From: Flavobacteriales bacterium | GTDB lineage: Bacteria; Bacteroidota; Bacteroidia; Flavobacteriales_D; CAJJDF01 | Direction of reading: 5' to 3' | NCBI GenBank assembly: GCA_018609055.1 | Contig: JABAYJ010000005.1 | Location: 46,915 to 110,914, forward strand | Length of the DNA: 64,000 nt | Shown: positions 1 to 64,000 of the stretch, in pieces | Layout: the number at the start of each line of letters is the position of its first letter | How positions within the stretch are numbered: the first letter of the stretch is position 1 | Position numbers and translations under genes: made by a program | The notes under the pieces: model-generated | Told to the model about the DNA's origin: nothing | Seen by the model: the letters and a program-made list of their open reading frames with translations, nothing else | Databases searched by the model: none

Positions 1-1
1 C

Positions 2-370
2 AGAACAATGTGTGAAGAAATATTTGGCCCAGTAATTACAATCTTTGTGTATGATGAAGACAAGTTTGAAGAAACATTAGACTTAGTAGATTCTACTTCT
101 GAGTATGCATTGACTGGTTCTATTTTCTCTCAAGATAGATACATGATTGACTTTGCAGCAGAGAAATTGAAAAATGCAGCAGGAAACTTCTATATCAATG
201 ACAAACCAACTGGAGCAGTTGTAGGTCAGCAACCGTTTGGAGGAGCAAGAGGTTCTGGAACAAATGACAAAGCAGGATCAATCTTAAATATGTTGAGATG
301 GGTTTCTCCAAGAACAATTAAGGAAACATTTGTAACTCCTACAGATTACAGATATCCGTTTTTAGGATAA
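2..370 (+). CDS. pruA: L-glutamate gamma-semialdehyde (1-pyrroline-5-carboxylate) dehydrogenase, C-terminal part (truncated by window edge)
   Basis: ALDH motifs EEIFGPV and YALTGSIF, and P5CDH-typical GNFYINDKPTGAVVGQQPFGGARGSGTNDKAG. Confidence 0.92.
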   Translation, partial: RTMCEEIFGPVITIFVYDEDKFEETLDLVDSTSEYALTGSIFSQDRYMIDFAAEKLKNAAGNFYINDKPTGAVVGQQPFGGARGSGTNDKAGSILNMLRWVSPRTIKETFVTPTDYRYPFLG

Positions 371-381
371 CATATAAACTT

Positions 382-413
382 AAAAAGCTCTCTTTTAAGG
401 GAGCTTTTTTTTT
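382..413 (+). terminator. Rho-independent terminator
   Basis: AAAAAGCTCTCTT-TT-AAGGGAGCTTTTT hairpin followed by a T run, just after the pruA stop. Confidence 0.8.
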
Positions 414-423
414 ACCAAAAAAG

Positions 424-1926
424 ATGAAAAAAATATTTTTACTAGGAGCATTATTGTTTGCTATAACAGCCTTAACTAATGCACAAGAATCAAGAACGAC
501 CTTAGTCGAGCGAGTTGAGCTAGACATAAAAGATGAAGCTGTAAGTAACTTTGAGGTTATTAGTTTGGCCGAAAATGGATTGATAAATGTCTATTCTCAA
601 AGAGAATCGAAAGGAAGAAAATGGACTTTTAAGAAAATGGATATCAACTTAACTGAAGTTGCCAAAAAAGAAATTGTAATCGGTAAGAAATATAGATTTG
701 TTTCTTCATACGTTACAAAAACACATTTTCACGCTATGTTTAGAGTGAAAAGTAAGGCATTTAAAATTGTGAGTTTGGAACTGGAGTCAATGAAAATTCA
801 AGATGTTGACAGTGAGTTACCAAAAGCTTTTTTTATGGAAAAGATGGTAGTAATAGGAGAGAATGCTGTGATAGATACCAAAACAAGAAAAGAAGCTTTT
901 TTGACAGTAATTAATTGGAGTACAGGGAAGTCTAAAATAATCCCAATAAATGTTGCTGGAGCAAATGCCAAGAGAATTTTCTTTCAAAATTTTCAGGTAT
1001 TGTCTGATGAATCAGAATTATTTGCTTTTGTTACTGCAAAAGCGGATAAAAAAACGGACACTTACGTAATAAGAGTAGACAGAAAAGGAAATAAAAAGAA
1101 GATTTTTTGCTTGACAGAAAAATATGAGAATGTGATTTCTGATATTTCGGTTTCTAAAATGGAAGACGAAGAGTTTATTTACACAGGAACCTATTCTGAA
1201 AAGAATGCAACCTATTCTAACGGATTGTTTTTTGCAAAATCGATAGGTTCAAGTCTTAAATTTATCGAATCATACAACTTCTTGTCATTAAATAAATTTT
1301 TAGAATACTTGCCTGCAAGAAAGCAAGCTAAAGTTGAAAGAAAGCAAAAGCGTAAAGAAAAAAAAGGGAAGGAAATGAACATAAATTACCTAATTGCCTC
1401 TCATGATATTATTAAAAAAGGAGATAAGTATATTATGCTTGGTGAAGCTTATTACCCAACTTACCGAACTGAAACTAGAACGGATGCTAATGGAAATGTT
1501 ACCTACCGAACAGTATTTGATGGATATCAATATACCCATGCTGTAGTAGCTGGATTTGATAAAGATGGTGGATTAATCTGGGATAATTCCTTCAAGCTTT
1601 TCCCTTCTTACAAACCTTACTTCGTTAAAAGATTTATTTCTGTTTCTGAAGCTAATGAAAAAGAAGTTCAGTTGGTATTTTCTGCTGGAAGATCAATTTA
1701 CTCAAAAACTATAGATAATTTTAATGGAAAGACTATTGATGAAAAAGAGTCGGAAATTATAAGCACTGGAGATGAAGATGATAAATTGACTTGGTCTGCA
1801 TCAGCTGAAACTGATTACTGGTATGAAAGAAATTTCATTACTTATGGATACCAAAAAATTAAGAACAAAAGCGGGGATAAAAAGAGAAAAAGAAAGGTTT
1901 ACTACATTAACAAAATTCAATATTAA
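424..1926 (+). CDS. Exported hypothetical protein, beta-rich
   Basis: 500-aa ORF with Sec signal peptide (MKKIFLLGALLFAITALTNA-QE); no catalytic motif recognised. Confidence 0.75.
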   Translation: MKKIFLLGALLFAITALTNAQESRTTLVERVELDIKDEAVSNFEVISLAENGLINVYSQRESKGRKWTFKKMDINLTEVAKKEIVIGKKYRFVSSYVTKTHFHAMFRVKSKAFKIVSLELESMKIQDVDSELPKAFFMEKMVVIGENAVIDTKTRKEAFLTVINWSTGKSKIIPINVAGANAKRIFFQNFQVLSDESELFAFVTAKADKKTDTYVIRVDRKGNKKKIFCLTEKYENVISDISVSKMEDEEFIYTGTYSEKNATYSNGLFFAKSIGSSLKFIESYNFLSLNKFLEYLPARKQAKVERKQKRKEKKGKEMNINYLIASHDIIKKGDKYIMLGEAYYPTYRTETRTDANGNVTYRTVFDGYQYTHAVVAGFDKDGGLIWDNSFKLFPSYKPYFVKRFISVSEANEKEVQLVFSAGRSIYSKTIDNFNGKTIDEKESEIISTGDEDDKLTWSASAETDYWYERNFITYGYQKIKNKSGDKKRKRKVYYINKIQY

Positions 1927-1944
1927 TTGATTTGAACAAATTTG

Positions 1945-1974
1945 AAAAGCTCCAATACACTTGGAGCTTTTTTT
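1945..1974 (+). terminator. Rho-independent terminator
   Basis: AAAAGCTCCAA-TACAC-TTGGAGCTTTT plus T run. Confidence 0.75.
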
Positions 1975-1989
1975 ATATACTTTTATGGT

Positions 1990-2541
1990 ATGAAAATTTA
2001 CACAAAAACAGGAGACAAAGGAGAAACCTCTTTATTGGGTGGAGCAAGAGTTCCTAAATTCCATTTACGAATAGAAGCTTACGGAACGGTAGACGAATTA
2101 AACTCTCATTTGGGATTAATTCGCGACCAAGAAATGGAGAAAGAAACAAAAGATTTTTTAATCCAAATACAAGATAATTTATTTGTGCTGGGATCTAACC
2201 TTGCTAAAGAACCAGGGAAGGATAAAGTAAAAATTCCTTCTATTTCGGAGACTGAAATTGAAGAGTTGGAACATAAAATGGATGAAATGAATGAGACTTT
2301 ACCCGACATGAAGTTTTTTGTTTTGCCAGGAGGACACCCAACAGTTTCTATGTGTCACATTGCTAGATGTGTGTGCAGAAGAGCTGAAAGAATATCTGTT
2401 CACCTAGCTATGGAAAGCGAAGTAGATGCAGTTATTACTAAATACCTAAATAGATTATCTGACTACCTGTTCGTATTGAGCCGTAAATTTACTCAAGATT
2501 TAAATGCTGAAGAAATTCCTTGGATTCCCAAGAAAGATTAA
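1990..2541 (+). CDS. PduO-type cob(I)alamin / cob(I)yrinic acid a,c-diamide adenosyltransferase
   Basis: MKIYTKTGDKGET, AYGTVDELNS, ARCVCRRAER, YLNRLSDYLF; true start is likely ATG 1990 because the longer ORF start runs through the terminator. Confidence 0.92.
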   Translation: MKIYTKTGDKGETSLLGGARVPKFHLRIEAYGTVDELNSHLGLIRDQEMEKETKDFLIQIQDNLFVLGSNLAKEPGKDKVKIPSISETEIEELEHKMDEMNETLPDMKFFVLPGGHPTVSMCHIARCVCRRAERISVHLAMESEVDAVITKYLNRLSDYLFVLSRKFTQDLNAEEIPWIPKKD

Positions 2542-2666
2542 TCTCCTCCATTTAACATACTTTATAACCCTTTAACAGAATTTATGTTTGAGGGTTTTCT
2601 TTTTGTATTAAATTTGACTAACAATGTAACTTTTTGATCAATTAGAAGTTATAGCTAAAAGAAACT

Positions 2667-5189
2667 ATGAAATCCCTACTCATATTTATTTTCATGTGTG
2701 TTCAGTTTTCGATTCATTCGCAATCGATTTCAGGATTTGTAATGGATGAAAATAATTCGCCAGTTCCTTTTGCTAATTTATATATTAAGTCTAACGCTCT
2801 TGGTACGTCTACAGATGTCAATGGGAAGTACTTTTACCAATTTACCAATCAAGGAATTTATACTGTTGTAGTAACTGCTGTGGGGTTTAAAACACAAGAG
2901 TTTACTGTTACACTTGAGGATAACAGTGAAATTGTGAAAAACGTATGGTTAGTTACAGATGTTAAACAACTAGAGGAGCTCCAAGTAAATAGTAAGGGAA
3001 GAGATCCAGCTTATGGCATTATTAATAAAGCTATAGACAGGAAAGAAAGATGGAATACTCAAGTAAAATCGAGTAAATGTGAGGTTTATATTAAGGCCAA
3101 AGAGATAATTGGTGCGAAAGAAAAAAGCAAACGAGATAAAGTAAAAGAGCGTTTAGAAAATCAAAAGAAAAGCGAAGAGGCAGCTAAAGAAAAAACTGAT
3201 GAAGAATTATTAGATGAGGCTACTCGTAATAAGAAAAGAGAAATTAGCAGACTTGCTAGCAGCATAAATATGATGGAGGTGAAAATGGAACGTCACTACC
3301 AATATCCAGATAAAGTAAAAGAGATAAGAACAGCATATAAGGAATACGGAAGTACTTTTGGATTGTTCTTTAAAAACACCTTTCAAAGTGATTTTAATTT
3401 CTACGATAACTTAATGAATTTGTATAAGTTGAATGAAGTTCCATTGGTTTCTCCACTTAACAATCTATCGGTTCTTACTTATAAATTTAAGCTTATAGAA
3501 ACCACTTTTGACGAGGGCGTAATGGTATGGGAAATCGAAGTTACTCCAAGAAAAAAAGGAAACGCAACCTACGAAGGTTTTATCTGGATAAGGGATAACT
3601 CTTTTAATATTGATAAAGTAGATTTATCAATTACTGGTAATGGACTTAAGAAATATAGAAAATTCAGAATTCAACAAGATTATTTTTTTGATGCAGACTC
3701 TAACTTGCTGTTAGAGAAGCAAGTTTTTGATTATGAAGAGAAAACTGGTGGGCAAAAGTTCATAGGAAAAACACTTGTTACTTATTCTAATTATGAATTG
3801 AATCCTGTTTTTCCTAAGAGGTATTTTTCCAATGAAGTAGGTGTTACAACTGCCGAAGCGTACGAAAGAGACTCAAGTTATTGGGACGAGCTAAGGCCAG
3901 AACCATTAACCAAAGAAGAACAAAGATTTCAGTTTGTAAAGGACAGTATTTACGAGTTTGTGAATTCGCCTGCTTATCTGGATTCTGTAGATTCTGTGTA
4001 TAATAAAGTTACATTACTAAATGTTGTTTGGGATGGTGTAGGATTTAGGAATCGTACAAAAAAACAATCTTGGCGTTTTGGTTCTTTACCCGAATTAATT
4101 TCTTTTGATCCTATTAATTTTTTAAGGTTAGGCCCTGGAGTATCTTATTTCAGAAGATTCGAAAATGAAAAAACAATTAATGTTTCAGGAGGACTAAGTA
4201 TTGGTTTACTTAATAATGACTGGAAAGGAAACTTTAGGATTGGAACAAAATATGACCCTATACACCTTGGTAGAGTTGATTTATACGTAGGAAAACGATT
4301 CGATTTATTAGTGTTTGATGACGCACTATTTAATAAGTTTCAAAGAAACAACTGGATTGAAACTGGTTATTTAGTAGCTAGAACATCTCGTGAATTATTT
4401 AATGGATTTTATTCTTCACTTTGGTATAGCTATGATGACAGATCATCTATTGATAGTTATAATTTTACTCCAATTTTCGATTCAATTTTTCCAGGACAAG
4501 TTAATGCTGCAGCATCATTTGATGGCTATAAATCTTCTCGTCTTGGAATTTCATTCTCTTTTACCCCGTTCCAAAAGTACATGATGGAACCTAAGCGTAA
4601 AGTAGTATTAGGGAGTGTTTGGCCAGAGTTTTCAGTTAGTTATGAGAAAGGAGTAAAAGGTCTTTTTGGTAGTGCAATTGATTACGATTACTTAAGTTTC
4701 TCTATTCTTCATTCATTTAATGTAAGGACTTTAGGAACTTCTTCTTATAGATTTGAAGCAGGTAAATTTTTAACCAAAAATGAGTTAAAAAGAGAAGATA
4801 ATAAGATTTTTGGAAGAAGTGATCAGTGGTTTTTCGCCTCTTTTCTAACATCTATGCAATTGCAGGATACTACTTTGAACGTTACTGATAGTTACTTGAA
4901 ACTAAATTATATTCACCATTTTAATGGGGCAATTATAAATTACGTTCCTCTGGTAAAAAAACTAGGAATTCATACTGTGGCTGGAGTTAGTGGAATTATG
5001 ATTCCTCAATACAATTACCAATATGCCGAAGTATTTGTAGGAATCGAACGTTCTTTCCGATTATCTAGAACACGATTTAGATTAGGAGTTTATGGAGTAG
5101 AAGCACGTTCGAGCTTAAATAAAATTGACCCAAAAATTAAATTTGGAATCAATTTCTATAGCTTCAGAAATGACGATTGGGGATATTAA
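2667..5189 (+). CDS. Outer-membrane protein with N-terminal CarboxypepD_reg-like domain and DUF5686-like barrel
   Basis: Signal peptide; [17 protein letters not shown]...[10 protein letters not shown]; [15 protein letters not shown]; HHFNG near the C-terminus. Confidence 0.8.
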
Positions 5190-6187
5190 TTTTCCTTTAT
5201 AAACTCATGAATGGTATCCACCATATTGCTAGATCCAACAATAAAAGGAACTCTTTGGTGAAGTTCAGTTGGTTTTAATTCCATTATTCTTTTTTCGCCA
5301 TCAGTAGCTTTTCCACCAGCTTGTTCTATAATAAAAGCAAGAGGATTACATTCGTAAAGTAACCTTAGTTTTCCTTTAGGAGATTCATCTGTACTGGGAT
5401 AAACGTAAACACCTCCTTTCAATAAATTCCTATGAAAATCAGCAACTAACGAACCAATATAGCGAGCTGTGTAAGGCCTATTTGTTGCTTTATCAATTCC
5501 TTTGGTGTAATCGATATAGTTTCTTAATCCTTGCGAAGTTCTGTTGTAATTCCCTTCGTTCATAGAGAATATCTTTCCGTCTTTGCTTGTTTGCATATCA
5601 GGATGCGATAAATAAAATGTTCCTAAAGATGAATCGTAAGTGAATCCATTAGTTCCATTTCCAGTAGTGTAAATTAGCATAGTAGAAGATCCGTACAAAA
5701 CGTAACCACCTGCTACTTGCTCAGTTCCTGGTTGTAAAAAATCTTCTAAAACTACAGGAGTTCCAGCTGGAGAAATTCTTCGGTAAACCGAAAAAATTGT
5801 TCCTACCGATACATTCACATCAATGTTAGATGAACCATCCAAAGGATCCATAGCTACCACATAATTTCCATTCATTGATTCTCCATCAAAAGCTACAAAG
5901 TCGTCATCTTCTTCAGAAGTAATTCCACAAACAATCTCTCTGTTTTTAAGTGCTTTAATGAATACATCATTGGCATATAAATCCAATTTTTGCTGTTCCT
6001 CTCCTTGAATATTTTCGGTACCTACGGCTCCCAAAATATGTTCAGCAAGTCCTGCTTTATTTAATTCATGATGCACAATTTTAGATGCCAATCTGATAGA
6101 GCTTAAAATACTAGATAGCTCACCAGTAGCATATTTAAAATCATACTGCTTTTCTATAATAAACTCGCCAAGGGTAACTGATTTCAT
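5186..6187 (-). CDS. fbp: Class 1 fructose-1,6-bisphosphatase
   Basis: [51 protein letters not shown]. Confidence 0.97.
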
Positions 6188-6326
6188 TTGGATTAAATTT
6201 TAAATCTGGGTAAAAATACGGTTATTAAATGATTGTAAAAAATATACCCCGTTAGATTTTACTTTGTCTTAGGGTTTCGGTAATTTTATGAATAATGCAA
6301 TACTAAATTAAATATATAAGTAGCAA

Positions 6327-7700
6327 ATGTCAGACGTAAAAAAGTACATAGAAGAACACAAGGATAGATTCATAGATGAGATAGTAGATTTATTAAAAAT
6401 ACCTTCGGTAAGTGCTGATCCAGCTTATGATGCTGAGGTGAAAAGATGCGCAGAGCATGTGAAACAAAGTTTGTTAAGTGCAGGAGTAGATTTTGCAGAA
6501 ATTTGCGAAACAGAAGGTCATCCAATTGTGTATGGAGAAAAAATGATTGATCCATCTTTGCCTACTGTTTTGGTTTATGGACATTATGATGTACAACCGC
6601 CAGACCCAATTGAATTATGGACAAGCCCACCATTTGAACCAGTAATAAAAGACGGATACATTTATGCAAGAGGTTCTGCAGATGATAAAGGACAATTTTA
6701 CATGCATGTGAAAGCTTTTGAACACATGATAAAGACAAACTCTTTGCCATGTAATGCAAAGTTTATGATTGAAGGAGAAGAAGAAGTAGGGTCTAAAAAC
6801 TTAGGAATATTTGTAAAAGCAAACAAAGAAAAATTAAAAGCTGATACGATTGTTATTTCTGATACTTCTATGATTTCTAACGATTGCCCATCTATTGCAG
6901 TTGGATTAAGAGGTTTGAGTTATATGGAGGTTGAAGTAACTGGGCCAAACAGAGATTTACACTCAGGTTTATACGGAGGTGCAGTTGGGAATCCAATCAA
7001 TATTTTGTGTAATATGATTGCATCTTTAACAGATGAAAACAACCACATTACTGTAAAAGGATTTTATGACAATGTAGAAGTAGTTTCTGACGAAGACAGA
7101 GCAGAAATGGCGAAAGCACCATTTAATCAAGACGATTACAACAAGGAATTGAACATAAAAGAAGGATTTGGAGAAAAAGGATACTCTACAAACGAAAGAA
7201 CATCTATTCGTCCAACTTTGGATGTAAACGGAATATGGGGAGGATATATTGGAGAAGGAGCTAAAACTGTATTGCCTTCAAAAGCTTATGCAAAAATCTC
7301 AATGAGATTAGTGCCAGGACAAAGTTCTGATGAGATTACAGAGAAATTTCAAGCACATTTTGAATCCATTGCGCCAGATGCAGTGAGAGTAAAAGTAACG
7401 CCACATCACGGAGGAGAACCATTTTTGATTCCTACTGATTTTCCAGCTTACCAAGCAGCAAGCCAAGCAATGGAAACTACTTTTGGAGTAAAACCAATTC
7501 CAGTTCGTGGAGGAGGAAGTATTCCAATTACATCAATGTTTGAGGAAGAATTAGGACTTAAATCAGTTCTTATGGGGTTTGGATTGGCAACTGATGACAT
7601 TCACTCACCAGATGAGCATTATGGTATTTTTAATTACCTAAAAGGAATTGAAACGATCCCTTATTTCTACAAGTATTTTACTGAAGGATTTGGTAAGTAA
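6327..7700 (+). CDS. M20 family dipeptidase
   Basis: YGHYDVQP, ARGSADDKGQ, EGEEEVGS, DLHSG, GGSIP, HSPDEH. Confidence 0.92.
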   Translation: MSDVKKYIEEHKDRFIDEIVDLLKIPSVSADPAYDAEVKRCAEHVKQSLLSAGVDFAEICETEGHPIVYGEKMIDPSLPTVLVYGHYDVQPPDPIELWTSPPFEPVIKDGYIYARGSADDKGQFYMHVKAFEHMIKTNSLPCNAKFMIEGEEEVGSKNLGIFVKANKEKLKADTIVISDTSMISNDCPSIAVGLRGLSYMEVEVTGPNRDLHSGLYGGAVGNPINILCNMIASLTDENNHITVKGFYDNVEVVSDEDRAEMAKAPFNQDDYNKELNIKEGFGEKGYSTNERTSIRPTLDVNGIWGGYIGEGAKTVLPSKAYAKISMRLVPGQSSDEITEKFQAHFESIAPDAVRVKVTPHHGGEPFLIPTDFPAYQAASQAMETTFGVKPIPVRGGGSIPITSMFEEELGLKSVLMGFGLATDDIHSPDEHYGIFNYLKGIETIPYFYKYFTEGFGK

Positions 7701-7722
7701 TTGAATTATATTTTTTGGTAAC

Positions 7723-7760
7723 AAAAAAAAGCAGAGTTAGAAATTTCTAACTCTGCTTTT
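7723..7760. terminator. Bidirectional Rho-independent terminator
   Basis: AAAAGCAGAGTTAGAAA/TTTCTAACTCTGCTTTT inverted repeat between convergent genes. Confidence 0.85.
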
Positions 7761-7790
7761 CGTTTTTCTGCTTATTAACCCATTATTAAT

Positions 7791-8527
7791 TTACAGAAAC
7801 TCTACTTTTCCACTGTCCATATCGTAAACAGCACCAACTATTTTTATTTCTCCGTTATCCTCCATTTCTTTTAGGATTGGGCTTTGTTTCCTTATCTCAT
7901 TTATGGTTTTTTTCACGTTACTTTCGCAAGCCATATGAACGAACTCTTCGTTTTTAGATGTCTTGTCTCCTTCATATTCTAATGAAAGAACCGCAGGTCT
8001 TATTTTAGCAAGCATAGGTGTAATATTTCCTAACTTAACATTATCTACAGCTGCTTTTACGGCACCACAATGTTCGTGACCCATTACTAATATTACTTTA
8101 GATCCAGATACTTTACAGGCAAACTCCATGCTTCCAAGTATGTCTTCGTTTACAAAGTTACCTGCAACACGTGCTACAAAGATATCCCCAATCCCTCTGT
8201 CGAATACATCTTCTACTGGTACTCGGCTATCTACACAGAGAGTACAATTGCTTTTGGGAATTGAGATAACGTACTGTTTCTTACTTGGGCAGAATGGTCA
8301 CGAGCTGTTAAATCATTATTTAAGAACCTTTCGTTACCATCTTTAAATGAGGTGATTACTGCATCTGGAGTTAGAGCATCTTGCTGTTCCTTGGTTAGTA
8401 CTTCTTGTACCAATCCCTTAATTTCTTCTTTTGTTTCAACTTCAGCTATTTTTACTGGAGTTTCCGAAGGCGAATTGCAACTCATCATAAAAGTTGCTAA
8501 GCCAATTACTGTGATTATTGTTTTCAT
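7791..8527 (-). pseudogene. Beta-class carbonic anhydrase lipoprotein, split by a 1-nt frameshift at about 8237
   Basis: Upstream part has lipobox-like FMMSC and GNERF. Adding one T restores [29 protein letters not shown], in frame with GHEHCGAV...GAVYDMDSGKVEFL, giving the CxDSR and HxxC Zn ligands. Confidence 0.88.
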
Positions 8528-8546
8528 GTTTTTTATTTTTTTAAGT

Positions 8547-9197
8547 TTAAAAATTTATTATTCCTATTATATTAATTTGATCTCTTGACCCTTTATTAAA
8601 TAATTGATTCATGTAACCTAGTTCTATTCTGAAGTCTTTGTTTATAGCGTATCCAAGACCAGCATAAACTCTATTTCTGTCGTACAGATTTTCTTTACTT
8701 TGAATAAACACCTCGTTATATGCTGATAAGTAGAAGGTGTTTTTTTCAATTTTTGGTTTTGATAAGGCTACGTTTACAGATATGAAATATCTAAACCTTA
8801 GCTTAAAATCATTTTCCAAAAATCTTTGTTCAAATCGGTATCTATGTTGAAGACTAACTCTATTAAATGATTGACGTGTAATAAATTGTTGAAATATTCT
8901 GTGTTCGTTATTTCCCACTTTTTGATCAGTTGAAACATAATTTTCACTTCTTATAAATCCGTATCCTAAAAGTATATTGTTGTTGTTAGGACTCAAGTTG
9001 AAGCCAATTCCAGTTCTCAACAGCAGTTGCTCCATATTACCAACTACATTATAGTTTCTGTATTGAACCTCATTATGTATGTTCCAGTTAGAATTTAGTT
9101 TTTTGTTCCCTAAATACATAAACCAGTTACCAAGGTTACTTTCTTGACTAAAACCTATAACAGGTATAAGTCCGAGTATCAATATTAATTTTTTCAT
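8547..9197 (-). CDS. DUF2490-like outer-membrane beta-barrel protein
   Basis: Signal peptide; EVQYR, EHRIFQQF, HRYRFEQRF, RFRY, NEVF, RNRVYAGLGY; C-terminal Phe; likely start ATG 9197. Confidence 0.82.
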   Translation of the reverse strand: MKKLILILGLIPVIGFSQESNLGNWFMYLGNKKLNSNWNIHNEVQYRNYNVVGNMEQLLLRTGIGFNLSPNNNNILLGYGFIRSENYVSTDQKVGNNEHRIFQQFITRQSFNRVSLQHRYRFEQRFLENDFKLRFRYFISVNVALSKPKIEKNTFYLSAYNEVFIQSKENLYDRNRVYAGLGYAINKDFRIELGYMNQLFNKGSRDQINIIGIINF

Positions 9198-9226
9198 ACA
9201 CAATGATACAACAAATATTTTTATAA

Positions 9227-9243
9227 TGATAGTATTACTATCA
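9227..9243. promoter_or_regulatory. Perfect 8-1-8 palindrome, candidate operator
   Basis: TGATAGTA-T-TACTATCA, about 30 nt upstream of the DUF2490 start. Confidence 0.5.
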
Positions 9244-9492
9244 CAAAAAGATGTAATACAATTTGTAAGTCGTTTTTTCTGTTTATTCTCCTAATGATAA
9301 ATGATCTGATTTAATAATAAAAGATGTAATTCGGCAATTATTTACTTTTTTTTTGATATATAAAAAAGTTAATTTTTGAATTGAGGATGAAAAAGTAACA
9401 AACTTTAAAACCAGTTCTCAAAAAAAAGGTTGTTTTTAAAACAAGATAAAACAGTATCTTTATCTCAATAATAATTTAAGAGATATTCGAAA

Positions 9493-10467
9493 ATGAACAA
9501 AAAATTTCCTCAAACTTTATTAGTAACAGTATTAATTAATAATAGGAAAAAGATTGTTTTTATTTCTATTTTGTGCTCAACTATAGCAGTTGGAATCACT
9601 TTTTTTATTCCAAAAAAATACTATGCGGAGGGAATAGTTTACCCAACAAATTCCAATTCTATAAAAGAAGTGGTTAATAATTCTGTTTTTGGTCACGAAT
9701 ACCAAACTGACAGATTAATTCAGTTATTTGAATCACAACAAATGAAGCAAAAGCTTTTGAAGAAGTTTAACTTAATTGACTACTATGGATTGGATACCAA
9801 CAGGAAAGACTGGAGGTTTAATTTGAATAAAAGATATGCTAATGACATATCTTTTAGAAGATCAAAATACATGGCTGTTAAAGTATCAGTTAATAGTTCT
9901 TCTCCAACTATGTCTGCTAATATGGTTAATTGTATGTTGAGTTATATTGACACTATTAGAAAGGATATTTTATTCGGTAATATTTATGCACTAAAAGATA
10001 ATTTAACTTCTAAAGTTACTACTAGACAGCAAGTAGTGGATAGTTTGTTAGGGTTAATTTCTGGAGAAAAAAGGATAGTTGAACCAAATCTTTTAGGAAA
10101 AAAATTAGTTTCTAAACTAGAGGAAAATAGGAGAAAGGGAGATGTTAGTTATGGTAATGACATCATTATTAAAGCAGCTAAAAATAATTACACGCTTCAA
10201 AATGCCAAGACTATAAATGAGTATTATACCCAGCTATCTGTATTCTCTAACCTGAAGAAAGATTTAATCGGGATTAACGAAAAAATTAGCATGCCTTTTC
10301 CTAAAGTGTATATAATATCCTCTGCTATTCCAGATTTTAAAAAATCCTCTCCCTCTTTCTTCCTGAATGCTATCATAGGATTGTTATTGGGATTGTTTGG
10401 TTCAATAACGTATTTTATTTTAAGCAGTAGCCTTAAAGAAATATCTAAGGAATTAAATGATGATTGA
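9493..10467 (+). CDS. Wzz-like polysaccharide co-polymerase / chain-length determinant
   Basis: N-terminal TM plus PKKYYAEG, coiled-coil periplasmic region, C-terminal PDFKKSSP then TM (AIIGLLLGLFG); no kinase domain. Confidence 0.7.
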   Translation: MNKKFPQTLLVTVLINNRKKIVFISILCSTIAVGITFFIPKKYYAEGIVYPTNSNSIKEVVNNSVFGHEYQTDRLIQLFESQQMKQKLLKKFNLIDYYGLDTNRKDWRFNLNKRYANDISFRRSKYMAVKVSVNSSSPTMSANMVNCMLSYIDTIRKDILFGNIYALKDNLTSKVTTRQQVVDSLLGLISGEKRIVEPNLLGKKLVSKLEENRRKGDVSYGNDIIIKAAKNNYTLQNAKTINEYYTQLSVFSNLKKDLIGINEKISMPFPKVYIISSAIPDFKKSSPSFFLNAIIGLLLGLFGSITYFILSSSLKEISKELNDD

Positions 10468-11887
10468 TAAAATCAGAAAATATAATTTTTTGATTTTATC
10501 AGGTATTTTATTGGCAATTATAGCCGGTTTTTATTTTTTATTTACTGAAAATCACGAAAAATTAATTCTATTAACTACGGTTTTTATTAGTGTTATTGGA
10601 GTTGTTTTGTTGCTTCAAAATATTCAGTCAATTCCTTTTGTAATAGCATTCATGACACCTCTATCTCTCGATTTTGTGTTGGGTGGAGGTACTAAATTAT
10701 CATTACCGTTAGAGGGGTTTATATTATTTGTAATCTTCTATTTTTTTCTTGTTTTTTTAATCAAGAAACCTGAAAATCTTAATAAACTCAATCATCCTAT
10801 TACCTGGTTGTTGAGTATACTGATACTAGTTATGTGCATGAGTTCATTGATAGGAGATTATGCTATTATTTCTATTAAGAAAACAATTTCTCAAACAATC
10901 TATATTCTAGGTTTCTTTGTAATTACAATCCTTTTGACAAAGAAAACATCTTCTTTAAGTAAGCTTTATTTTTGGTATGCTATAGGGATGATTATACCAA
11001 TAGGTAATTCATTATATAAACATGCTAATTTAGATTTTGTTCAGTCTGCATCTGTTTATACGGCTATGCCTTTTTATGATGAGCACACTATTTTTGGGGC
11101 TTGTGTTGCTTTTTTAATTCCTTTTGTTTTTTTAAGAACTGGATTTTTTCAAAAAAACAAAATCCATTTTGGATTCTGTTCACTTTCACTTTTTTTAGTA
11201 ATAGCTGTGCTTCATTCGTATTCTAGAGCCTCTTGGATAAGCCTCTCACTAGCTTTATTAGTCGATGTTTTTATTTTGTTGAAAGGAAAATTCAATATGT
11301 TCTTGGGTATAATTGCTATTCTTGTTTCTGTAATATGGTTTAATTATTCTGATGTTTATTCCGAAATGAGAAGAACTTCAGTTAAATACAGTGATCAGTT
11401 TTCTCAGCATTTAGTGTCGGTTACAAATCTTAAGAATGATGCATCTAATCGAGAAAGAATTAATAGATGGGTATCTGCTTACAGAATGTTTGAGGAAAAA
11501 CCATTGCTAGGCCATGGCCCAGGAACCTATCAATTTGAGTATGGTAAATATCAAACAAATGAATTTACAACAAGAATAAGTACGCATAGAGGTGATAAAG
11601 GAAATGCTCATTCGGAGTATTTAATGTTCTTGTCCGAAACAGGTATTTTAGGGTTTATAATTTTCTTATTGATAATATTAAAATCATTCCAAGTAGGGAT
11701 AAGCTTAGCACTAAAAAAAATCGAGTCTGAAGATAGATTAATTCTACTTTCATCATTACTTGGTCTCACCACTTTTTATGTGCACGGCTTATTTAATGCT
11801 TTTAGCGACTCACCAAAAATGGCAATATTATTTTTAGGAAGTTTAGCTATATTGACTCAAATAGATATTAAATATAAAATCAAGTAG
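10457..11887 (+). CDS. O-antigen ligase / Wzy_C family membrane protein
   Basis: Multi-TM; SYSRASW, SNRERINRW, KPLLGHGPG, NAHSEYL...ETGILG. Confidence 0.85.
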   Translation: MMIDKIRKYNFLILSGILLAIIAGFYFLFTENHEKLILLTTVFISVIGVVLLLQNIQSIPFVIAFMTPLSLDFVLGGGTKLSLPLEGFILFVIFYFFLVFLIKKPENLNKLNHPITWLLSILILVMCMSSLIGDYAIISIKKTISQTIYILGFFVITILLTKKTSSLSKLYFWYAIGMIIPIGNSLYKHANLDFVQSASVYTAMPFYDEHTIFGACVAFLIPFVFLRTGFFQKNKIHFGFCSLSLFLVIAVLHSYSRASWISLSLALLVDVFILLKGKFNMFLGIIAILVSVIWFNYSDVYSEMRRTSVKYSDQFSQHLVSVTNLKNDASNRERINRWVSAYRMFEEKPLLGHGPGTYQFEYGKYQTNEFTTRISTHRGDKGNAHSEYLMFLSETGILGFIIFLLIILKSFQVGISLALKKIESEDRLILLSSLLGLTTFYVHGLFNAFSDSPKMAILFLGSLAILTQIDIKYKIK

Positions 11888-11912
11888 GAAATGTATTAAC
11901 TTTCCTTTTTAA

Positions 11913-12827
11913 ATGAATAAATCAACTAACATATTGCCTTCTTTTTTAAAAGTATTAATATACTTTGATGTTTTTAGATACCCGCTTACTATTATAGAAA
12001 TGAAAAGAATGGTACCTGAAAATGAAGAGGCTGATTTGGAGTTAGAGTTAGAAAAGTTGATTAAAACGCAGTTGATTTTTAAAGATGATAATCTTTATGG
12101 ATTAAATGAAGATAAAAAATATTTTACAGAAAGAAGGAAAGGAAATACAAGAGCAGAAAAGCATAAAGAGAAAGCATTTAAACGAGCAAAATTTATTTCA
12201 AAATTTCCTTACGTGAGAGGTGTATTTATTTCGGGTTCTTTTTCAAAAGGACATATGTTACCCGATGGGGATGTAGATTACTTTATAGTCACTGAGCACA
12301 ATAGAATGTGGTTTTCCAGGACTATATTAATTTTATTTAAAAAACTCTTTTTATTTAATTCAAGGAAATTTTTCTGTTTAAACTACTTTAAGGGGCAACA
12401 AGAATTAATGATTGAAGAACAAAATATTTTTACTGCCACCGAATTGTTCACTTTGATTCCAGTTGTAAATAAAGAACTTTATAAAAGCTTGATACAAGCT
12501 AATAATTGGATAGAGGATTATTTTGCTATAAGTAAGATTCCTGATAATAATGCTATATCCCTTATTAAAGGGCTTTTACAATCGATTGGAGAGAATATTT
12601 TCAATAATAAAATTGGCGAAAATTTAGACAAGTATTTCATGAAAATCACTCTTAATAGATGGAAAAATAAGTTTGGAAACATGACTAAACAAGATTTTGA
12701 TATCGCAATGAAAAGTTCAAGAAATATCTCAAAACATCATCCGAGTAATTTTCAGAAGAAGGTTCTTTCAGAATATGAAACCAAGTGTAAATCAATGATA
12801 TCAGAATATGCAAAACGTATTATTTAG
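11913..12827 (+). CDS. Pol-beta superfamily nucleotidyltransferase domain protein
   Basis: GVFISGSFSKG...DGDVDYFIV (GS-x-DxD motif) after an N-terminal helical region (YFDVFRYPLT). Confidence 0.7.
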   Translation: MNKSTNILPSFLKVLIYFDVFRYPLTIIEMKRMVPENEEADLELELEKLIKTQLIFKDDNLYGLNEDKKYFTERRKGNTRAEKHKEKAFKRAKFISKFPYVRGVFISGSFSKGHMLPDGDVDYFIVTEHNRMWFSRTILILFKKLFLFNSRKFFCLNYFKGQQELMIEEQNIFTATELFTLIPVVNKELYKSLIQANNWIEDYFAISKIPDNNAISLIKGLLQSIGENIFNNKIGENLDKYFMKITLNRWKNKFGNMTKQDFDIAMKSSRNISKHHPSNFQKKVLSEYETKCKSMISEYAKRII

Positions 12828-14271
12828 TCATAGTTATTACTACAAGATGGATCCTAAGCAATGGGATACAGGCATGCCTTATCCTCCATTGGGAACAATT
12901 TATGCGGCTAGTTTTTTGAGAGAAAATGGTTGTCAAGTAGATTTGTTTGATGTGGGACTAAGAGATTCTCCTAACGAGATTAAACCAATACTTGAGAGTT
13001 CAAAACCTAAGTTTTTAGTCCTATATGATGATGGGTTTAATTACCTAACTAAAATGTGCTTAACCAATATGCGTGAGGCTGCATTTAAGATGATAAAGAT
13101 GGGAAAAGAGTCTGGTTGCACGATTATAGTTTCAAGTTCCGATTCTACAGATCATTATAAAGAATACTTAAACAAAGGAGCTGACATTGTATTGTTAGGA
13201 GAGGGAGAAATATCTTTATTAGAAGCAATTAATAATATTAATGAGGGAAACCCTTTGGTAGATGTAAAAGGTATAGTTTTTAAAGAAGGAGAAAAAGTCA
13301 TTAATAACGGTAGGAGAGAGGTGATAAAAGATTTAGATTTTTTACCACAACCTGCATGGGATTTAATAGATGTTGATTCATATAAAAAGGCATGGACAAG
13401 TAGATTTCCATTTGCATTAAATATTGCTACAACAAGGGGTTGTCCGTATAAATGTAATTGGTGTGCTAAACCAATTTATGGGAACAGATACAACTCTCGA
13501 TCACCACAAAGAGTAGTTGAGGAGATTCAATTTTTATCTGATAAGCATGGAGTAACTAACTTTTGGATGTGTGATGATATTTTTGGATTAAAACCAAATT
13601 GGGTTCAAAAATTTGATGAAACTTTATTAGAGAACAACTTAAAAATTAGTTTTAAAATCCAGAGTAGAGCCGATTTGTTATTGAAAGAAAACAATATTGA
13701 CTCACTTGTTAGTTCGGGGTTAAAAGAAGTATGGATAGGAGCGGAGAGTGGTTCGCAAGGGATTTTGGACGCAATGGATAAGGGAACTACAATTAAGCAA
13801 ATAGAAGACTCTACAAAGCTACTTCAGCAAAAAGATGTGAGAGTTGCTTTCTTTATTCAATATGGATATTCTGGAGAAACTAAAGAGGATATTGATAAAA
13901 CTATCACTTTAATAAAAAGATGCAAACCTGATGATATTGGTATTTCGGTTTCCTACCCTTTACCAGGGACTAAATTTTATGAAGCTGTTAAAAATCAGTT
14001 GAAGGAAAAGAAAAACTGGACAGATTCTAATGATTTAGCAATGATGTTTTCGGGTACTTTTAACCAAGGTTTTTATAAAAAATTGCACAGCTACACCCAC
14101 AAAACTTTTCAGAAAACAAGAGGTTTGGATGCTTTGAAAGGATTACTAAAAAATCCTTTATCAATTAATTCATCTAAATTAAAAACTATACTTAAACTAC
14201 CAGTTTACTGGATTTTGGGTTGGAAAGAAAAGTTGGAATTATCTAAAATGGAAAACGTAAACAAAGTTTAA
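12808..14271 (+). CDS. Cobalamin-binding radical SAM protein (class B methylase-like), copy 1
   Basis: N-terminal B12-binding-type domain (YPPLG, GEGE); RGCPYKCNWC; DDIF; GAESGSQ; PLPGT. Confidence 0.9.
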   Translation: MQNVLFSHSYYYKMDPKQWDTGMPYPPLGTIYAASFLRENGCQVDLFDVGLRDSPNEIKPILESSKPKFLVLYDDGFNYLTKMCLTNMREAAFKMIKMGKESGCTIIVSSSDSTDHYKEYLNKGADIVLLGEGEISLLEAINNINEGNPLVDVKGIVFKEGEKVINNGRREVIKDLDFLPQPAWDLIDVDSYKKAWTSRFPFALNIATTRGCPYKCNWCAKPIYGNRYNSRSPQRVVEEIQFLSDKHGVTNFWMCDDIFGLKPNWVQKFDETLLENNLKISFKIQSRADLLLKENNIDSLVSSGLKEVWIGAESGSQGILDAMDKGTTIKQIEDSTKLLQQKDVRVAFFIQYGYSGETKEDIDKTITLIKRCKPDDIGISVSYPLPGTKFYEAVKNQLKEKKNWTDSNDLAMMFSGTFNQGFYKKLHSYTHKTFQKTRGLDALKGLLKNPLSINSSKLKTILKLPVYWILGWKEKLELSKMENVNKV

Positions 14272-15191
14272 AGCTGGCTAAATGCAGCAAGTTCCATTCC
14301 CCAAGCTACCCCAAGGTGAACAATAATTCCTCCGTATATATTTCGAGATTTGTAGGCTAAAACTCCTAAAGCAAATCCTCCAAAAACAGAACCAACTGTT
14401 TCCATCATTGGTTTTCCAAAATGAAGAAATGCATAACAAGCTACCATTGGTAAAATAGCATCTTTACCAACAAAGCGAGATAAAGCAACAACCATAAACC
14501 CTCTAAACAAAAGCTCTACTGATATAAAATCGAATCCATAACAAAGTTCGAATAGCCATATTTTTGTATTTTCTGATAAGCCAGATCCACTAAAATCTCT
14601 TTGATAAAAAGTAGGGTAGTAGTTCAGGAAATCTTCACCAATAGAAGCAATGAAAACTATTGGAATCATGAATAATATCATCCATAAATAAGGCTTTAAA
14701 TTTGCTCCATTTAGCCTTAAACCGTATAACTCCGGTTTAAAAAATTTAACCAAATTATAAATTATGAATATTGGTAGCATAACAGATACCAAGCTTAATA
14801 TATTAGAAACACAAGCATATAAAAAGGAATAGCTATCGCTTCCTTCCAGCAATGGTCGGATGTATTTTAGCAAATAATAGGAAGAATCAAAGGTGATGAT
14901 AGCAAGTGCTAAACCACCAAATAATAAGTATTTCCAATTATATATTATCTTTTTCTCTTTCTGGAATAGCGAAACAATAATTACTGGAACAATGAAAGCA
15001 AAAGAATACATTAACCAAAGTTTTAACAACCTTAATTCACTGTAATTAATGATTCTAAAATGATCTCCATATACTTGGTGTTCGTAATTTAAATAAATAC
15101 AAATACCAATAAATATAAGTGTAAAAAGGTGAGCAAATAAGCTAAAATCTTTTCTAAAATAATCTAAAAAATAATTAATGAATACTTTCAT
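14268..15191 (-). CDS. CPBP (CAAX/Abi) family intramembrane metalloprotease
   Basis: Multi-TM; VELLFRG, FLHFGKP, IIVH motifs. Confidence 0.8.
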   Translation of the reverse strand: MKVFINYFLDYFRKDFSLFAHLFTLIFIGICIYLNYEHQVYGDHFRIINYSELRLLKLWLMYSFAFIVPVIIVSLFQKEKKIIYNWKYLLFGGLALAIITFDSSYYLLKYIRPLLEGSDSYSFLYACVSNILSLVSVMLPIFIIYNLVKFFKPELYGLRLNGANLKPYLWMILFMIPIVFIASIGEDFLNYYPTFYQRDFSGSGLSENTKIWLFELCYGFDFISVELLFRGFMVVALSRFVGKDAILPMVACYAFLHFGKPMMETVGSVFGGFALGVLAYKSRNIYGGIIVHLGVAWGMELAAFSQL

Positions 15192-15192
15192 T

Positions 15193-15754
15193 TTATCTTA
15201 CAATTGTTAAATCTCCTTTTCTTTCTATCTCTCCAAATTATTCGGTTCCTCCTCTAAAGTAATATACATAAACACCTTCTTGTACAGGAATTCCTCTAAA
15301 TGTTCCATCCCATCCAGTATTTACATCATTTGTTTCAAATACTTTCTCTCCCCCATCTATTGTAAACAATGAATTGGAAATTAGAGAAGTTTCTACCGTA
15401 AACATATAGTTTATCATTTATTCCATCTCCATTTGGTGAGAATATTTGTGGAATAGAAGCATTAACTCTACATCCAACCAATACATCAAAATTACAAGTT
15501 GTAAAATTATTTTCTAAATCTATAGTTGTAATACTTACTGATAAGCTATTTACATCATTTAATCTAGTTGAGTAATTAATTACTGTTCCCGGTAATGGTG
15601 ATTGTATAAATGTTAATGAATCAAAAGGAGTACAATTATCCATAGCTTTTAGTGGCACAGAGTTTCCAAAGATATTCGTTTGTGAAAACGTATAGTTTGA
15701 AATAGTTAAAGCGAATAAAATAGATGTAAAATGGTATAAATACCTTTTGGACAT
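15193..15754 (-). pseudogene. Degraded T9SS type-B (gliding motility C-terminal domain) protein with HYR-like remnant
   Basis: FSPNGDGIND...YNRWG. Removing one G at 15350-15354 gives EKVFETNDVNTGWDGTFRGIPVQEGVYVYY, then an in-frame TAA (15238-15240), then FGEIERKGDLTIVR-stop. Confidence 0.8.
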
Positions 15755-15842
15755 AATTAATATTAAGTACTAAATTAATTCAAATTTGGTTGTTAAGTTA
15801 AGGTTAAAACTTTAACTGTCAACTACTATATGTTAATATCAG

Positions 15843-17093
15843 TTATTTATGTTTCTTGATTATTAAAGTAGCATTATGCCCTCCAAATCCAAATGTATTT
15901 GATAATGCATAATTAACTTCTTTTTCTTGCGCTTTATTGAAAGTGAAATTCAATTTTTCATCAAGCTCAGGATCTACTTCAGTATGATTGATAGTAGGTG
16001 GTATTATATTTTCTGTAACAGCTAAAACGCAAGCTAATGCCTCAATTACTCCAGCAGCACCTAAAAGGTGACCTGTCATAGACTTTGTTGAGCTAATGTT
16101 TAAGTTGTAAGCATGTTCTCCAAATACTTTTTGAATTGCTTTTGATTCTGCAATATCACCAAGTGGAGTAGAAGTACCGTGAACGTTAATATAATCGATT
16201 GCACTTGGCTTTATATTTGCCTCTCGAAGTGCCTCATTCATTGAATTGCGAGCTCCTAATCCTTCAGGATGTGGAGCAGTAATATGGTGTGCATCACCAG
16301 ATGCGCCACCTCCAACAACTTCTGCGTATATTTTTGCTCCTCTTGCAATTGCATGATCGTATTCTTCTAGCATCATTGCTCCAGAACCTTCTCCTAATAC
16401 AAATCCATTTCTGTTTTTATCAAATGGTCTTGAGGCTGTCTGTGGATTCTCATTGCTTTGTGATAAAGCATGCATGGCATTAAACCCTCCAACTCCTGTT
16501 TCAGTAACAGCAGCTTCAGATCCACCAGCAAGAATAGCGTTAGCTTTTCCTAATCTTATGTAATTAAAAGCGTCAATTAAAGCATTGGTTGAAGAAGCAC
16601 AAGCCGATACAGTGGCAAAGTTTGGTCCCATAAAACCATATTTAATTGAAATGTGACCCGCAGCAATATCTGCAATCATCTTTGGTATAAAAAATGGGTT
16701 GAATTTTGGTGTTCCATCTCCACTAAAAAAGTTTTCACACTCATCTTGTAAAGTTTTTAGACCTCCAATTCCTGCACCCCAGATTACACCTATTCTAGTT
16801 GTATCAACTTCCTCTAAATTCATTCCTGAATCTAATACAGCTTCATCAGCTGTAACAACAGCATACTGAGAAAATACATCTAATTTTCTTGCTTCTTTTC
16901 TGTGAAGATGATCTTCAATGTTGAAGTTCTTTATTTCACAAGCAAATTGTGTTTTGAATTTCTCGGCATTAAATTTGGTAATTTTTGCCGCCCCTGAAAC
17001 TCCTTTTTTCAAGGAATCAAAATAATCGGAAGCATTATTCCCAATTGGGGTTAATGCTCCGATTCCAGTTATTACAACTCTTTTTAATTCCAT
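15843..17093 (-). CDS. fabF: Beta-ketoacyl-ACP synthase II
   Basis: RVVITGIG, SACASS, INVHGTST, KSMTGHLLGAAG, SNTFGFGGHN. Confidence 0.97.
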   Translation of the reverse strand: MELKRVVITGIGALTPIGNNASDYFDSLKKGVSGAAKITKFNAEKFKTQFACEIKNFNIEDHLHRKEARKLDVFSQYAVVTADEAVLDSGMNLEEVDTTRIGVIWGAGIGGLKTLQDECENFFSGDGTPKFNPFFIPKMIADIAAGHISIKYGFMGPNFATVSACASSTNALIDAFNYIRLGKANAILAGGSEAAVTETGVGGFNAMHALSQSNENPQTASRPFDKNRNGFVLGEGSGAMMLEEYDHAIARGAKIYAEVVGGGASGDAHHITAPHPEGLGARNSMNEALREANIKPSAIDYINVHGTSTPLGDIAESKAIQKVFGEHAYNLNISSTKSMTGHLLGAAGVIEALACVLAVTENIIPPTINHTEVDPELDEKLNFTFNKAQEKEVNYALSNTFGFGGHNATLIIKKHK

Positions 17094-17105
17094 AGGAAGC
17101 TAATT

Positions 17106-17339
17106 TTATTTAGCGTCATTAATGAATGTTACTGCATCTCCAACAGTAGCAATCTTTTCTGCTTGATCGTCTGGTATTGCAATGTTAAATTCTTTTTCGA
17201 ATTCCATGATTAGTTCAACAGTATCCAATGAATCTGCTCCTAAATCGTTTGTAAAGTTAGACTCTAAAGTTACCTCAGATGCATCTACACCTAATTTATC
17301 TACTATAATCGCTACTACTTTATCTTGTATTTCTGCCAT
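17106..17339 (-). CDS. acpP: Acyl carrier protein
   Basis: [20 protein letters not shown]. Confidence 0.97.
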
Positions 17340-17446
17340 TTTTCTTTATTTTTTAATTGTTTAGACATTGCAAATAAAAATAATTAATTCTTATTAACCA
17401 AGTATTCGCACGCTACTTTCTTAACAAAGTCCGTTCCAAAACTTTT

Positions 17447-18187
17447 TTACGCTTTTGCTTTAATCAACTCTCTATTCATTCTTGCTATGTTATCTAAAGA
17501 TATTCCTTTAGGGCATTCTACTTCGCAAGCCCCTGTGTTTGTACAGTTTCCGAACCCTTCTATGTCCATTTGATTCACCATATTTAGTACTCTATCTTTA
17601 GCTTCAACTCGTCCTTGAGGCAGTAATGCATATTGAGATACTTTGGCAGAAACAAACAACATTGCTGATGAATTTTTACAAGTTGCAACACATGCTCCAC
17701 ATCCAATACAAGTTGCTGCATCCATTGCTAAATCAGCATCTGCTTTAGGTATTGGCAATGAATTCGCATCTTGAGTATTTCCAGAAGTATTAACTGAAAT
17801 ATACCCTCCAGCTTGTTGAATTCTATCAAAAGCTCCTCTGTCTACCATCAAATCTTTAAGTACTGGGAAAGAATTAGCTCTGAAAGGCTCAATATGAATA
17901 GTTTCACCATCTTTAAACATTCTCATGTGTAATTGACAAGTTGTTACTCTTCTATCAGGACCGTGAGCTTCTCCGTTTATGTACATAGAGCACATTCCAC
18001 AAATTCCTTCTCTACAATCATGATCAAATGCTACAGGCTCTTCTCCTTTTTCAATTAATTCATCATTAAGTATATCCATCATCTCAAGAAAAGACATGTG
18101 CCCTTCTATATTAGAAATAGGATATGTTACCATTTTACCTGGTGACTTAGCATCTTCTTGACGCCATATTTTAAGTGTTAAATTCAT
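17447..18187 (-). CDS. sdhB: Succinate dehydrogenase/fumarate reductase iron-sulfur subunit
   Basis: [28 protein letters not shown]. Confidence 0.95.
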
Positions 18188-18192
18188 ATCAA

Positions 18193-20208
18193 TTATTTAT
18201 AAGATCTTTGCTTTAACTCAATGTTTTCGTATTTCAATTCTTCTTTGTGCAGTTGTGATTCTGATGGATTTCCTTTGTATTCCCATGCCGAAACGAATGT
18301 AAAGTTTTCGTCATCACGTTTTGCTTCTCCTTTTTGAGGACCATCAATTTCAACTGACTCTTCTCTAAAGTGTCCTCCACAAGATTCTTCTCTAGTCAAT
18401 GCATCTTGAGCAAACAACTCTCCTAATTCAAGGAAATCTGCGACTCTTCCAGCTTTTTCTAGTTCTCTGTTTACTTCGTGAGTTCCACCTGGCACTCTTA
18501 CATTTTTCCAGAAATCTGCTCTTAATTCTTGAATTTCAGCAATTGCTTCTTTCAGTCCAGCTTCGTTTCTTGACATCCCAACTTTATTCCAGATAATGTT
18601 TCCAAGTTTTTTATGGAAATAATCTACTGCTTTTGTACCACCAGTATTTATTAGTTTATCTAGAGTAGTTTTCACAGAGTTTTCTGCTTCTTCAAAAGCA
18701 TCAGTATCAGTAGGTATTCTACCAGTTCTAATATCATCTGATAAATAATCACCTATAGTGTAAGGAAGTACGAAATATCCATCAGCTAATCCCTGCATTA
18801 ATGCAGATGCTCCAAGTCTATTTGCTCCGTGATCAGAGAAGTTTGCTTCTCCAATTGCGTAACACCCTTCAACTGTGGTCATTAAATTGTAATCTACCCA
18901 AAGTCCTCCCATTGTATAGTGAGTTGCTGGATAAATCATCATTGGAGTTTTGTATGGATCTTCATCTACGATTTTCTCATACATCTGGAATAAGTTACCG
19001 TATTTTGCTTCTACAATATCTTTTCCTAAATCATAAATTCTTTGAGCAGAAGCATCTTTTTCGTTATGAATTTTTGCTTGCTCTTTTCCGTATCTTTCTA
19101 TTGCTGATTTAAAATCTAAATAAACCGCTTCTCCAGTTTTGTTGACACCATAACCAGCATCACATCTTTCTTTAGCAGCTCTTGATGCTACATCTCTTGG
19201 GACTAAGTTTCCAAATGCTGGATACCTTCTTTCCAAGTAATAATCTCTTTCGTCTTCAGATAAATCTGTTGGCTTTTTCTTTCCTTCACGGATTGCCATG
19301 ACATCTTCTAATTTTGCAGGTACCCAAATTCTTCCGTCATTTCTTAGTGACTCAGACATCAATGTTAATTTAGATTGATAATCTCCAGATCTTGGTATAC
19401 AAGTTGGGTGAATTTGTGTAAAACAAGGGTTAGCAAAGAAAGCACCTTTTTTGTGCGTTTTCCATGCTGCAGTTACGTTACTTCCCATTGCATTTGTAGA
19501 TAGGAAATATAAGTTTCCGTATCCTCCAGATGCTATTACTACTGCATGAGCTGAATGTCTTTCTAGTTCTCCAGTAATAAGGTTACGAGCAATAATTCCT
19601 CTCGCTTTCCCATCTACCTTTACTATGTCCAACATTTCATGTCTGTTGTACATTTCAATTTTTCCTCTAGCAATTTGTCTGTTCATTGCAGAGTATGCTC
19701 CGAGTAATAACTGTTGTCCGGTTTGTCCTTTGGCATAAAAAGTTCTTGAAACCAATACTCCTCCAAAAGATCTGTTATCCAATAATCCTCCGTAATCTCT
19801 AGCGAAAGGAACACCTTGTGCTACACATTGGTCAATAATGTTTCCAGATACTTCTGCAAGTCTATAAACGTTCGCTTCTCTGGACCTGTAATCACCTCCT
19901 TTTACTGTATCGTAAAATAAACGGTAATTAGAATCTCCATCTCCTTGGTAATTCTTTGCTGCGTTAATTCCTCCTTGAGCCGCAATTGAATGGGCTCTTC
20001 TTGGTGAATCTTGGTAACAAAATGCTTTTACATTATATCCTTGCTCGGCAAGAGTAGCTGAGGCAGAACCACCAGCAAGACCTGTACCAATAACGATAAT
20101 GTCAATTTTTCTCTTGTTAGCAGGGTTTACTAAGTCTATTTTATCTTTATAAGTTGTCCATTTATCTTTTAATGGACCTTCTGGGACTTTTGAATCAAGT
20201 GTGCTCAT
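18193..20208 (-). CDS. sdhA: Succinate dehydrogenase/fumarate reductase flavoprotein subunit
   Basis: [41 protein letters not shown]. Confidence 0.96.
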
Positions 20209-20216
20209 AGTCTATA

Positions 20217-20900
20217 TTAATGTTGTAAATGATGATAAATTGCAATAAAAACGAATAAAGCTGGAACAGCAATTGCGAATACGTTTCCGAATTTTTTGAT
20301 AAAGTTTTTACCTTTGCTAACTCCCATTGATTGGAAAGACGATTGGAAACCGTGCATTAAGTGAAGGGATAATAAAACGAAAGAGATAACATAAATAATT
20401 ACTCTTACCGGGTCAACAAATTTAGCCACTAGCTCTTCGTGGTATCTGTATCCGCTATCTAAGTCATTTGGGTTTATAAGCCCAGACATATCTCCGCCAC
20501 CATATTTTACTGTCATTTCGTGAACCCAAAAATCATAAAAGTGCAATCCTAAAAAAGCTAACACCACTAACCCTGTGATGATCATATTTCTTGAAATCCA
20601 AGATGAATTTGTTCCTGGCTTGCTGTAAGCATATTTGATTGATCTTGCTCTTCTGTTTTGAAGTTCCAGTACAATTCCCATTATAAAGTGGAAAAATACA
20701 GCAAAGATTAATACTGGCTGCAATGCAAATTGAACAACTGGATTAGTTCCCATGAATTGAGACACATCATTAAACATATCCGGACTTACAACTGATAACA
20801 TATTTATTGTTAAATGCTGTAGCAGGAAAAACATTAGAAAGAATCCTGACAAAGCCATTAAAATTTTTCGGCCTATAGTAGTAAATTTTGATTTAGACAT
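20217..20900 (-). CDS. sdhC: Succinate dehydrogenase cytochrome b subunit
   Basis: Multi-TM with heme His residues (QHLTIN, FHF, LHF, HLMHGFQSSFQS); first gene of the sdh operon. Confidence 0.92.
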   Translation of the reverse strand: MSKSKFTTIGRKILMALSGFFLMFFLLQHLTINMLSVVSPDMFNDVSQFMGTNPVVQFALQPVLIFAVFFHFIMGIVLELQNRRARSIKYAYSKPGTNSSWISRNMIITGLVVLAFLGLHFYDFWVHEMTVKYGGGDMSGLINPNDLDSGYRYHEELVAKFVDPVRVIIYVISFVLLSLHLMHGFQSSFQSMGVSKGKNFIKKFGNVFAIAVPALFVFIAIYHHLQH

Positions 20901-21010
20901 TTTTTGGAATTAGTTTTTTCTTTAGTAAAGTAAAAGTAACTTTTGCTTAAACTGAAAGCAAATATTAAACACAAAAATACTTTATTTATATAGATTCTTG
21001 ATAAAAACTT

Positions 21011-21018
21011 TATCTTTG
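21011..21018 (+). promoter_or_regulatory. Bacteroidota primary-sigma -7 element
   Basis: TATCTTTG matches TAnnTTTG, just upstream of ATG 21025. Confidence 0.55.
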
Positions 21019-21024
21019 GTTGCA

Positions 21025-21546
21025 ATGAATTATATCGATATTTTTATTCTGGTTATTTTAATGTGGTTTGGATACAAAGGCTTTAGGAAAGGTCTTGTTT
21101 TCGAATTAGTCAGTATAATCGCCTTGGCTTTAGGGATTTATGGAGGGCTAAAATTCTCTGACACAACTGCTGAGTTTTTAGCATCTTATCTGGATTCAGA
21201 ATATTTAGAAATAATATCGTTTACTGTTACTTTTTTAGTCATTCTTCTTTTAGTTTTTGCTGCAGGTAAGATTGTTGAAAAAATAATAAACCTTGTTGCC
21301 TTAAAATTGGTAAACAAATTACTAGGAGCTTTTTTTGCTATTGTGAAAATAGGTCTAGTACTAGCTGTATTAATAACTATTATAGAATCCTATGATCAAA
21401 AGCTAGAGTTTATACCCAAAAAAGTTAAAAGTGAATCTCTTATGTATGAGCCATTATTAAATGTAGCCAATACTGTTTTGCCAGAAATCGAAAAGAATAA
21501 TTTATTTAAAGAGCTTAAATCAACTTCCTTAGGAGAAACCGAATAA
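21025..21546 (+). CDS. cvpA: CvpA (colicin V production) family membrane protein
   Basis: MNYIDI...GYKGFRKGLVFE, NKLLGAFF, SLMY; likely start ATG 21025. Confidence 0.85.
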   Translation: MNYIDIFILVILMWFGYKGFRKGLVFELVSIIALALGIYGGLKFSDTTAEFLASYLDSEYLEIISFTVTFLVILLLVFAAGKIVEKIINLVALKLVNKLLGAFFAIVKIGLVLAVLITIIESYDQKLEFIPKKVKSESLMYEPLLNVANTVLPEIEKNNLFKELKSTSLGETE

Positions 21547-21578
21547 GTAATTTGGTTTTTTGTAGATTTACTTTAATA

Positions 21579-24500
21579 ATGAAAGCTAAGATTACATACT
21601 ACTCAACACTCATTGTGTTTTTCATTCTGCTGTCATACAATTCTAGTGGGCAGTTTTACAATGGTTCGTATCAAGAGTTTGGCAAAAACAGAGTGCAAGA
21701 GACTACCTTCTTTTGGCAATACTATGACTTCGAAAGGTTTAAGGTTTATTTTTATGGAGATGGAGCTACAAATGCAGAGTATGCAGCTAAGTCTATTCAC
21801 AAAAATTTACAAGAATTAGAACTTTTTTTCGAAACTCAAGTTGATTCAAAATTTGATGTATTAGTTTTTAATAAGCATACTGATTTTAAGCAAAGTAATG
21901 TAGGTTTAACCAATGAGCTAACTTCAAATATAGGAGGTAAAAATTCGATTGTTGGGAACAAAATATTTCTTTATTTTGAGCAGGACCATCCCGATTTTGA
22001 CAAGCAAATAAGAGAAGCCTTAACCGAAGCTTTAGTTTCTAGAATGGTGAATCAAACTAGCTGGAAACAGGTAGTAAGAAATTCATCTTCAGTTGAAATG
22101 CCTTACTGGTTTTCTGAGGGACTGTATTCCTACATGGGAGAAAATTGGAGTGCAACTATAGAAACGGAAATAAAAGATGGAATTAATTCTGGAAGATTTG
22201 ATAAGCTTGGTAGACTAGAGAATATTGATGCCAAATATGCTGGTCATGCCATGTGGAATTACATTGCTCAAGTTTATGGAGATGAAGTAATTCCACAAAT
22301 AATCTATTTACTAAGTGTTTCCAGAAGTTTCGAGTCAAGTTTCAGATTTGTTTTAGGAAAATCTACTAAGAGCTTGAATAATGATTTTGTAAGGTATTAC
22401 AAGAAGTCATTTGAAGAAAAAGATGAAAATAAAACGATTCCTCTTCAACAAGAAATTTCAATAAAACGAAGAAAGAAGAAAGGAAAAATAACACAATTTG
22501 CCCTAAGTCCTGACGGAACTAAATTAGCTTACACAGCTAATGAAATTGGAAAATATAAAGTCTGGATTTACGATATTTCTTCAAAATCATATACTAAGGT
22601 TAGAGCAAGAGGATTTAAAGCTGAGAGAGCTACAGATGAATCTTTCCCTTTATTAGATTGGCACCCAAATGGGAATACTTTAGCATTTGTTGAGGAAACT
22701 GATGGTGAAGTTTATTTTAATTTTTATGATCTTGAATCAAAAAAAACTACAAAAAGAGCGGTACAAAACGTAACTAAGGTAACCAGTTTTAGTTATAACG
22801 AAACAGGTAGTCAATTCGTTTTTTCTGGAATTCAAAAAGGGCAAATAGATTTGTACTTATATACTATTATTGGGAACGGATATAAGAAACTAACTGATGA
22901 TTTTTCGGATGATAGAGATCCTAGATTTATAGAAAACTCAACTAAAATCATATTTTCCTCTAACAGAAAAAATGATTCTTTATACGTTAAAGCACCTCTA
23001 AAGCCAACAGCTAATTTATATGATATTTATATCTATGATTTGAATAAAAAGTTTCAACCAACTTTAAAAAGGGTTACAAATACACCAACCGTAAATGAAT
23101 TGTTCCCTTACGAGTTAGAAAGATTTAAATATACTTACTTGTCAGATGAAAACGGGCTAATTAATCGCTATGTAGCTGTATTTGATAGTGTTATTTCGTC
23201 TGTTGATACTGTAATTAATTATCGATACTTTTCTAAATCTTCGGAATTAACCAACTACAAGAAAGGGATTTCTTCCGTAGATTATTCTGATGTTTCTTCT
23301 CAATTAGGGATGGTTATAAAACAAGATAACGAGTACCTATTTTATAAAGGGGATATATCAATGGATAAGATTTCTGACAAAGAAATTGAAAAAGGCGAGA
23401 AAAAATCAGAGACAAAGGAATCTGACAAAAGAAAAAGTACTGTTGAGATTATTTCGGTTAAACCTAATATTAAAACTGAAGAGACGATTGAGATATCTAA
23501 TTATCAATTTGAACAAAAGAAACCAAAAGTAGAAGAAACTAAAAAAGAAGACTTAGTGTTTTTGAATCCTGATAATTCATTGGTTGAAAAGGAGGTTATA
23601 ACGGATGAATTTAAGTTGCCTACAAGAAAATTATATAACATCAACTTCACTTTAGATGAGGTGACATCTCAAATAGACAATAATTTTCTGAATGGTACTT
23701 ATCAAGTTTTCAACCCTAATAATCCTTCATTTAATAATCAAAATGTGAACTTGTTTAATATGGTTCAAATTAAAGATTTGATGGAAGATTACCGTTTAAT
23801 AGGAGGGGTGAATTTATCGTTTAACCTCCAAGACAATGATTACCTACTTTCTTTTGAAGATTTGTCTCAAAGATTTGATAAAAAATATCTGTTTACTAGA
23901 CAGGCATATTCAACAGACGTTAATTTTATACCTGTGCGAACGAGAATACACGAGTTTAAATACCGATTAAAGTACCCTTTTAATGAAATCTCTTCTTTGG
24001 CAGTTACTTTTAATTTAAGAAACGATAATACAATTGTGTCTGCATTAAATAGGCAAACATTAGAAGCCGAAGGAACTTCTAGAAACATGGGTGGAGCTAA
24101 AATTGAGTATGTTCTTGACAACACTTTTGATAGAGGGATAAACCTTAGAGAAGGAACTAGATTAAAGGTTTTTGGTGAGTATTATCAAGAAATTTATGAA
24201 GCCGAAACTGACTTTTTTGTTATTGGAACTGATATTCGTCACTATCAAAAAATCCACCGAGAAATGATATTTGCCGGGAGAATTGCAGCAAGTACTTCCT
24301 TTGGAAACAGAAAATTAGTTTACTACATGGGTGGAGTTGATGGTTGGCTTGGAGCAAGGGCCAATGAGTCTATTATTATTCCTACTGATAAAGGATTTGC
24401 GTTTCAAACTATAGCTACTCCAATGAGGGGTTTTCTTCAAACTACAAGGTTTGGAAATAGTTTTGCAGTGGCTAACTCAGAAGTTCGTTGGCCTATATTT

Positions 24501-24815
24501 GAATATTTTAGTGAATATCCGGTTCAAAGTAAATTTTTATCTACGTTTCAAGTTGTAGGATTTGCTGATGCAGGAACAGCTTGGACAGGATCAAATCCAT
24601 ACTCCGAAGAGAACTCGTTTAACATAACTCAAATATCTCAAAAACCAATTAATGTAATTATTCAAAACCAAAGAGAGCCAATCATTTTTGGTTATGGATT
24701 TGGATTAAGAGCAGAACTATTTGGATACTTCGTTAGATACGATTGGTCATGGGGAGTTGAGGATGGAGTTGTACAGGGTCGTATCAACTATTTTTCTTTA
24801 TCTTTAGATTTTTAA
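21579..24815 (+). CDS. Large outer-membrane protein: N-terminal peptidase-like domain, TolB-like propeller, C-terminal Omp85-like barrel
   Basis: FGKNRVQ, WFSEGL, ALSPDGTKLAY and PD40-like repeats, PMRGF, FADAGTAW, GYGFGLR, RYDWSW, C-terminal SLDF. Confidence 0.72.
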   Translation: MKAKITYYSTLIVFFILLSYNSSGQFYNGSYQEFGKNRVQETTFFWQYYDFERFKVYFYGDGATNAEYAAKSIHKNLQELELFFETQVDSKFDVLVFNKHTDFKQSNVGLTNELTSNIGGKNSIVGNKIFLYFEQDHPDFDKQIREALTEALVSRMVNQTSWKQVVRNSSSVEMPYWFSEGLYSYMGENWSATIETEIKDGINSGRFDKLGRLENIDAKYAGHAMWNYIAQVYGDEVIPQIIYLLSVSRSFESSFRFVLGKSTKSLNNDFVRYYKKSFEEKDENKTIPLQQEISIKRRKKKGKITQFALSPDGTKLAYTANEIGKYKVWIYDISSKSYTKVRARGFKAERATDESFPLLDWHPNGNTLAFVEETDGEVYFNFYDLESKKTTKRAVQNVTKVTSFSYNETGSQFVFSGIQKGQIDLYLYTIIGNGYKKLTDDFSDDRDPRFIENSTKIIFSSNRKNDSLYVKAPLKPTANLYDIYIYDLNKKFQPTLKRVTNTPTVNELFPYELERFKYTYLSDENGLINRYVAVFDSVISSVDTVINYRYFSKSSELTNYKKGISSVDYSDVSSQLGMVIKQDNEYLFYKGDISMDKISDKEIEKGEKKSETKESDKRKSTVEIISVKPNIKTEETIEISNYQFEQKKPKVEETKKEDLVFLNPDNSLVEKEVITDEFKLPTRKLYNINFTLDEVTSQIDNNFLNGTYQVFNPNNPSFNNQNVNLFNMVQIKDLMEDYRLIGGVNLSFNLQDNDYLLSFEDLSQRFDKKYLFTRQAYSTDVNFIPVRTRIHEFKYRLKYPFNEISSLAVTFNLRNDNTIVSALNRQTLEAEGTSRNMGGAKIEYVLDNTFDRGINLREGTRLKVFGEYYQEIYEAETDFFVIGTDIRHYQKIHREMIFAGRIAASTSFGNRKLVYYMGGVDGWLGARANESIIIPTDKGFAFQTIATPMRGFLQTTRFGNSFAVANSEVRWPIFEYFSEYPVQSKFLSTFQVVGFADAGTAWTGSNPYSEENSFNITQISQKPINVIIQNQREPIIFGYGFGLRAELFGYFVRYDWSWGVEDGVVQGRINYFSLSLDF

Positions 24816-24824
24816 AATTAGTTT

Positions 24825-25226
24825 ATGACTTTAGATGCGCAAACAATAATTTACCTTGTTTTAATAGGGATTACAGCTGGAGTTGTATCTGGCTTTATAG
24901 GTATTGGAGGAGGAATTATTATTGTTCCGGCTTTGATTTATTTAGTAGGATTATCTCAATTACAAGCTCAAGGAACTAGCTTAGCACTTATGTTACCTCC
25001 CATTGGTATCTTAGCATTTATGCAATATTACAAAGCAGAAAACGTAGATATTGATTTAAGAATGGTAGCTATTGTAGCTTCTACATTTATAGTTGGAGGT
25101 TTGTTTGGAGCAAAATTAGCTCTTAAGATAAATGTGAACTTGGTTAAAATTATTTTTGGTGTACTGATGTTATTAATCTCTATAAAAATGATTTATAGTG
25201 GTTATAAATTATATTTTGGTAAATAA
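24825..25226 (+). CDS. Half-size sulfite exporter TauE/SafE family protein
   Basis: AGVVSGFIGIGGGIIIVPAL, AQGTSLA; about 4 TM. Confidence 0.85.
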   Translation: MTLDAQTIIYLVLIGITAGVVSGFIGIGGGIIIVPALIYLVGLSQLQAQGTSLALMLPPIGILAFMQYYKAENVDIDLRMVAIVASTFIVGGLFGAKLALKINVNLVKIIFGVLMLLISIKMIYSGYKLYFGK

Positions 25227-25228
25227 GT

Positions 25229-26416
25229 ATGAATAAGGATTTACTAGAACATATAAAACAATTGTCTTCTTCTAATTTAAAGGAAGTAATCGCCATTAGA
25301 AGACACATTCATCAACATCCCGAATTATCTTTCGAGGAACACAAAACTTCTGCATTTATTCAATCTAAACTGACTGAATTTGGGATTCCATTTAAAACGG
25401 GATTCGTAAAAACAGGAATAGTAGCTTTAATTGAAGGGAAAAACCCATCCAAAAAAGTTATTGCTCTTAGGGCAGATATGGATGCGCTTCCTATTATTGA
25501 AGAAAATGATGTGAGTTACAAGTCACAAAATGAAGGGGTGATGCATGCTTGCGGACATGATGTACATTCATCAAGTTTACTGGGAGTTGTAAAGATTTTG
25601 AATGAGTTAAAATCTGAATTTGAAGGAACAATTAAGCTTATTTTTCAACCAGGAGAAGAAAAATTACCTGGAGGAGCATCCTTAATGATAAACGAAGGAG
25701 TGCTTGAAAACCCAGCTCCACAAGCCATTGTTGGGCAACACGTTTTCCCTGATTTACCTTATGGTAAAGTAGGATTTAGAGGAGGAATGTATATGGCATC
25801 ATGTGACGAAATATATGTAACAGTAAAAGGAAAAGGAGGGCATGCAGCTTTACCTCATAAGTTTGTAGATACGGTATTAATATCTTGTCAAATAATAAAC
25901 TCTTTACAACAAATTGTTAGTCGAAAAGCTAGGCCAGATATACCGTGTGTATTATCATTTGGTAAAATAAACTCTACAGGTGGAGCAACTAATATTATTC
26001 CTGATGAAGTGAAAATAGAAGGTACATTTAGAACCATGAATGAAGAGTGGCGAAATGAAGCTCACACATTAATGGTACAAATGGCTGAAGATATTGCCAA
26101 ATCAATGGGAGGAACCTGCGAGTTTGATATCCAGAGAGGATATCCTTTCCTTAAAAATGATGTAAAAACCACTGAGATTTCAAAATCAAGTGCCCAAGAA
26201 TATTTAGGAAAAGAAAATGTAATTGACCTTGATTTAAGAATGACAGGAGAAGATTTTGCTTATTACACTCAACATATTCCTGGTTGTTTCTATCGATTAG
26301 GAACAGGCGAAAGTTCTGGATTACATACTTCTACTTTTAATGTAAATGAACAATCATTGGAAATTGGAATGGGATTAATGAGTTGGATAGCAATAAATCA
26401 ACTAAAAGCACAATAG
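25229..26416 (+). CDS. M20D amidohydrolase
   Basis: HQHPELSFEE, LRADMDALP, MHACGHD, FQPGEE, GHAA, GEDF. Confidence 0.92.
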   Translation: MNKDLLEHIKQLSSSNLKEVIAIRRHIHQHPELSFEEHKTSAFIQSKLTEFGIPFKTGFVKTGIVALIEGKNPSKKVIALRADMDALPIIEENDVSYKSQNEGVMHACGHDVHSSSLLGVVKILNELKSEFEGTIKLIFQPGEEKLPGGASLMINEGVLENPAPQAIVGQHVFPDLPYGKVGFRGGMYMASCDEIYVTVKGKGGHAALPHKFVDTVLISCQIINSLQQIVSRKARPDIPCVLSFGKINSTGGATNIIPDEVKIEGTFRTMNEEWRNEAHTLMVQMAEDIAKSMGGTCEFDIQRGYPFLKNDVKTTEISKSSAQEYLGKENVIDLDLRMTGEDFAYYTQHIPGCFYRLGTGESSGLHTSTFNVNEQSLEIGMGLMSWIAINQLKAQ

Positions 26417-26454
26417 TAGGAATAGTATTCCGTTACAGAATTTAAACCAATGTT

Positions 26455-28824
26455 ATGTTCAAGAAATTAGTATTTTTTTCAATTTGCTTTCTTATCTGTT
26501 TGGCAACACAAGCCCAAGGAGTAGGAATTGGTAAGTGGAAAAATTATTTTCCTTTCCGTAATGTAATTCAAGTTCTCAGTAATGGAGATAAGGTATACGG
26601 AGCAACACGAAACGGAATTATCATCAATGATTATGAAGATGGAACTACAGAGCAATTAACTGAAATAAATGCCCTTTCGGATAACAACATATCTACAATA
26701 AGCTTTAACACAGATAATAATGCACTTGTTGTTGGTTACGAGAACGGAAATGCTGATATTATTATTGATAATGAAACAACCAACCTTTTTCAAATTAAAG
26801 AAAGTAATATAACTGGAGATAAGGGAGTTAAAAGTATTTTTTGCAAAGATGATTTGGCATATCTTTCCTGTGGATTTGGAATTGTGGTGTTTGATGTTGC
26901 CAAAAAAGAAATTAAGGATACCTATATTTTTGGACCAGGAGGTTCTCAAATAAAAGTAAATGCGGTTTTTGTAGAAAATGGAATAATTTACGCAGGAACC
27001 GAAAATGGACTATACACTGCTCCAGAGGCTAGTGCTTTTCTTACTGATTTTAATTCTTGGTCGGTTCTTAGTACAATTCCAAGTGGTAATAAGGAAATAA
27101 AAGACATACTAGAGTTTGATAATAAACTGCTGTTTAATATAGAAAACACTTTAACTTCTGATTCAATTTATTGGTATGATGGATCAAGTTGGGGAAGAGT
27201 AACAACATTGTCAAATGAAAAGAACAATTCTGTTACAGCTTCTGGTAATGAGTTAATAATAAGTCGTTTTGATACAATATACGTGTTGGATAATACTTTT
27301 TCTCAAATAAATTTATTTGATAATTATGATGGTTATTGGAAACCAAGATCCAATTATGTGATCAAGAAAAATAGCACTTATTATATAGGTGATAGTGAAA
27401 ATGGAATAGTATCACTGACCTCTAATGGTGTTGCTAATTTTAACCAACCAAATTCTATTTTCTCTAATAATATTTTCGATATCGAAGCAGTAAATGGTAA
27501 CCTTTGGGGGTCATCAGGAAGTTTAGTTGGTGGAGGTTGGAACAAGACATTTAGTAATGATGGAAGTTTTCATTATGACATAAAAGAGGATAACTGGACT
27601 ATTTATGGAATAGCGTTTTTAACCAATCAGTTTTGTTTTCCTACTAGTTGTAATCCAATACCATCTTCACCAATTTCATGTGTAAATGACTTAGTTGGGA
27701 TGGCAATAAATCCAGCAGAACCAGATAAAGGATATGCGTGTTCTTTTTCTAATAAAGGAGTGTTAGAATTACAGAATTATAAGATAACTGCTGCTTACGA
27801 CACGTGTAATTCGAGTCTTCAAATTAGTTCTGTTCATAATGATCGTATAGCAATTGCAGATGCAGAATTTGATGGGGAAGGAAATTTATGGGTAGTAAAT
27901 TCTTGGGCAGGAAACTCTTTGTCTGTTAAAACAAAAGGTGGAAATTGGAAATCATTTGATTGTGGGGCAAGTAGTTCTAATATTATAGGGTCAAAAATTG
28001 TTGTAAGCGAATCTACAGGCTATAAATGGATTGTCTTTAAGGATGAACATTTACTTGCTTACAATGATAATGGAACCACAGAAGATGAAATAGATGATGA
28101 ATTTCAGCTTATTAACGGGCTAGCAGGAAATGGAAGCTTGGATGAGACACCAACCTCAGTTGCAGAAGATAAGGATGGCGAAATATGGATTGGTACAGAA
28201 AAAGGAATATTTGTAATATTTACACCTACCGAAATTTTTAACTCAGGGAATTTTACTGCTCAAAGAATAAAAGTAGAATTAGAAGGGAACGTAGAGCTTT
28301 TACTAGAGAATGAGTTCATTACTTCTGTTCAAATAGACGGAGGGAATAGAAAATGGATTGGAACTCAATCGTCAGGAGTTTTTTTATTATCACCAGATGG
28401 AACAGAGCAAATTCAAAATTTCACCAAAGAAAACAGTCCTTTATTATCTAATAACATTAATGACATTGCTATTGACGGAGAAAGCGGAGAAGTTTTTATT
28501 GCAACTGATCAAGGTTTAATTTCTTATAAAGGTGACGCAACCGAAGGAAAACAAACCTACCAAGATGTATATGCCTTCCCTAATCCAGTTGTCCCTGGTT
28601 ATGATGGTAAAATAGGGATAAGAGGATTGGTCGAAAACTCGGACGTAAGAATAACTGATGTTGCAGGAAATGTAGTTTTTGTTACAAAATCGCTTGGAGG
28701 GCAAGCAGTTTGGGATGGTAGAACATTTGAAGGGGAAAAAGTAAGCTCAGGAGTATATCTAGTATTTATGACAAACGAAACTGGAACTACAGACGAAGTA
28801 ACCAAGATTTTGTTTATTAAATAA
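26455..28824 (+). CDS. porZ: T9SS attachment-complex protein PorZ
   Basis: Signal peptide, GIGKWK; beta-propeller repeats (DGEIWIGT, DGGNRKWIGT, FTKENSPLLSN); C-terminal VYAFPNPV...WDG...SGVYLVF domain. Confidence 0.82.
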   Translation: MFKKLVFFSICFLICLATQAQGVGIGKWKNYFPFRNVIQVLSNGDKVYGATRNGIIINDYEDGTTEQLTEINALSDNNISTISFNTDNNALVVGYENGNADIIIDNETTNLFQIKESNITGDKGVKSIFCKDDLAYLSCGFGIVVFDVAKKEIKDTYIFGPGGSQIKVNAVFVENGIIYAGTENGLYTAPEASAFLTDFNSWSVLSTIPSGNKEIKDILEFDNKLLFNIENTLTSDSIYWYDGSSWGRVTTLSNEKNNSVTASGNELIISRFDTIYVLDNTFSQINLFDNYDGYWKPRSNYVIKKNSTYYIGDSENGIVSLTSNGVANFNQPNSIFSNNIFDIEAVNGNLWGSSGSLVGGGWNKTFSNDGSFHYDIKEDNWTIYGIAFLTNQFCFPTSCNPIPSSPISCVNDLVGMAINPAEPDKGYACSFSNKGVLELQNYKITAAYDTCNSSLQISSVHNDRIAIADAEFDGEGNLWVVNSWAGNSLSVKTKGGNWKSFDCGASSSNIIGSKIVVSESTGYKWIVFKDEHLLAYNDNGTTEDEIDDEFQLINGLAGNGSLDETPTSVAEDKDGEIWIGTEKGIFVIFTPTEIFNSGNFTAQRIKVELEGNVELLLENEFITSVQIDGGNRKWIGTQSSGVFLLSPDGTEQIQNFTKENSPLLSNNINDIAIDGESGEVFIATDQGLISYKGDATEGKQTYQDVYAFPNPVVPGYDGKIGIRGLVENSDVRITDVAGNVVFVTKSLGGQAVWDGRTFEGEKVSSGVYLVFMTNETGTTDEVTKILFIK

Positions 28825-28866
28825 TGGTTGTAACTCCGCTAAGTAAATACTTGTTATTTTAGGTCT

Positions 28867-30465
28867 ATGGGAATTTTTAATAAGCATTTATTTAATGGAA
28901 CAAATCTAGAAAAATTGCTTTTTTTATTTCTAGCATTATTCCACCTAATACCAATTGTTAGTTATCAATTTTTCCCAACACTAGATGGGCCAGCACATTT
29001 ATATAATTCCAATTTAATAAATGAATTGCTACTGAATCCTAATAGCAATATTTCACAATATTTTGAATTTAATTCAGCATTAATTACTAATTTTTCAGGA
29101 CATTTTTTACTCTCATTTTTTAATTGGTTTTTACCAGCATTTTTTGCCGAAAAAGTGTTTCTAGTGCTTTATGCATTAGGTATTCCTTATAGTTTGAGAT
29201 ACTTAATCAAACAGATTAATCCGACTTGGATAGGGTTGAGTTATTTTAGTTTTCCAATTATATACTCTACGGTATTTTTACTGGGGTTTTATAACTTTTC
29301 TATTGCTTTGGTATTCTTCTTTTTTGCATTGGGATATTGGTATAAACATCAAGATAACATGACTAAATTCAGTAGAAAGCTGATTTTAGCAGGTTTAATT
29401 CTTTTGACTTTATTTTCACATCTTTTTGTATTTGCAGTTCTATTGCTCTGTTTGTTTTTACCAGTATTTTTTGATTTTATTCTTATAAGGATAAACAAGA
29501 CAATAAATTTTAAATCTCAGTGGACCAAAATTAAAGCATTAGCAATAGTCTCTTTTGTTCCTTTTTTATTGTTGGTTTATTATTTTCTATCACGCCCTTC
29601 GTCTTCCAAATCATCTTATTTATCATTAGAGCAATTGACTAATAATTTAATGAATATGGATTGTATCATAGCCTTTAATGCTTCTTTTGAAGGTTCACAT
29701 GCTAGTTTTATATTGCTGTCAATTTGCATTCTTATTTTTGCTAAAGTTGGTGCTCGTATTTATTCTATTACCCAAAACAAAAGCTCAAGTTCAGTTTTTA
29801 AAAAACAAGACGTTTGGCTGGTAATGGCCTTTGTTTTGTTAGGGATGTGTTTTTATTTACCAAATTCAAATAGTTTTGGCGGGTTCATTTCAAATAGGAT
29901 TTCACTTCTGTTTTTTTTACTACTTATTGTTTGGCTATCTACTGAAAAAATTTCCAAATTTATTTTAATTCCTTGTGTTGCATTAATGTTTTATAGTAGC
30001 GGTAATCTGGTTAACTATTACAAAAAAACAATGTTTGATTTAACTCAGCTTGCAACCAATTGCTTTGAGACTGCAGAATATATTGAGGAAGGAAGTGTCG
30101 TGTTACCTTTAAATTATTCAAATGAATGGAATACAGGCCATTATTCTAATTTTCTGGGGATAGAAAAGCCCATGGTGATATTAGATAATTACGAAGCTGT
30201 TAACGATTATTTTCCAGTTAGATGGCGACCTAATAGTGTTCCAAAACCTTGGGGAGAACCAATGGCAAATAATTCATTTAACTGTTTAGATCTTAAAAAT
30301 GACAAATGGCAGGGGTTACAAATAGATTATATTTTCATCATAAAAAATAGCCAGAATAATAGAGTAAATTGTGACGAACAGTATGATGGCATTCTTAAAG
30401 AAGACTATTCACTTGTGCATGAAAATGAAAGATGTCTACTTTATCGATTTAATAAATCAATATAG
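28867..30465 (+). CDS. Multi-pass membrane protein, probable GT-C-fold glycosyltransferase
   Basis: Acidic loop motif after TM1 (TLDGPAHLYN), GFYNF, many TMs, soluble C-terminal domain with DNYEA. Confidence 0.55.
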   Translation: MGIFNKHLFNGTNLEKLLFLFLALFHLIPIVSYQFFPTLDGPAHLYNSNLINELLLNPNSNISQYFEFNSALITNFSGHFLLSFFNWFLPAFFAEKVFLVLYALGIPYSLRYLIKQINPTWIGLSYFSFPIIYSTVFLLGFYNFSIALVFFFFALGYWYKHQDNMTKFSRKLILAGLILLTLFSHLFVFAVLLLCLFLPVFFDFILIRINKTINFKSQWTKIKALAIVSFVPFLLLVYYFLSRPSSSKSSYLSLEQLTNNLMNMDCIIAFNASFEGSHASFILLSICILIFAKVGARIYSITQNKSSSSVFKKQDVWLVMAFVLLGMCFYLPNSNSFGGFISNRISLLFFLLLIVWLSTEKISKFILIPCVALMFYSSGNLVNYYKKTMFDLTQLATNCFETAEYIEEGSVVLPLNYSNEWNTGHYSNFLGIEKPMVILDNYEAVNDYFPVRWRPNSVPKPWGEPMANNSFNCLDLKNDKWQGLQIDYIFIIKNSQNNRVNCDEQYDGILKEDYSLVHENERCLLYRFNKSI

Positions 30466-30536
30466 AAATTAGCAACATTATTAATTTCAGAAAATATCTC
30501 GTAAGTTAGTCCCTAATTAAAAGCAGAATAAAATTA

Positions 30537-32354
30537 ATGAAGAACATTTCGATTTCTCTTTCCACATTGGCTCTCGTCTTATCCATACTATTTGTGGTTG
30601 GGTACAGAAGTGCTAATGTTTCCGAAAAAGAAACCTCTTGGGATGTTTTGGGATATTACCTTCCTCTTCCTGCAACTTTTATCTATGAAGATGCTTTGTT
30701 AGAGAACCCTACTTGGATTAAAGATATAAATGAAGAGAAACAACTTACAGGAACTCTTTATCAAATCTCTACAAATGATGAAGGTGAGCCTATTTATTTC
30801 TTTTTGTTAGGGATGGCTATTCTTTATTTACCTTTCTTTTTAATTGGTCATGGAGCAGCTTATATAACCGGTTTTCCTCCTGATGGATTTAGTTTGCCAT
30901 ATCAGTATGCAATGGTTTTTGGTGCAATGGTTTTTACTATTATCGGGCTTATATATTTACGTAAAATATTAAATCATTATTTACCCGATAAAATAACTGC
31001 AGCAGTAATATTAATAGTCGTTTTTGCTACCAATTACTCTCACCATTTAACTCTCAAAAACCTGGAGACTGTAAACGTACTTTTTATGTTTGTATGCCTC
31101 ATAATTTGGAACACAATTAGATGGCATCAAGATTTTAAAATTAAAAATTTAATAGCAATAGGTTCATTTATTACCCTAATGGCAATGGTAAAGCCAAGCG
31201 AAATAATGATAGTATTCGTTCCGCTTTTGTGGGGAGTTTTTTCTAAAAAGACTTTTTATGAAAAGCTGAATATAATAAAACAATATCGGGTTCAGTTTGT
31301 AGTAGCAATTGTTTGTTGTTTACTGCTTGCATTACCACAAATGACTTACTGGTTTGTTCGAACAGGGCACTTATTTTACGACAGTTACAAGAACCCTGGA
31401 GTAGGTTTAGATGTGTTTTCACCTTATTTAATTCAATCATTATTTAGTTATAAAAAAGGGTGGCTAATTTACACACCAGTTATGATTTTGGCAGTTGTAG
31501 GATTGTTTCATTTATGGATAAATCTTAAGACAGAGAGGTTAGCACTTTTAGTTTATTTCCTTATTGCATTTTATATCATTATTAGTTGGACCGAATGGTG
31601 GTATGGAGCAGGTTTCTCTAATCGACCATTAATTACTGTTTATCCAATATTGGCAATAGCAATGGGGTTTTTACTTTTAAAAATCAGTAAAAGTAAGTTT
31701 TGGATAAAAACTTCGGTTGTCGTTTTTGTTTTTGTAGCCATGTTTTTTAATCAGTTTCAATGGTGGCAATTACGCGCAGGAATTTTGGAGCCTTATCGAA
31801 CCACAAAAGAGTATTATTGGGCAAGTTTTTTGGCAACCTCAGTTACTCAAGAGGATAAAGAAAAGCTATCTCTTTATAGAGATTTTGATGGTAATCAGAC
31901 TTTCAATGACATTGAGAATTATGAGTTAATAAAGACTGTTTCTCTTGATTTTGAAGATTCAAATGAAGAGAATGTCAAAACAGATTCCACCAATAATAAA
32001 TTTGCGAAGCTATCACCTGAAATAGAATACTCTAAAACTATAGAAATTCCATATCGTGAACTTACTTCTAAAGATCATCTTTGGGTTAGGGTTTCTGTTG
32101 ATTGTAAATTACAAAGAGAGGACAGTAAAAAACCAGTTGTTGTAATTTCAATGGAAAGAAAAAATGGAGCATATGGTTACACAGGAAAAGAGATTAAGGA
32201 AGCTAGTGTAACTTGGTCTAATTTTCAATTCGATTACCTTACACCTCCAATTAGGGAGGGTAAAGACAAGTTGAAAGTATTTGTGTGGAACATGGAAAAG
32301 TCTAATTTTGACATGGATAACCTGAAAATTGAAATTTTTGAAAAGAAAAATTAA
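30537..32354 (+). CDS. GT-C-fold membrane glycosyltransferase with C-terminal beta-sandwich
   Basis: SWDVLGYYLPLP after TM1, VKP, LFSYKKGWLIYTP, WWYGAGFSNR. Confidence 0.65.
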   Translation: MKNISISLSTLALVLSILFVVGYRSANVSEKETSWDVLGYYLPLPATFIYEDALLENPTWIKDINEEKQLTGTLYQISTNDEGEPIYFFLLGMAILYLPFFLIGHGAAYITGFPPDGFSLPYQYAMVFGAMVFTIIGLIYLRKILNHYLPDKITAAVILIVVFATNYSHHLTLKNLETVNVLFMFVCLIIWNTIRWHQDFKIKNLIAIGSFITLMAMVKPSEIMIVFVPLLWGVFSKKTFYEKLNIIKQYRVQFVVAIVCCLLLALPQMTYWFVRTGHLFYDSYKNPGVGLDVFSPYLIQSLFSYKKGWLIYTPVMILAVVGLFHLWINLKTERLALLVYFLIAFYIIISWTEWWYGAGFSNRPLITVYPILAIAMGFLLLKISKSKFWIKTSVVVFVFVAMFFNQFQWWQLRAGILEPYRTTKEYYWASFLATSVTQEDKEKLSLYRDFDGNQTFNDIENYELIKTVSLDFEDSNEENVKTDSTNNKFAKLSPEIEYSKTIEIPYRELTSKDHLWVRVSVDCKLQREDSKKPVVVISMERKNGAYGYTGKEIKEASVTWSNFQFDYLTPPIREGKDKLKVFVWNMEKSNFDMDNLKIEIFEKKN

Positions 32355-33783
32355 TTATATTCTAAATCAATATTGGGAGTTTTTGCTGTTTTCAGTATTA
32401 CTCACAGTTCTTGTGGTAAGTTGTGCCGATCATATTTTCTTTTGGGATACGGTTCAGCTAGGAGCACGCCATGCTACTTTTTATTACGATAATGGATTAA
32501 GTTTTGAGTTTTTACCCAATCGAATTGACAGTGGTCACATTCCTAGTTTTGGTTATTTATTAGCAGTATGTTGGACATTGTTTGGTAAGTCTTTATTGGT
32601 AAGTCATTTGTTTGTTCTGCCTTTTGCAATAGGAATTGCTTGGCAAGCTCACAGGTTTTTAAATCACTTTATTAGTAAAAAGAATCTTATTTGGGCAATG
32701 CTTTTATTGTTTTTAGATACTACTTTTCTTAGCCAAGTCTCTTTGGTTTCTCCAGATATTCCTTTGCTTTTCTTCTTTTTATTTGCTTTAAACTCTATAC
32801 TAACTAACAAAAGAGTAAGTGTTGCTGTAGCTTTTTCATTGCTGTTTTTAGTGAGTATGCGAGGTATGATTCTTACAGTTCCTTTGTTTTTGTTTGATGT
32901 ATATCTTCATTCAAACTTCAGTTTTAAGAAGATAAAGACCAGCTTAATTACTATTGTTAAATTGGGGATTCCTTATTTGCCAGCAGCTTCTATATTTATT
33001 GGTTTTAGTTGGTTTCATTTTACTCAAAAAGGATGGATTGGCTATCACGAAGATTCGCCTTGGGCTATTTTCTTCCAAAGAGTTGGGTTTTCGGGTGTTA
33101 TAAAAAATACTGCAGTTTTTGGGTGGCGTTTACTAGATTTTGGGCGAGTGTTTATTTGGTTAATTGGTTTTGCTTGTCTCGTTTGGATTTGGAGAAAGAA
33201 GTTAAAATTTTCCAATAAAGCGAAACAACTCTCGGTGTTATTTTTACTCATCATAGCTTTTTTATCTATACCTGCAATCATCTATTACGATTTAAAAGGG
33301 CACAGATATTTCATGCCAATTTACTTCAGTGTTACGTTTTTAGTTAGTTATCTTTTACTCGAAGTTGTTCAAAATAAACTCTTTCAAAAAGCATCACTTT
33401 TCATAGGTTTAATTGGCTTAATTTCAGGAAGTTTCTGGGTTTATCCAAGTCATATTGCTCAAGGTTGGGATTCCACCTTAGGTCATTTATCTTATTACCA
33501 ATTAAGAGACAACATGATCCAATTTATGGATGAATATTCAATTGATAAATCTCAAGTTGGGTTTGATTTTCCAGGCGGATACGAGCAAAGGTTTTTAGAT
33601 TTATCTGAAGAAACTTGGTTTTTTCCTGAAGTAGATATTGAAAATCAAGAGTATATTTTATTCTCAAATGTGGTGAATGAATTTTCTGATGAGGAATTAA
33701 TAGAATTGAAAGAAAACTGGAAATTAATCCATCAGGAAAAATCAATTACAGTTAATTTTGTGTTATACCATAGGGGTCAGTAA
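32329..33783 (+). CDS. ArnT/PMT-like (GT-C) membrane glycosyltransferase
   Basis: FFWD loop, DSGHIP, PDIPLLFF, HRYFMP; multi-TM; start codon uncertain. Confidence 0.65.
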   Translation: MKFLKRKINYILNQYWEFLLFSVLLTVLVVSCADHIFFWDTVQLGARHATFYYDNGLSFEFLPNRIDSGHIPSFGYLLAVCWTLFGKSLLVSHLFVLPFAIGIAWQAHRFLNHFISKKNLIWAMLLLFLDTTFLSQVSLVSPDIPLLFFFLFALNSILTNKRVSVAVAFSLLFLVSMRGMILTVPLFLFDVYLHSNFSFKKIKTSLITIVKLGIPYLPAASIFIGFSWFHFTQKGWIGYHEDSPWAIFFQRVGFSGVIKNTAVFGWRLLDFGRVFIWLIGFACLVWIWRKKLKFSNKAKQLSVLFLLIIAFLSIPAIIYYDLKGHRYFMPIYFSVTFLVSYLLLEVVQNKLFQKASLFIGLIGLISGSFWVYPSHIAQGWDSTLGHLSYYQLRDNMIQFMDEYSIDKSQVGFDFPGGYEQRFLDLSEETWFFPEVDIENQEYILFSNVVNEFSDEELIELKENWKLIHQEKSITVNFVLYHRGQ

Positions 33784-33835
33784 TCGGCAATGTTATTTTT
33801 TTTGTTAAATTTACATTTTAAACTATACTTCCCCT

Positions 33836-34573
33836 ATGTCTAGAAAAATGACTTGCATATTAGTTGATGATGATGAAACCTCTAGGTTTATCATAACTAA
33901 TTTAGCTAATAAGAACGATAATATTCAATTAGTTAAATCATGTAGTAACGCTCGTGAAGCAAGAGAAACTTTGGATGAACAGGATATAGATTTAATGCTT
34001 CTGGATATTGAAATGCCTTATGAAAATGGGATTGATATGCTTGAAAAATTAGATAAAAAGCCTCAAGTAATTTTTATCACTTCTCAAACTAAGCATGCAA
34101 TTAAAGCATTTGAATTTGATGCTATTGATTACATAGTAAAGCCATTGGATTATAGCAGATTAAATGAAGCTTTAGAGAAAGCTAAACGTAGAATATTTGG
34201 TTTACCTACTGAAAATGTAGAAAACCTTTCCGATGAATTTCTTTTGATAAAAAAGAATAGAGAGACTCAAAAAATGTGTTATAATCAAATTCATTTTATC
34301 GAAGGATCTAGTAGTTATGTCACTTATCATGCCTCAGAAGGTAAAATAACTACAACAGGAATATTAAAACAGATAGAAGAAAAGATAAATACCGAAGTTT
34401 TTGTGAGAGTTCACAGATCTTTCTTGGTTAATATCAATAAGATAGTAAAAATTAGCTCAGAAGAAGTGTTAGTTCTGCAACAATCTCTCCCTTTGTCTCG
34501 TAAGTACAGAAAGGAAGCGATATTAAAGTTTAACGAATTAAACCAGGCAGTAAATGAGAATAGCGTTAATTGA
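33836..34573 (+). CDS. LytTR family response regulator
   Basis: LVDDD, LLDIEMP, IVKP, FVRVHRSFLVN. Confidence 0.92.
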   Translation: MSRKMTCILVDDDETSRFIITNLANKNDNIQLVKSCSNAREARETLDEQDIDLMLLDIEMPYENGIDMLEKLDKKPQVIFITSQTKHAIKAFEFDAIDYIVKPLDYSRLNEALEKAKRRIFGLPTENVENLSDEFLLIKKNRETQKMCYNQIHFIEGSSSYVTYHASEGKITTTGILKQIEEKINTEVFVRVHRSFLVNINKIVKISSEEVLVLQQSLPLSRKYRKEAILKFNELNQAVNENSVN

Positions 34574-34910
34574 TGATGATGCAACTACTAATTTCATCAA
34601 CAAAAGTAAACTAGTAAAACAAGTAGAGGAGTGTGAAGTATTTCCATTTTCGAATGGGAAAGAGGCAATCGATTTTCTTTCTTCGGGAAAAAAAATTGAT
34701 GTTGCATTACTAGATATGAATATGCCTGTAATGAATGGTTTAGAGTTTCTTAAAACTCATTCAGAACTTCCAGAAGAACAAAGAATTTCCAAAGTATTTC
34801 TTTTTGTAGAGCAAAATGTTGATGAAACATTTAAGGAAAAATTTGAATTGTTTCAAGTTTTTAAAAAACCTCTTACTCCTGAAATAATAGACCTTATAAC
34901 TCATGATTAA
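34554..34910 (+). CDS. Single-domain response regulator
   Basis: LIDDD, LLDMNMPVMNG, KKPL. Confidence 0.88.
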   Translation: MRIALIDDDATTNFINKSKLVKQVEECEVFPFSNGKEAIDFLSSGKKIDVALLDMNMPVMNGLEFLKTHSELPEEQRISKVFLFVEQNVDETFKEKFELFQVFKKPLTPEIIDLITHD

Positions 34911-35232
34911 TCCGAGTATTATAGAAGACCTTGGCGAAGATATATTCCGTCAGGCGACTGTTATTTTTTTAAGAAATTGTGAACTAGACATTAATAGTCT
35001 AGAACTTGCTTTCTCTTCAAATAACCTAGATGATATTGCATCTATGAGCCACAAATTGATTGGTACATTTGGCTCTATGAGAGTAGAACAAATACCAGCT
35101 CTTTTACGTGAAATTAATGAAGCGACAGAAGAAGCTAAAATTGAAGAGGAGGTTTTTGAGGAAGTGAAAGAATTTTACGAAGAATTAAAAATATACATCA
35201 AGGACAACTTCTCAATAGAAACTGAGGCCTAA
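34903..35232 (+). CDS. Stand-alone Hpt domain protein
   Basis: Helical 109 aa with SHKLIG (HxLxG) motif, overlapping the REC gene. Confidence 0.75.
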   Translation: MINPSIIEDLGEDIFRQATVIFLRNCELDINSLELAFSSNNLDDIASMSHKLIGTFGSMRVEQIPALLREINEATEEAKIEEEVFEEVKEFYEELKIYIKDNFSIETEA

Positions 35233-35286
35233 ATTCTTTCCGTAAACCTAAAAAAATCCTTTACTTTGAGGTAAATAATACTAGTA

Positions 35287-36255
35287 ATGGCAAGAATTTT
35301 AACAGGAATACAAAGCACAGGAACACCTCATTTAGGTAATTTATTAGGTGCAATTATTCCAGCAATAAAAATATCGGAAGACGAAAACAATGAGTCATTT
35401 TTATTCATTGCAAACTTGCATACTTTAACTCAAATTAAAGATGCAGAGGTTCTTAAAACAAATACGCTAAACGCAGCTGCTGCATGGCTAGCATTTGGTT
35501 TAGATGTTAATAAAACAGTGTTTTATCGCCAAAGTGATATTCCTCAAGTGACTGAACTTACTTGGTATTTAAATTGTTTTTTTCCTTACCAAAGATTAAA
35601 ATTAGCTCACTCCTTTAAAGATAAAGCCGATAGATTAGAAGATGTAAATGCAGGATTATTTGATTATCCAATGCTAATGGCTGCCGATATTTTATTGTAC
35701 GATTCGGAGATTATTCCTGTTGGGAAAGACCAGATGCAGCATATTGAGATTACGAGAGATGTAGCCAATAGATTCAACAACCAAATGGGCGAAACTTTTG
35801 TGATTCCTGAAGGAAAAGTGGAGAAAGAAACCCAATTGATTCCGGGTACAGATGGAACTAAGATGAGCAAATCAAAAGGGAATTTGATTAATATCTTTTT
35901 AGCTGACAAGAAGTTGCGTAAGCAAATAATGGGAATTGAAACCGATAGTACACCACTAGAAGAACCAAAAAACCCTGATACGTGTAACTGTTTTACTTTA
36001 TATAAGCTACTTGCAAATGAAGAGCAAATAGCTGAAATGAGAAAAAATTATGAGGCTGGTGGTTATGGATACGGACACGCCAAAGAGGCTCTTTTTGAGT
36101 TAATTATCGAGTTGTTTAAAGAAGAAAGAGAAAAGTTTAATTACTATACTGAGAATCCGAATTTGGTAGAAGAACTGCTAAAAGTAGGAGCTGAAAAAGC
36201 TACTAAAATTGCGAATGAGGTTTTGGGTAAAGTGAGAGTTAAATTGGGGTATTAA
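35287..36255 (+). CDS. trpS: Tryptophan--tRNA ligase
   Basis: TGIQSTGTPHLGN, YPMLMAADIL, VGKDQ, KMSKS. Confidence 0.97.
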   Translation: MARILTGIQSTGTPHLGNLLGAIIPAIKISEDENNESFLFIANLHTLTQIKDAEVLKTNTLNAAAAWLAFGLDVNKTVFYRQSDIPQVTELTWYLNCFFPYQRLKLAHSFKDKADRLEDVNAGLFDYPMLMAADILLYDSEIIPVGKDQMQHIEITRDVANRFNNQMGETFVIPEGKVEKETQLIPGTDGTKMSKSKGNLINIFLADKKLRKQIMGIETDSTPLEEPKNPDTCNCFTLYKLLANEEQIAEMRKNYEAGGYGYGHAKEALFELIIELFKEEREKFNYYTENPNLVEELLKVGAEKATKIANEVLGKVRVKLGY

Positions 36256-36738
36256 TTAAAACAACCCTTTTTCCTCTTTCTGAGAATCCTCATATCCTTG
36301 ATCCACAGTATGGCTTTTTGAGTCATTGGCAGCAGCAACTGCAAGTTGGTCGCAAACTTCATTGTATTTGTTTCCTGCATGGCCTTTTACCCAAATAAAC
36401 TCTACTTGGTGTTTTGGGTAAATCTCTAAAAAGCGTTTCCATAAATCGGCATTTTTTTTGCCTTTAAAATTCTTTTTTACCCAGCCAAAAACCCACTTTT
36501 TCTCTACAGAATCTACCACATACTTACTATCCGAAAATATACGGACTTTATATCCTGGTTTTTTCAACATTTCTAAAGCAATAATTACACTCAGTAACTC
36601 CATTCGGTTATTGGTAGTATGACGAAATCCTTCTTTTATTTCTTTGTAATGTTTTCCAGCCATCATTACTATTCCGTAACCACCTGGCCCAGGATTTCCT
36701 AATGCAGAACCATCTGTATATACGTTTACTTGGCTCAT
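36256..36738 (-). CDS. rnhA: Ribonuclease HI
   Basis: YTDGSALGNPGPGG, TTNNRMEL, SDSKYV, WVKGHAG, NEVCDQLA. Confidence 0.96.
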   Translation of the reverse strand: MSQVNVYTDGSALGNPGPGGYGIVMMAGKHYKEIKEGFRHTTNNRMELLSVIIALEMLKKPGYKVRIFSDSKYVVDSVEKKWVFGWVKKNFKGKKNADLWKRFLEIYPKHQVEFIWVKGHAGNKYNEVCDQLAVAAANDSKSHTVDQGYEDSQKEEKGLF

Positions 36739-37307
36739 TGGGTAAGTAGTTTTTCGATTACTACAGGAAAGTACTCGTGCTCCAGTTGCTGAATGTTAGC
36801 TTGTAAGTCTTTCCAAGTATCTTTTGGATTTATTTCGCATTCAAATTGTTCAATGATATTTCCTTCGTCATAATTTTCGTTTACGTAATGAAAAGTAATA
36901 CCTGATTTAGTTTCTCCAGCTTCTATCACAGCTCTGTGAACATGTTTTCCATACATTCCTTTTCCACCAAATTTTGGTAGGAACGAAGGATGAACATTCA
37001 CTATTTTATTCTCAAAATGAGAAGTAAATTCTTTAGGGATTTTAAGTAAAAACCCGGCAAGGACTATTAAATCTACGTTCAATAAATCAACTAGTTCAGT
37101 TACATTGCCTTCTTCTAGTTCTTGTTTAGAAAAAGCAACAGTATTTACTCCCGCTTCTTGAGCATTGGTAATCCCTAAGCAGTCTTTTTTATTAGAAAAA
37201 ACGGCTTCTACATTAATTTCAGGATTAGAATCAAAATGAGAAATTAGATTACTCATATTACTCCCATTTCCTGAGACAAAAATCACTATGTTTTTAGGGT
37301 TTTCCAT
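36735..37307 (-). CDS. purN: Phosphoribosylglycinamide formyltransferase
   Basis: SGNGSN, LAGF, NVHPSFLPKFGG, YDEG; likely start ATG 37307. Confidence 0.93.
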   Translation of the reverse strand: MENPKNIVIFVSGNGSNMSNLISHFDSNPEINVEAVFSNKKDCLGITNAQEAGVNTVAFSKQELEEGNVTELVDLLNVDLIVLAGFLLKIPKEFTSHFENKIVNVHPSFLPKFGGKGMYGKHVHRAVIEAGETKSGITFHYVNENYDEGNIIEQFECEINPKDTWKDLQANIQQLEHEYFPVVIEKLLTQ

Positions 37308-37423
37308 TGAATTTAGCTTCTGAAAAATCATTTTCAGATTAAGTCTGATTTTCTTAACTTTACGATTCAAAGATAAGAGATTAATCATATTCTGCCTAAA
37401 GCAGATTACAAATAAATACTAAG

Positions 37424-38188
37424 ATGTCAGGACACAGTAAATGGTCATCCATTAAGCACAAAAAAGGAGCGAAAGATGCAAAGAGAGGAAAAATCTTTAC
37501 TCGTATAATCAAAGAAATTACGATTGCAGCAAGAGATGGAGGAAGTGGAGATCCTGACATGAACCCAGCTTTAAGAGTTGCTATCCAGAATGCTAAAGGT
37601 GCCAACATGCCTAAAGATACTATGGAACGTGCCATTAAAAAAGGTTCGGGAGCTGAGGCAGCAAACTTAGTAGAATACACTTTTGAAGGATACGCTTCTA
37701 ACGGGATTGCAGTATTTGTTGAAGCAACTTCTGACAATAACAATAGAGTAGTAGCAAACGTAAGAGCTGTTTTTAGCAAATATGGAGGGGAACTTGGAAC
37801 TCACGGTTCACTTTCTTTTATGTTTGATAGAAAAGGGGTTTTTACAATTGATAGAGAATTACTAAAAGAGTGGGAATTAGAAGATTTAGAATTCGAATTG
37901 ATTGATGCTGGATTAGAAGAAATTGACGTTCAAGAAGAAGATGTATTTATCTATACTTCATTTGATAGTTATGGAGAAATGCAAAAGAAGTTGGATGAAA
38001 TGAAATTGGAAGTAAAAAGCCAAGAGTTACAAAGAATCCCAACTACTACAATGGCAATTGAAGTAGGTAAAGCAAAATCAGTACTTAAATTGATTGATAA
38101 AATGGAAGAGGATGATGACGTGAATGTGGTGTACCATACTCTTGAAATGACTGATGAATTGGCTGCTGCACTTGAGGCTGAGGATTAA
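37424..38188 (+). CDS. YebC/PmpR family protein
   Basis: MSGHSKWSSIKHKKG, NMPKD, DNNNR, DDDV. Confidence 0.95.
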   Translation: MSGHSKWSSIKHKKGAKDAKRGKIFTRIIKEITIAARDGGSGDPDMNPALRVAIQNAKGANMPKDTMERAIKKGSGAEAANLVEYTFEGYASNGIAVFVEATSDNNNRVVANVRAVFSKYGGELGTHGSLSFMFDRKGVFTIDRELLKEWELEDLEFELIDAGLEEIDVQEEDVFIYTSFDSYGEMQKKLDEMKLEVKSQELQRIPTTTMAIEVGKAKSVLKLIDKMEEDDDVNVVYHTLEMTDELAAALEAED

Positions 38189-38196
38189 ATCTACTA

Positions 38197-38574
38197 TTGA
38201 AAATAATTATTCAAATACTGTTATATACTTTTGCAATAGCAGTTTTGACTTATGATTACTACAATAAGAATGAATTTTTCATAGAAGCTAATGTAACTGG
38301 CACATTTGCCGTTTTACTTTTTACTCGATCTATTTTACTATTTAACTTCAAGTTTAAAAAGAAGAATTTAATAGAAAAATTATTGGCCATAATAATTTTT
38401 CTAGTTTCGTTATTTGGTTTTTATACTATTTGGATTTCTATTCTTGGTTATGGATTCTCAGGAAAAATTCCATCATTAATTTTCAAGCTTAGTGTTTTTG
38501 TAAACGTAAGTTTGTTTGCTATTTCAGCTTTTGATTTATTAGGTTTAAATCGTGTTTCTCGAAAAAGTGTTTAA
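38197..38574 (+). CDS. Hypothetical membrane protein (about 4 TM)
   Basis: 125-aa hydrophobic ORF filling the gap; TTG start. Confidence 0.55.
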   Translation: MKIIIQILLYTFAIAVLTYDYYNKNEFFIEANVTGTFAVLLFTRSILLFNFKFKKKNLIEKLLAIIIFLVSLFGFYTIWISILGYGFSGKIPSLIFKLSVFVNVSLFAISAFDLLGLNRVSRKSV

Positions 38575-39758
38575 CTTTTTACCCCATCAAAAACCTTACA
38601 AATAACACCACAAACAGTTTCAATTTCCTCTAGAGTAATAGTAAGAGGTGGAGCTAATCTAAAACTAGCTGGGCATGATAAAAACCAAAAGGCAATAATT
38701 CCTTTTTCCATACAACCTTCTACTATTTGTTGAGTAATTTCTTCGTTTTCGAGATCAATGGCAAGCATCAATCCTATTTGCCTAATTTCTTTTACCAAGG
38801 AATGAGAAAGTAATTGGTTCATCAAAGCTCCCTTTTCGTGAACGTCAACAATTAAGTTTTCTTCCTGTATTACTTTTATGTTGGCAATAGCAGCAGCACA
38901 ATTTACTGGATGTCCACCAAAAGTGGTAATGTGTCCCAACATTGGGTTGTGAGTAAGACAATCCATAATTTTTTTGCTCGAAACAAAAGCGCCAATTGGC
39001 ATTCCGCCACCAAGAGCTTTGGCAATTACCAAAATATCTGGAGTAATTCCGTACTGCTCAAAAGCAAAAAAGCTTCCTGTTCGTCCGAATCCAGTTTGTA
39101 TTTCGTCTAGGATTAATAAAGTACCCGTTTCGGTACATTTTTCTCTTAATTTTTGAAGATAACATAAGTCTGGGATCCTAACCCCGGCATCACCTTGAAC
39201 GGTTTCTATAATAACACAAGCTGTCTTTGTAGTTATTTTATTTAGCTCAGCTAAATCATTAAATTCAATAAAATGTACATCTGGTAGAAGAGGTTTAAAA
39301 GCAGATTGCTTAACAGGATTTCCCGAAACACTTAAAGCTCCATGTGTACTTCCGTGATATGATTTGTGGCAAGCAATAATTTCTTGCCTACTAGTATATC
39401 TTTTAGCCAGTTTAAGAGCACCTTCTACAGCTTCTGCACCAGAATTAACAAAGTAACTCGTAGTTAAGTTAGCAGGTAGAATTTCATTTAATTTCTTGGC
39501 TAATTCCAATTGAGGAGTTTGGATAAATTCTCCATAAGGCATTACATGTAAGTGAATATCGAGCTGTTTTTTAATGGCTTCAATCACTTTAGGATGTCTG
39601 TGCCCTATATTAGTTACAGCCAATCCAGATACCAAATCATAATACGCTTTACCAGTTTTATCATAGATAAATAAACCTTCGGCACGGCTTATTTCCAATC
39701 CAATTGGGAAAGGAGTTGTTTGTGCTTGTAGTGTATGAAATATCTCTTTGTTATCCAT
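38571..39758 (-). CDS. Class III PLP-dependent aminotransferase (ArgD-like)
   Basis: NSGAEAVEGALKLA, SYHGST, DEIQTGFGRTG, AKALGGG, HITTFGG. Confidence 0.92.
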   Translation of the reverse strand: MDNKEIFHTLQAQTTPFPIGLEISRAEGLFIYDKTGKAYYDLVSGLAVTNIGHRHPKVIEAIKKQLDIHLHVMPYGEFIQTPQLELAKKLNEILPANLTTSYFVNSGAEAVEGALKLAKRYTSRQEIIACHKSYHGSTHGALSVSGNPVKQSAFKPLLPDVHFIEFNDLAELNKITTKTACVIIETVQGDAGVRIPDLCYLQKLREKCTETGTLLILDEIQTGFGRTGSFFAFEQYGITPDILVIAKALGGGMPIGAFVSSKKIMDCLTHNPMLGHITTFGGHPVNCAAAIANIKVIQEENLIVDVHEKGALMNQLLSHSLVKEIRQIGLMLAIDLENEEITQQIVEGCMEKGIIAFWFLSCPASFRLAPPLTITLEEIETVCGVICKVFDGVKS

Positions 39759-39786
39759 AAATCAAAAGTAAAACTATTTTCTAAAC

Positions 39787-39830
39787 AAAAAAATCCCTTT
39801 GATAACACTTAAGGTTATCAAAGGGATTTT
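39787..39830 (-). terminator. Rho-independent terminator of the ECF operon
   Basis: AAAATCCCTTTGATAAC...GTTATCAAAGGGATTTT inverted repeat. Confidence 0.85.
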
Positions 39831-39849
39831 AATTAGTATCTATTAAAAT

Positions 39850-40344
39850 TTATCTTTCAGAAGGTTGTAGGTTTCTTTCAGGTCTTTTTTCATCAGATCT
39901 GTCTCCTTTTTTTCTGTTCTGTTTCATGTGGCTAACCATTTTCTTCTCTACCATGTAAAGTTTAGCCACTTTTTTCATTGGTAATACTTGCTTAAATTTT
40001 TCGTGGTATTTCTTCTTTAGGTCAAGCTCTTTTTGTTTCATTTCAAATGAAGCTTGCATAACTTCATCCAGTTCTGCATCACTTAATTCTTCCATTTTCC
40101 TCCCTTTTTGTCTCATTGCTTTAGAAGCAGCTCTCAAAGCTCTTTTTTCTGTTTGGAACTGATTGTAAACTGGAAAGAATGCTGTTTTTTCTGCATCAGT
40201 TAATTCTAGTTTTTCTGTTAAGAAAGCCTCCATTTTAGCTTTTTTATCAGCCATGTTTTCAGCTTTTTTCTGCTCTTTTTGAGCCATTAAACCGATACTT
40301 GCTAATGCAAATAGGGTAATTAGCGTGATTTTTAAAATTTTCAT
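39850..40344 (-). CDS. Periplasmic Spy/CpxP-like helical protein associated with the ECF sigma
   Basis: Signal peptide; FLTEKLELTDAEKTAFFPVYNQF; Lys/Met-rich helices. Confidence 0.7.
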   Translation of the reverse strand: MKILKITLITLFALASIGLMAQKEQKKAENMADKKAKMEAFLTEKLELTDAEKTAFFPVYNQFQTEKRALRAASKAMRQKGRKMEELSDAELDEVMQASFEMKQKELDLKKKYHEKFKQVLPMKKVAKLYMVEKKMVSHMKQNRKKGDRSDEKRPERNLQPSER

Positions 40345-40378
40345 AATCGTATGTATTTAAGTATTATTATTTGTTGTG

Positions 40379-40732
40379 TTAGTTCATTGCTATTTCGTCA
40401 AACTGCAATGCGTCTTCTAGCTCTAAGTCTATCTCAGAGAAGTCTTCTAAGTATTCGTTTACTGTCATTTCTCCAAATAATTCTGGGGTAGACTGTGTGT
40501 CGCTTCCAAAGAAAAAAGTAGAGGAGATTCCTACAACTATTGCGATTGATGCTGCATAAGCAAATACTCTATAAATAGAAATTTTCTTTTGCTTTGGTTG
40601 TTCAACAGTTTGCTCCATAATGGAAGTAGATAATGAATCAAAAAACCCTTGAGGAGTTTTCATTCCCTTGACAGTTTTCAGTTTTTCCAAAGTTGGAAAT
40701 TCATTTTCCATATGTTCGTTAGTCGTTTTCAT
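40379..40732 (-). CDS. Putative single-TM anti-sigma factor
   Basis: MKTPQGFFDSL, YAASIAIVVG TM; directly downstream of the ECF sigma. Confidence 0.65.
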   Translation of the reverse strand: MKTTNEHMENEFPTLEKLKTVKGMKTPQGFFDSLSTSIMEQTVEQPKQKKISIYRVFAYAASIAIVVGISSTFFFGSDTQSTPELFGEMTVNEYLEDFSEIDLELEDALQFDEIAMN

Positions 40733-40745
40733 TGTATTCTAGTTC

Positions 40746-40776
40746 TTTGACAATAGTTTTAGCAAAAGGTTTAATC
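40746..40776 (-). promoter_or_regulatory. ECF-type promoter (internal, upstream of the anti-sigma gene)
   Basis: Minus strand GATTAAACC-N16-GTCAAA. Confidence 0.65.
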
Positions 40777-40804
40777 AGATTAACAAAAATTTCTTTTTTA
40801 AAGT

Positions 40805-41344
40805 TTAATCGTTATTGGTTAAATGTGCTTCAATCTTCTTTTGTGCATGATGGTAGGAGGCTTTTAAAGAGCCAACAGATCCACCAAGTATTTCAGCAAT
40901 CTCTCTATATTTTAGTTCTTCAAAATACTTCATGTTAAATACTAGTTTCTGTTTATCTGGTAGAGTTCCTATTGCTTTATAAAGTTTTGCTTCTATTTCT
41001 TCTCCCGAGAAAAACGAATCGTCTTTTCTATTTTCAATCTGAATATCCTCAATAGATTGGGCAACTCGTCTTTTGTTTGCTTTAATAAAATTTAGAGTCT
41101 CGTTAGTTGCAATTCTGTACATCCAAGTAAATAGGTTGGCTTCTTTTTTAAATTTAGGTAATCCTTTCCACACTTTAATAAATGTGTTTTGAGTCACGTC
41201 ATTTGCATCCTCATGGTTTATTACCATTTTACGGATATGCCAATACACACGCTCTTGGTATTTGTTAACCAAGTGTCCAAAAGCAATTTGTTCTTTGCCT
41301 TTAGTAGTAAATAATGTGAGTATGTCTTGGTCGTCCAAATGCAC
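40805..41344 (-). CDS. ECF RNA polymerase sigma factor
   Basis: DANDVTQNTFIKVW, FTWMYRIATN, LPDKQKLVF, YREIAEILG. Confidence 0.93.
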   Translation of the reverse strand: MHLDDQDILTLFTTKGKEQIAFGHLVNKYQERVYWHIRKMVINHEDANDVTQNTFIKVWKGLPKFKKEANLFTWMYRIATNETLNFIKANKRRVAQSIEDIQIENRKDDSFFSGEEIEAKLYKAIGTLPDKQKLVFNMKYFEELKYREIAEILGGSVGSLKASYHHAQKKIEAHLTNND

Positions 41345-41376
41345 AGATAATTCGTTTTATAAATGAGTCGCAATTC

Positions 41377-41407
41377 TTAGACCAAAGAAAAGACAAAAGG
41401 TTTAATC
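41377..41407 (-). promoter_or_regulatory. ECF-type autoregulatory promoter
   Basis: Minus strand GATTAAACC-N16-GTCTAA; 14 nt identical to the copy at 40763-40776. Confidence 0.65.
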
Positions 41408-41503
41408 GACCGTTAAATTTAATTGAAGAACCCATAAATAACTACTAATTAGAGACTAAAATTTTTTTTATACATTGGGTCTTATTCACGAAAACCCGGT
41501 ATC

Positions 41504-42103
41504 ATGAAAAAATTACTATTATTATTTATCGTCCTTTCAGTGATTGGATGTAACAAAGAAAGAGATGAATTGGAACCTGATAAGATTTATATCCTTGATT
41601 ATTCTCCTAATCTTGATGCAGACAATTATTTTATTGGAATTTCTGATGGGGAAGAAGTATCTATTTTTAATTCTCAACAAAACAATAATACAATAGTTTC
41701 TCATCCAACTGAATCATCTTATTTTTTCACAAATAATCTATATCTATTTAATTGTCATGGGCATAGTGTAACAGCTAGCTTTTCAAAATCTTTTTCAAAT
41801 AGCTTAATTGGCAAAGAAGATATAGAGTCTATTTATAATATTGGTAGTTTAATTAATGGAATTTCTAAAACTTTTACTCCTGGGTTTACAATCTCTTATA
41901 GAGATTCACCAATGGGTTAAGTTTGGACTTCTGATGGTGGGTTTCAAGCAGGAAAAGTACCATACATATATTCTATTAGAATGTCTTCTGATTATAATTT
42001 TAAAAGAAGAATAGTTGTTGTTTTAGATTGTAATCTTTACAATAAAGATGGAGATATGAAAGTTTTAGAAGGACAATTTACAGCAGGTATTATTCTAAAA
42101 TAA
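41504..42103 (+). pseudogene. Lipoprotein with internal in-frame stop (TAA 41918-41920)
   Basis: Lipobox VIGC; the same frame stays open for 60 more codons (VWTSDGGFQ...DCNLYNKDGDMKVLEGQF) to TAA 42101-42103. Confidence 0.65.
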
Positions 42104-42152
42104 TAGATTAAAATCTATAATATATAATAAACTAAAAAGAGTGTCGTTATAG

Positions 42153-42380
42153 ATGTATAATCAAAACATATATATGGATAAAAAAATTACTCTAAACAAC
42201 TTAACGGAATTTTACAAAAATGAAAAGAAACTTTCTCAATTCCTTGTGGATATGAAGGATTCTAGTTCATATTTTAATCCAGTAAGTGATTCTACAATTT
42301 CTAATATTATGGCTTATGCAAAAGCTTTAAGCATCAGAAATTCCAAACATTTAGGTAAAATTGATTTTGTATTAAATTGA
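42153..42380 (+). CDS. Small hypothetical protein
   Basis: Ends PVSDSTISNIMAYAKALS...IDFVLN, followed by a terminator; alternative start 42174. Confidence 0.65.
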   Translation: MYNQNIYMDKKITLNNLTEFYKNEKKLSQFLVDMKDSSSYFNPVSDSTISNIMAYAKALSIRNSKHLGKIDFVLN

Positions 42381-42399
42381 TTTTCACCTTGCCCTAATT

Positions 42400-42437
42400 A
42401 AAAAGAGTGTTTCCATTTCGGTACACTCTTTTTTTTT
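42400..42437 (+). terminator. Rho-independent terminator
   Basis: AAAAAGAGTGT...ACACTCTTTTT plus T run. Confidence 0.75.
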
Positions 42438-42451
42438 GTTAACCTTGTACT

Positions 42452-43684
42452 ATGAGCATAGTTTACGCCCTTATTATTCGTTTTTATCGCATCATGATTG
42501 GCTTGGTTTCTTTATGGAACCCAAAAGCTAAGAATTGGATTGTTGGTAGAAAAGATTGGGAAAGTAAACTAAATCAAAAAATGGGAACCAAAGAAAATAT
42601 TCATTGGTTTCATTGTGCATCTTTGGGCGAATTTGAACAAGCTCGTCCTCTTATCGAAAAGATAAAATCAGAAAAGTCTAGCTCGTCAATTTTAGTCTCT
42701 TTTTTCTCTCCATCTGGATACGAACAAAGAAAAAATTATGAGTTAGCAGATTACGTTTGTTACCTTCCTTTGGATACAAAACGAAATACCAAAAAGTTCA
42801 TTTCGAGCTTAAATATTACCAAAGCATTTTTTGTTAAATACGAAGTTTGGCCAAATTATTTCAAAGAATTAAACCGTCAGAAAATAGACTTCTATATTAT
42901 TTCTGCTACATTCCGTAAGAGTCAAATTTACTTTAAACCAACAGGAATTTGGTTCAAGAATTTATTGAAGTTACCTACTCAAATTTTTGTTCAAGAAGAA
43001 GCGTCTAAAATTTTGTTATCAGAAAATAATATCGAGAGTATTGTGTCAGGAGATACTCGATATGATAGAGTTTTGTCTACTTCTAAAAAATCAACTCCAA
43101 ACCCAATAATCGAACAATTTTACAGTAGTAAATTTACGCTTATAGCTGGTAGTTCATGGGAGAAAGAAGAAGAACTTATCTTAAAGGCTTTTTACGCTTC
43201 AAACAGTTCGTTTAAGGTTGTTTTTGCTCCACATGATATTAGCGAAAGCCATGTAAAGGGGATAGTTGATAGAGTAAAAAAAGAATCTAAATATATTAAA
43301 TATTCCGACATTAAAGAAGGCGTAAATTTACAGGAATATGATATTTTAATTTTAGATAATATTGGTTTGCTATCCAATGCTTATCAATATGGTTCTGTAG
43401 CATTTATTGGAGGAGGATTTAATAACGCGCTTCACAATATTTTGGAACCAGCTACTTTTGGTTTGCCAGTTTTTTATGGTAATAATCACGAAAAATTCCC
43501 TGAGGCAAACGACATGAAATTGAATGGAGCTGGAGTTGATATTGAAGGTTATCTGGATTTTGAAAAGGAGCTTGAATTGATTCTTGAAGACAAAGAATTG
43601 TTGGCTAAAAAAATGGAATTAAACAAAAATTTCATCCAATCTAGAACTGGTGCAACTAAACTAATTTATACGCATTGTATATAA
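42452..43684 (+). CDS. waaA: 3-deoxy-D-manno-octulosonic acid (Kdo) transferase
   Basis: WFHCASLGEF, YLPLD, KYEVWPN, GDTRYD, HNILEPA. Confidence 0.92.
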   Translation: MSIVYALIIRFYRIMIGLVSLWNPKAKNWIVGRKDWESKLNQKMGTKENIHWFHCASLGEFEQARPLIEKIKSEKSSSSILVSFFSPSGYEQRKNYELADYVCYLPLDTKRNTKKFISSLNITKAFFVKYEVWPNYFKELNRQKIDFYIISATFRKSQIYFKPTGIWFKNLLKLPTQIFVQEEASKILLSENNIESIVSGDTRYDRVLSTSKKSTPNPIIEQFYSSKFTLIAGSSWEKEEELILKAFYASNSSFKVVFAPHDISESHVKGIVDRVKKESKYIKYSDIKEGVNLQEYDILILDNIGLLSNAYQYGSVAFIGGGFNNALHNILEPATFGLPVFYGNNHEKFPEANDMKLNGAGVDIEGYLDFEKELELILEDKELLAKKMELNKNFIQSRTGATKLIYTHCI

Positions 43685-43770
43685 GCAAAGTGGTATAAAA
43701 TTAAGATTTATTCGCTTTGTCAATCCGTTTATCTTTAATACATTCACACTTCAAAATTTTTATTCTAACT

Positions 43771-46089
43771 ATGAGGAATTTTTTTTCAATTTTACTTGCC
43801 TTATTTATCACTTTAAGTTCTTTTGCTCAAGAGGGAACTATCAAAGGTTTTGTTTACGATAAAGAGTCTGGTGAGCCAGTTATTTTTACTACGGTAATGC
43901 TAAAGGGAACCTCAATTGGAATCTCAACAGATGTAAATGGATATTACAGTATTACTAAAATTGCTCCAGGAGATTATATACTTACTGTAGCAAACTTATC
44001 TTATCAATCATTTGAGTTTCCTGTATCAATAGGAAAGAACACCATTATTTCTAAAAACATTTATTTAGTTGAAGACACCAAAATGTTAGAAGAGTTTGAT
44101 GTAAGTGCGGAGCAACAAGAAGCAAGGACTGAGATAAAAATGTCTATGACCAAAGCAACTGGTGATGACATAAAAGATATTCCTGCTATTGGAGGAGATG
44201 CAGATATTGCTACATATTTCCAAACGGTACCAGGGGTTGTAACCACTGGAGATCAAGGTGGGCAAATGTATGTAAGAGGTGGTTCGCCAATTCAAAACAA
44301 AGTATTGTTGGATGGAATGATTATTTACAATCCTTTTCACTCAATAGGTTTTTTCTCGGTTTTTGAAACAGAAATTATTCGTAACGCAGATATTTATACA
44401 GGAGGATTTAATGCTGAGCACGGAGGTAGAATTTCTTCTATTATGGATATTACTACTCGTGATGGAAATCCAAACTCGACTAAAGTAAGGTTTTCTGCAT
44501 CACCATTTATGGCTAAAGTAGTGCTTGAAGGACCACTTAAAAAACCTAAAAAAGAAGGTGATGGATCTATTTCTTATGTACTTACAGGGAAACATTCTTA
44601 TTTAGATCAAACATCAAAAGTACTTTATCCTTACATAGATACTACAGGTGAGGGACTTCCTTTTGGATTTACAGATTTATACGGAAAATTGACTTTTAGA
44701 GGAAGAAACGGAAGTAAATTTAATCTGTTTGGATTTAACTTTAGAGATAATGTAAACTACCGTTCTATTTCTAATTTAAGCTGGGGATCATGGGGAGTTG
44801 GATCTAATTTTTTATTAGTACCTGGAACCTCAAGAGTATTAATTGAAGGTAAATTCTCTATATCTGACTATAACTTAAATCTAACAGAACTTAATGGGCA
44901 AACTCGTTCTTCTGGGATAAACAGTTTTAATTTTGGTTTTGATTTTAAGTATTTCATAAAAGAAAGTGAATTAAAATATGGAATTGAAGTTTCTGGTTTT
45001 GGGACGAAATTTAGTTATGTAAATTCTACAAATGCAACTATATCACAAGAGGAAAACACAACCGAAATTGGTTCGTATGTTTCGTATAGAATTGTAAAAG
45101 GATTAATGGTAATAGAGCCAAGTTTTAGGTTGCAGTATTATGCTACTTTAAAAGAAGCTTCCCCTGAGCCAAGACTTGGGTTTAAGTATAACGTAGATGA
45201 AAATTTCAGAATTAAGTTAGCAGCTGGTATGTACTCTCAAAACTTAATTGCTGCAAACTCTGATAGAGATGTGGTAAACTTGTTTTACGGGTTCTTATCT
45301 GGACCAGAAAACTTACAAAATGAATTTACTGACGAAGATGGAAACACAAGAGATGTAACGCACTCACTTCAAAAAGCGAATCACTTAATTGTAGGGGCTG
45401 AGGTAGATTTATCTAAAAAAGTAAGTGTTAACGTAGAAGGTTACTACAAAAGATTTACTCAGCTTACAAACATCAATAGAAACAAGATATTTAACGAAAG
45501 TGATGGTTTAGATGTTCCTGAAATTTTGGTTAAGGATTTTGTAATTGAAACAGGTGATGCTTACGGAATTGATTTTGTTACTACTTACACAAATAAAAAA
45601 CTTCACTTATGGGGAGTATATTCTTTAGGTAAAGTTACGAGATGGGATGGTGTTAGAACATACTCCCCTGTATTTGACAGAAGACATTCGATTAACTTTT
45701 TGGGGACTTACAAGTTCGGTAAAAACCAAGATTGGCAAATAAATGCTAGATGGAATTTTGGAACAGGATTGCCATTTACACAAACTCAAGGTTACTACCA
45801 AAAGATTGATTTTGACGAAGGAACAGGAACAGATATTACTCAAGCTAACGCAGATGAGTTAACAGCTGTTTACGCTAATCTTAACGAAGGAAGATTACCA
45901 ACTTACCACAGGTTTGATGTAAACATCAAAAAACTAATCGAGTTGGAAAACTCTGAGATAGAATTGAATTTTGGAATCACAAATATCTACAACCGTGAAA
46001 ACATCTTTTACGTAGATAGATTAACTGCTGAAAAAATATATCAATTACCAATACTGCCTAGTTTTGGAATTGCTTGGAGTCTTAATTAA
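43771..46089 (+). CDS. TonB-dependent receptor with N-terminal CarboxypepD_reg-like domain
   Basis: Signal peptide; plug motifs VPGV, YVRGGSP.QN, YTGGFNAEHGGRISS; RLPTYHRFD, NIYNREN; likely start ATG 43771. Confidence 0.9.
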   Translation: MRNFFSILLALFITLSSFAQEGTIKGFVYDKESGEPVIFTTVMLKGTSIGISTDVNGYYSITKIAPGDYILTVANLSYQSFEFPVSIGKNTIISKNIYLVEDTKMLEEFDVSAEQQEARTEIKMSMTKATGDDIKDIPAIGGDADIATYFQTVPGVVTTGDQGGQMYVRGGSPIQNKVLLDGMIIYNPFHSIGFFSVFETEIIRNADIYTGGFNAEHGGRISSIMDITTRDGNPNSTKVRFSASPFMAKVVLEGPLKKPKKEGDGSISYVLTGKHSYLDQTSKVLYPYIDTTGEGLPFGFTDLYGKLTFRGRNGSKFNLFGFNFRDNVNYRSISNLSWGSWGVGSNFLLVPGTSRVLIEGKFSISDYNLNLTELNGQTRSSGINSFNFGFDFKYFIKESELKYGIEVSGFGTKFSYVNSTNATISQEENTTEIGSYVSYRIVKGLMVIEPSFRLQYYATLKEASPEPRLGFKYNVDENFRIKLAAGMYSQNLIAANSDRDVVNLFYGFLSGPENLQNEFTDEDGNTRDVTHSLQKANHLIVGAEVDLSKKVSVNVEGYYKRFTQLTNINRNKIFNESDGLDVPEILVKDFVIETGDAYGIDFVTTYTNKKLHLWGVYSLGKVTRWDGVRTYSPVFDRRHSINFLGTYKFGKNQDWQINARWNFGTGLPFTQTQGYYQKIDFDEGTGTDITQANADELTAVYANLNEGRLPTYHRFDVNIKKLIELENSEIELNFGITNIYNRENIFYVDRLTAEKIYQLPILPSFGIAWSLN

Positions 46090-46119
46090 TTTAGAGTCAC
46101 ATCTCTTAATAATCTCTAA

Positions 46120-46137
46120 TCTTAACAATTGTTAAGA
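46120..46137. promoter_or_regulatory. Perfect 18-bp palindrome, candidate operator
   Basis: TCTTAACAATTGTTAAGA in the intergenic region. Confidence 0.45.
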
Positions 46138-46219
46138 AATAGTTTGTTGATTTTTTCTTATCAATTGTCAAGTAAATGTGATTTTGAGTTTTATAAATTT
46201 GTATTCAAAAAAAACACAA

Positions 46220-46885
46220 ATGGAAAAGGCTCTGAAATCTATTTTAAGTATAACCATCGTTTTAAACTTTGGAATTAACACCTATTCTCAATCAATTGAA
46301 CAAAATAAAAATGAACTGGTAATCTTAGCAGGTACCATTCAACCTTTCCTTTTACAAGGGGGAAATTTTGAAGTTGATTTTTACACTTCAAAAATGGTGT
46401 TCAACTATTCTCATGGTTTTTCCTTAGATATGAATAGTGAAAAAGGGACAACAGTTGGTGAGGTTAAAGAACAGAGTCTAGCAATTCACTTACCATATAG
46501 CACAGGGTTTGGAATTGGGTATAGATTAAACAAATATTTTGATGTTCGAATAGAAACCAAAATGCATAAGTTTAATATCTATTACGACAGTACAGACCGT
46601 AAAAAAAGTTTGAACCAAATAACAGATTACAGAACAATTACAGTTGGATTAGGCGGCTATTTCAGATGGAAACCTTTCGAGAAAAATGAAAATTGGACTA
46701 AAGGAATTTTCACTTCAACAAGCCTAAGATTTTGGCCGAAGGTGAGCTCATCCTTAAAGAATGGTGAGGTTAATTACTATAACAGAATTACACTTAAAAA
46801 CGAAACACATAAAACAGCAAATATTGGAATAGCTAATTCACTTATCATTTTCAATTTTTCAATAGGATATTCTGTACAGTTTTAG
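46220..46885 (+). CDS. Hypothetical outer-membrane beta-barrel protein
   Basis: Signal-like N-terminus, amphipathic strands, C-terminal FSIGYSVQF; likely start ATG 46220. Confidence 0.65.
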   Translation: MEKALKSILSITIVLNFGINTYSQSIEQNKNELVILAGTIQPFLLQGGNFEVDFYTSKMVFNYSHGFSLDMNSEKGTTVGEVKEQSLAIHLPYSTGFGIGYRLNKYFDVRIETKMHKFNIYYDSTDRKKSLNQITDYRTITVGLGGYFRWKPFEKNENWTKGIFTSTSLRFWPKVSSSLKNGEVNYYNRITLKNETHKTANIGIANSLIIFNFSIGYSVQF

Positions 46886-47343
46886 TCTTCCAAAGTTTTA
46901 AATATTTCACCAAAGTCGTCCCAAAAATCGTGGGCGCTTACTATGTTTTTTTCAAGAAACTGAAAGATTTCTTGCCAAGTATCTTTATTAAAGATAGATA
47001 TATTAGGCAGCTCCACATATATTCTTGAAACATCTCCGTAATCGGTATCGTAATTTGGCTCCCAAGTAAGATTGTGTTCAAAAGAATCGGTAATTACTGA
47101 TTTCAGTTCTTCAAATTGCTCGTAAAACAAAGCGCGCATCCCATCATCATTATGTTGAATATCAAAAGAGAAGAAAGCCTTTTTTTTGGTAATATCTAAC
47201 CTGAAATAGATGTCCTTACACTTAGTATTGTAGTTTACCCAACGAATTTTGTTTTCATACAAATGATTGTACTTTTTCATGTATACCCCAAAAGAGGTCC
47301 AGAAGTCTTTTCGTAGTCTTTTACTTTCTTCTTTTGAGTACAT
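46882..47343 (-). CDS. DUF4268-like protein
   Basis: MYSKEESKRLRKDFWTSFG, WVNYNT, W.EIFQFL, DFWDDF; likely start ATG 47343. Confidence 0.7.
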   Translation of the reverse strand: MYSKEESKRLRKDFWTSFGVYMKKYNHLYENKIRWVNYNTKCKDIYFRLDITKKKAFFSFDIQHNDDGMRALFYEQFEELKSVITDSFEHNLTWEPNYDTDYGDVSRIYVELPNISIFNKDTWQEIFQFLEKNIVSAHDFWDDFGEIFKTLED

Positions 47344-47533
47344 AGTTTCTTTTATTGTATGGAAATGTAAAGAAACTAATTTTTTGATAAACATAAAATT
47401 CTTTATCAATTACCGTTTAATCAATAATGTATCCCATTGACTCAAAAGTAAGGTAGATACACCAAAATTCATTAACAAAGCGCTAACAATTACGTACATT
47501 ATGGTATAATAACGATCTTAAAAACAACAGACT

Positions 47534-48268
47534 ATGAAACTTAACACTATCATAATTGATGACGAAGCAAATGCTAGAGAAAATTTACAAATACTCATAA
47601 ATGACTATTGTCCTAGTCTAAATGTTGTTGGAATGGCAAGTAATGTAAATCAAGCCAAGATTCTTATCAATCAATTTAATCCCGAAGTAGTTTTTTTAGA
47701 CATAGCAATGCCAGGAGGTGACGGTTTTTCTTTGCTAGATCAATATGACGACAGAAAATTTTCTGTGGTGTTTACAACAGCACATTCGGAGTATGCCTTA
47801 AAAGCTTACAAGGCTGACGCCATTGATTATATCCAAAAACCTATAGATATTGATGAATTACAAAAGGCTCAAGAAAAAGTAATGAAATTGAGTAACTTAG
47901 TATGGGATGACAAACATAAAAACCAAGCAACTACTGAAGATGAAATAGCTAAAATTGCTATTCCAACACGAAGTGGTTACATGTTTATTGAGAATAAAGA
48001 CATATTATATTTTAAGGCAAGTGAAAATTATACCGAAATATTTTTGACTTCAGGTAAAAGAATAATTAGTAGTAAAACTATAAAGAGATATGAGGAAAAA
48101 GTTAGCCCACATATTTTTTACCGAGTTCATAAGTCATTTATTATCAACAAGCACAATCATTTAAAAGAGCTTTCAAGGCAAATGGGAAATTTTGCTGTAA
48201 TGACAAACGGAGAGCATATCCCGATCGCAAGGAGGCGTTTAACTGATTTCATGAAAGAAATTGCTTAA
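47534..48268 (+). CDS. LytTR family response regulator (orphan)
   Basis: IIDDE, FLDIAMP, FTTA, QKP, FYRVHKSFIIN. Confidence 0.92.
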   Translation: MKLNTIIIDDEANARENLQILINDYCPSLNVVGMASNVNQAKILINQFNPEVVFLDIAMPGGDGFSLLDQYDDRKFSVVFTTAHSEYALKAYKADAIDYIQKPIDIDELQKAQEKVMKLSNLVWDDKHKNQATTEDEIAKIAIPTRSGYMFIENKDILYFKASENYTEIFLTSGKRIISSKTIKRYEEKVSPHIFYRVHKSFIINKHNHLKELSRQMGNFAVMTNGEHIPIARRRLTDFMKEIA

Positions 48269-48352
48269 GCATTTAAATATCTTGTCTTAGCTGAATAGGA
48301 ATAAATTCACTAATAATTGTTATAGTTAAATCTAACAAAGAAATAATTAGAA

Positions 48353-48843
48353 ATGAGTTTAGAAGATATTCAAAGAAAAGCAGCTGAAGCAGCTAGAAAT
48401 GCACAAGCTAATTTAAATAGTGACGAAAGTGTAGTTAATTCACAAATTGCTGAAGTACAAATTTTATTCAGGCTGGGGGTGTAGATACTTCAAGAATGGA
48501 GATTCAATATGACAACAATACATTTCACTTAGGAGGAACTGTAGAAACAGGAGAACAACTTCAGAAATTAGCCGAGGTAACTACTAATTCTGGTTCATCT
48601 AGTGCAATTGTAAACAATGTCGAATTGGAAGATTTAACTCCAAGAAACATAATGATGAAGGTTGTTACTAAAGGAAGTAATCTTAATGTTAGATGAGGAG
48701 CTGGAACTGACCATGATGTAGTTGGTAAGTTTCCAAACGGAAGCGAAGTGCAAATTGTAAGAAAACCACAAACTGACTGGTACCATTTTAAATCTAGTGG
48801 AGTAGAAGGATATTGCCACACTAATTTCTTGAAAGAAATATAG
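48353..48843 (+). pseudogene. BON-like plus bacterial SH3 domain protein, disrupted by a frameshift and an in-frame TGA
   Basis: ATG 48353; frame change near 48460; ...FHLGGTVET...IVNNVEL...VVTKGSNLNVR*GAGTDHDVVGKFPNGSEV...DWY...EGYCHTNFL to TAG 48841-48843. Confidence 0.78.
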
Positions 48844-48868
48844 AGTTCAAAATAAATTTATAGAAATT

Positions 48869-48896
48869 AAAGAGGTGTTTTTACACCTCTTTTTTT
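48869..48896 (+). terminator. Rho-independent terminator overlapping the recQ 3' end
   Basis: AAAGAGGTGT...ACACCTCTTT plus T run. Confidence 0.7.
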
Positions 48897-50803
48897 GTGA
48901 GTTTTAATTGGTGATTTTCAGTTTGGATAAATTCGTTATTATCTAGTTTCCATCTAATTACTTTAATCACCTCTTTTTCATCAATAGAATTCAAACTATT
49001 GACTAAATCTTTAATACTCTTGCTTTTTGATTGCAATAAGTCAATCAGTTTTTTTTCAATGTATGAAAAGGTATCGTTCGAAATAGTTTTTTTGGTTTGA
49101 GCCAAACAGACATCACAAATTTCACAGTTTTCAAATTCTGTTTCATCAAAATAAGATAACAATAGTTTACTTCTGCAAATTACTTCCGATTCGCAATATT
49201 TAAGCATAAAATCTAACTGAGATTTCTTTATTCTTTTTCTGTCGGCATATATTTCTTTTGGTATTCTAAGTCTGTCTTCGTGAGCTCTATCTTGAGTGTA
49301 AGTTAGCAATGGAACATCAGATGCTGGTTGGTAATCAATTATATCCAAAGAAGTTAGGTGGGTAAGCATTGTTTCTACTTCTTTTTCAGTTTTTTTAAGA
49401 GCGTTACCAATTAAGTAGGGAGATATTTTACAATAGCTATCAAAGATTCCTTCATTCTTCCTCAGTAAAAACTGAATTAAACCCTCGTAAGGCGCATTTC
49501 TTACTTGGAAAGTATAAAGCTCCGAGTTGGAAACCAAAGATTTAACTCTAGAAGGACGATAAATAGCTTCGGATAAGAAAATATAATCGGCCAGAGCCAA
49601 AATAGATAGGCAGTGGTGAGCAATAATTACCTGAAAATTAAACTGATTGCAAAATTCAGTAATGTTAAACTCATAGTTAGAAAACTGGCCTCCACCAATC
49701 GCCAATCTAAAGTAATTTCCAAGAGCGTTATATACTTTTTTGATAATATCCAATTCTGGAAACTCCAGTTCATGGAATCTTTCTAGGCTTAGTTTATCAC
49801 TTGGTTTGTAAAGCAGTGCAGCAAATGATTTTTTGCCATCTCTTCCTGCTCTTCCTGCTTCTTGAAAGTAGGCTTCGGGTGAAGCTGGTAATTCCATATG
49901 AACAACTATACGCACATTTGGTTTGTCAATTCCCATCCCAAAAGCATTAGTAGCAACAATAGTTTTTACTTTTTCATCAATCCAGTTTTTTTGTTTTTCA
50001 TCTCGGTCTTGTTGGCCTAAACCTCCATGGTAATAATCGGCAGAAATTCCATTATGACATAGATAATGGGCAATTTCCATAGTGCTTTTTCTTGTGTTGG
50101 TATAAACGATTGAAGAGCTATTCGCTTTTTTCAAAATCTTAATCAATCGTTCTTTTTTATTCTCTTCTTGAAGAACTAAATATCCAAGATTATCTCTAGC
50201 AAAAGACTGTTTTATGATGTGCTCTTTTTCAATAGATAATTGCTCCGAAACATCATCAATTACTCGTTTATTTGCAGTAGCTGTTACAGCTAAAAACGGA
50301 ATAGACTTATCAATAATATCTCTTAGGTCTTTTATTTTTTGATAAGCTGGTCTAAAATCATGACCCCATTGTGAAATACAATGCGATTCATCTACCGCAA
50401 TTAAATTCACTTTCATTTTGGCAACACGGACCTGAAAAATTTCTGTTTGCAAACGCTCTGGCGAAACATAAAGAAACTTGTAATCGCCATAAACACAGTT
50501 GTCCAAGGCTATATCAATTTCTCGTTTGTTCATTCCCGAGAAAATTGCCAAAGCTTTTATTCCTCTTTTGTTCAGGTTTTCTACCTGATCTTTCATAAGC
50601 GCAATAAGCGGAGAAACTACAATGCAAATTCCCTCATTAAGCATTCCTGGAACCTGATAACAAATAGATTTACCTCCTCCGGTTGGCAACAAAGCAAGCG
50701 TATTATTCCCATCCAAAACGGAATTGATAATATCTTCCTGCGAATCACGAAACGAATCGTAACCCCAGTATTGTTTTAGTATGTCGTGACTATTTTGGCT
50801 CAT
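48881..50803 (-). CDS. recQ: RecQ family ATP-dependent DNA helicase
   Basis: PTGGGKS, DESHCISQWGHDFRP, TATA, AFGMGID, QEAGRAGRDG, CR...CEICDVC; likely start ATG 50803. Confidence 0.92.
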   Translation of the reverse strand: MSQNSHDILKQYWGYDSFRDSQEDIINSVLDGNNTLALLPTGGGKSICYQVPGMLNEGICIVVSPLIALMKDQVENLNKRGIKALAIFSGMNKREIDIALDNCVYGDYKFLYVSPERLQTEIFQVRVAKMKVNLIAVDESHCISQWGHDFRPAYQKIKDLRDIIDKSIPFLAVTATANKRVIDDVSEQLSIEKEHIIKQSFARDNLGYLVLQEENKKERLIKILKKANSSSIVYTNTRKSTMEIAHYLCHNGISADYYHGGLGQQDRDEKQKNWIDEKVKTIVATNAFGMGIDKPNVRIVVHMELPASPEAYFQEAGRAGRDGKKSFAALLYKPSDKLSLERFHELEFPELDIIKKVYNALGNYFRLAIGGGQFSNYEFNITEFCNQFNFQVIIAHHCLSILALADYIFLSEAIYRPSRVKSLVSNSELYTFQVRNAPYEGLIQFLLRKNEGIFDSYCKISPYLIGNALKKTEKEVETMLTHLTSLDIIDYQPASDVPLLTYTQDRAHEDRLRIPKEIYADRKRIKKSQLDFMLKYCESEVICRSKLLLSYFDETEFENCEICDVCLAQTKKTISNDTFSYIEKKLIDLLQSKSKSIKDLVNSLNSIDEKEVIKVIRWKLDNNEFIQTENHQLKLTKKEV

Positions 50804-50862
50804 TGCAAGGATAAAAATACGAAATGCCAATTGTTTTTTGTTCAATTGTTTCCATTCATTCT

Positions 50863-50870
50863 TATCTTTG
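50863..50870 (+). promoter_or_regulatory. Bacteroidota primary-sigma -7 element
   Basis: TATCTTTG upstream of ATG 50889. Confidence 0.55.
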
Positions 50871-50888
50871 ATAAAACAAATTTGAATT

Positions 50889-51782
50889 ATGCTTACAATT
50901 ACTCCTTCAGAGATTACCGTACCTAAATTGCATCACTATTTATTAGGAGCTGTAGGTCCTCGACCTATTGCATTTGCAAGCACCATTGATAAAGATGGAA
51001 ACAAAAACTTAGCTCCATTTAGTTTTTTCAATGTGTTTAGTGCAAATCCACCAATTATGGTGTTTTCACCTGCTCGAAGTGGACGAACTAATATCACTAA
51101 AAACACATTTGACAATGTAAAAGAAGTAGCTGAAGTAGTAATTAATATTGTGAATTATAGCATTGTTGAACAAATGTCATTGGCAAGTTCACCTTTTGGA
51201 GCTGATGTAGATGAATTTGTAAAATCGGGATTAACACCAATAGCTTCGGAAACGGTAAAGCCATTTAGAGTAAAAGAATCTCCAGTTCAATTTGAGTGCA
51301 AGGTAAACGAGGTAGTAGAGCTTGGAACCGAAGGTGGAGCTGGAAACCTTGTGATTTGCGAAGTAACTAAGATTCATATTGATGAATCTATTTTAGATGA
51401 TAAAGGAGCAATAGATCAGCATAAAATTGATTTAGTTTCTCGTATGGGAGGGAACTGGTATTGCCGAGCAAATGCCGAATCCATGTTCGAAATTAAAAAA
51501 CCAATTATGACAATTGGAGTAGGTTATGATGCTATTCCAGAAGATATTAAAAACAGTAATATCCTTTCAGGAAATGATTTAGGTAAATTGGGAGGAATTG
51601 AAGAATTACCTAACGAAACGGACGTAAACGACCACAAACTAATTGAACTAAGCGAATTGTTTGTTGATTTAGAAGATGAACAAGAAAAGCTAGAATTAGA
51701 ACTTCATAAAAGAGCCAAACAAGAACTGAAAGAGGATAAGCTAAAAGAAGCTTGGATGACGCTTTTGGCTTTTAATGAATAA
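50889..51782 (+). CDS. Flavin reductase-like family protein
   Basis: PRPIAFAST, NLAPFSFFN, ESPVQFECK, RMGGNWY. Confidence 0.88.
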   Translation: MLTITPSEITVPKLHHYLLGAVGPRPIAFASTIDKDGNKNLAPFSFFNVFSANPPIMVFSPARSGRTNITKNTFDNVKEVAEVVINIVNYSIVEQMSLASSPFGADVDEFVKSGLTPIASETVKPFRVKESPVQFECKVNEVVELGTEGGAGNLVICEVTKIHIDESILDDKGAIDQHKIDLVSRMGGNWYCRANAESMFEIKKPIMTIGVGYDAIPEDIKNSNILSGNDLGKLGGIEELPNETDVNDHKLIELSELFVDLEDEQEKLELELHKRAKQELKEDKLKEAWMTLLAFNE

Positions 51783-51841
51783 TTGTTGATAGATTGTGAG
51801 TATAGGTTTCTATTAATGATAGAAATCTAATTTTGAATTAA

Positions 51842-51849
51842 TACCTTTG
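51842..51849 (+). promoter_or_regulatory. Bacteroidota primary-sigma -7 element
   Basis: TACCTTTG upstream of ATG 51879. Confidence 0.55.
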
Positions 51850-51878
51850 TGCATCTTAAATAATATAAAAAATAAGCA

Positions 51879-52247
51879 ATGGAATTAGCAGGAAAAGTAA
51901 AAGTGATATTTGACAAACAAACGTTTGGAAGTGGATTTGAAAAAAGAGAAGTAGTAGTTACTACTCAAGAGCAGTATCCTCAAGACATTAAGTTTGAAGT
52001 GTACAAAGAAAAATGTGATATGTTGAACAACTTCGCAGTAAACGAAGATGTAACAGTACATTTTAACCTAAGAGGAAACGAATACAATGGAAAGTATTTT
52101 GTGAATCTTAACGCATGGAAAATTGATAAAGGAGCAGCAGGAGCTTCACCAGAAGGAAATGTAGTGCCAGATAATGCAGCACCATTACCAACTTCTGAAT
52201 CACCATTTGATTCTGGAAGTGATGGAGGAGACGATTTACCGTTTTAA
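51879..52247 (+). CDS. DUF3127 family protein (SSB-like OB fold with acidic tail)
   Basis: FEKREVVV, QYPQ, GNEYNGKYF, AWKI, C-terminal DDLPF. Confidence 0.85.
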   Translation: MELAGKVKVIFDKQTFGSGFEKREVVVTTQEQYPQDIKFEVYKEKCDMLNNFAVNEDVTVHFNLRGNEYNGKYFVNLNAWKIDKGAAGASPEGNVVPDNAAPLPTSESPFDSGSDGGDDLPF

Positions 52248-52272
52248 TCTAGAAATGTAAATATTGAAAATG

Positions 52273-52301
52273 AAAGGGACGATTTTATCGTCCCTTTTTT
52301 T
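52273..52301 (+). terminator. Rho-independent terminator
   Basis: AAAGGGACGAT-TTT-ATCGTCCCTTT plus T run. Confidence 0.85.
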
Positions 52302-52331
52302 GTAACTTGTTTTTTAAAATATTTATAAAAA

Positions 52332-53126
52332 TTGTCTATTAATACGTCCAATATATTTGATTCTGCAGCTGAGGCTTATGATAATACATTTACTCACTCT
52401 GTGATAGGCAAAGCGCAAAGGAAAAGAGTATATCATTGGTTGAATAAAGTTGATTTTTTTAATGAAAAAAATAAAATTTTTGAAATAAATTGTGGAACTG
52501 GATTTGATGCAGAACAAATTCACAACAAAGGATTACAAATTGTAGCGACTGATGGCTCAGGTAAAATGATAGAGGTTGCTAAAGAAGCAAGATCCACTGA
52601 GATTGATTTTTTTAAACTTCAGTTTAGTGAGGTTGCTAAGGATGAAAAATTCAAGCAAAGCACTATTTTATTCTCTAATTTTGGAGGACTAAATTGTTTG
52701 AGTAAGACTGAACTGAAAGGTTTTACTAAGGATATTGCAGAAGTTCAGACAAAAGGAGATTTAATAGCTTGGGTAATAATGCCTGATCAATGTATGATGG
52801 AATCATTTTATTTTTTACTTAAATTTAAGTTTAAAAAGGTATTCAGAAGAAAGCAGAACGAATCGTTAAAAGTAAATGTTGATGGTGTAGATGTGGAAAC
52901 GTATTACCACTCTCCATATGATTTGAAAGAGGTTTTGGGAGATAAGTACAGGGTTGAATTAACAAAACCAGTTGCTCTTTTTCTTCCGCCTTCATATTTA
53001 GAATCCTTTTTTAAAAAGAATAAATTTTTGTTAAAAGTATTAGAGTTATTAGAGAAAATGTTCGGTTGGATTTCTTTTTACTCAAACTTTGGAGATCACT
53101 ATATAATAATTGCCAGAAGACTATGA
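52332..53126 (+). CDS. Class I SAM-dependent methyltransferase
   Basis: FDSAAEAYD, EINCGTG, ATDGSGKMI, FSNFGGLNC; TTG start. Confidence 0.85.
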   Translation: MSINTSNIFDSAAEAYDNTFTHSVIGKAQRKRVYHWLNKVDFFNEKNKIFEINCGTGFDAEQIHNKGLQIVATDGSGKMIEVAKEARSTEIDFFKLQFSEVAKDEKFKQSTILFSNFGGLNCLSKTELKGFTKDIAEVQTKGDLIAWVIMPDQCMMESFYFLLKFKFKKVFRRKQNESLKVNVDGVDVETYYHSPYDLKEVLGDKYRVELTKPVALFLPPSYLESFFKKNKFLLKVLELLEKMFGWISFYSNFGDHYIIIARRL

Positions 53127-54505
53127 ATGTAATACTTACACACGGTTATTTTCTCCATGAAGATGAGAAAGAAAAGGCAATTATGCGGCCTTATCCTCCT
53201 TTGGGGATTTTATATTTATCGGGTTATTTAAAAGATAAAAACGTGAATCACGAAGTGTTTGATTCTACTTTTTCATCAGAAGAAGAATGGATTAGTTATG
53301 TAGAAGTACACAAACCAAAACTGATTGCTTTCTATACTAATTTGATGACCAAAGTGAAGATTTTGCATCTTATCGATAGATTGAAAAAATCGGATTCATT
53401 CAATGATACTAAGTTTTTACTGGGAGGTCCTGATTTAACTTATAACGTAGAAAACTACATGAAATTTGGTGCTGATTTTTTAGTAATTGGCGAAGGTGAA
53501 GAAACTTTTCACGAAACTATTTCTCAGTTTGAAGGAGACAAAGAATTTGAAAAAGTAAATGGATTGGTTTTTAAAAATGAGAAAGGAGAAATTGTAAAAA
53601 ACCCTCCTCGAGTAAAAATTAGAGATGTAAATGAGCTTTCATTTCCCAATAGAAATGCAATAGATTTATCTCAATATCTTTCTACCTGGAAAACTCATCA
53701 TGGAAAAAGCACAATAAATATATCTACACAAAGAGGATGTCCATACACTTGTAAGTGGTGTAGTACAGCTGTTTATGGGCAGAGTTATCGAAGACGATCT
53801 GCTAAATTGGTTGTAGATGAAATAGAGCAATTAATAAAAGATTACAATCCAGATGCACTTTGGTTTGTGGATGATGTTTTTACAGTGAGTCACAAATGGC
53901 TTGATGAGTTTCATAAGGAAATGACTGAAAGAAATGTGTCAATTCAATTCGAATGCATTACAAGAGCTGAAAGACTAAATGAAGAAGTGTTACAAAAACT
54001 AAAAGATATTGGTTGTTTTAGAATTTGGATAGGAGCAGAAAGTGGTTCGCAGAGAATCATAGAAAAAATGGATAGAAAGGTAGAGTTAACTACGGTAAAA
54101 GAAATGATTCAATTAACCACAAAAATGGGCATGGAATCAGGAACTTTTATCATGCTTGGTTATCCTACCGAAACAATGCATGACATTAATCTAACGATTC
54201 AGTATTTGAAAGATGCAAATCCTGATGTGTTTACCATTACAGTGACTTATCCAATAAAAGGAACTTCTCTTTATACCGAAATAGAAAAAGACATTACAAT
54301 TCAACCACCCTGGAATAATTCAACCGACAGAGAGATTGATTTTGAAAGAACTTATTCGCGTAAATTTTATGATTATGCAGTGAGCAAAGTGGTGAATGAT
54401 GTTAATTTATATAAATTAAAATCAAAAAAAGGCAACAGTAAGTCTGTCTTAAAGATGAAAGCAAAATCTATTGTTTTGGGCTCTTTAATGAAATTGAATA
54501 AGTGA
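53123..54505 (+). CDS. Cobalamin-binding radical SAM protein, copy 2
   Basis: YPPLGILYL, LGGPD, GEGEET, RGCPYTCKWC, VDDVF, GAESGSQ; start ATG 53123 in an ATGA overlap. Confidence 0.92.
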   Translation: MNVILTHGYFLHEDEKEKAIMRPYPPLGILYLSGYLKDKNVNHEVFDSTFSSEEEWISYVEVHKPKLIAFYTNLMTKVKILHLIDRLKKSDSFNDTKFLLGGPDLTYNVENYMKFGADFLVIGEGEETFHETISQFEGDKEFEKVNGLVFKNEKGEIVKNPPRVKIRDVNELSFPNRNAIDLSQYLSTWKTHHGKSTINISTQRGCPYTCKWCSTAVYGQSYRRRSAKLVVDEIEQLIKDYNPDALWFVDDVFTVSHKWLDEFHKEMTERNVSIQFECITRAERLNEEVLQKLKDIGCFRIWIGAESGSQRIIEKMDRKVELTTVKEMIQLTTKMGMESGTFIMLGYPTETMHDINLTIQYLKDANPDVFTITVTYPIKGTSLYTEIEKDITIQPPWNNSTDREIDFERTYSRKFYDYAVSKVVNDVNLYKLKSKKGNSKSVLKMKAKSIVLGSLMKLNK

Positions 54506-55626
54506 TAATGAAAAAATCATTAGTCATATTCCTACTAATTGTTTTAGTGCTTTCATGTTCTAAATCAAAGGAGACTGTCAATGATTTTTCTATCATAAAT
54601 CTTAAATGGAATCAGTCCTATTCTAGCCAAACAATTGAGGATGTAACCAAAGGACTGAACTGGACTTTATCTAATATTGGAGTTTCTTTAAAATTCTCAT
54701 CCAGTGATTATTTACAGGTTTCAAATTCTATATTAGAGTTGAATATTAAAGCCTTAAATTTTGAGTCCAATGGAAGAGAAATTCTATTAAAACTTCACGA
54801 AAGCATCTATAGTTCGGACGAATACATATTGAATAATAGTGTTGATATTGGAAGATACGTTTGTTTACTAATAGGAGCTCCAAATCACTATAATGAACTG
54901 GTTGGAGTGCCTAATTCGCTTCAAGATATTTTATCCAAATATCAATTATTACCAGATAAAGGAAAAATAAATAACTCAAGCATATCTCTTGTAGATAGAG
55001 TTATAGAGTATTCACTTCAAGAAAATGAGTTACAGTTATTATTGTCAACTGAAGTTGATTCAGCTACCAATTCTATTTATGAATTTGAGACTATAGAAAT
55101 CATGAAAAATGGTCAATTGAAGTTCGGAGTTTACGATAAAAACGGATTTCTAAAAACTGCAGCTGATGAGTCGATTACCAATGCTGGTAAAATTGCAAAA
55201 TGCATGTGGTGTCACGAAAGTAATATTGCACAATTAATAAATAGTCAAACAAACGAACCAGGATTTTTAAGTTCCTTACAACTTGAAAATACACTTCGAA
55301 TGTACAATCAAAAACTTTTCTCAAGTCAGGTTACAAGAACTAACAATGTTGTAGATTATATCAACTTGCAAGAACATACAAAAATGGAGTTGTTATACAT
55401 CTCTTTCATGAATCCATCTGCCCAGAGATTGAGTGAAGAGTGGAATATGTCTCAGTCTGATGTATTTATAAGATTAAGCTCACTAGCAAGGCATACTTAC
55501 AGTGAATTTCCTTTTTTGGGGCTACTTTACCACCGAGATGAAGTTAAAAGATACGCGCCAGTTACAGGATTAGCAGTTTCTTCAAGCGTAAGGGAGAAAA
55601 GTCTAATAGAAGTTAATCACCTTTAA
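54502..55626 (+). CDS. Lipoprotein with a single CxxCH (possible c-type heme) motif
   Basis: Lipobox VLSC; AGKIAKCMWCHE, with CMWCH at 55201-55215. Confidence 0.65.
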   Translation: MIMKKSLVIFLLIVLVLSCSKSKETVNDFSIINLKWNQSYSSQTIEDVTKGLNWTLSNIGVSLKFSSSDYLQVSNSILELNIKALNFESNGREILLKLHESIYSSDEYILNNSVDIGRYVCLLIGAPNHYNELVGVPNSLQDILSKYQLLPDKGKINNSSISLVDRVIEYSLQENELQLLLSTEVDSATNSIYEFETIEIMKNGQLKFGVYDKNGFLKTAADESITNAGKIAKCMWCHESNIAQLINSQTNEPGFLSSLQLENTLRMYNQKLFSSQVTRTNNVVDYINLQEHTKMELLYISFMNPSAQRLSEEWNMSQSDVFIRLSSLARHTYSEFPFLGLLYHRDEVKRYAPVTGLAVSSSVREKSLIEVNHL

Positions 55627-57187
55627 ATGAACTGGATAAAAACAAATAGTGTTTTTGTAATCCTACTATTCTTAGGCGTAATAGCTGTTTTCTTTTTTAA
55701 GGATTATTCTATTCATGATTTTGGCAATTATTATTTTGGAGCATATTTTTTAGGTCAAGGGGGGGGGTAATTCTGAATTATATTTCCCTCATATTTTTAA
55801 TCAAAACATTGCCCAACTCGGTTATCCCGATTTATATTTGAGCTATGCTCCCAACACTCCTTTTTTATCGGTCTTCTTTTATCCATTCACTTTTCTGCCT
55901 GCTTACTCAGCTAAAATTGTGTTTAATACTTTAAGTGTTTTATTATTCTCCTATTCAATTAATAAATGGTTTGTTAGGATTAAAATTAAGCCTCAATATT
56001 TAATTTTAATCCTTCTAATTGTAGCGATTCCTATTACCAATGGATTACTGTTTGGGCAAGTTTATTTATTATTGTTCTTTCTTCTTTCTGAAGGTTATTT
56101 CGCTTTAAAAAATGGAAACAATATAAAAGTTGCCTTGTTTTGGTCTATTGTAATTTGTCTAAAAGTATTTCCGATATTTTTGCTTTTATTCTTAATATTA
56201 AATAGGAAGTTTAGGCCATTTATTCACTCTATTGTTGGAGTTTTTATACTCTTTTTATTCAGCTTAATATTTGTAGATTTTGAAGTATGGAAATTCTATT
56301 TGATGGAGGCTCTACCTAAAGCTTTAAGTGGTGAAATTTATGCTGAATTCGTTCCTCATTATCAATCGGTAGATGAATTATTAAAACACTATTTTGTGTT
56401 TCATCCGAACTATAATCCAAATCCAATTTATGATAGTTATCCTTTGTACAAAGGAATATTGTTAGGGTTTAAATCTCTTCTTATGATGGTTGGAGTTCTT
56501 TTAGCAATTCAAAAGAAGGAGCTGCTAATCCAGTTTTGCTATTGGATATTTGCTGCAATGCTTTTTTCATCTTATGGGAGTTCCTATTCTATGATTTTAG
56601 TATTGTTTATGGCTATACTTTTATTGCAATACAACAAGGTTTTTAAGGTTCGTTCAGTGGTGTTTTTCATCTTACTTTTTTTAATGAGCAATTTGCCAGT
56701 TTCCTTATTTATAGGTTTTAATTTCCCCTTTATTAAAACCTTGTTTTATCTATCAATTCTCTTTCTTCTCTTTTTTAGAGAAATCACATTTAATAAACTA
56801 CGATATCTATTAGGTCTATCAATACTCGTCTCAATTATTATATTTGCTAAGCAGGAGAAACTAATTCCAGAGGATTATTTTACCTCAGAAAATCAACCTG
56901 GATTAATCTATGATTATGATGTCAATGAATCAGAGTTGTCAGCTAAGTATTGGAGTGTAGAAGGTGAGAAAGAATTTGTTTTCAAAGAAGCTATTAGCAG
57001 TCAGTCTATTGATAATATTGAGTTGATTGATAATCAGATTTACTATCATGGTAAGCAGATGACTTTTATTAATTCTAATAAACTAAAGCCGGTTTGTATA
57101 AATAGAAATACAATTGTTTATCTTTCAGATCAAGGAAGAGGACTTGGTTTTTATACTGTTAGAGAATTAAAAATACCTTTGAAATAA
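55627..57187 (+). pseudogene. GT87/DUF2029-like membrane glycosyltransferase, frameshifted at a G9 tract (55759-55767)
   Basis: ATG 55627, TM1 then HDFGNYY. G8 instead of G9 joins in frame to NSELYFPH...YAPNTPF...GQ...LKVFP. Confidence 0.78.
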
Positions 57188-57867
57188 TGCTAAACTATTT
57201 AAAAAACATAAGGGAGAATAGGAGGCAGAAGCAATTTTATAATAGCTTAATAAACACTAGCGACTTGTGTTTTGACATTGGAGCTAACCTTGGATTCAAG
57301 AGTAAAATATTTCTTAGTTTAGGCGCAAAAGTTATTGCGATTGAACCACAGTCAAGCTGTATTAAAGAGCTGAAAAAGATTAAAAACAACAACTTTAAAT
57401 GTTTTCAATTTGCAGTTGGTTCTAAAAATGAAGAAAAAGAATTACAGCTTGCTAATCATGTTGAAGTTGCTACATTTTCACAATCATTTATCGATTATTT
57501 TGAGACTGAAGATTTAAAATGGACTAAAACAGAAACTGTAAAGGTTAAAACTTTAGATAGTTTAATTGAGGATCATGGAACACCAGACTTTTGTAAAATA
57601 GACATTGAAGGATATGAATTAGAAGTGCTATCTGCTTTAACTAAATCTATTCCTTTGATAGAATTCGAGTTTACAGGAGGATTTATTACCGAAACCATAG
57701 AGATTCTAAATTTATTTAAAAATGACAGCTACAAATTCAATTATAACTTAAATGAAAAACCTAAATTTGAGATAAGTGAATGGATTAGCTCTCAAAAGAT
57801 GATTGATATTATAAACTCTCTTCAAAAAGAAAGACTTCACGGAAACATTTTTGTAAAAAGTAAATGA
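57187..57867 (+). CDS. FkbM family methyltransferase
   Basis: FDIGANLG, AIEP, TLD, KIDIEGYELEVL. Confidence 0.92.
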   Translation: MLNYLKNIRENRRQKQFYNSLINTSDLCFDIGANLGFKSKIFLSLGAKVIAIEPQSSCIKELKKIKNNNFKCFQFAVGSKNEEKELQLANHVEVATFSQSFIDYFETEDLKWTKTETVKVKTLDSLIEDHGTPDFCKIDIEGYELEVLSALTKSIPLIEFEFTGGFITETIEILNLFKNDSYKFNYNLNEKPKFEISEWISSQKMIDIINSLQKERLHGNIFVKSK

Positions 57868-59384
57868 AAAATAAAATAATCATATTCAATCCCAGAAGTG
57901 CTAATGCAAAGCATAGAATTCCTAATTCTATACTTCAAGTTGGAGCATCCATCCATGGTAAGTTTGAGTACGTTTTTGTAGATGGTAATTTAGAGAAAGA
58001 TCCATTTGAGACTATTGAAAACTATTTTAAAACAGGCGAATTTAAATATTTCTGTTCTACTGTAATGCCTGGTCCTCAGCTTCAACAAGCTATTCCTTTT
58101 ACAAAAAAAATCAAAGAACAATTTCCAGATTCAATAACAGTTTGGGGTGGATATTTTGCTGCTAACCAATATAAGGTTTCAATCAATTCTGGATATGTAG
58201 ATTACATTGTAACTGGACCAGGTGATGTTGCTTTCCCCTCTTTAATTGGAGCTTTGGAGGAAAATAATGTAGAAGAGATTCCTAAGATTAAAAACCTTAT
58301 TTACTTAGAAGAGAATAAAACAATAACGAAGACTGCAAAAGAAGCTTTGTTAAATCAAGATAAATTACCTGATTTACCTTACGAATACCTTAATGAGTTT
58401 TATCCGTTAGAGGGTTATTTGTCTAAAACATTCATGGGTAACAAAACGTTTTCATACCACTCAAGTATTGGATGTCCTTTTTCTTGTTCTTTTTGTGCAG
58501 TTGTGCCTATTTATAATGCAAGGTGGCAAGGGAAATCAGCAGAGTCTATTTATAAAGATGTTAAGTTTTTTAAGGATAAATACGGTATTGATGCGATAGA
58601 ATTTCATGATAATAACTTTTTCACTTCTCGTAAAAGAGTAATGGCTTTTTGTGAATTGGTAAAGGATGATGGAATCCAATGGTGGGGAGAAGGAAGAATA
58701 GATACATTAAATAAATATTCGGATGAGGAATTACAACTGATGCGTGAAGCAGGTTGTAAAATGATATTCTTGGGAGCAGAGACAGGAAATGATGAAGTTC
58801 TTAAGCAAATGAATAAGGGAGGGACTCAAACAGGAGCAATGATTGAGGAGTTTGTATTAAGAATGCGAAATGCTGATATTATTCCTGAATTATCTTTCGT
58901 TTTAGGATTACCATTAGAAACTGAACAAAAAGTATTTGATCAAATAAATTGGGATATCAATTTTATTAAAAAGATTAAAAAAATAAACCCTGAGGCTGAG
59001 ATTATTATTTATTTGTACAGTCCAGTGCCAACCGAAGGATCAGAATTATATAAAACGATTACCGAAGCAGGATTTAATTTCCCTGAGAGATTAAAAGATT
59101 GGATTTCTCCAGTTTGGGAGAATTTTGACTTAAGAAAAAATCCACTTACACCTTGGTTAACCCCAAGAATGATTAGTAGAATTAAGAATTTTGAAACAGT
59201 ATTAAACGGAGTTTTTCCTACTGTATCAGATTTTAGAATTACTAAGTTTAAAAGAGCAATAGTTAGAACAACAGCTGTTACAAGATATAAATTGGGATGG
59301 TATGCATATCCATATGAAATTAAAGTATGGCTTAGATTATGGAAGTACCGCCAGCCAGAAATTGAAGGGTTTTACACAGAATAA
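57864..59384 (+). CDS. Cobalamin-binding radical SAM protein, copy 3
   Basis: VWGGYF, GPGD, GCPFSCSFC, HDNNFF, GAETG, YSPVP. Confidence 0.9.
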   Translation: MKNKIIIFNPRSANAKHRIPNSILQVGASIHGKFEYVFVDGNLEKDPFETIENYFKTGEFKYFCSTVMPGPQLQQAIPFTKKIKEQFPDSITVWGGYFAANQYKVSINSGYVDYIVTGPGDVAFPSLIGALEENNVEEIPKIKNLIYLEENKTITKTAKEALLNQDKLPDLPYEYLNEFYPLEGYLSKTFMGNKTFSYHSSIGCPFSCSFCAVVPIYNARWQGKSAESIYKDVKFFKDKYGIDAIEFHDNNFFTSRKRVMAFCELVKDDGIQWWGEGRIDTLNKYSDEELQLMREAGCKMIFLGAETGNDEVLKQMNKGGTQTGAMIEEFVLRMRNADIIPELSFVLGLPLETEQKVFDQINWDINFIKKIKKINPEAEIIIYLYSPVPTEGSELYKTITEAGFNFPERLKDWISPVWENFDLRKNPLTPWLTPRMISRIKNFETVLNGVFPTVSDFRITKFKRAIVRTTAVTRYKLGWYAYPYEIKVWLRLWKYRQPEIEGFYTE

Positions 59385-60047
59385 ATGAGAGCTTTTATAA
59401 AAAAAATATCTCATCCATTTCTTAAGTTTCTGTTTAATAAATACCACAGTAAACCCAGAGAATATTCATACAAAGATGTCTCGGTTTTGGTTCATCCAGA
59501 TGTTTTCCCACCACACTTTACAATTAGTACAAAGATTTTATTGGACTTTATTAATGAGCTTGATTTAACTAATAAATCTATATTAGAACTAGGTTGTGGT
59601 TCTGGTATTATTTCTTTGTTTGCAGCCTCTAAGGGAGGAGTTGTAACAGCAAGTGATATAAATCCAACAGCTATTGATTTTTTAAATACAGCAGCCAGTA
59701 AAAATGAGCTAAAAGTTAATGCTTTATTCTCTGATTTATTTCAGAATATTTCACAAAAAGAATTCGATTATATTATAATTAATCCACCTTATTATCCCAA
59801 GAATCCTTCAGAAATGAAAGAGAGAGCTTGGTTTTGTGGAGAGGATTTTATCTATTTCGAAAACCTGTTTTTACAATTGATTGCATTTATTCCAAATTCT
59901 AGTGTTTTAATGATACTCTCAGAAGATTGCGAGATTGAAACAATTAAGGCGATAGCAAGTAAAAATAAACTTGAATTTTTGAAAGTGCACGAGACAAAAG
60001 TTTCGTTTGAACGGAATTTTATATTTTCAATTACAAAAACAGACTAA
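59385..60047 (+). CDS. HemK/PrmC-like small SAM methyltransferase
   Basis: PDVFPP, LELGCGSG, SDINP, SDLF, INPPY. Confidence 0.85.
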   Translation: MRAFIKKISHPFLKFLFNKYHSKPREYSYKDVSVLVHPDVFPPHFTISTKILLDFINELDLTNKSILELGCGSGIISLFAASKGGVVTASDINPTAIDFLNTAASKNELKVNALFSDLFQNISQKEFDYIIINPPYYPKNPSEMKERAWFCGEDFIYFENLFLQLIAFIPNSSVLMILSEDCEIETIKAIASKNKLEFLKVHETKVSFERNFIFSITKTD

Positions 60048-60052
60048 AATAC

Positions 60053-60060
60053 TATCTTTG
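60053..60060 (+). promoter_or_regulatory. Bacteroidota primary-sigma -7 element
   Basis: TATCTTTG upstream of ATG 60084; marks the end of the methylase operon. Confidence 0.55.
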
Positions 60061-60083
60061 CAACCTAATTCAAAACCAACAAA

Positions 60084-61145
60084 ATGGAGAAGATAATTAG
60101 TGGTATACAGCAAATGGGAATAGGAGTTCCTGATGTAGAAAAGATTTTTGCTTGGTACCGAGAAATGTTTGGGATAGATATCAAAGTATTTGAAGAAGCT
60201 GCAGAAGCTCCTTTGATGATTGATTATACTGGAAATAAAGTACAAAGTCGTACTGCAACTCTTGCCCTAAATATGGAAAGCGGAGGTGGATTTGAGATAT
60301 GGCAATATACTTCTCGTAATACAGAAAAGGCTGCTTTTGATATTCAATTAGGAGATTTAGGTATCTATAGTTGTAAGATTAAATCAAGAGATGTAAAAGC
60401 TACTTTCAATTTTTTAACCAAAAAAGGAGTAGATATTTTAGGAGACATTACTAAAAATCCTGCTGGAGAAGAAAATTTCTTTATCAAGGATCCAAACGGA
60501 AATATTTTTAATATTGTTGAGGGAAAAGGATTTTTTGTAGATACTAAGCATCCAGCAAAAACTGGTGGAGTTGCAGGAGCAATTTTGGGAGTATCTGATA
60601 TGGAAAAATCATTGAAACTTTACAAAAAAGTATTGGGTTACGAAACTATTGATTTTGATGAAACAGCAGAATTCTCCTGTTTCAAAGGATTGCCTTCTGG
60701 AGGAAAAACTTTTAGAAGAGTTCAGTTGTCTCACAAGAAAGACAAAGTAGGAGCATTTGCAAAATTATTAGGGCCAACTACAATTGAATTAGTTCAAGAA
60801 ATAGGAGGGAGCCCAAGAAAAATATTTGAAAACAGATTTTGGGGAGATTGGGGATTCATTCACTTATGTTTTGATGTACAAAGAATGGATATGCTTAAAA
60901 AGGACTGTGAATCAGCAGGATTTCCTTTTACAGTAGATAGCGACAACTCATTTGATATGGGAGAAGCTGCTGGAAGATTTTCTTACATAGAAGATCCAGA
61001 CGGAGCACTTATTGAGTTTGTAGAAACGCACAAGGTTCCATTGATGAAAAAAATAGGTTGGTACATCAATCTTAAGAAAAGGAATCCAGAAAAGAGTTTG
61101 CCAACTTGGATGCTGAAAGCCATGAAAATGAGTAGAGTAAAATAA
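60084..61145 (+). CDS. VOC (glyoxalase/bleomycin resistance) family protein with tandem domains
   Basis: QMGIGVPD, FIKDPNGN, LGVSDMEKS, HLCF, YIEDPDGALIEF. Confidence 0.85.
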   Translation: MEKIISGIQQMGIGVPDVEKIFAWYREMFGIDIKVFEEAAEAPLMIDYTGNKVQSRTATLALNMESGGGFEIWQYTSRNTEKAAFDIQLGDLGIYSCKIKSRDVKATFNFLTKKGVDILGDITKNPAGEENFFIKDPNGNIFNIVEGKGFFVDTKHPAKTGGVAGAILGVSDMEKSLKLYKKVLGYETIDFDETAEFSCFKGLPSGGKTFRRVQLSHKKDKVGAFAKLLGPTTIELVQEIGGSPRKIFENRFWGDWGFIHLCFDVQRMDMLKKDCESAGFPFTVDSDNSFDMGEAAGRFSYIEDPDGALIEFVETHKVPLMKKIGWYINLKKRNPEKSLPTWMLKAMKMSRVK

Positions 61146-61171
61146 TTTTTAAAGAAATAAAAGACAACAAA

Positions 61172-62683
61172 ATGTCAGAAAAAGTAAGAGTAAGATTTGC
61201 ACCTAGTCCAACAGGCCCGCTTCATATTGGAGGAGTAAGAACAGCATTGTTCAATTATTTATTTGCAAAAAAACACGGAGGAGATTTCATCTTAAGAATA
61301 GAAGATACAGATCAAAAAAGATTTGTTGAAGGAGCAGAGGAATATGTGATTAACTCATTGAATTGGGCTGGAATACCTCATAGCGAAGGACAAGGAGTAG
61401 GAGGAGAATATGGTCCTTATAAGCAATCCGAAAGAATGCATTTGTACAAAGAATATGCAGACTATTTGTTGGATAACGACAGAGCATATTATGCTTTTGA
61501 TTCTTCAGAAGAATTAACCGAAGCAAGAGAAAGAAGTCAAAAAGAGGGGAAGACCTTTGCTTATGACGCGATTACTCGTCAATATTTAAAAAACTCAACA
61601 AGTTTATCAGCTGATGAAGTAACACAAAGAATTGAAAGCGGAGAGAATTATGTAATAAGAATGAAACTTCCAAGAAATGAAGAAGTAAGGTTTCATGATG
61701 AGATTAGAGGATGGGTGGTAGTTAATACTGCTAACATGGATGATAAGGTTTTATTCAAATCTGATGGATTACCAACTTATCACTTAGCAAATATTGTGGA
61801 TGATCATTTGATGAAAATTACTCACGTAATTAGAGGAGAAGAATGGTTGCCATCTGCACCACTTCATGTATTGTTATACCAATATTTAGGATGGGAAGAT
61901 TCTATGCCAAAATTTGCTCACTTACCATTAATCCTAAAGCCAGATGGTAAAGGGAAATTAAGCAAGAGAGATGGAGCAAAAGGAGGTTTTCCAGTATTCC
62001 CATTAGAATGGAAAGATCCTGCAAACGGAGAAATTTCATCAGGATACAGAGAGGATGGATATTTTAAAGAAGCATTTGTAAATATGTTGGCGTTTTTGGG
62101 ATGGAACCCAGGAACAGAACAAGAGATATTTAGTTTAGAAGAATTAGTTCAGGCTTTTTCTCTAGAAAGAGTAGGGAAGTCAGGAGCAAAATTTGACCCA
62201 GTAAAAACAAAATGGTTTAATGAGCAGTTTTTGAGAATGAAATCTAACGAAGAGTTAGCTTCATTATTAAAGCCTCTTATTGATTTTGAAGTAGAAGATG
62301 AATACTTAGCTAAAGTTTCTGAGTTATTGAAGGAGAGGGCTGTTTTTGTTGCTGATATGACCGAAGACGACTTTTATTTTAAAGCTCCTTCAGAATTTGA
62401 TGCTAAAACTATTAAAAAGAAGTGGAAAGAAACTACTCCAGCTATTATTGAAGCATTAATCGTAAAGTTCGAAGGGATAAATGATTTTTCTGCAGAGAAT
62501 GTTGAGGTTGCATTTAAGGAATACCTTACTGACAATGAAGTAGGAATGGGAGCTGTACTGCCTAATTTCAGGGTTTTGGTTACTGGTAAAGGAATGGGTC
62601 CATCAATGTTCCAGATTGCATCTATACTTGGGAAAGAAGAGACTTTGAATAGGTTAAAGGCTGGATTGCAAAGAGTTAATTAA
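61172..62683 (+). CDS. gltX: Glutamate--tRNA ligase
   Basis: RFAPSPTGPLHIGG, LRIEDTD, HVIRGEEW, KLSKR. Confidence 0.97.
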   Translation: MSEKVRVRFAPSPTGPLHIGGVRTALFNYLFAKKHGGDFILRIEDTDQKRFVEGAEEYVINSLNWAGIPHSEGQGVGGEYGPYKQSERMHLYKEYADYLLDNDRAYYAFDSSEELTEARERSQKEGKTFAYDAITRQYLKNSTSLSADEVTQRIESGENYVIRMKLPRNEEVRFHDEIRGWVVVNTANMDDKVLFKSDGLPTYHLANIVDDHLMKITHVIRGEEWLPSAPLHVLLYQYLGWEDSMPKFAHLPLILKPDGKGKLSKRDGAKGGFPVFPLEWKDPANGEISSGYREDGYFKEAFVNMLAFLGWNPGTEQEIFSLEELVQAFSLERVGKSGAKFDPVKTKWFNEQFLRMKSNEELASLLKPLIDFEVEDEYLAKVSELLKERAVFVADMTEDDFYFKAPSEFDAKTIKKKWKETTPAIIEALIVKFEGINDFSAENVEVAFKEYLTDNEVGMGAVLPNFRVLVTGKGMGPSMFQIASILGKEETLNRLKAGLQRVN

Positions 62684-62783
62684 ATGTTAATTTGTCAAAT
62701 GTTAAAATTTGATAACTTTTATTAAGCTCATGCAATAGATTAGACTTTTTGACGTAAATTAGACTCAACAAAAGACGATAATC

Positions 62784-62969
62784 ATGTTAGAACTAAGTAA
62801 AACTATTCTCAGTAAAATAAGTTTCGACAAATATCTTTTCAGAAAAGAACTTAAAAAAGCAGTTAAATGGGTTAAGCCAAACGAAGCTTTAGTATTAAAG
62901 GTATGGTGCTTAGCACAATTTGGTCACATGTACAAAGATGTGATACAAGAAGTATTTGATGCGAACTAA
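62784..62969 (+). CDS. Small hypothetical protein
   Basis: 61 aa, KTILSKISFDKYLFRKELKKA; followed by a strong terminator. Confidence 0.7.
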   Translation: MLELSKTILSKISFDKYLFRKELKKAVKWVKPNEALVLKVWCLAQFGHMYKDVIQEVFDAN

Positions 62970-62991
62970 AAAAGTGGAAATTATTAAACAT

Positions 62992-63029
62992 AAAAAAAAC
63001 CGACTCGATAATATCGAGTCGGTTTTTTT
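62992..63029. terminator. Bidirectional Rho-independent terminator
   Basis: AAAAAAACCGACTCGAT-AAT-ATCGAGTCGGTTTTTTT between convergent genes. Confidence 0.9.
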
Positions 63030-63049
63030 ATGCTTTGCCTTTTTCAGGA

Positions 63050-64000
63050 TTAGTTGATAATCAATTTTTTCATGCTCATGTTTCCATTCACATTTATTTG
63101 TATAAAATAGACACCCTTTGATAATTGGTTTTTTTGAATTTCAAAAGTAGTATTTCCTTCGTTCAATGTTTTTCTTGCAGATAATACACTCACTGTTTGT
63201 CCTAAAGCATTAATTAAGTTTACTGAGACTTCTGATTGTTTAATTAAATCTAGAGACAAAGAAGCGTTACTAATCATTGGATTAGGATAAATAGTAGCTG
63301 ATGATAAGAAATTTGTTTCTTCAACTCCAACAGTTGAGCTTATATTTATATCATCAATAAAAAAGTTGTTTCCACCACCACTTACTATTCTTATTTTAAA
63401 TCTAAAATTTGCAGAGAAATAACTATTGTTAATGTTGTAGCTTATATTAGACCAGTTTGTTGGGAAAAACTCAGAATCTGTTGAACCAGTATTTTGATTT
63501 ATTCCTCTTGCAATAACCCAATTTTCACCACAATCACTTGATACTAGCAATTGTACTACTTCACCAGAAGTTGTACTTTTTTGTGCATATGCATATTTAA
63601 ATGATAAGTTTGCTGAGCTCATTCCAGAAAGGTTGTAGGTTCTACTCCCTAGTTCGCTTGTTGCTCCATTAATGATATTAAAGTTATTAAGCATTGCGCT
63701 TTTACTTCCACTAGCACTTGAGTTGCTAAGTTTCCAGTATGATGTATCTCCAGATGTGTTTTCCCAATTATCTTCAAATTGAAATTCACTTGTCTCAAAA
63801 CCTTCGCTAAATGGCACAGATGCACCCCAAGATGAAACAACTCTGATGTATCTTTGTTTGGCTACACTTTTAGTTCCACTTGCATTAGAAACAGTTAAAT
63901 TTACAGTGTGTCTACCAGGGTTATTGTAAACAACTACTGGGTTTTCTATATTACTTGATGAAGGAGTTCCTCCAGGAAAGCTCCAATTCCAACTAGTAGC
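63050..64000 (-). CDS. T9SS type-A sorting domain protein with PKD domain (5' part outside window)
   Basis: Frame open to the window edge: SWNWSFPGGTP...YNNPGRHTVNLTV (PKD), a jelly-roll-like domain ending FFIDDINI, then IYPNP...LSKGVYFIQI...KKLII. Confidence 0.88.
   Translation of the reverse strand, partial: ATSWNWSFPGGTPSSSNIENPVVVYNNPGRHTVNLTVSNASGTKSVAKQRYIRVVSSWGASVPFSEGFETSEFQFEDNWENTSGDTSYWKLSNSSASGSKSAMLNNFNIINGATSELGSRTYNLSGMSSANLSFKYAYAQKSTTSGEVVQLLVSSDCGENWVIARGINQNTGSTDSEFFPTNWSNISYNINNSYFSANFRFKIRIVSGGGNNFFIDDINISSTVGVEETNFLSSATIYPNPMISNASLSLDLIKQSEVSVNLINALGQTVSVLSARKTLNEGNTTFEIQKNQLSKGVYFIQINVNGNMSMKKLIIN

Follow-up and report, generated by a model that had tools for sequence, protein, structure and literature searches.

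Two loci with B12-type radical SAM genes in a Flavobacteriales bacterium, likely the parts of one conserved cassette that probably tailors a cell-surface glycan

A Flavobacteriales bacterium (assembly GCA_018609055.1) carries B12-type radical SAM genes at two loci about 38 kb apart on contig JABAYJ010000005.1. Do the two loci belong together, and how did they come to be separated? A sequence-only reading of the window, by which we mean the whole stretch of 64,000 nucleotides analysed (positions 46,915 to 110,914 of the contig), had proposed that a single ancestral cluster was split by rearrangement and that its enzymes act in sequence on one substrate. It is likely, in our view, that one conserved cassette has its left part at the first locus and its right part at the second; this cassette probably tailors a cell-surface glycan.

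Three radical SAM paralogues at two loci

The features of both loci and of the DNA around them are as follows (positions are those of the window).

9493..10467, plus strand: locus 1, Wzz-type chain-length determinant (PF02706, E 8.9e-10)
10457..11887, plus strand: locus 1, Wzy_C / O-antigen-ligase-like membrane protein (PF04932, E 6e-22)
11913..12827, plus strand: nucleotidyltransferase, NTase (PF01909, E 1.1e-5, above cut-off)
12808..14271, plus strand: B12-type radical SAM enzyme A, rSAM-A, cassette hub (PF04055, E 6e-18; clade A)
14268..15191, minus strand: CPBP intramembrane protease (PF02517), marks the break as the genus-specific gene to the right of locus 1
15192..52247, no strand: housekeeping genes separating the two loci, about 37 kb (Pfam)
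52248..52331, no strand: left junction of locus 2, terminator hairpin of the DUF3127 gene, then MT25
52332..53126, plus strand: class I SAM methyltransferase MT25 (PF13649), between A and B in other genomes
53123..54505, plus strand: B12-type radical SAM enzyme B, rSAM-B (PF04055 and PF02310 both above cut-off; clade B)
54502..55626, plus strand: lipoprotein with CXXCH, a c-type haem motif (lipobox-like N-terminus, CMWCH)
55838..57187, plus strand: GT87-family (GT-C type) membrane glycosyltransferase (PF09594, E 3.9e-18)
57187..57867, plus strand: FkbM-family methyltransferase (PF05050 and TIGR01444 above cut-off)
57864..59384, plus strand: B12-type radical SAM enzyme C, rSAM-C (PF04055; PF02310 below cut-off; clade C)
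59385..60047, plus strand: MTS/HemK-like methyltransferase, MTS, constant partner of C (PF05175, E 2.6e-17)
60048..60083, no strand: right junction of locus 2, promoter-like spacer of the glyoxalase-family gene

The sequence confirms three intact B12-type radical SAM genes, as had been read. PF04055 is above its cut-off in all three products, and the CX3CX2C cluster motif starts at residue 212 in A, 206 in B and 204 in C. The N-terminal B12-binding, Rossmann-like domain (PF02310) scores 51.5 bits in B against a cut-off of 32.1; in A (20.9 bits) and C (24.0 bits) it is in the right position and below that cut-off. For B, the ATG at 53123 suits the homologues better as a start than the upstream TTG at 53066. 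The best NCBIfam matches of A, B and C are all B12-rSAM families, and none reaches its curated cut-off. By sequence the three are probably class B (cobalamin-binding) radical SAM enzymes, with cobalamin binding and methyl transfer to an unactivated carbon or phosphorus as putative properties. Neither CbiC nor CobS was found in the genome, and therefore any cobamide would need to be imported.

Narrower identities were tried and rejected. Against the BchE model (TIGR02026), with an equivalog cut-off of 481 bits, A, B and C score 158, 159 and 115. BchE, the anaerobic Mg-protoporphyrin cyclase, is the best NCBIfam match of A and the name that some sources give these proteins, and the "cyclase" labels are automatic annotations. 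The P-methyltransferases PhpK and Sden_1168 match at 102-132 bits against cut-offs of 575-600, and PEP mutase (PF13714) gave only sub-threshold matches in this 100%-complete genome.

A and B are identical at 133 of 423 aligned residues (31%, E 5e-77), and every motif that had been listed as common to them (SHSYY/THGYF, PYPPLG, RGCPY.C.WC...YG..Y..RS, W..DD.F, WIGAESGSQ.I...MD, YP..GT..Y and W..S.D) is in the alignment. C is the more divergent copy, at 24% identity to A (E 2e-20) and 25% to B (E 3e-20). The description of A and B as close paralogues is too strong. The three fall into separate, well-supported clades of ancient duplicates; each clade contains a single sequence from every genome with the cassette, in several families, and so the duplications are old. 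In a search of the whole genome A, B and C are mutual best paralogues, with a fourth, much weaker rSAM match on another contig (E 5e-7).

The NTase has an N-terminal winged helix, a Pol-beta-type NTase core and a helical C-terminus, and G108, S111, D120 and D122 of its G-S...D-x-D catalytic motif, the motif of Pol-beta-type small-molecule nucleotidyltransferases (ANT/Lnu type), are invariant among 30 homologues. Its structure model (pLDDT 88.7) has ANT(4') as a weak best fold match (Z 7.8 over 109 residues), and its Foldseek matches are weak as well (E at least 0.011). The last 20 bases of its gene overlap the start of rSAM-A, just as the stop of MT25 is overlapped by the rSAM-B start at 53123. 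The lipoprotein has no Pfam or NCBIfam match; its KCMWCHE motif is invariant across 24 homologues, and the top three fold matches of its model (pLDDT 88.1) are weak ones to cytochrome c'/c'-beta/P460 (Z 5.5-6.5). MTS carries an NPPY motif at residue 133.

Gene order and co-occurrence in other Bacteroidota

The usual order in other Bacteroidota is NTase-A-MT25-B, then variable glycosyltransferase and methyltransferase genes, then C-MTS. Contiguity had been named as a check on the single-cluster proposal, and orthologues of 11913, 12808, 52332 and 53123 do form an uninterrupted run in 7 of the 10 genomes from the order's other genera that bear the cassette, with A-MT25-B contiguous in nine. The gap between A and B in nine of these ten is 0.77-1.3 kb with MT25 inside (19.7 kb in G043), and in nine the distance from A to C-MTS is 1.8-8.9 kb, the C of G027 being on a separate contig. 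We also examined 80 loci retrieved via the lipoprotein gene (54502). The six genes of the sequence-only reading (11913, 12808, 52332, 53123, 57864 and 59385) stand on one strand and in order in 44 of them; NTase-A-MT25-B-lipoprotein follow one another without interruption on a single strand in 54; and of the 60 loci with both A and B, 56 have them less than 1.5 kb apart. The GT87 gene comes after the lipoprotein gene in most of the 80, an FkbM methyltransferase gene is immediately 5' of C in 14, and the full nine-gene order of the window is repeated in two (L055 and L061). A is directly beside the NTase in nearly all cassettes, MT25-B is translationally packed straight behind A in most genomes, and in the 11 genomes compared the MT25 family was always found and C was always adjoined by MTS. 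The window holds a split variant, where contiguity fails (38.9 kb from the end of A to the start of B), and its genome has intact orthologues of all six cassette genes. The cassette, for which no published description was found in the literature, is uncharacterised and is contiguous in most other Bacteroidota that bear it.

The two loci are not independently distributed: of 48 relatives outside the genus, exactly 10 have A, and these ten are also the ones with B and with C. Among 400 genomes sampled from the phylum, with 3-4 candidates scored in each, A was found in 45, B in 14 and C in 27, and A accompanied B in 14/14 and C in 27/27. An obligatory trio is nevertheless not upheld. A lacks B and/or C in 36 of the 45 A-bearing genomes and lacks both in 13 of them, a count that may be inflated by the 3-4 candidates scored per genome, and 6 of 12 congeners have A alone. 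A is thus the hub of the cassette, with B and C found only where A is and A often found without them. B and C occur together in 9 A-bearing genomes where 8.4 would be expected, and are statistically independent of each other. Two congeners, G003 and G004, carry Wzz-Wzy_C-NTase-A, and no MT25, B or C was found in either; therefore locus 1 may work, or decay, alone.

Junctions and history of the split

In this lineage the break lies exactly between A and MT25. On its left side the CPBP gene adjoins A in G002, G003 and G004 as in the window, and adjoins MT25-B instead in G010. The DNA between the loci (about 38 kb) is syntenic across the genus, and its 15192..52247 part encodes FabF, SdhCAB, CvpA, PorZ, TrpRS, a PurN-like protein, YebC, KdtA, a TonB receptor, RecQ, a flavin reductase and DUF3127, with no tRNA or mobile-element gene seen. 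G006 and G008 have the same housekeeping order and spacing, with A and the flavin reductase gene 34 kb apart on one contig. The right part of the cassette occupies the short spacer between the DUF3127 gene and the glyoxalase-family gene, 38.9 kb downstream. At the left junction, G002 has almost the same flank (two differences over the compared stretch), and the matching spacer of G010 is 131 bp and empty; at the right junction, the spacer sequence of G002 is the same and that of the empty G010 site is similar. Since both junctions are common to G002, the split is not an assembly artefact.

Congruence of the three radical SAM trees, also named as a check, fails. AU tests reject each gene's alignment on the topologies of the others (p <=8e-4), the RF distances between the A, B and C trees are 14, 14 and 12 of 16 (about 15.4 with shuffled labels), and a single clade (G016, G027, G051) is common to all three. 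The parts of the cassette were therefore not inherited as one block. Allele replacement is seen in the NTase: its identities are 35% versus 52-55%, next to an A at 74-88%. Judged by the trees, the cassette is a recombining mosaic. Gene order and co-occurrence thus uphold the one conserved cluster of the sequence-only reading, without the congruent trees and the obligatory trio, and cutting by rearrangement is the simplest history of the split cassette.

An alternative history, which we regard as unlikely but worth weighing, has a cassette of the same kind and no cutting. On this view erosion would have left locus 1 as a vertically inherited remnant, reduced to NTase-A like its counterparts in G003 and G004, and locus 2 would be a partial cassette separately acquired by recombination into the DUF3127/glyoxalase spacer and complementing that remnant. 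The locus 2 site is empty in all five other congeners examined (G001, G003, G006, G008 and G010), as this would predict, and the two closest genomes do not agree in the left part of locus 2, where a fused methyltransferase and a SPASM rSAM in G002 replace MT25-B-lipoprotein-GT87-FkbM of the window. Separate acquisition would also suit the mosaic histories in the AU tests, the placing of G053 with the window for C and MTS (bootstrap 100 and 77), though the window's A falls outside the 100%-supported clade containing G053, and the identity of C to the copies in most loci from Flavobacterium records (73-76%, versus 66% to the same-family G013), an excess that A does not have. However, the discordance between A and C is also found in Salibacteraceae-labelled loci and so is not specific to this genome. 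In G010, B is sister to that of the window (75% identity, SH-aLRT 99; A is at the same divergence, 72-75%) and lies beside CPBP, the flank gene of locus 1, which fits a genus-resident B moving within the chromosome. There is no integrase, tRNA or flanking repeat at the junctions, and the G+C content is equal in both loci (0.29-0.32, versus 0.33-0.36 in the flanks). The separation of the loci need not impair function, because all genes are intact.

Proposed function and known systems

Both loci carry glycan-transfer genes, as had been pointed out: Wzz and Wzy_C at locus 1 and GT87 at locus 2. Wzz orthologues adjoin the cassette in G013, G043, G027, G003 and G004, and at least five other genomes have a Wzy_C gene in the neighbourhood. 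The glycan context in relatives comprises a flippase, GT4s, a Wzy_C and Bac_transf fusion, GT2, a carbamoyltransferase, a weak GDSL-family match and PMT_2. The flippase and Bac_transf occur only in the congeners' versions of locus 1, and no flippase, initiating transferase or nucleotide-sugar synthesis gene was identified in the two loci of the window. The Wzz, Wzy_C and GT87 genes, together with the flippase and glycosyltransferases of relatives, indicate surface-glycan tailoring, and from this context the cassette probably decorates a cell-surface sugar polymer.

We propose that a Wzy-type pathway would make this glycan. The NTase probably either attaches a nucleotide to a precursor or produces a nucleotide-linked precursor, and A would act first on its product. 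B and C may add further, optional modifications by class B radical SAM chemistry (methylation of unactivated carbons being the most likely), and others may come from the ordinary SAM methyltransferases. Transfer or assembly of the product outside the cytoplasm would then fall to GT87, Wzy_C and Wzz.

It is improbable that the product is something else, such as a methylated lipid, a phosphonate or a modified peptide, with the glycan genes as mere neighbours. The best NCBIfam matches of A and B, all far below cut-off, do include lipid enzymes (HpnJ and a ladderane-type lipid rSAM), the P-methyltransferases PhpK and Sden_1168, and RiPP methylases, and the solved structure nearest to A by sequence is that of a protein methylase, MgmA (PDB 9ccb, E 1e-15, residues 124-403; identified by this code, which occurs in the MgmA paper, PMC11796369). 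Against this, the genome has no PEP mutase above cut-off, no precursor-peptide gene was noticed in the cassette ORF maps (viewed without a dedicated small-ORF search), and glycosyltransferases (GT87, GT4, PMT_2), Wzy_C, Wzz, flippase and carbamoyltransferase recur in or beside the cassette in many lineages. We give still less credit to two functionally independent loci, with NTase-A and Wzz/Wzy_C serving one glycan, locus 2 a tailoring operon for another product and the shared rSAM ancestry only historical: genomes with A only, A and B, or A and C do exist, B and C are independent of each other and the trees are incongruent, but B and C never occur without A although A is in just 45 of 400 genomes, MT25-B is packed behind A in most genomes, and the window's genome has no second A-type gene for locus 2 to work with.

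A role in surface-glycan tailoring would place the cassette near the variable tailoring modules of Wzx/Wzy-dependent O-antigen and capsule loci, which it resembles in low G+C, in Wzz and Wzy_C, in glycosyltransferase and methyltransferase content that varies between species of one genus, and in visible allele replacement. We know of no described O-antigen or capsule locus that uses cobalamin-type radical SAM enzymes. In the available text of a 2026 review of B12-rSAM enzymes, neither "polysaccharide" nor "glycan" occurs (PMC12931638).

In its B12-rSAM architecture A matches MgmA, which C-methylates a glutamine of methyl-coenzyme M reductase. However, the model TIGR04014 gives 108 bits against a cut-off of 360, the substrate of MgmA is a protein, and the host here is a Flavobacteriales bacterium without MCR.

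The pairing of a nucleotidyltransferase with a class B rSAM recalls Fom1 (cytidylyltransferase domain) and Fom3 of the fosfomycin pathway; Fom3, a class B rSAM, adds a methyl group to an unactivated carbon of 2-HEP-CMP and so gives a precedent for such an enzyme acting on a nucleotidylated substrate, and gentamicin is also among the substrates of class B rSAM enzymes (available part of PMC8158854). Unlike in that antibiotic pathway, the cassette stands in a context of glycan assembly in a genome lacking an above-cut-off PEP mutase. Its NTase, set beside Fom1 by description only, has a Pol-beta/ANT-like fold with a winged-helix N-terminus, A and B stay well short of the PhpK-family cut-offs, and the NCBIfam matches include no Fom3 model. 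Carbohydrate-acting class B rSAM C-methyltransferases of aminoglycoside pathways are known as the GenK type. They are like the cassette enzymes, by description rather than by sequence, in having a B12-binding domain and an rSAM core, and their substrates are sugars; GenK enzymes act on small-molecule antibiotics, whereas the cassette brings together three paralogues in the context of a Wzy-type surface polysaccharide.

Gene content of the two loci and contiguity in other genomes

The gene groups of the window were defined by ORF listing combined with Pfam and NCBIfam scans. The three B12-type radical SAM enzymes, designated A, B, and C, are distributed over two loci.

Genes of locus 1 and locus 2
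9493-10467: Wzz, locus 1
10457-11887: Wzy_C/O-antigen-ligase-like protein, locus 1
11913-12827: PF01909 nucleotidyltransferase (NTase), locus 1
12808-14271: radical SAM enzyme A, CX3CX2C, locus 1
3' of A, convergent: CPBP protease gene, beside locus 1
52332-53126: class I methyltransferase MT25, locus 2
53123-54505: radical SAM enzyme B, CX3CX2C, locus 2
54502-55626: family-less 374-residue protein with a lipoprotein-type N-terminus, locus 2
55838-57187: GT87, locus 2
57187-57867: FkbM methyltransferase, locus 2
57864-59384: radical SAM enzyme C, CX3CX2C, locus 2
59385-60047: MTS/HemK-like methyltransferase (MTS), NPPY motif, locus 2

The majority of the locus 2 genes overlap or abut; over both loci the overlapping pairs are NTase/A, MT25/B, B/lipoprotein, and FkbM/C, and C abuts MTS. 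The 38 kb between the loci encode FabF, succinate dehydrogenase, CvpA, PorZ, TrpRS, a formyltransferase, YebC, KdtA, a TonB receptor, RecQ, and others. Just past PorZ (26455-28824), three large genes at 28867-33783 encode a family-less protein of 532 aa, a protein of 605 aa with a borderline PMT_2 (GT-C) match, and a family-less protein of 484 aa; these may be additional genes for envelope glycosylation that have no connection with the cassette. PorZ and a small CHU_C sorting-domain protein (15335-15754) are type IX secretion features near locus 1. In Bacteroidota, cargo of this system is attached to a surface glycolipid, and a link to the cassette product is conceivable.

The sequence-only reading had proposed that the two loci are the pieces of one cluster, and the gene order of other genomes bears this out. 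Sixty relatives were searched with each radical SAM enzyme and all candidates were scored. Of the 48 genomes from outside the genus, 10 had an orthologue of A (52-65% identity), and precisely these 10 also had orthologues of B (52-61%) and of C (60-70%). The gap between A and B was 0.77-1.3 kb in nine of these ten (19.7 kb in G043) and the distance from A to C was 1.8-8.9 kb in nine, C being on another contig in G027. When the window proteins were mapped onto the fetched regions, the order NTase-A-MT25-B was recovered in seven of the ten; G041 and G051 showed A-MT25-B, with no match to the NTase at the threshold used. C was paired with MTS in every fetched region mapped.

The family-less gene at 54502 was also used as a probe of public genomes and returned 80 loci, a sample conditioned on the probe gene and including short contigs unable to hold all the genes. 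In 54 of the 80, NTase, A, MT25, B, and the homologue of the probe followed one another directly on a single strand, and in 44 all six genes named in the sequence-only reading were found in order along a single strand. Of the 60 loci having both A and B, 56 had them separated by less than 1.5 kb, and the nine-gene order of the window was reproduced in two loci (L055 and L061). Placed end to end, loci 1 and 2 reproduce the common operon, and the break falls exactly between A and MT25.

The probe protein itself (54502-55626) carries CXXCH within a KCMWCHE stretch, invariant in 24 homologues. Its three best fold matches were cytochrome c'/c'-beta/P460 proteins, all weak (Z 5.5-6.5), and its gene lies between B and GT87 in most cassettes. 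It may be a periplasmic haem protein.

Kinship and distribution of the three radical SAM enzymes

A and B align over 423 residues with 31% identity (E 5e-77), and all the motifs previously quoted for the pair are present in this alignment; C is 24-25% identical to each. The two are not the close paralogues that those motifs had seemed to indicate. A tree of 43 sequences placed A, B, and C in separate clades (SH-aLRT 99, 98, and 100), in each of which every cassette-bearing genome had one member; the duplications are old and predate the divergence of the sampled families. The same tree contained a fourth clade, D, absent from the genome of the window. In L044, a locus of a genome from another class (G184), A, D, B ... 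C form a run of four B12-type radical SAM genes at positions 6956-16758, together with three methyltransferases; the D gene is seemingly split into two frames. A search of the whole source genome with A returned only A, B, C, and one far weaker match on another contig. This fourth, distant radical SAM match is at G000:C8:52863-53411 (E 5e-7 to A), inside a 640-residue open frame.

BchE, HpnJ, HpnR, PhpK, and MgmA were considered as the family of the three enzymes and all fell far below cut-off. The best curated NCBIfam family was BchE, with 158 bits against a cut-off of 481, and none reached its cut-off; the "anaerobic cyclase" names of public annotation are therefore automatic. The nearest solved structure was 9ccb (E 1e-15), taken to be MgmA since that code occurs in the MgmA paper (PMC11796369).

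An obligatory three-enzyme system is not supported. Among 400 genomes drawn evenly from the phylum, A-type orthologues were present in 45, B-type in 14, and C-type in 27, the latter two always with A; A+B+C occurred in 9, A+B only in 5, A+C only in 18, and A alone in 13, counts that include kin, which are not independent of one another, that may overstate absence as three to four candidates were scored per genome, and that take in six C matches at 35-37% identity, maybe of another subtype. B was less than 3 kb from A in 10 of its 14 genomes and C less than 10 kb from A in 22 of 27. In eight further loci the NTase and an MT25-type methyltransferase stood alongside A even without B and C, except that G151 had no MT25. 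Since the NTase accompanies A even then and B and C were never found without A, A and the NTase are the hub and B and C are optional additions.

The sequence-only reading had also proposed comparing the trees of the three enzymes, and these proved incongruent. Maximum likelihood trees of A, B, and C over the 11 genomes having all three had only one clade in common (G016, G027, G051). The Robinson-Foulds distances were 14, 14, and 12 of 16, for a mean of about 15.4 with shuffled labels, and the share of shuffles at or below the observed distance was 0.23, 0.23, and 0.06. In AU tests each alignment rejected the topologies of the other genes (p ≤8e-4), with log-likelihood differences of 159 and 176 for A, 56 and 57 for B, and 94 and 73 for C; the other genes' topologies did beat three random relabellings (cost 115-279). 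The cassette behaves as a recombining mosaic, and surface-polysaccharide loci often are such mosaics. Within the genus, the NTase has two allele types (L028, L031, L038, and L040), 35-38% versus 52-55% identical to that of the window, next to an A of 74-88% identity. This suggests a recombination breakpoint between the NTase and A.

History of the split within the genus

The simplest history is that the right-hand part of the cassette was relocated within the chromosome by ordinary genome rearrangement. The alternative, that locus 2 was acquired separately, is in our opinion unlikely. The C and MTS of the window cluster with those of G053 and its A does not, as separate acquisition might leave them; similar A/C discordance was seen in Salibacteraceae-labelled loci, so that it is not specific to this genome. 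DUF3127 and glyoxalase-family genes adjoin in five congeners (G001, G003, G006, G008, and G010; spacer of 131 bp in G010), so that locus 2 either is an insert of 7.8 kb in that spacer or has been lost precisely from these congeners. G006 and G008 have the intervening genes in the same order, with 34 kb from A to the flavin-reductase gene on one contig. Neither tRNA, integrase, nor flanking repeat was found at the junctions, where the only repeats were short and of low identity, as is typical of AT-rich DNA, and the Pfam-scanned intervening genes included no transposase or integrase.

G003 and G004 have Wzz-Wzy_C-NTase-A-CPBP without MT25, B, or C, and G001, G006, G008, and G011 have NTase-A-MT25'-second methyltransferase-CPBP, the common order minus B. 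In G010, MT25-B lies directly 3' of CPBP on a contig that ends within B, and the tail of a convergent GT87-like gene lies 1.8 kb past A, at a contig end. These contig ends suggest that an inverted MT25-B...GT87 block is still at locus 1 in G010, whose 88%-complete assembly lacks the lipoprotein gene and most of GT87. B is 75% and A 72-75% identical between G010 and the window, an equal divergence which fits the residence of both in the genus ancestor.

In the closest genome, G002 (A 88%, C 93% identity), both junctions are the same as in the window, and the separation of A and C is thus found in two independent assemblies. Between DUF3127 and C, a fused methyltransferase and a SPASM radical SAM gene replace MT25-B-lipoprotein-GT87-FkbM in G002, so that the left part of locus 2 is interchangeable. 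This site (L029, 7019-9779) encodes a 525-residue protein in which the "FAM4" methyltransferase is fused to a further segment, beside the SPASM-type gene. Conserved cassette genes of relatives that the window lacks (extra methyltransferases, GDSL, GT4, SPASM radical SAM, PMT_2 type, and carbamoyltransferase) were not found elsewhere in the genome at E 1e-5.

A proposed role in surface-glycan tailoring

The cassette is surrounded by glycan machinery, which in the window consists of Wzz, Wzy_C, and GT87. In relatives it is accompanied by a flippase, GT4s, a Wzy_C-Bac_transf fusion, GT2, PMT_2, a carbamoyltransferase, a weak GDSL-family match, and several extra SAM methyltransferases. The NTase has invariant G-S...D-x-D residues, and its confident model (pLDDT 88.7) shows a Pol-beta NTase core between a winged helix and a helical domain. 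Its fold matches were weak (aminoglycoside and lincosamide nucleotidyltransferases, Z 7.8 and below); a sequence search of solved structures gave no match at E up to 1, Foldseek with the model gave nothing at E 0.001 or better, and ESM Atlas look-ups with the NTase and the lipoprotein returned only unnamed Bacteroidota clusters.

A phosphonate pathway was ruled out for this genome, as PEP mutase (PF13714) matches were only sub-threshold, which argues against a phosphonate. No candidate precursor-peptide gene was noticed in the ORF maps of the cassette, which were general maps rather than a dedicated small-ORF search. Neither CbiC nor CobS was found in the 100%-complete genome, so that the three cobalamin-type enzymes would need imported cobamide; the organism is probably a B12 auxotroph and its cassette dependent on that import.

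The cassette represents a variant, so far undescribed, of class B radical SAM tailoring chemistry, set in a glycan context. Searches of main texts found no paper describing it, and by term search both "polysaccharide" and "glycan" were absent from a 2026 review of B12-radical SAM enzymes (PMC12931638). Our tentative joint reading, which we hold as somewhat improbable in its entirety, is that cobalamin-dependent radical carbon methylation, or a related reaction, is a widespread undescribed means of surface-glycan diversification in Bacteroidota. NTase-A would provide an obligatory first modification and B and C optional add-ons, the A, A+B, A+C, and A+B+C genotypes of the genus would be serotype-like variants, and whether this marine B12 auxotroph expresses them would hinge on cobamide from other microbes.

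No function has been assigned to the cassette in the literature found, yet about one in nine genomes in the phylum-wide sample has the A-type gene. If the cassette decorates surface glycans, class B radical SAM chemistry would be added to polysaccharide biology and cell-surface structure tied to vitamin B12 supply. The split shows that the parts of the cassette need not be co-transcribed. Alongside its congeners (A only, A+B, A+C, and A+B+C), the split genome offers natural "knock-outs" for matching genes to glycan groups, and the nesting of B and C within the distribution of A predicts a testable order of action.

In our main reading of the cassette, the NTase would make or mark a nucleotide-linked precursor on which A would act; B, C, and the SAM methyltransferases would then add optional groups, and the periplasm-facing GT87, Wzy_C, and Wzz would put the product onto a surface polymer. 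What is established is the gene content and the linkage, and the chemical steps are all inferred. The action of A on an NTase product would be similar to that of Fom3, which acts on cytidylylated 2-HEP (PMC8158854).

What the first reader, a model, noticed from the sequence alone, without database searches (positions are those of the whole stretch)
52332..60047. Uncharacterised multi-methylase envelope operon: 2 B12-radical SAM enzymes, 3 SAM methyltransferases, GT87-like transferase and a CxxCH lipoprotein
Seen: seven co-directional genes whose stops and starts overlap or abut (53123/53126, 54502/54505, 55626/55627, 57187, 57864/57867, 59384/59385). They are bounded by a terminator (52273-52301) and a new TAnnTTTG promoter (60053). 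Five of the seven are predicted SAM-using enzymes from four families: class I, FkbM, HemK-like NPPY, and B12-radical SAM. Known: cobalamin-dependent radical SAM enzymes often methylate unactivated carbon or phosphorus, FkbM-type enzymes are typically O-methyltransferases, and GT87 enzymes transfer from polyprenyl-phosphate donors outside the cytoplasm. Inference: the operon builds a heavily C/O/N-methylated building block in the cytoplasm and transfers it to a surface glycan, lipid or protein. I see no NRPS/PKS, precursor peptide or squalene-hopene cyclase that would assign it to a known pathway.
Basis: partly seen in the sequence, partly recalled or inferred. Interest (0 to 1): 0.85.

Follow-up and report, generated by a model that had tools for sequence, protein, structure and literature searches.

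The report
Split B12-dependent surface-glycan tailoring island
This is one half of an uncharacterised gene cluster, widespread in Flavobacteriales, that most likely decorates a cell-surface sugar polymer using three vitamin-B12 radical enzymes, and its membrane transferase gene is switched off here by a run of nine G's whose length differs between wild marine populations.

Summary
The seven co-directional genes and their predicted domains are real, but three points change the picture.

1. **The GT87-like gene is broken.** A G9 run (55759-55767) puts it out of frame. Contigs from four independent marine metagenomes carry G10, G10, G8 (in frame) and G7T (in frame). This looks like an ON/OFF switch, though sequencing error is not excluded.

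2. **The operon is the distal half of a larger conserved cluster.** The usual order is NTase-like, rSAM0, MT25, rSAM1, a variable glycosyltransferase block, rSAM2, then a HemK-like methyltransferase. The proximal half (Wzz, Wzy_C, NTase-like, rSAM0) lies at 9.5-14.3 kb in the same window. rSAM1 relatives occur at 590 of 600 scanned places. Clear orthologues are patchy, in 25 of 301 genomes of the order.

3. **Gene fusions link the core enzymes to glycan assembly.** The closest distant relatives of rSAM0 are fused to GT4 glycosyltransferases. The NTase-like protein is fused to a sugar-phosphate transferase or to a GT4.

The lipoprotein belongs to a compact unnamed family (331 representatives, mostly Bacteroidota where the phylum is on record). 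Its K-C-x-W-C-H-E motif is invariant, and its fold shows a weak cytochrome P460/c'-beta likeness.

No radical SAM enzyme here reaches any curated family cut-off, and the product is unknown. The proposed chemistry remains inference.

The parts
9493..10467 (+). Wzz-like chain-length determinant, at the start of the proximal half of the system
   Evidence: Pfam Wzz, 39.2 bits. Wzz and Wzy_C also lie beside the cluster in G013, and Wzy_C alone in G016. Neither was found in 0 of 80 wider loci.
10457..11887 (+). Wzy_C (O-antigen ligase/polymerase-like) membrane protein
   Evidence: Pfam Wzy_C, 78.5 bits.
11913..12827 (+). NTase-like protein: winged helix plus a pol-beta nucleotidyltransferase core. 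It is the first gene of the conserved core.
   Evidence: Pfam NTP_transf_2, 26.2 bits. S107, G108, K112, D120 and D122 are invariant in 26 of 26 sequences. AF2 model pLDDT 91.3. The core is closest to ANT(4') at Z 7.9 and LinB at Z 6.4. It is fused to Bac_transf or GT4 in 4 proteins.
12808..14271 (+). rSAM0, a B12-binding-type radical SAM enzyme and 32% paralogue of rSAM1
   Evidence: Pfam Radical_SAM, 65.9 bits; B12-binding 20.9 bits, below the cut-off. CPYKCNWC motif. 57-64% identical to the gene next to MT25-rSAM1 in five other genomes. 43-48% identical to the C-terminal halves of 14 GT4 fusion proteins.
52273..52301 (+). Hairpin plus T run; left edge of the island
   Evidence: Metagenome contigs diverge at 52310-52315.
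52332..53126 (+). MT25, a class I SAM methyltransferase
   Evidence: Pfam Methyltransf_25, 29.3 bits. Beside rSAM1 in 57 of 58 full-context loci.
53126..54505 (+). rSAM1, a B12-binding radical SAM enzyme
   Evidence: Pfam B12-binding 51.7 bits and Radical_SAM 71.6 bits. C205, C209 and C212 are invariant. Best solved relative is 9ccb_A, E 2.6e-23.
54502..55626 (+). Lipoprotein with an invariant CxxCH motif (here called lipoX), a candidate c-type haem protein
   Evidence: K233, C234, W236, C237, H238 and E239 are kept in 38 of 38 members. AF2 model pLDDT 88.6. The top three wide fold matches are cytochromes c'-beta/P460, Z 6.2, 5.6 and 5.2. The family has 331 representatives.
55627..55770 (+). 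N-terminal fragment of the GT87-like GT-C transferase (TM1 and the HDFGNYYFG loop), ending at TAA
   Evidence: It aligns to the N-termini of 22 orthologues. The [HG]DFxNxY[FY] motif is present in 22 of 22.
55759..55767 (+). G9 homopolymer that causes the frameshift; candidate slippage switch
   Evidence: Its length is G10, G10, G8 and G7T in contigs of four metagenome runs. None of 22 orthologues has a G/C run of 5 or more there.
55760..57187 (+). Remainder of the GT87-like gene in the +1 frame (the mechanical ORF is 55838-57187)
   Evidence: Pfam GT87, 66.5 bits.
57187..57867 (+). FkbM-family methyltransferase
   Evidence: Pfam Methyltransf_21, 62.3 bits. TIGR01444, 89.2 bits against a cut-off of 37.7.
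57864..59384 (+). rSAM2, a B12-binding-type radical SAM enzyme
   Evidence: Pfam Radical_SAM 56.3 bits; B12-binding 24 bits, below the cut-off. GCPFSCSFC motif. 63-69% identical orthologues lie next to MTS in other genomes.
59385..60047 (+). MTS/HemK-like methyltransferase with NPPY
   Evidence: Pfam MTS, 63.4 bits. NPPY read. PrmC equivalog not reached: 63.2 bits against 199.1.
60053..60060 (+). TATCTTTG before the next gene; right edge of the island
   Evidence: Metagenome contigs diverge at 60046.

Best explanation
The seven genes are an accessory, horizontally mobile island that tailors a cell-surface glycan. They form the distal half of a conserved Flavobacteriales cluster. The proximal half (Wzz, Wzy_C, NTase-like, rSAM0) lies 38 kb upstream in the same window.

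**Shown**
- The gene content, the conserved synteny elsewhere, and the split in this genome.
- The frameshift at the G9 run, and different run lengths in contigs from other samples.
- Fusions of rSAM0 relatives and of the NTase-like protein to glycosyltransferases.

**Inferred mechanism**
- On the cytoplasmic side, a sugar or lipid-linked sugar is modified by the ANT/LinB-like nucleotidyltransferase, by three B12-type radical SAM enzymes (C-methylation or another radical step), and by class I, FkbM and NPPY methyltransferases.
- The product is carried on polyprenyl phosphate and transferred outside the cytoplasm by the GT87-like GT-C enzyme.
- The haem lipoprotein always accompanies that transferase and acts on the outer side.
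- Slippage in the poly-G run turns the transfer step ON (G8, G7T) or OFF (G9, G10).

The acceptor is not known. It could be O-antigen, EPS, lipid A/core or a glycoprotein.
For: **Conserved synteny**
- Searches show the same gene order in other genomes.
- Counts in 58 full-context loci: NTase 54, rSAM0 55, MT25 57, rSAM2 34, MTS 31, lipoX 28, GT87 22. All 22 GT87 loci also have lipoX.

**Glycan context**
- A polyprenyl-phosphate-sugar-synthase-like GT2, a second GT-C-like protein and an 11-TM protein lie inside the canonical cluster.
- Wzx, Wzy_C, two GT4 genes and a Wzy_C-Bac_transf fusion lie directly upstream of NTase-rSAM0 in G006.

**Fusions**
- 14 of 21 long relatives of rSAM1 carry GT4 domains, and 1 carries GT2 domains.
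- Their radical SAM halves are 43-48% identical to rSAM0.
- The NTase-like domain is fused to Bac_transf (3 proteins) or GT4 (1 protein).

**Accessory and mobile character**
- rSAM1 orthologues occur in 25 of 301 genomes of the order and in 2 of 13 genomes of the genus.
- The DUF3127|glyoxalase junction holds different inserts in relatives.
- Metagenome contigs diverge exactly at 52310-52315 and at 60046.

**Switch**
- X3 and X4 have no other differences from the window on the pieces listed, which lie on 52200-60100, yet both carry G10.
Against: - No product, substrate or expression was observed.
- Class B radical SAM enzymes are not all methylases.
- The closest solved relative of rSAM1 is a protein-modifying enzyme, QCMT (passages of PMC12931638).
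- This genome lacks a GT2 and the 11-TM protein inside the cluster. The only GT2 orthologue (65% identity) sits elsewhere, beside PAP2 and a PMT_2 GT-C. The local pathway may therefore be incomplete.
- Run-length calls come from assembled contigs, some at depth 4.5-9.5, and poly-G is prone to sequencing error.
- Only 2 other G/C runs of 8 or more exist in the genome, and they show no clear contingency pattern.
- Of 16 substitutions seen in the X5 and X12 contigs, 11 are non-synonymous. This gives no sign of strong constraint.
Confidence: 0.55

Rival explanations
1. The cluster matures a peptide or protein (RiPP-like, or a post-translational modification of a secreted or periplasmic protein). 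The B12 radical SAM enzymes would C-methylate residues, and the NPPY methyltransferase would N-methylate amides.
For: - The best solved relative of rSAM1 is QCMT, a protein glutamine C-methyltransferase (PMC12931638 passages).
- There are weaker hits to RiPP C-methyltransferase models.
- The last gene resembles HemK/MTQ2 protein glutamine methyltransferases.
- A radical SAM/SPASM gene is present in 15 of 80 loci.
Against: - No conserved small ORF of 40 aa or more was found among 1552 ORFs of the 80 loci. Shorter peptides were not examined.
- All family scores are far below cut-offs.
- Fusions are to glycosyltransferases, not to peptide-recognition domains.
- GT2, GT4 and GT-C genes fill the variable middle of the cluster.
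Confidence: 0.08
2. The enzymes modify a membrane lipid, for example by methylating or cyclising an isoprenoid or acyl chain, rather than a sugar.
For: There are sub-threshold hits to HpnJ, HpnR and the 'lipid biosynthesis B12-binding/radical SAM protein' model TIGR04072 (123.6 bits against 360). The polyprenyl-phosphate carrier is itself a lipid.
Against: - No lipid-synthesis gene is conserved in the cluster.
- The FabF-like and succinate dehydrogenase genes next to the proximal half belong to the neighbourhood, not to the cluster.
- Fusions are to GT4, GT2 and Bac_transf.
Confidence: 0.1
3. The G9 frameshift is not a switch. It is either a homopolymer sequencing or assembly error, or a plain inactivating mutation in a decaying island.
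For: - Poly-G runs are error-prone.
- Three of the four contig calls rest on depth 4.5-9.5.
- The local cluster lacks the GT2 and the 11-TM gene.
- Substitutions between populations are mostly non-synonymous, 11 of 16.
Against: - Five assemblies give four states, two of them in frame. The in-frame G7T call rests on a depth of 70.8.
- All other genes of the island are intact, and none of the 16 substitutions seen in the X5 and X12 contigs creates a stop codon.
- A G/C run of 9 or more is expected about 0.35 times in this 32.7% G+C genome.
- The run is absent from 22 of 22 orthologues.
Confidence: 0.3

Closest known systems
Periplasmic glycosylation modules built from a GT2 polyprenyl-phosphate-sugar synthase, a flippase and a GT-C transferase (Gtr O-antigen glucosylation, ArnC/ArnT, mycobacterial PpgS with its GT-C partner)
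   Same: - Canonical versions of the cluster hold a GT2 with sub-threshold hits to AglJ, PpgS, dolichyl-phosphate hexose transferase and ArnC models.
- They also hold a polytopic membrane protein and one or two GT-C-like proteins.
- Phase-variable expression is known for gtr (title and abstract of PMC2909390, seen in the listing).
   Different: - Three B12-type radical SAM enzymes, an ANT/LinB-like nucleotidyltransferase, three to five methyltransferases and a haem lipoprotein are added.
- The GT2 and the flippase candidate are missing from the island in this genome.
- The switch would act by homopolymer slippage. The abstract of PMC2909390 describes DNA-methylation control for gtr.
GT87 family (mycobacterial PimE-type polyprenyl-phosphate-mannose-dependent mannosyltransferases; the family role is recalled)
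   Same: Pfam GT87 scores 66.5 bits for the window gene and 79.6 bits for an intact orthologue. The protein is multi-spanning with a conserved Asp-containing first loop, in 22 of 22 orthologues.
   Different: It is a Bacteroidota protein with an extra C-terminal domain of about 120 aa. It has no NCBIfam match, its donor and acceptor are unknown, and it is frameshifted here.
Class B (cobalamin-dependent) radical SAM enzymes: QCMT, TokK, CysS, OxsB, AprD4-like, BchE, HpnJ/HpnR, PhpK
   Same: The domain order is a B12-binding domain followed by a radical SAM core with CxxxCxxC. Profile hits reach 9ccb (QCMT), 6fd2 (AprD4), 5ul2 (OxsB), 9n1b (CysS) and 7kdx (TokK).
   Different: Every curated equivalog model is missed by a wide margin. 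The genomic context is glycan assembly. The closest distant relatives are fused to GT4.
Poly-G/C contingency loci in surface-glycan transferase genes of Campylobacter, Haemophilus and Neisseria (recalled)
   Same: A homopolymer inside the 5' part of a glycosyltransferase ORF whose length decides the reading frame. Length differs between near-identical populations.
   Different: The host is a free-living marine member of the Flavobacteriales, and switching within a clone has not been shown. A full-text search for 'homopolymeric tract', 'phase variation' and 'Flavobacterium' listed only a Treponema and a Campylobacter paper.
Cytochrome P460 / cytochrome c'-beta
   Same: These are single-CxxCH, mainly beta-sheet haem proteins. 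They are the top three wide fold matches to residues 135-270 of the lipoprotein model (8brk Z 6.2, 7s5o Z 5.6, 6hiu Z 5.2), with 2je3 and 6amg also listed.
   Different: - The Z scores lie in the range that the tool calls common.
- Foldseek finds nothing.
- The Pfam P460 model finds nothing in the genome.
- The protein is a 374-aa lipoprotein with extra N- and C-terminal domains, set in a glycan cluster.

Membership tests
Class B (B12-binding) radical SAM | Radical SAM core with a CxxxCxxC cluster motif | tested here: met
   Pfam Radical_SAM scores 71.6, 56.3 and 65.9 bits, all above the cut-off of 29.5. Motifs read.
Class B (B12-binding) radical SAM | N-terminal cobalamin-binding domain above the Pfam gathering score | tested here: inconclusive
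   rSAM1 scores 51.7 bits against 32.1 and passes. rSAM2 (24.0) and rSAM0 (20.9) fall below the cut-off. Cobalamin binding cannot be tested with these tools.
Characterised class B enzymes (BchE, HpnJ, HpnR, PhpK, ApyD, QCMT, BzaD, TsrM-type) | Score at or above the NCBIfam curated cut-off | tested here: not met
   The best hit for each of the three enzymes is BchE, at 158.8, 114.9 and 158.1 bits against 481.35. All other models are also below their cut-offs.
GT87 (Pfam PF09594) | Family HMM match above the gathering score | tested here: met
   66.5 bits against 25 for 55838-57184.
GT87 (Pfam PF09594) | One intact ORF that includes the first-loop Asp | tested here: not met
   The frameshift at the G9 run separates the HDFGNYYFG loop (frame of 55627) from the rest of the protein.
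FkbM methyltransferase | TIGR01444 and PF05050 above their cut-offs | tested here: met
   89.2 bits against 37.7, and 62.3 bits against 22.7.
HemK/PrmC release-factor glutamine methyltransferase | Equivalog score at or above the cut-off | tested here: not met
   TIGR03534 scores 63.2 bits against 199.1, and TIGR00537 scores 65.8 against 87. The NPPY motif and the MTS domain are present.
c-type cytochrome | Conserved CxxCH motif in an exported protein | tested here: met
   The motif is present in 38 of 38 members. An N-terminal hydrophobic stretch followed by Cys fits a strict pattern in 30 of 38, and 4 more by reading.
c-type cytochrome | Covalently bound haem | not testable with these tools
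   Needs haem staining or spectroscopy.
Cytochrome P460 / c'-beta | Family HMM match or a clear fold match | tested here: inconclusive
   PF16694 finds nothing in G000 at E up to 10. VIA Z is 6.2, 5.6 and 5.2 for the top three chains. Foldseek gives no hit.
Phase-variable contingency locus | Homopolymer inside the ORF whose length sets the frame | tested here: met
   G9 at 55759-55767. One G fewer joins the two frames.
Phase-variable contingency locus | Length varies among otherwise near-identical genomes | tested here: met
   G10 in X3 and X4 (no other differences on the pieces listed), G8 in X5 (5 other letters on 7.6 kb) and G7T in X12 (17 other letters, the T of G7T among them, on 7.8 kb), against G9 in the window. 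The evidence is at contig level only.
Phase-variable contingency locus | Reversible switching within a clone | not testable with these tools
   Only assembled contigs were available.
GT2 / flippase / GT-C periplasmic glycosylation module | All three components encoded together | tested here: not met
   In this genome the island holds only the GT-C gene. A GT2 orthologue lies at C3:174885-175610, and the 11-TM family was not found. The components are encoded together in canonical loci such as L097.

The most novel reading that the evidence does not exclude
Cobalamin-dependent radical chemistry, probably C-methylation, is applied to lipid-linked sugars to build a multiply methylated surface-glycan epitope in many Flavobacteriales. 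A new family of P460-like haem lipoproteins works with a GT-C transferase outside the cytoplasm. In a B12-auxotrophic marine bacterium, display of this epitope is flipped ON and OFF by poly-G slippage in wild populations. Surface structure, and so exposure to phages and grazers, would then depend both on the supply of external vitamin B12 and on a contingency switch.
Probability: 0.3. Interest if true: 0.8.

Novelty: new variant of a known kind. Interest (0 to 1): 0.62.

Why it matters
- **New role for class B enzymes.** Class B radical SAM enzymes are known mainly from antibiotics, cofactors, hopanoids and RiPPs. A conserved set of three of them inside a surface-glycan locus, with relatives fused to glycosyltransferases, would open a new substrate class.
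- **Breadth.** The cluster occurs across Flavobacterium, Winogradskyella, Kordia, Aquimarina, Tenacibaculum and other genera. Experiments in a tractable Flavobacterium would therefore apply widely.
- **B12 dependence.** This genome shows no CbiC or CobS, so the system would need imported B12. That would link vitamin exchange in the sea to cell-surface make-up.
- **Variation in the wild.** The poly-G polymorphism and the sharp island borders in metagenomes fit the idea that glycan islands are where phage-driven strain diversity resides.
- **A new protein family.** The lipoprotein belongs to an unnamed family with a confident model and no clear solved relative.

Tried and rejected
**'Strain-specific insert' view.** In the 40 nearest genomes, lipoX was found only in G000 (1 of 41). 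The GT87-like gene was found only in G000 plus a 58-aa fragment in G010 (2 of 41). I first read this as a strain-specific insert. The wider scan overturned that reading.

**lipoX.**
- A PDB sequence profile search gave only a chance hit, E 0.43.
- Foldseek found nothing at E up to 0.001.
- The Pfam P460 model found nothing in G000.
- The Atlas listed only 'hypothetical protein' clusters.

**NTase-like protein.** There was no NCBIfam family. The PDB profile search gave only E 0.11 to a putative nucleotidyltransferase. The Atlas listed hypothetical proteins.

**Other negative searches.**
- rSAM2 had no long relatives at E up to 1e-20. The tool itself calls this weak evidence.
- Rfam found no family in the window, so no cobalamin riboswitch was detected there.
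- The sigma-70-type promoter scan was not above shuffles: 35 found against 43.1 expected.

**Literature.** Four full-text searches found no paper on this cluster. One search found none on homopolymer phase variation in Flavobacterium. Of all papers, I read only passages of PMC12931638. The rest I saw only as listings. Supplements were not opened.

**Other long G/C runs.** A G9 at C9:483-491 lies in an unannotated ORF and may also shift its frame. A C8 lies in frame inside SprA. Neither shows a clear contingency pattern.

**Joint in X12.** A contig skips 52510-60046 and has 1737 other letters between the two sides. Its flanks are only 35 letters long, with mismatches, so I do not rely on it.

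**Not used.** Complex prediction was not run, because I make no binding claim.

Full report
**1. Observation**

A G+C-rich hairpin with a T run lies at 52273-52301 (stem listed). TATCTTTG lies at 60053, 24 nt before the next ATG. That motif occurs in the window at chance frequency, 90 matches against 100.9 expected.

Pfam confirms most of the domain calls:
- Methyltransf_25 for the gene at 52332.
- B12-binding plus Radical_SAM for the gene at 53126.
- No family for the gene at 54502.
- GT87 (66.5 bits) for the gene at 55838.
- FkbM for the gene at 57187.
- Radical_SAM plus a sub-threshold B12-binding match for the gene at 57864.
- MTS for the gene at 59385, which also carries NPPY.

No radical SAM enzyme reaches any curated NCBIfam cut-off. 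The best hit for each is BchE at 115-159 bits against 481.

**2.

The GT87-like gene starts at ATG 55627. It runs for 47 codons into a G9 run (55759-55767) and stops at TAA. The rest of the protein continues in the +1 frame to 57187. Both parts align collinearly with 22 intact orthologues of about 511-556 aa. None of the 22 has a G/C run of 5 or more at that place.

The N-terminal fragment carries the first membrane span and the loop motif [HG]DFxNxY[FY], which all 22 orthologues keep. In GT-C enzymes the first outward-facing loop usually holds the catalytic Asp (recalled). As read, the gene should therefore be inactive.

The genome is 32.7% G+C. It has only two G/C runs of 9 and one of 8, where about 0.35 runs of 9 or more are expected.

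**3. The run length differs in nature**

The stretch is held by 20 of the 24 runs listed, from 11 studies. I laid contigs of four runs from four studies on 52200-60100.

| Run | Run of G's | Frame | Depth | Other differences from the window |
|---|---|---|---|---|
| X3 | G10 | out | 4.5 | none on the listed pieces; contigs break around the run |
| X4 | G10 | out | 6.9 | none on the listed pieces; contigs break around the run |
| X5 | G8 | in | 9.5 | 5 other letters on a contig covering 52470-60100 |
| X12 | G7T | in | 70.8 | 17 other letters, the T of G7T among them, on a contig covering 52286-60080 |

With the window's G9, five assemblies give four states. Two are in frame and three are out of frame.
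- Among the 16 substitutions seen in the X5 and X12 contigs, none creates a stop. Five are synonymous and 11 are not.
- This pattern is what a slippage switch would give. It rests on contigs, however, and poly-G is error-prone. I therefore hold the switch at about 0.6-0.7, not as proven.

**4. The operon is half of a larger, widespread cluster**

A paralogue of rSAM1 (32% identity), here called rSAM0, lies at 12808-14271. It is preceded by an NTase-like gene, a Wzy_C gene and a Wzz gene.

In five other genomes of the order (G013, G016, G027, G031, G034), NTase, rSAM0, MT25 and rSAM1 are contiguous. In four of them rSAM2 and MTS lie a few kb away. The locus from G027 showed neither.

I kept the best 80 loci. 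They come from Flavobacterium, Winogradskyella, Kordia, Aquimarina, Tenacibaculum, Olleya, Acidiluteibacter, Crocinitomix and others.

Of the 80 loci, 58 have at least 3.5 kb upstream and 9 kb downstream of rSAM1. Counts in those 58:

| Component | Loci with it (of 58) |
|---|---|
| NTase | 54 |
| rSAM0 | 55 |
| MT25 | 57 |
| rSAM2 | 34 |
| MTS | 31 |
| lipoX | 28 |
| GT87 (always together with lipoX) | 22 |
| an alternative class I methyltransferase after rSAM1 (never together with lipoX) | 19 |
| GT4 | 23 |
| an 11-TM protein of no family | 28 |
| FkbM | 11 |
| Wzz or Wzy_C | 0 |

All seven window genes occur together in 4 of 80 loci, and six (without FkbM) in 15 of 80.

In Flavobacterium the cluster sits between polA and a LacI-type regulator or rplM. 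There it also holds a small GT2 with sub-threshold hits to polyprenyl-phosphate-sugar synthase models, and a second GT-C-like membrane protein.

The cluster therefore has a conserved core and a variable glycosyltransferase middle. The window's lipoX, GT87 and FkbM genes are one version of that middle.

**5. Accessory and mobile**

Clear rSAM1 orthologues (E up to 1e-100) occur in 25 of 301 genomes of the order, in 16 of 92 genera, and in 2 of 13 genomes of the window's own genus.

Other members of the genus carry NTase, rSAM0 (76% identity), an MT25-like gene and a further methyltransferase at the same place as the window's proximal half. In G006 these genes lie directly after Wzx, Wzy_C, two GT4 genes and a Wzy_C-Bac_transf fusion. 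That arrangement is a classical Wzx/Wzy polysaccharide locus.

The site of the seven genes, between DUF3127 and a glyoxalase-family gene, varies between relatives:
- G010 has nothing there (130 bp).
- G001, G006 and G008 have about 1.1 kb.
- G003 has a methyltransferase-like piece plus a GT4.
- This genome has 7.7 kb.

Metagenome contigs from all four laid runs diverge at or near these borders, at 52310-52315 (X3, X4, X12) and at 60046 (X3, X12).

**6. Evidence on function**

- **Fusions of the radical SAM enzyme.** Of 21 long relatives of rSAM1, 14 carry GT4 domains and 1 carries GT2 domains. The radical SAM halves of those 14 are 43-48% identical to rSAM0 over nearly its whole length.
- **Fusions of the NTase-like protein.** It is found fused behind a Bac_transf sugar-phosphate transferase in 3 proteins, and behind a GT4 in 1 protein, at 40-43% identity over 94-97% of the query.
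- **NTase-like structure.** Its model (pLDDT 91.3) has a winged helix followed by a nucleotidyltransferase core.
  - The core is closest to ANT(4') (Z 7.9), LinB (Z 6.4), AAD(9) and MNT.
  - Several of these enzymes put a nucleotide on hydroxyls of sugar-like drugs.
  - The G-S...D-x-D residues are invariant in 26 of 26 sequences.
- **Solved relatives of rSAM1.** By sequence profile they are QCMT (9ccb, E 2.6e-23), AprD4, OxsB, CysS and TokK. The identity of 9ccb comes from passages of PMC12931638. These hits show membership of the class, not the function.
- **The lipoprotein (lipoX).**
  - The family is compact: 331 representatives among 1.84 billion proteins, and those listed are mostly about 375-395 aa.
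  - It is unnamed, and it is mostly Bacteroidota where the phylum is on record.
  - The K-C-x-W-C-H-E motif is invariant in 38 of 38 members.
  - Its model is confident (pLDDT 88.6) and has no Foldseek match.
  - In the wide search the three best chains are cytochrome c'-beta and P460 proteins (Z 6.2, 5.6, 5.2), aligned over residues 135-270, which hold the CxxCH.
  - That is coherent but weak, and the Pfam P460 model finds nothing.

**7. Most likely mechanism**

On the cytoplasmic side, a sugar or lipid-linked sugar is handled by the nucleotidyltransferase, by three B12-type radical SAM enzymes, and by class I, FkbM and NPPY methyltransferases. The product is then carried on polyprenyl phosphate to the outer face. 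There the GT87-like GT-C enzyme attaches it to an unknown acceptor, with the haem lipoprotein acting alongside. All of these steps are inferred.

The local pathway looks reduced. The island has no GT2 and no 11-TM protein. The only GT2 orthologue (65% identity) sits on another contig, next to PAP2 and a PMT_2-type GT-C.

The genome has no CbiC and no CobS at 100% estimated completeness, so cobalamin would have to be imported.

**8. Rivals**

- **Peptide maturation.** This is suggested by the QCMT and HemK likenesses and by a SPASM gene in 15 of 80 loci. No conserved small ORF of 40 aa or more was found, and the fusions point to glycans.
- **Lipid modification.** This is suggested only by sub-threshold HpnJ, HpnR and TIGR04072 hits.
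- **Error or decay.** The frameshift may be a sequencing error or plain gene decay rather than a switch.

**9. Novelty**

The general kind of system is known: an accessory surface-glycan locus with a GT-C transfer step and possible phase variation. The following are not described in the papers I could search:
- a conserved trio of class B radical SAM enzymes in such a locus;
- their fusion to glycosyltransferases in other phyla;
- the ANT-like nucleotidyltransferase;
- the haem lipoprotein family;
- a poly-G polymorphism in a free-living marine member of the Flavobacteriales.

I rate it a new variant of a known kind, with interest 0.62.

Noticed in passing
window 8547-14271: A second variable glycan island sits between an M20 peptidase/carbonic anhydrase and a CPBP (Rce1-like) protease. 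Here it holds DUF2490, Wzz, Wzy_C, NTase-like and rSAM0. In genus relative G006 the same site holds Wzx, Wzy_C, two GT4 genes, Wzy_C-Bac_transf, NTase, rSAM0 and two methyltransferases.
   Followed up: partly
G000:C9:483-491 (locus L102): This is the only other G9 run in the genome. It lies at the end of an unannotated ORF, and a second open frame continues after it, so it may be another frameshift. A DegT-like sugar aminotransferase gene lies 1 kb downstream.
   Followed up: partly
G000:C4:122002-122009 (locus L103; outside the window): A C8 run lies in frame inside a SprA-like type IX secretion gene of about 2000 aa.
   Followed up: no
whole genome G000: No CbiC and no CobS were found in a genome rated 100% complete. 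The organism probably cannot make cobalamin, yet this system alone encodes three B12-type radical SAM enzymes. No cobalamin riboswitch was found in the window.
   Followed up: partly
window 52200-60100, run X12: One contig (2776 letters, depth 84) touches 52475-52510 and 60046-60080 with 1737 other letters between. It may come from a co-occurring strain with a different insert at the same site. The flanks are short and carry mismatches.
   Followed up: no
proteins P0155, P0156: Two database proteins of 823-826 aa read rSAM1 and lipoX as a single chain, with the lipoprotein signal in the middle. This is probably read-through at the overlapping stop/start rather than a real fusion.
   Followed up: partly
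window 15335-15754 (-): A small protein with a CHU_C type IX secretion sorting domain lies next to the CPBP protease at the edge of the proximal island.
   Followed up: no
G000:C3:174885-177980 (locus L101): A GT2 (65% identical to the cluster-borne GT2 of Flavobacterium), a PAP2 phosphatase and a PMT_2-type GT-C lie together. They look like a separate ArnC/ArnT-like module that could supply the lipid-linked donor.
   Followed up: partly
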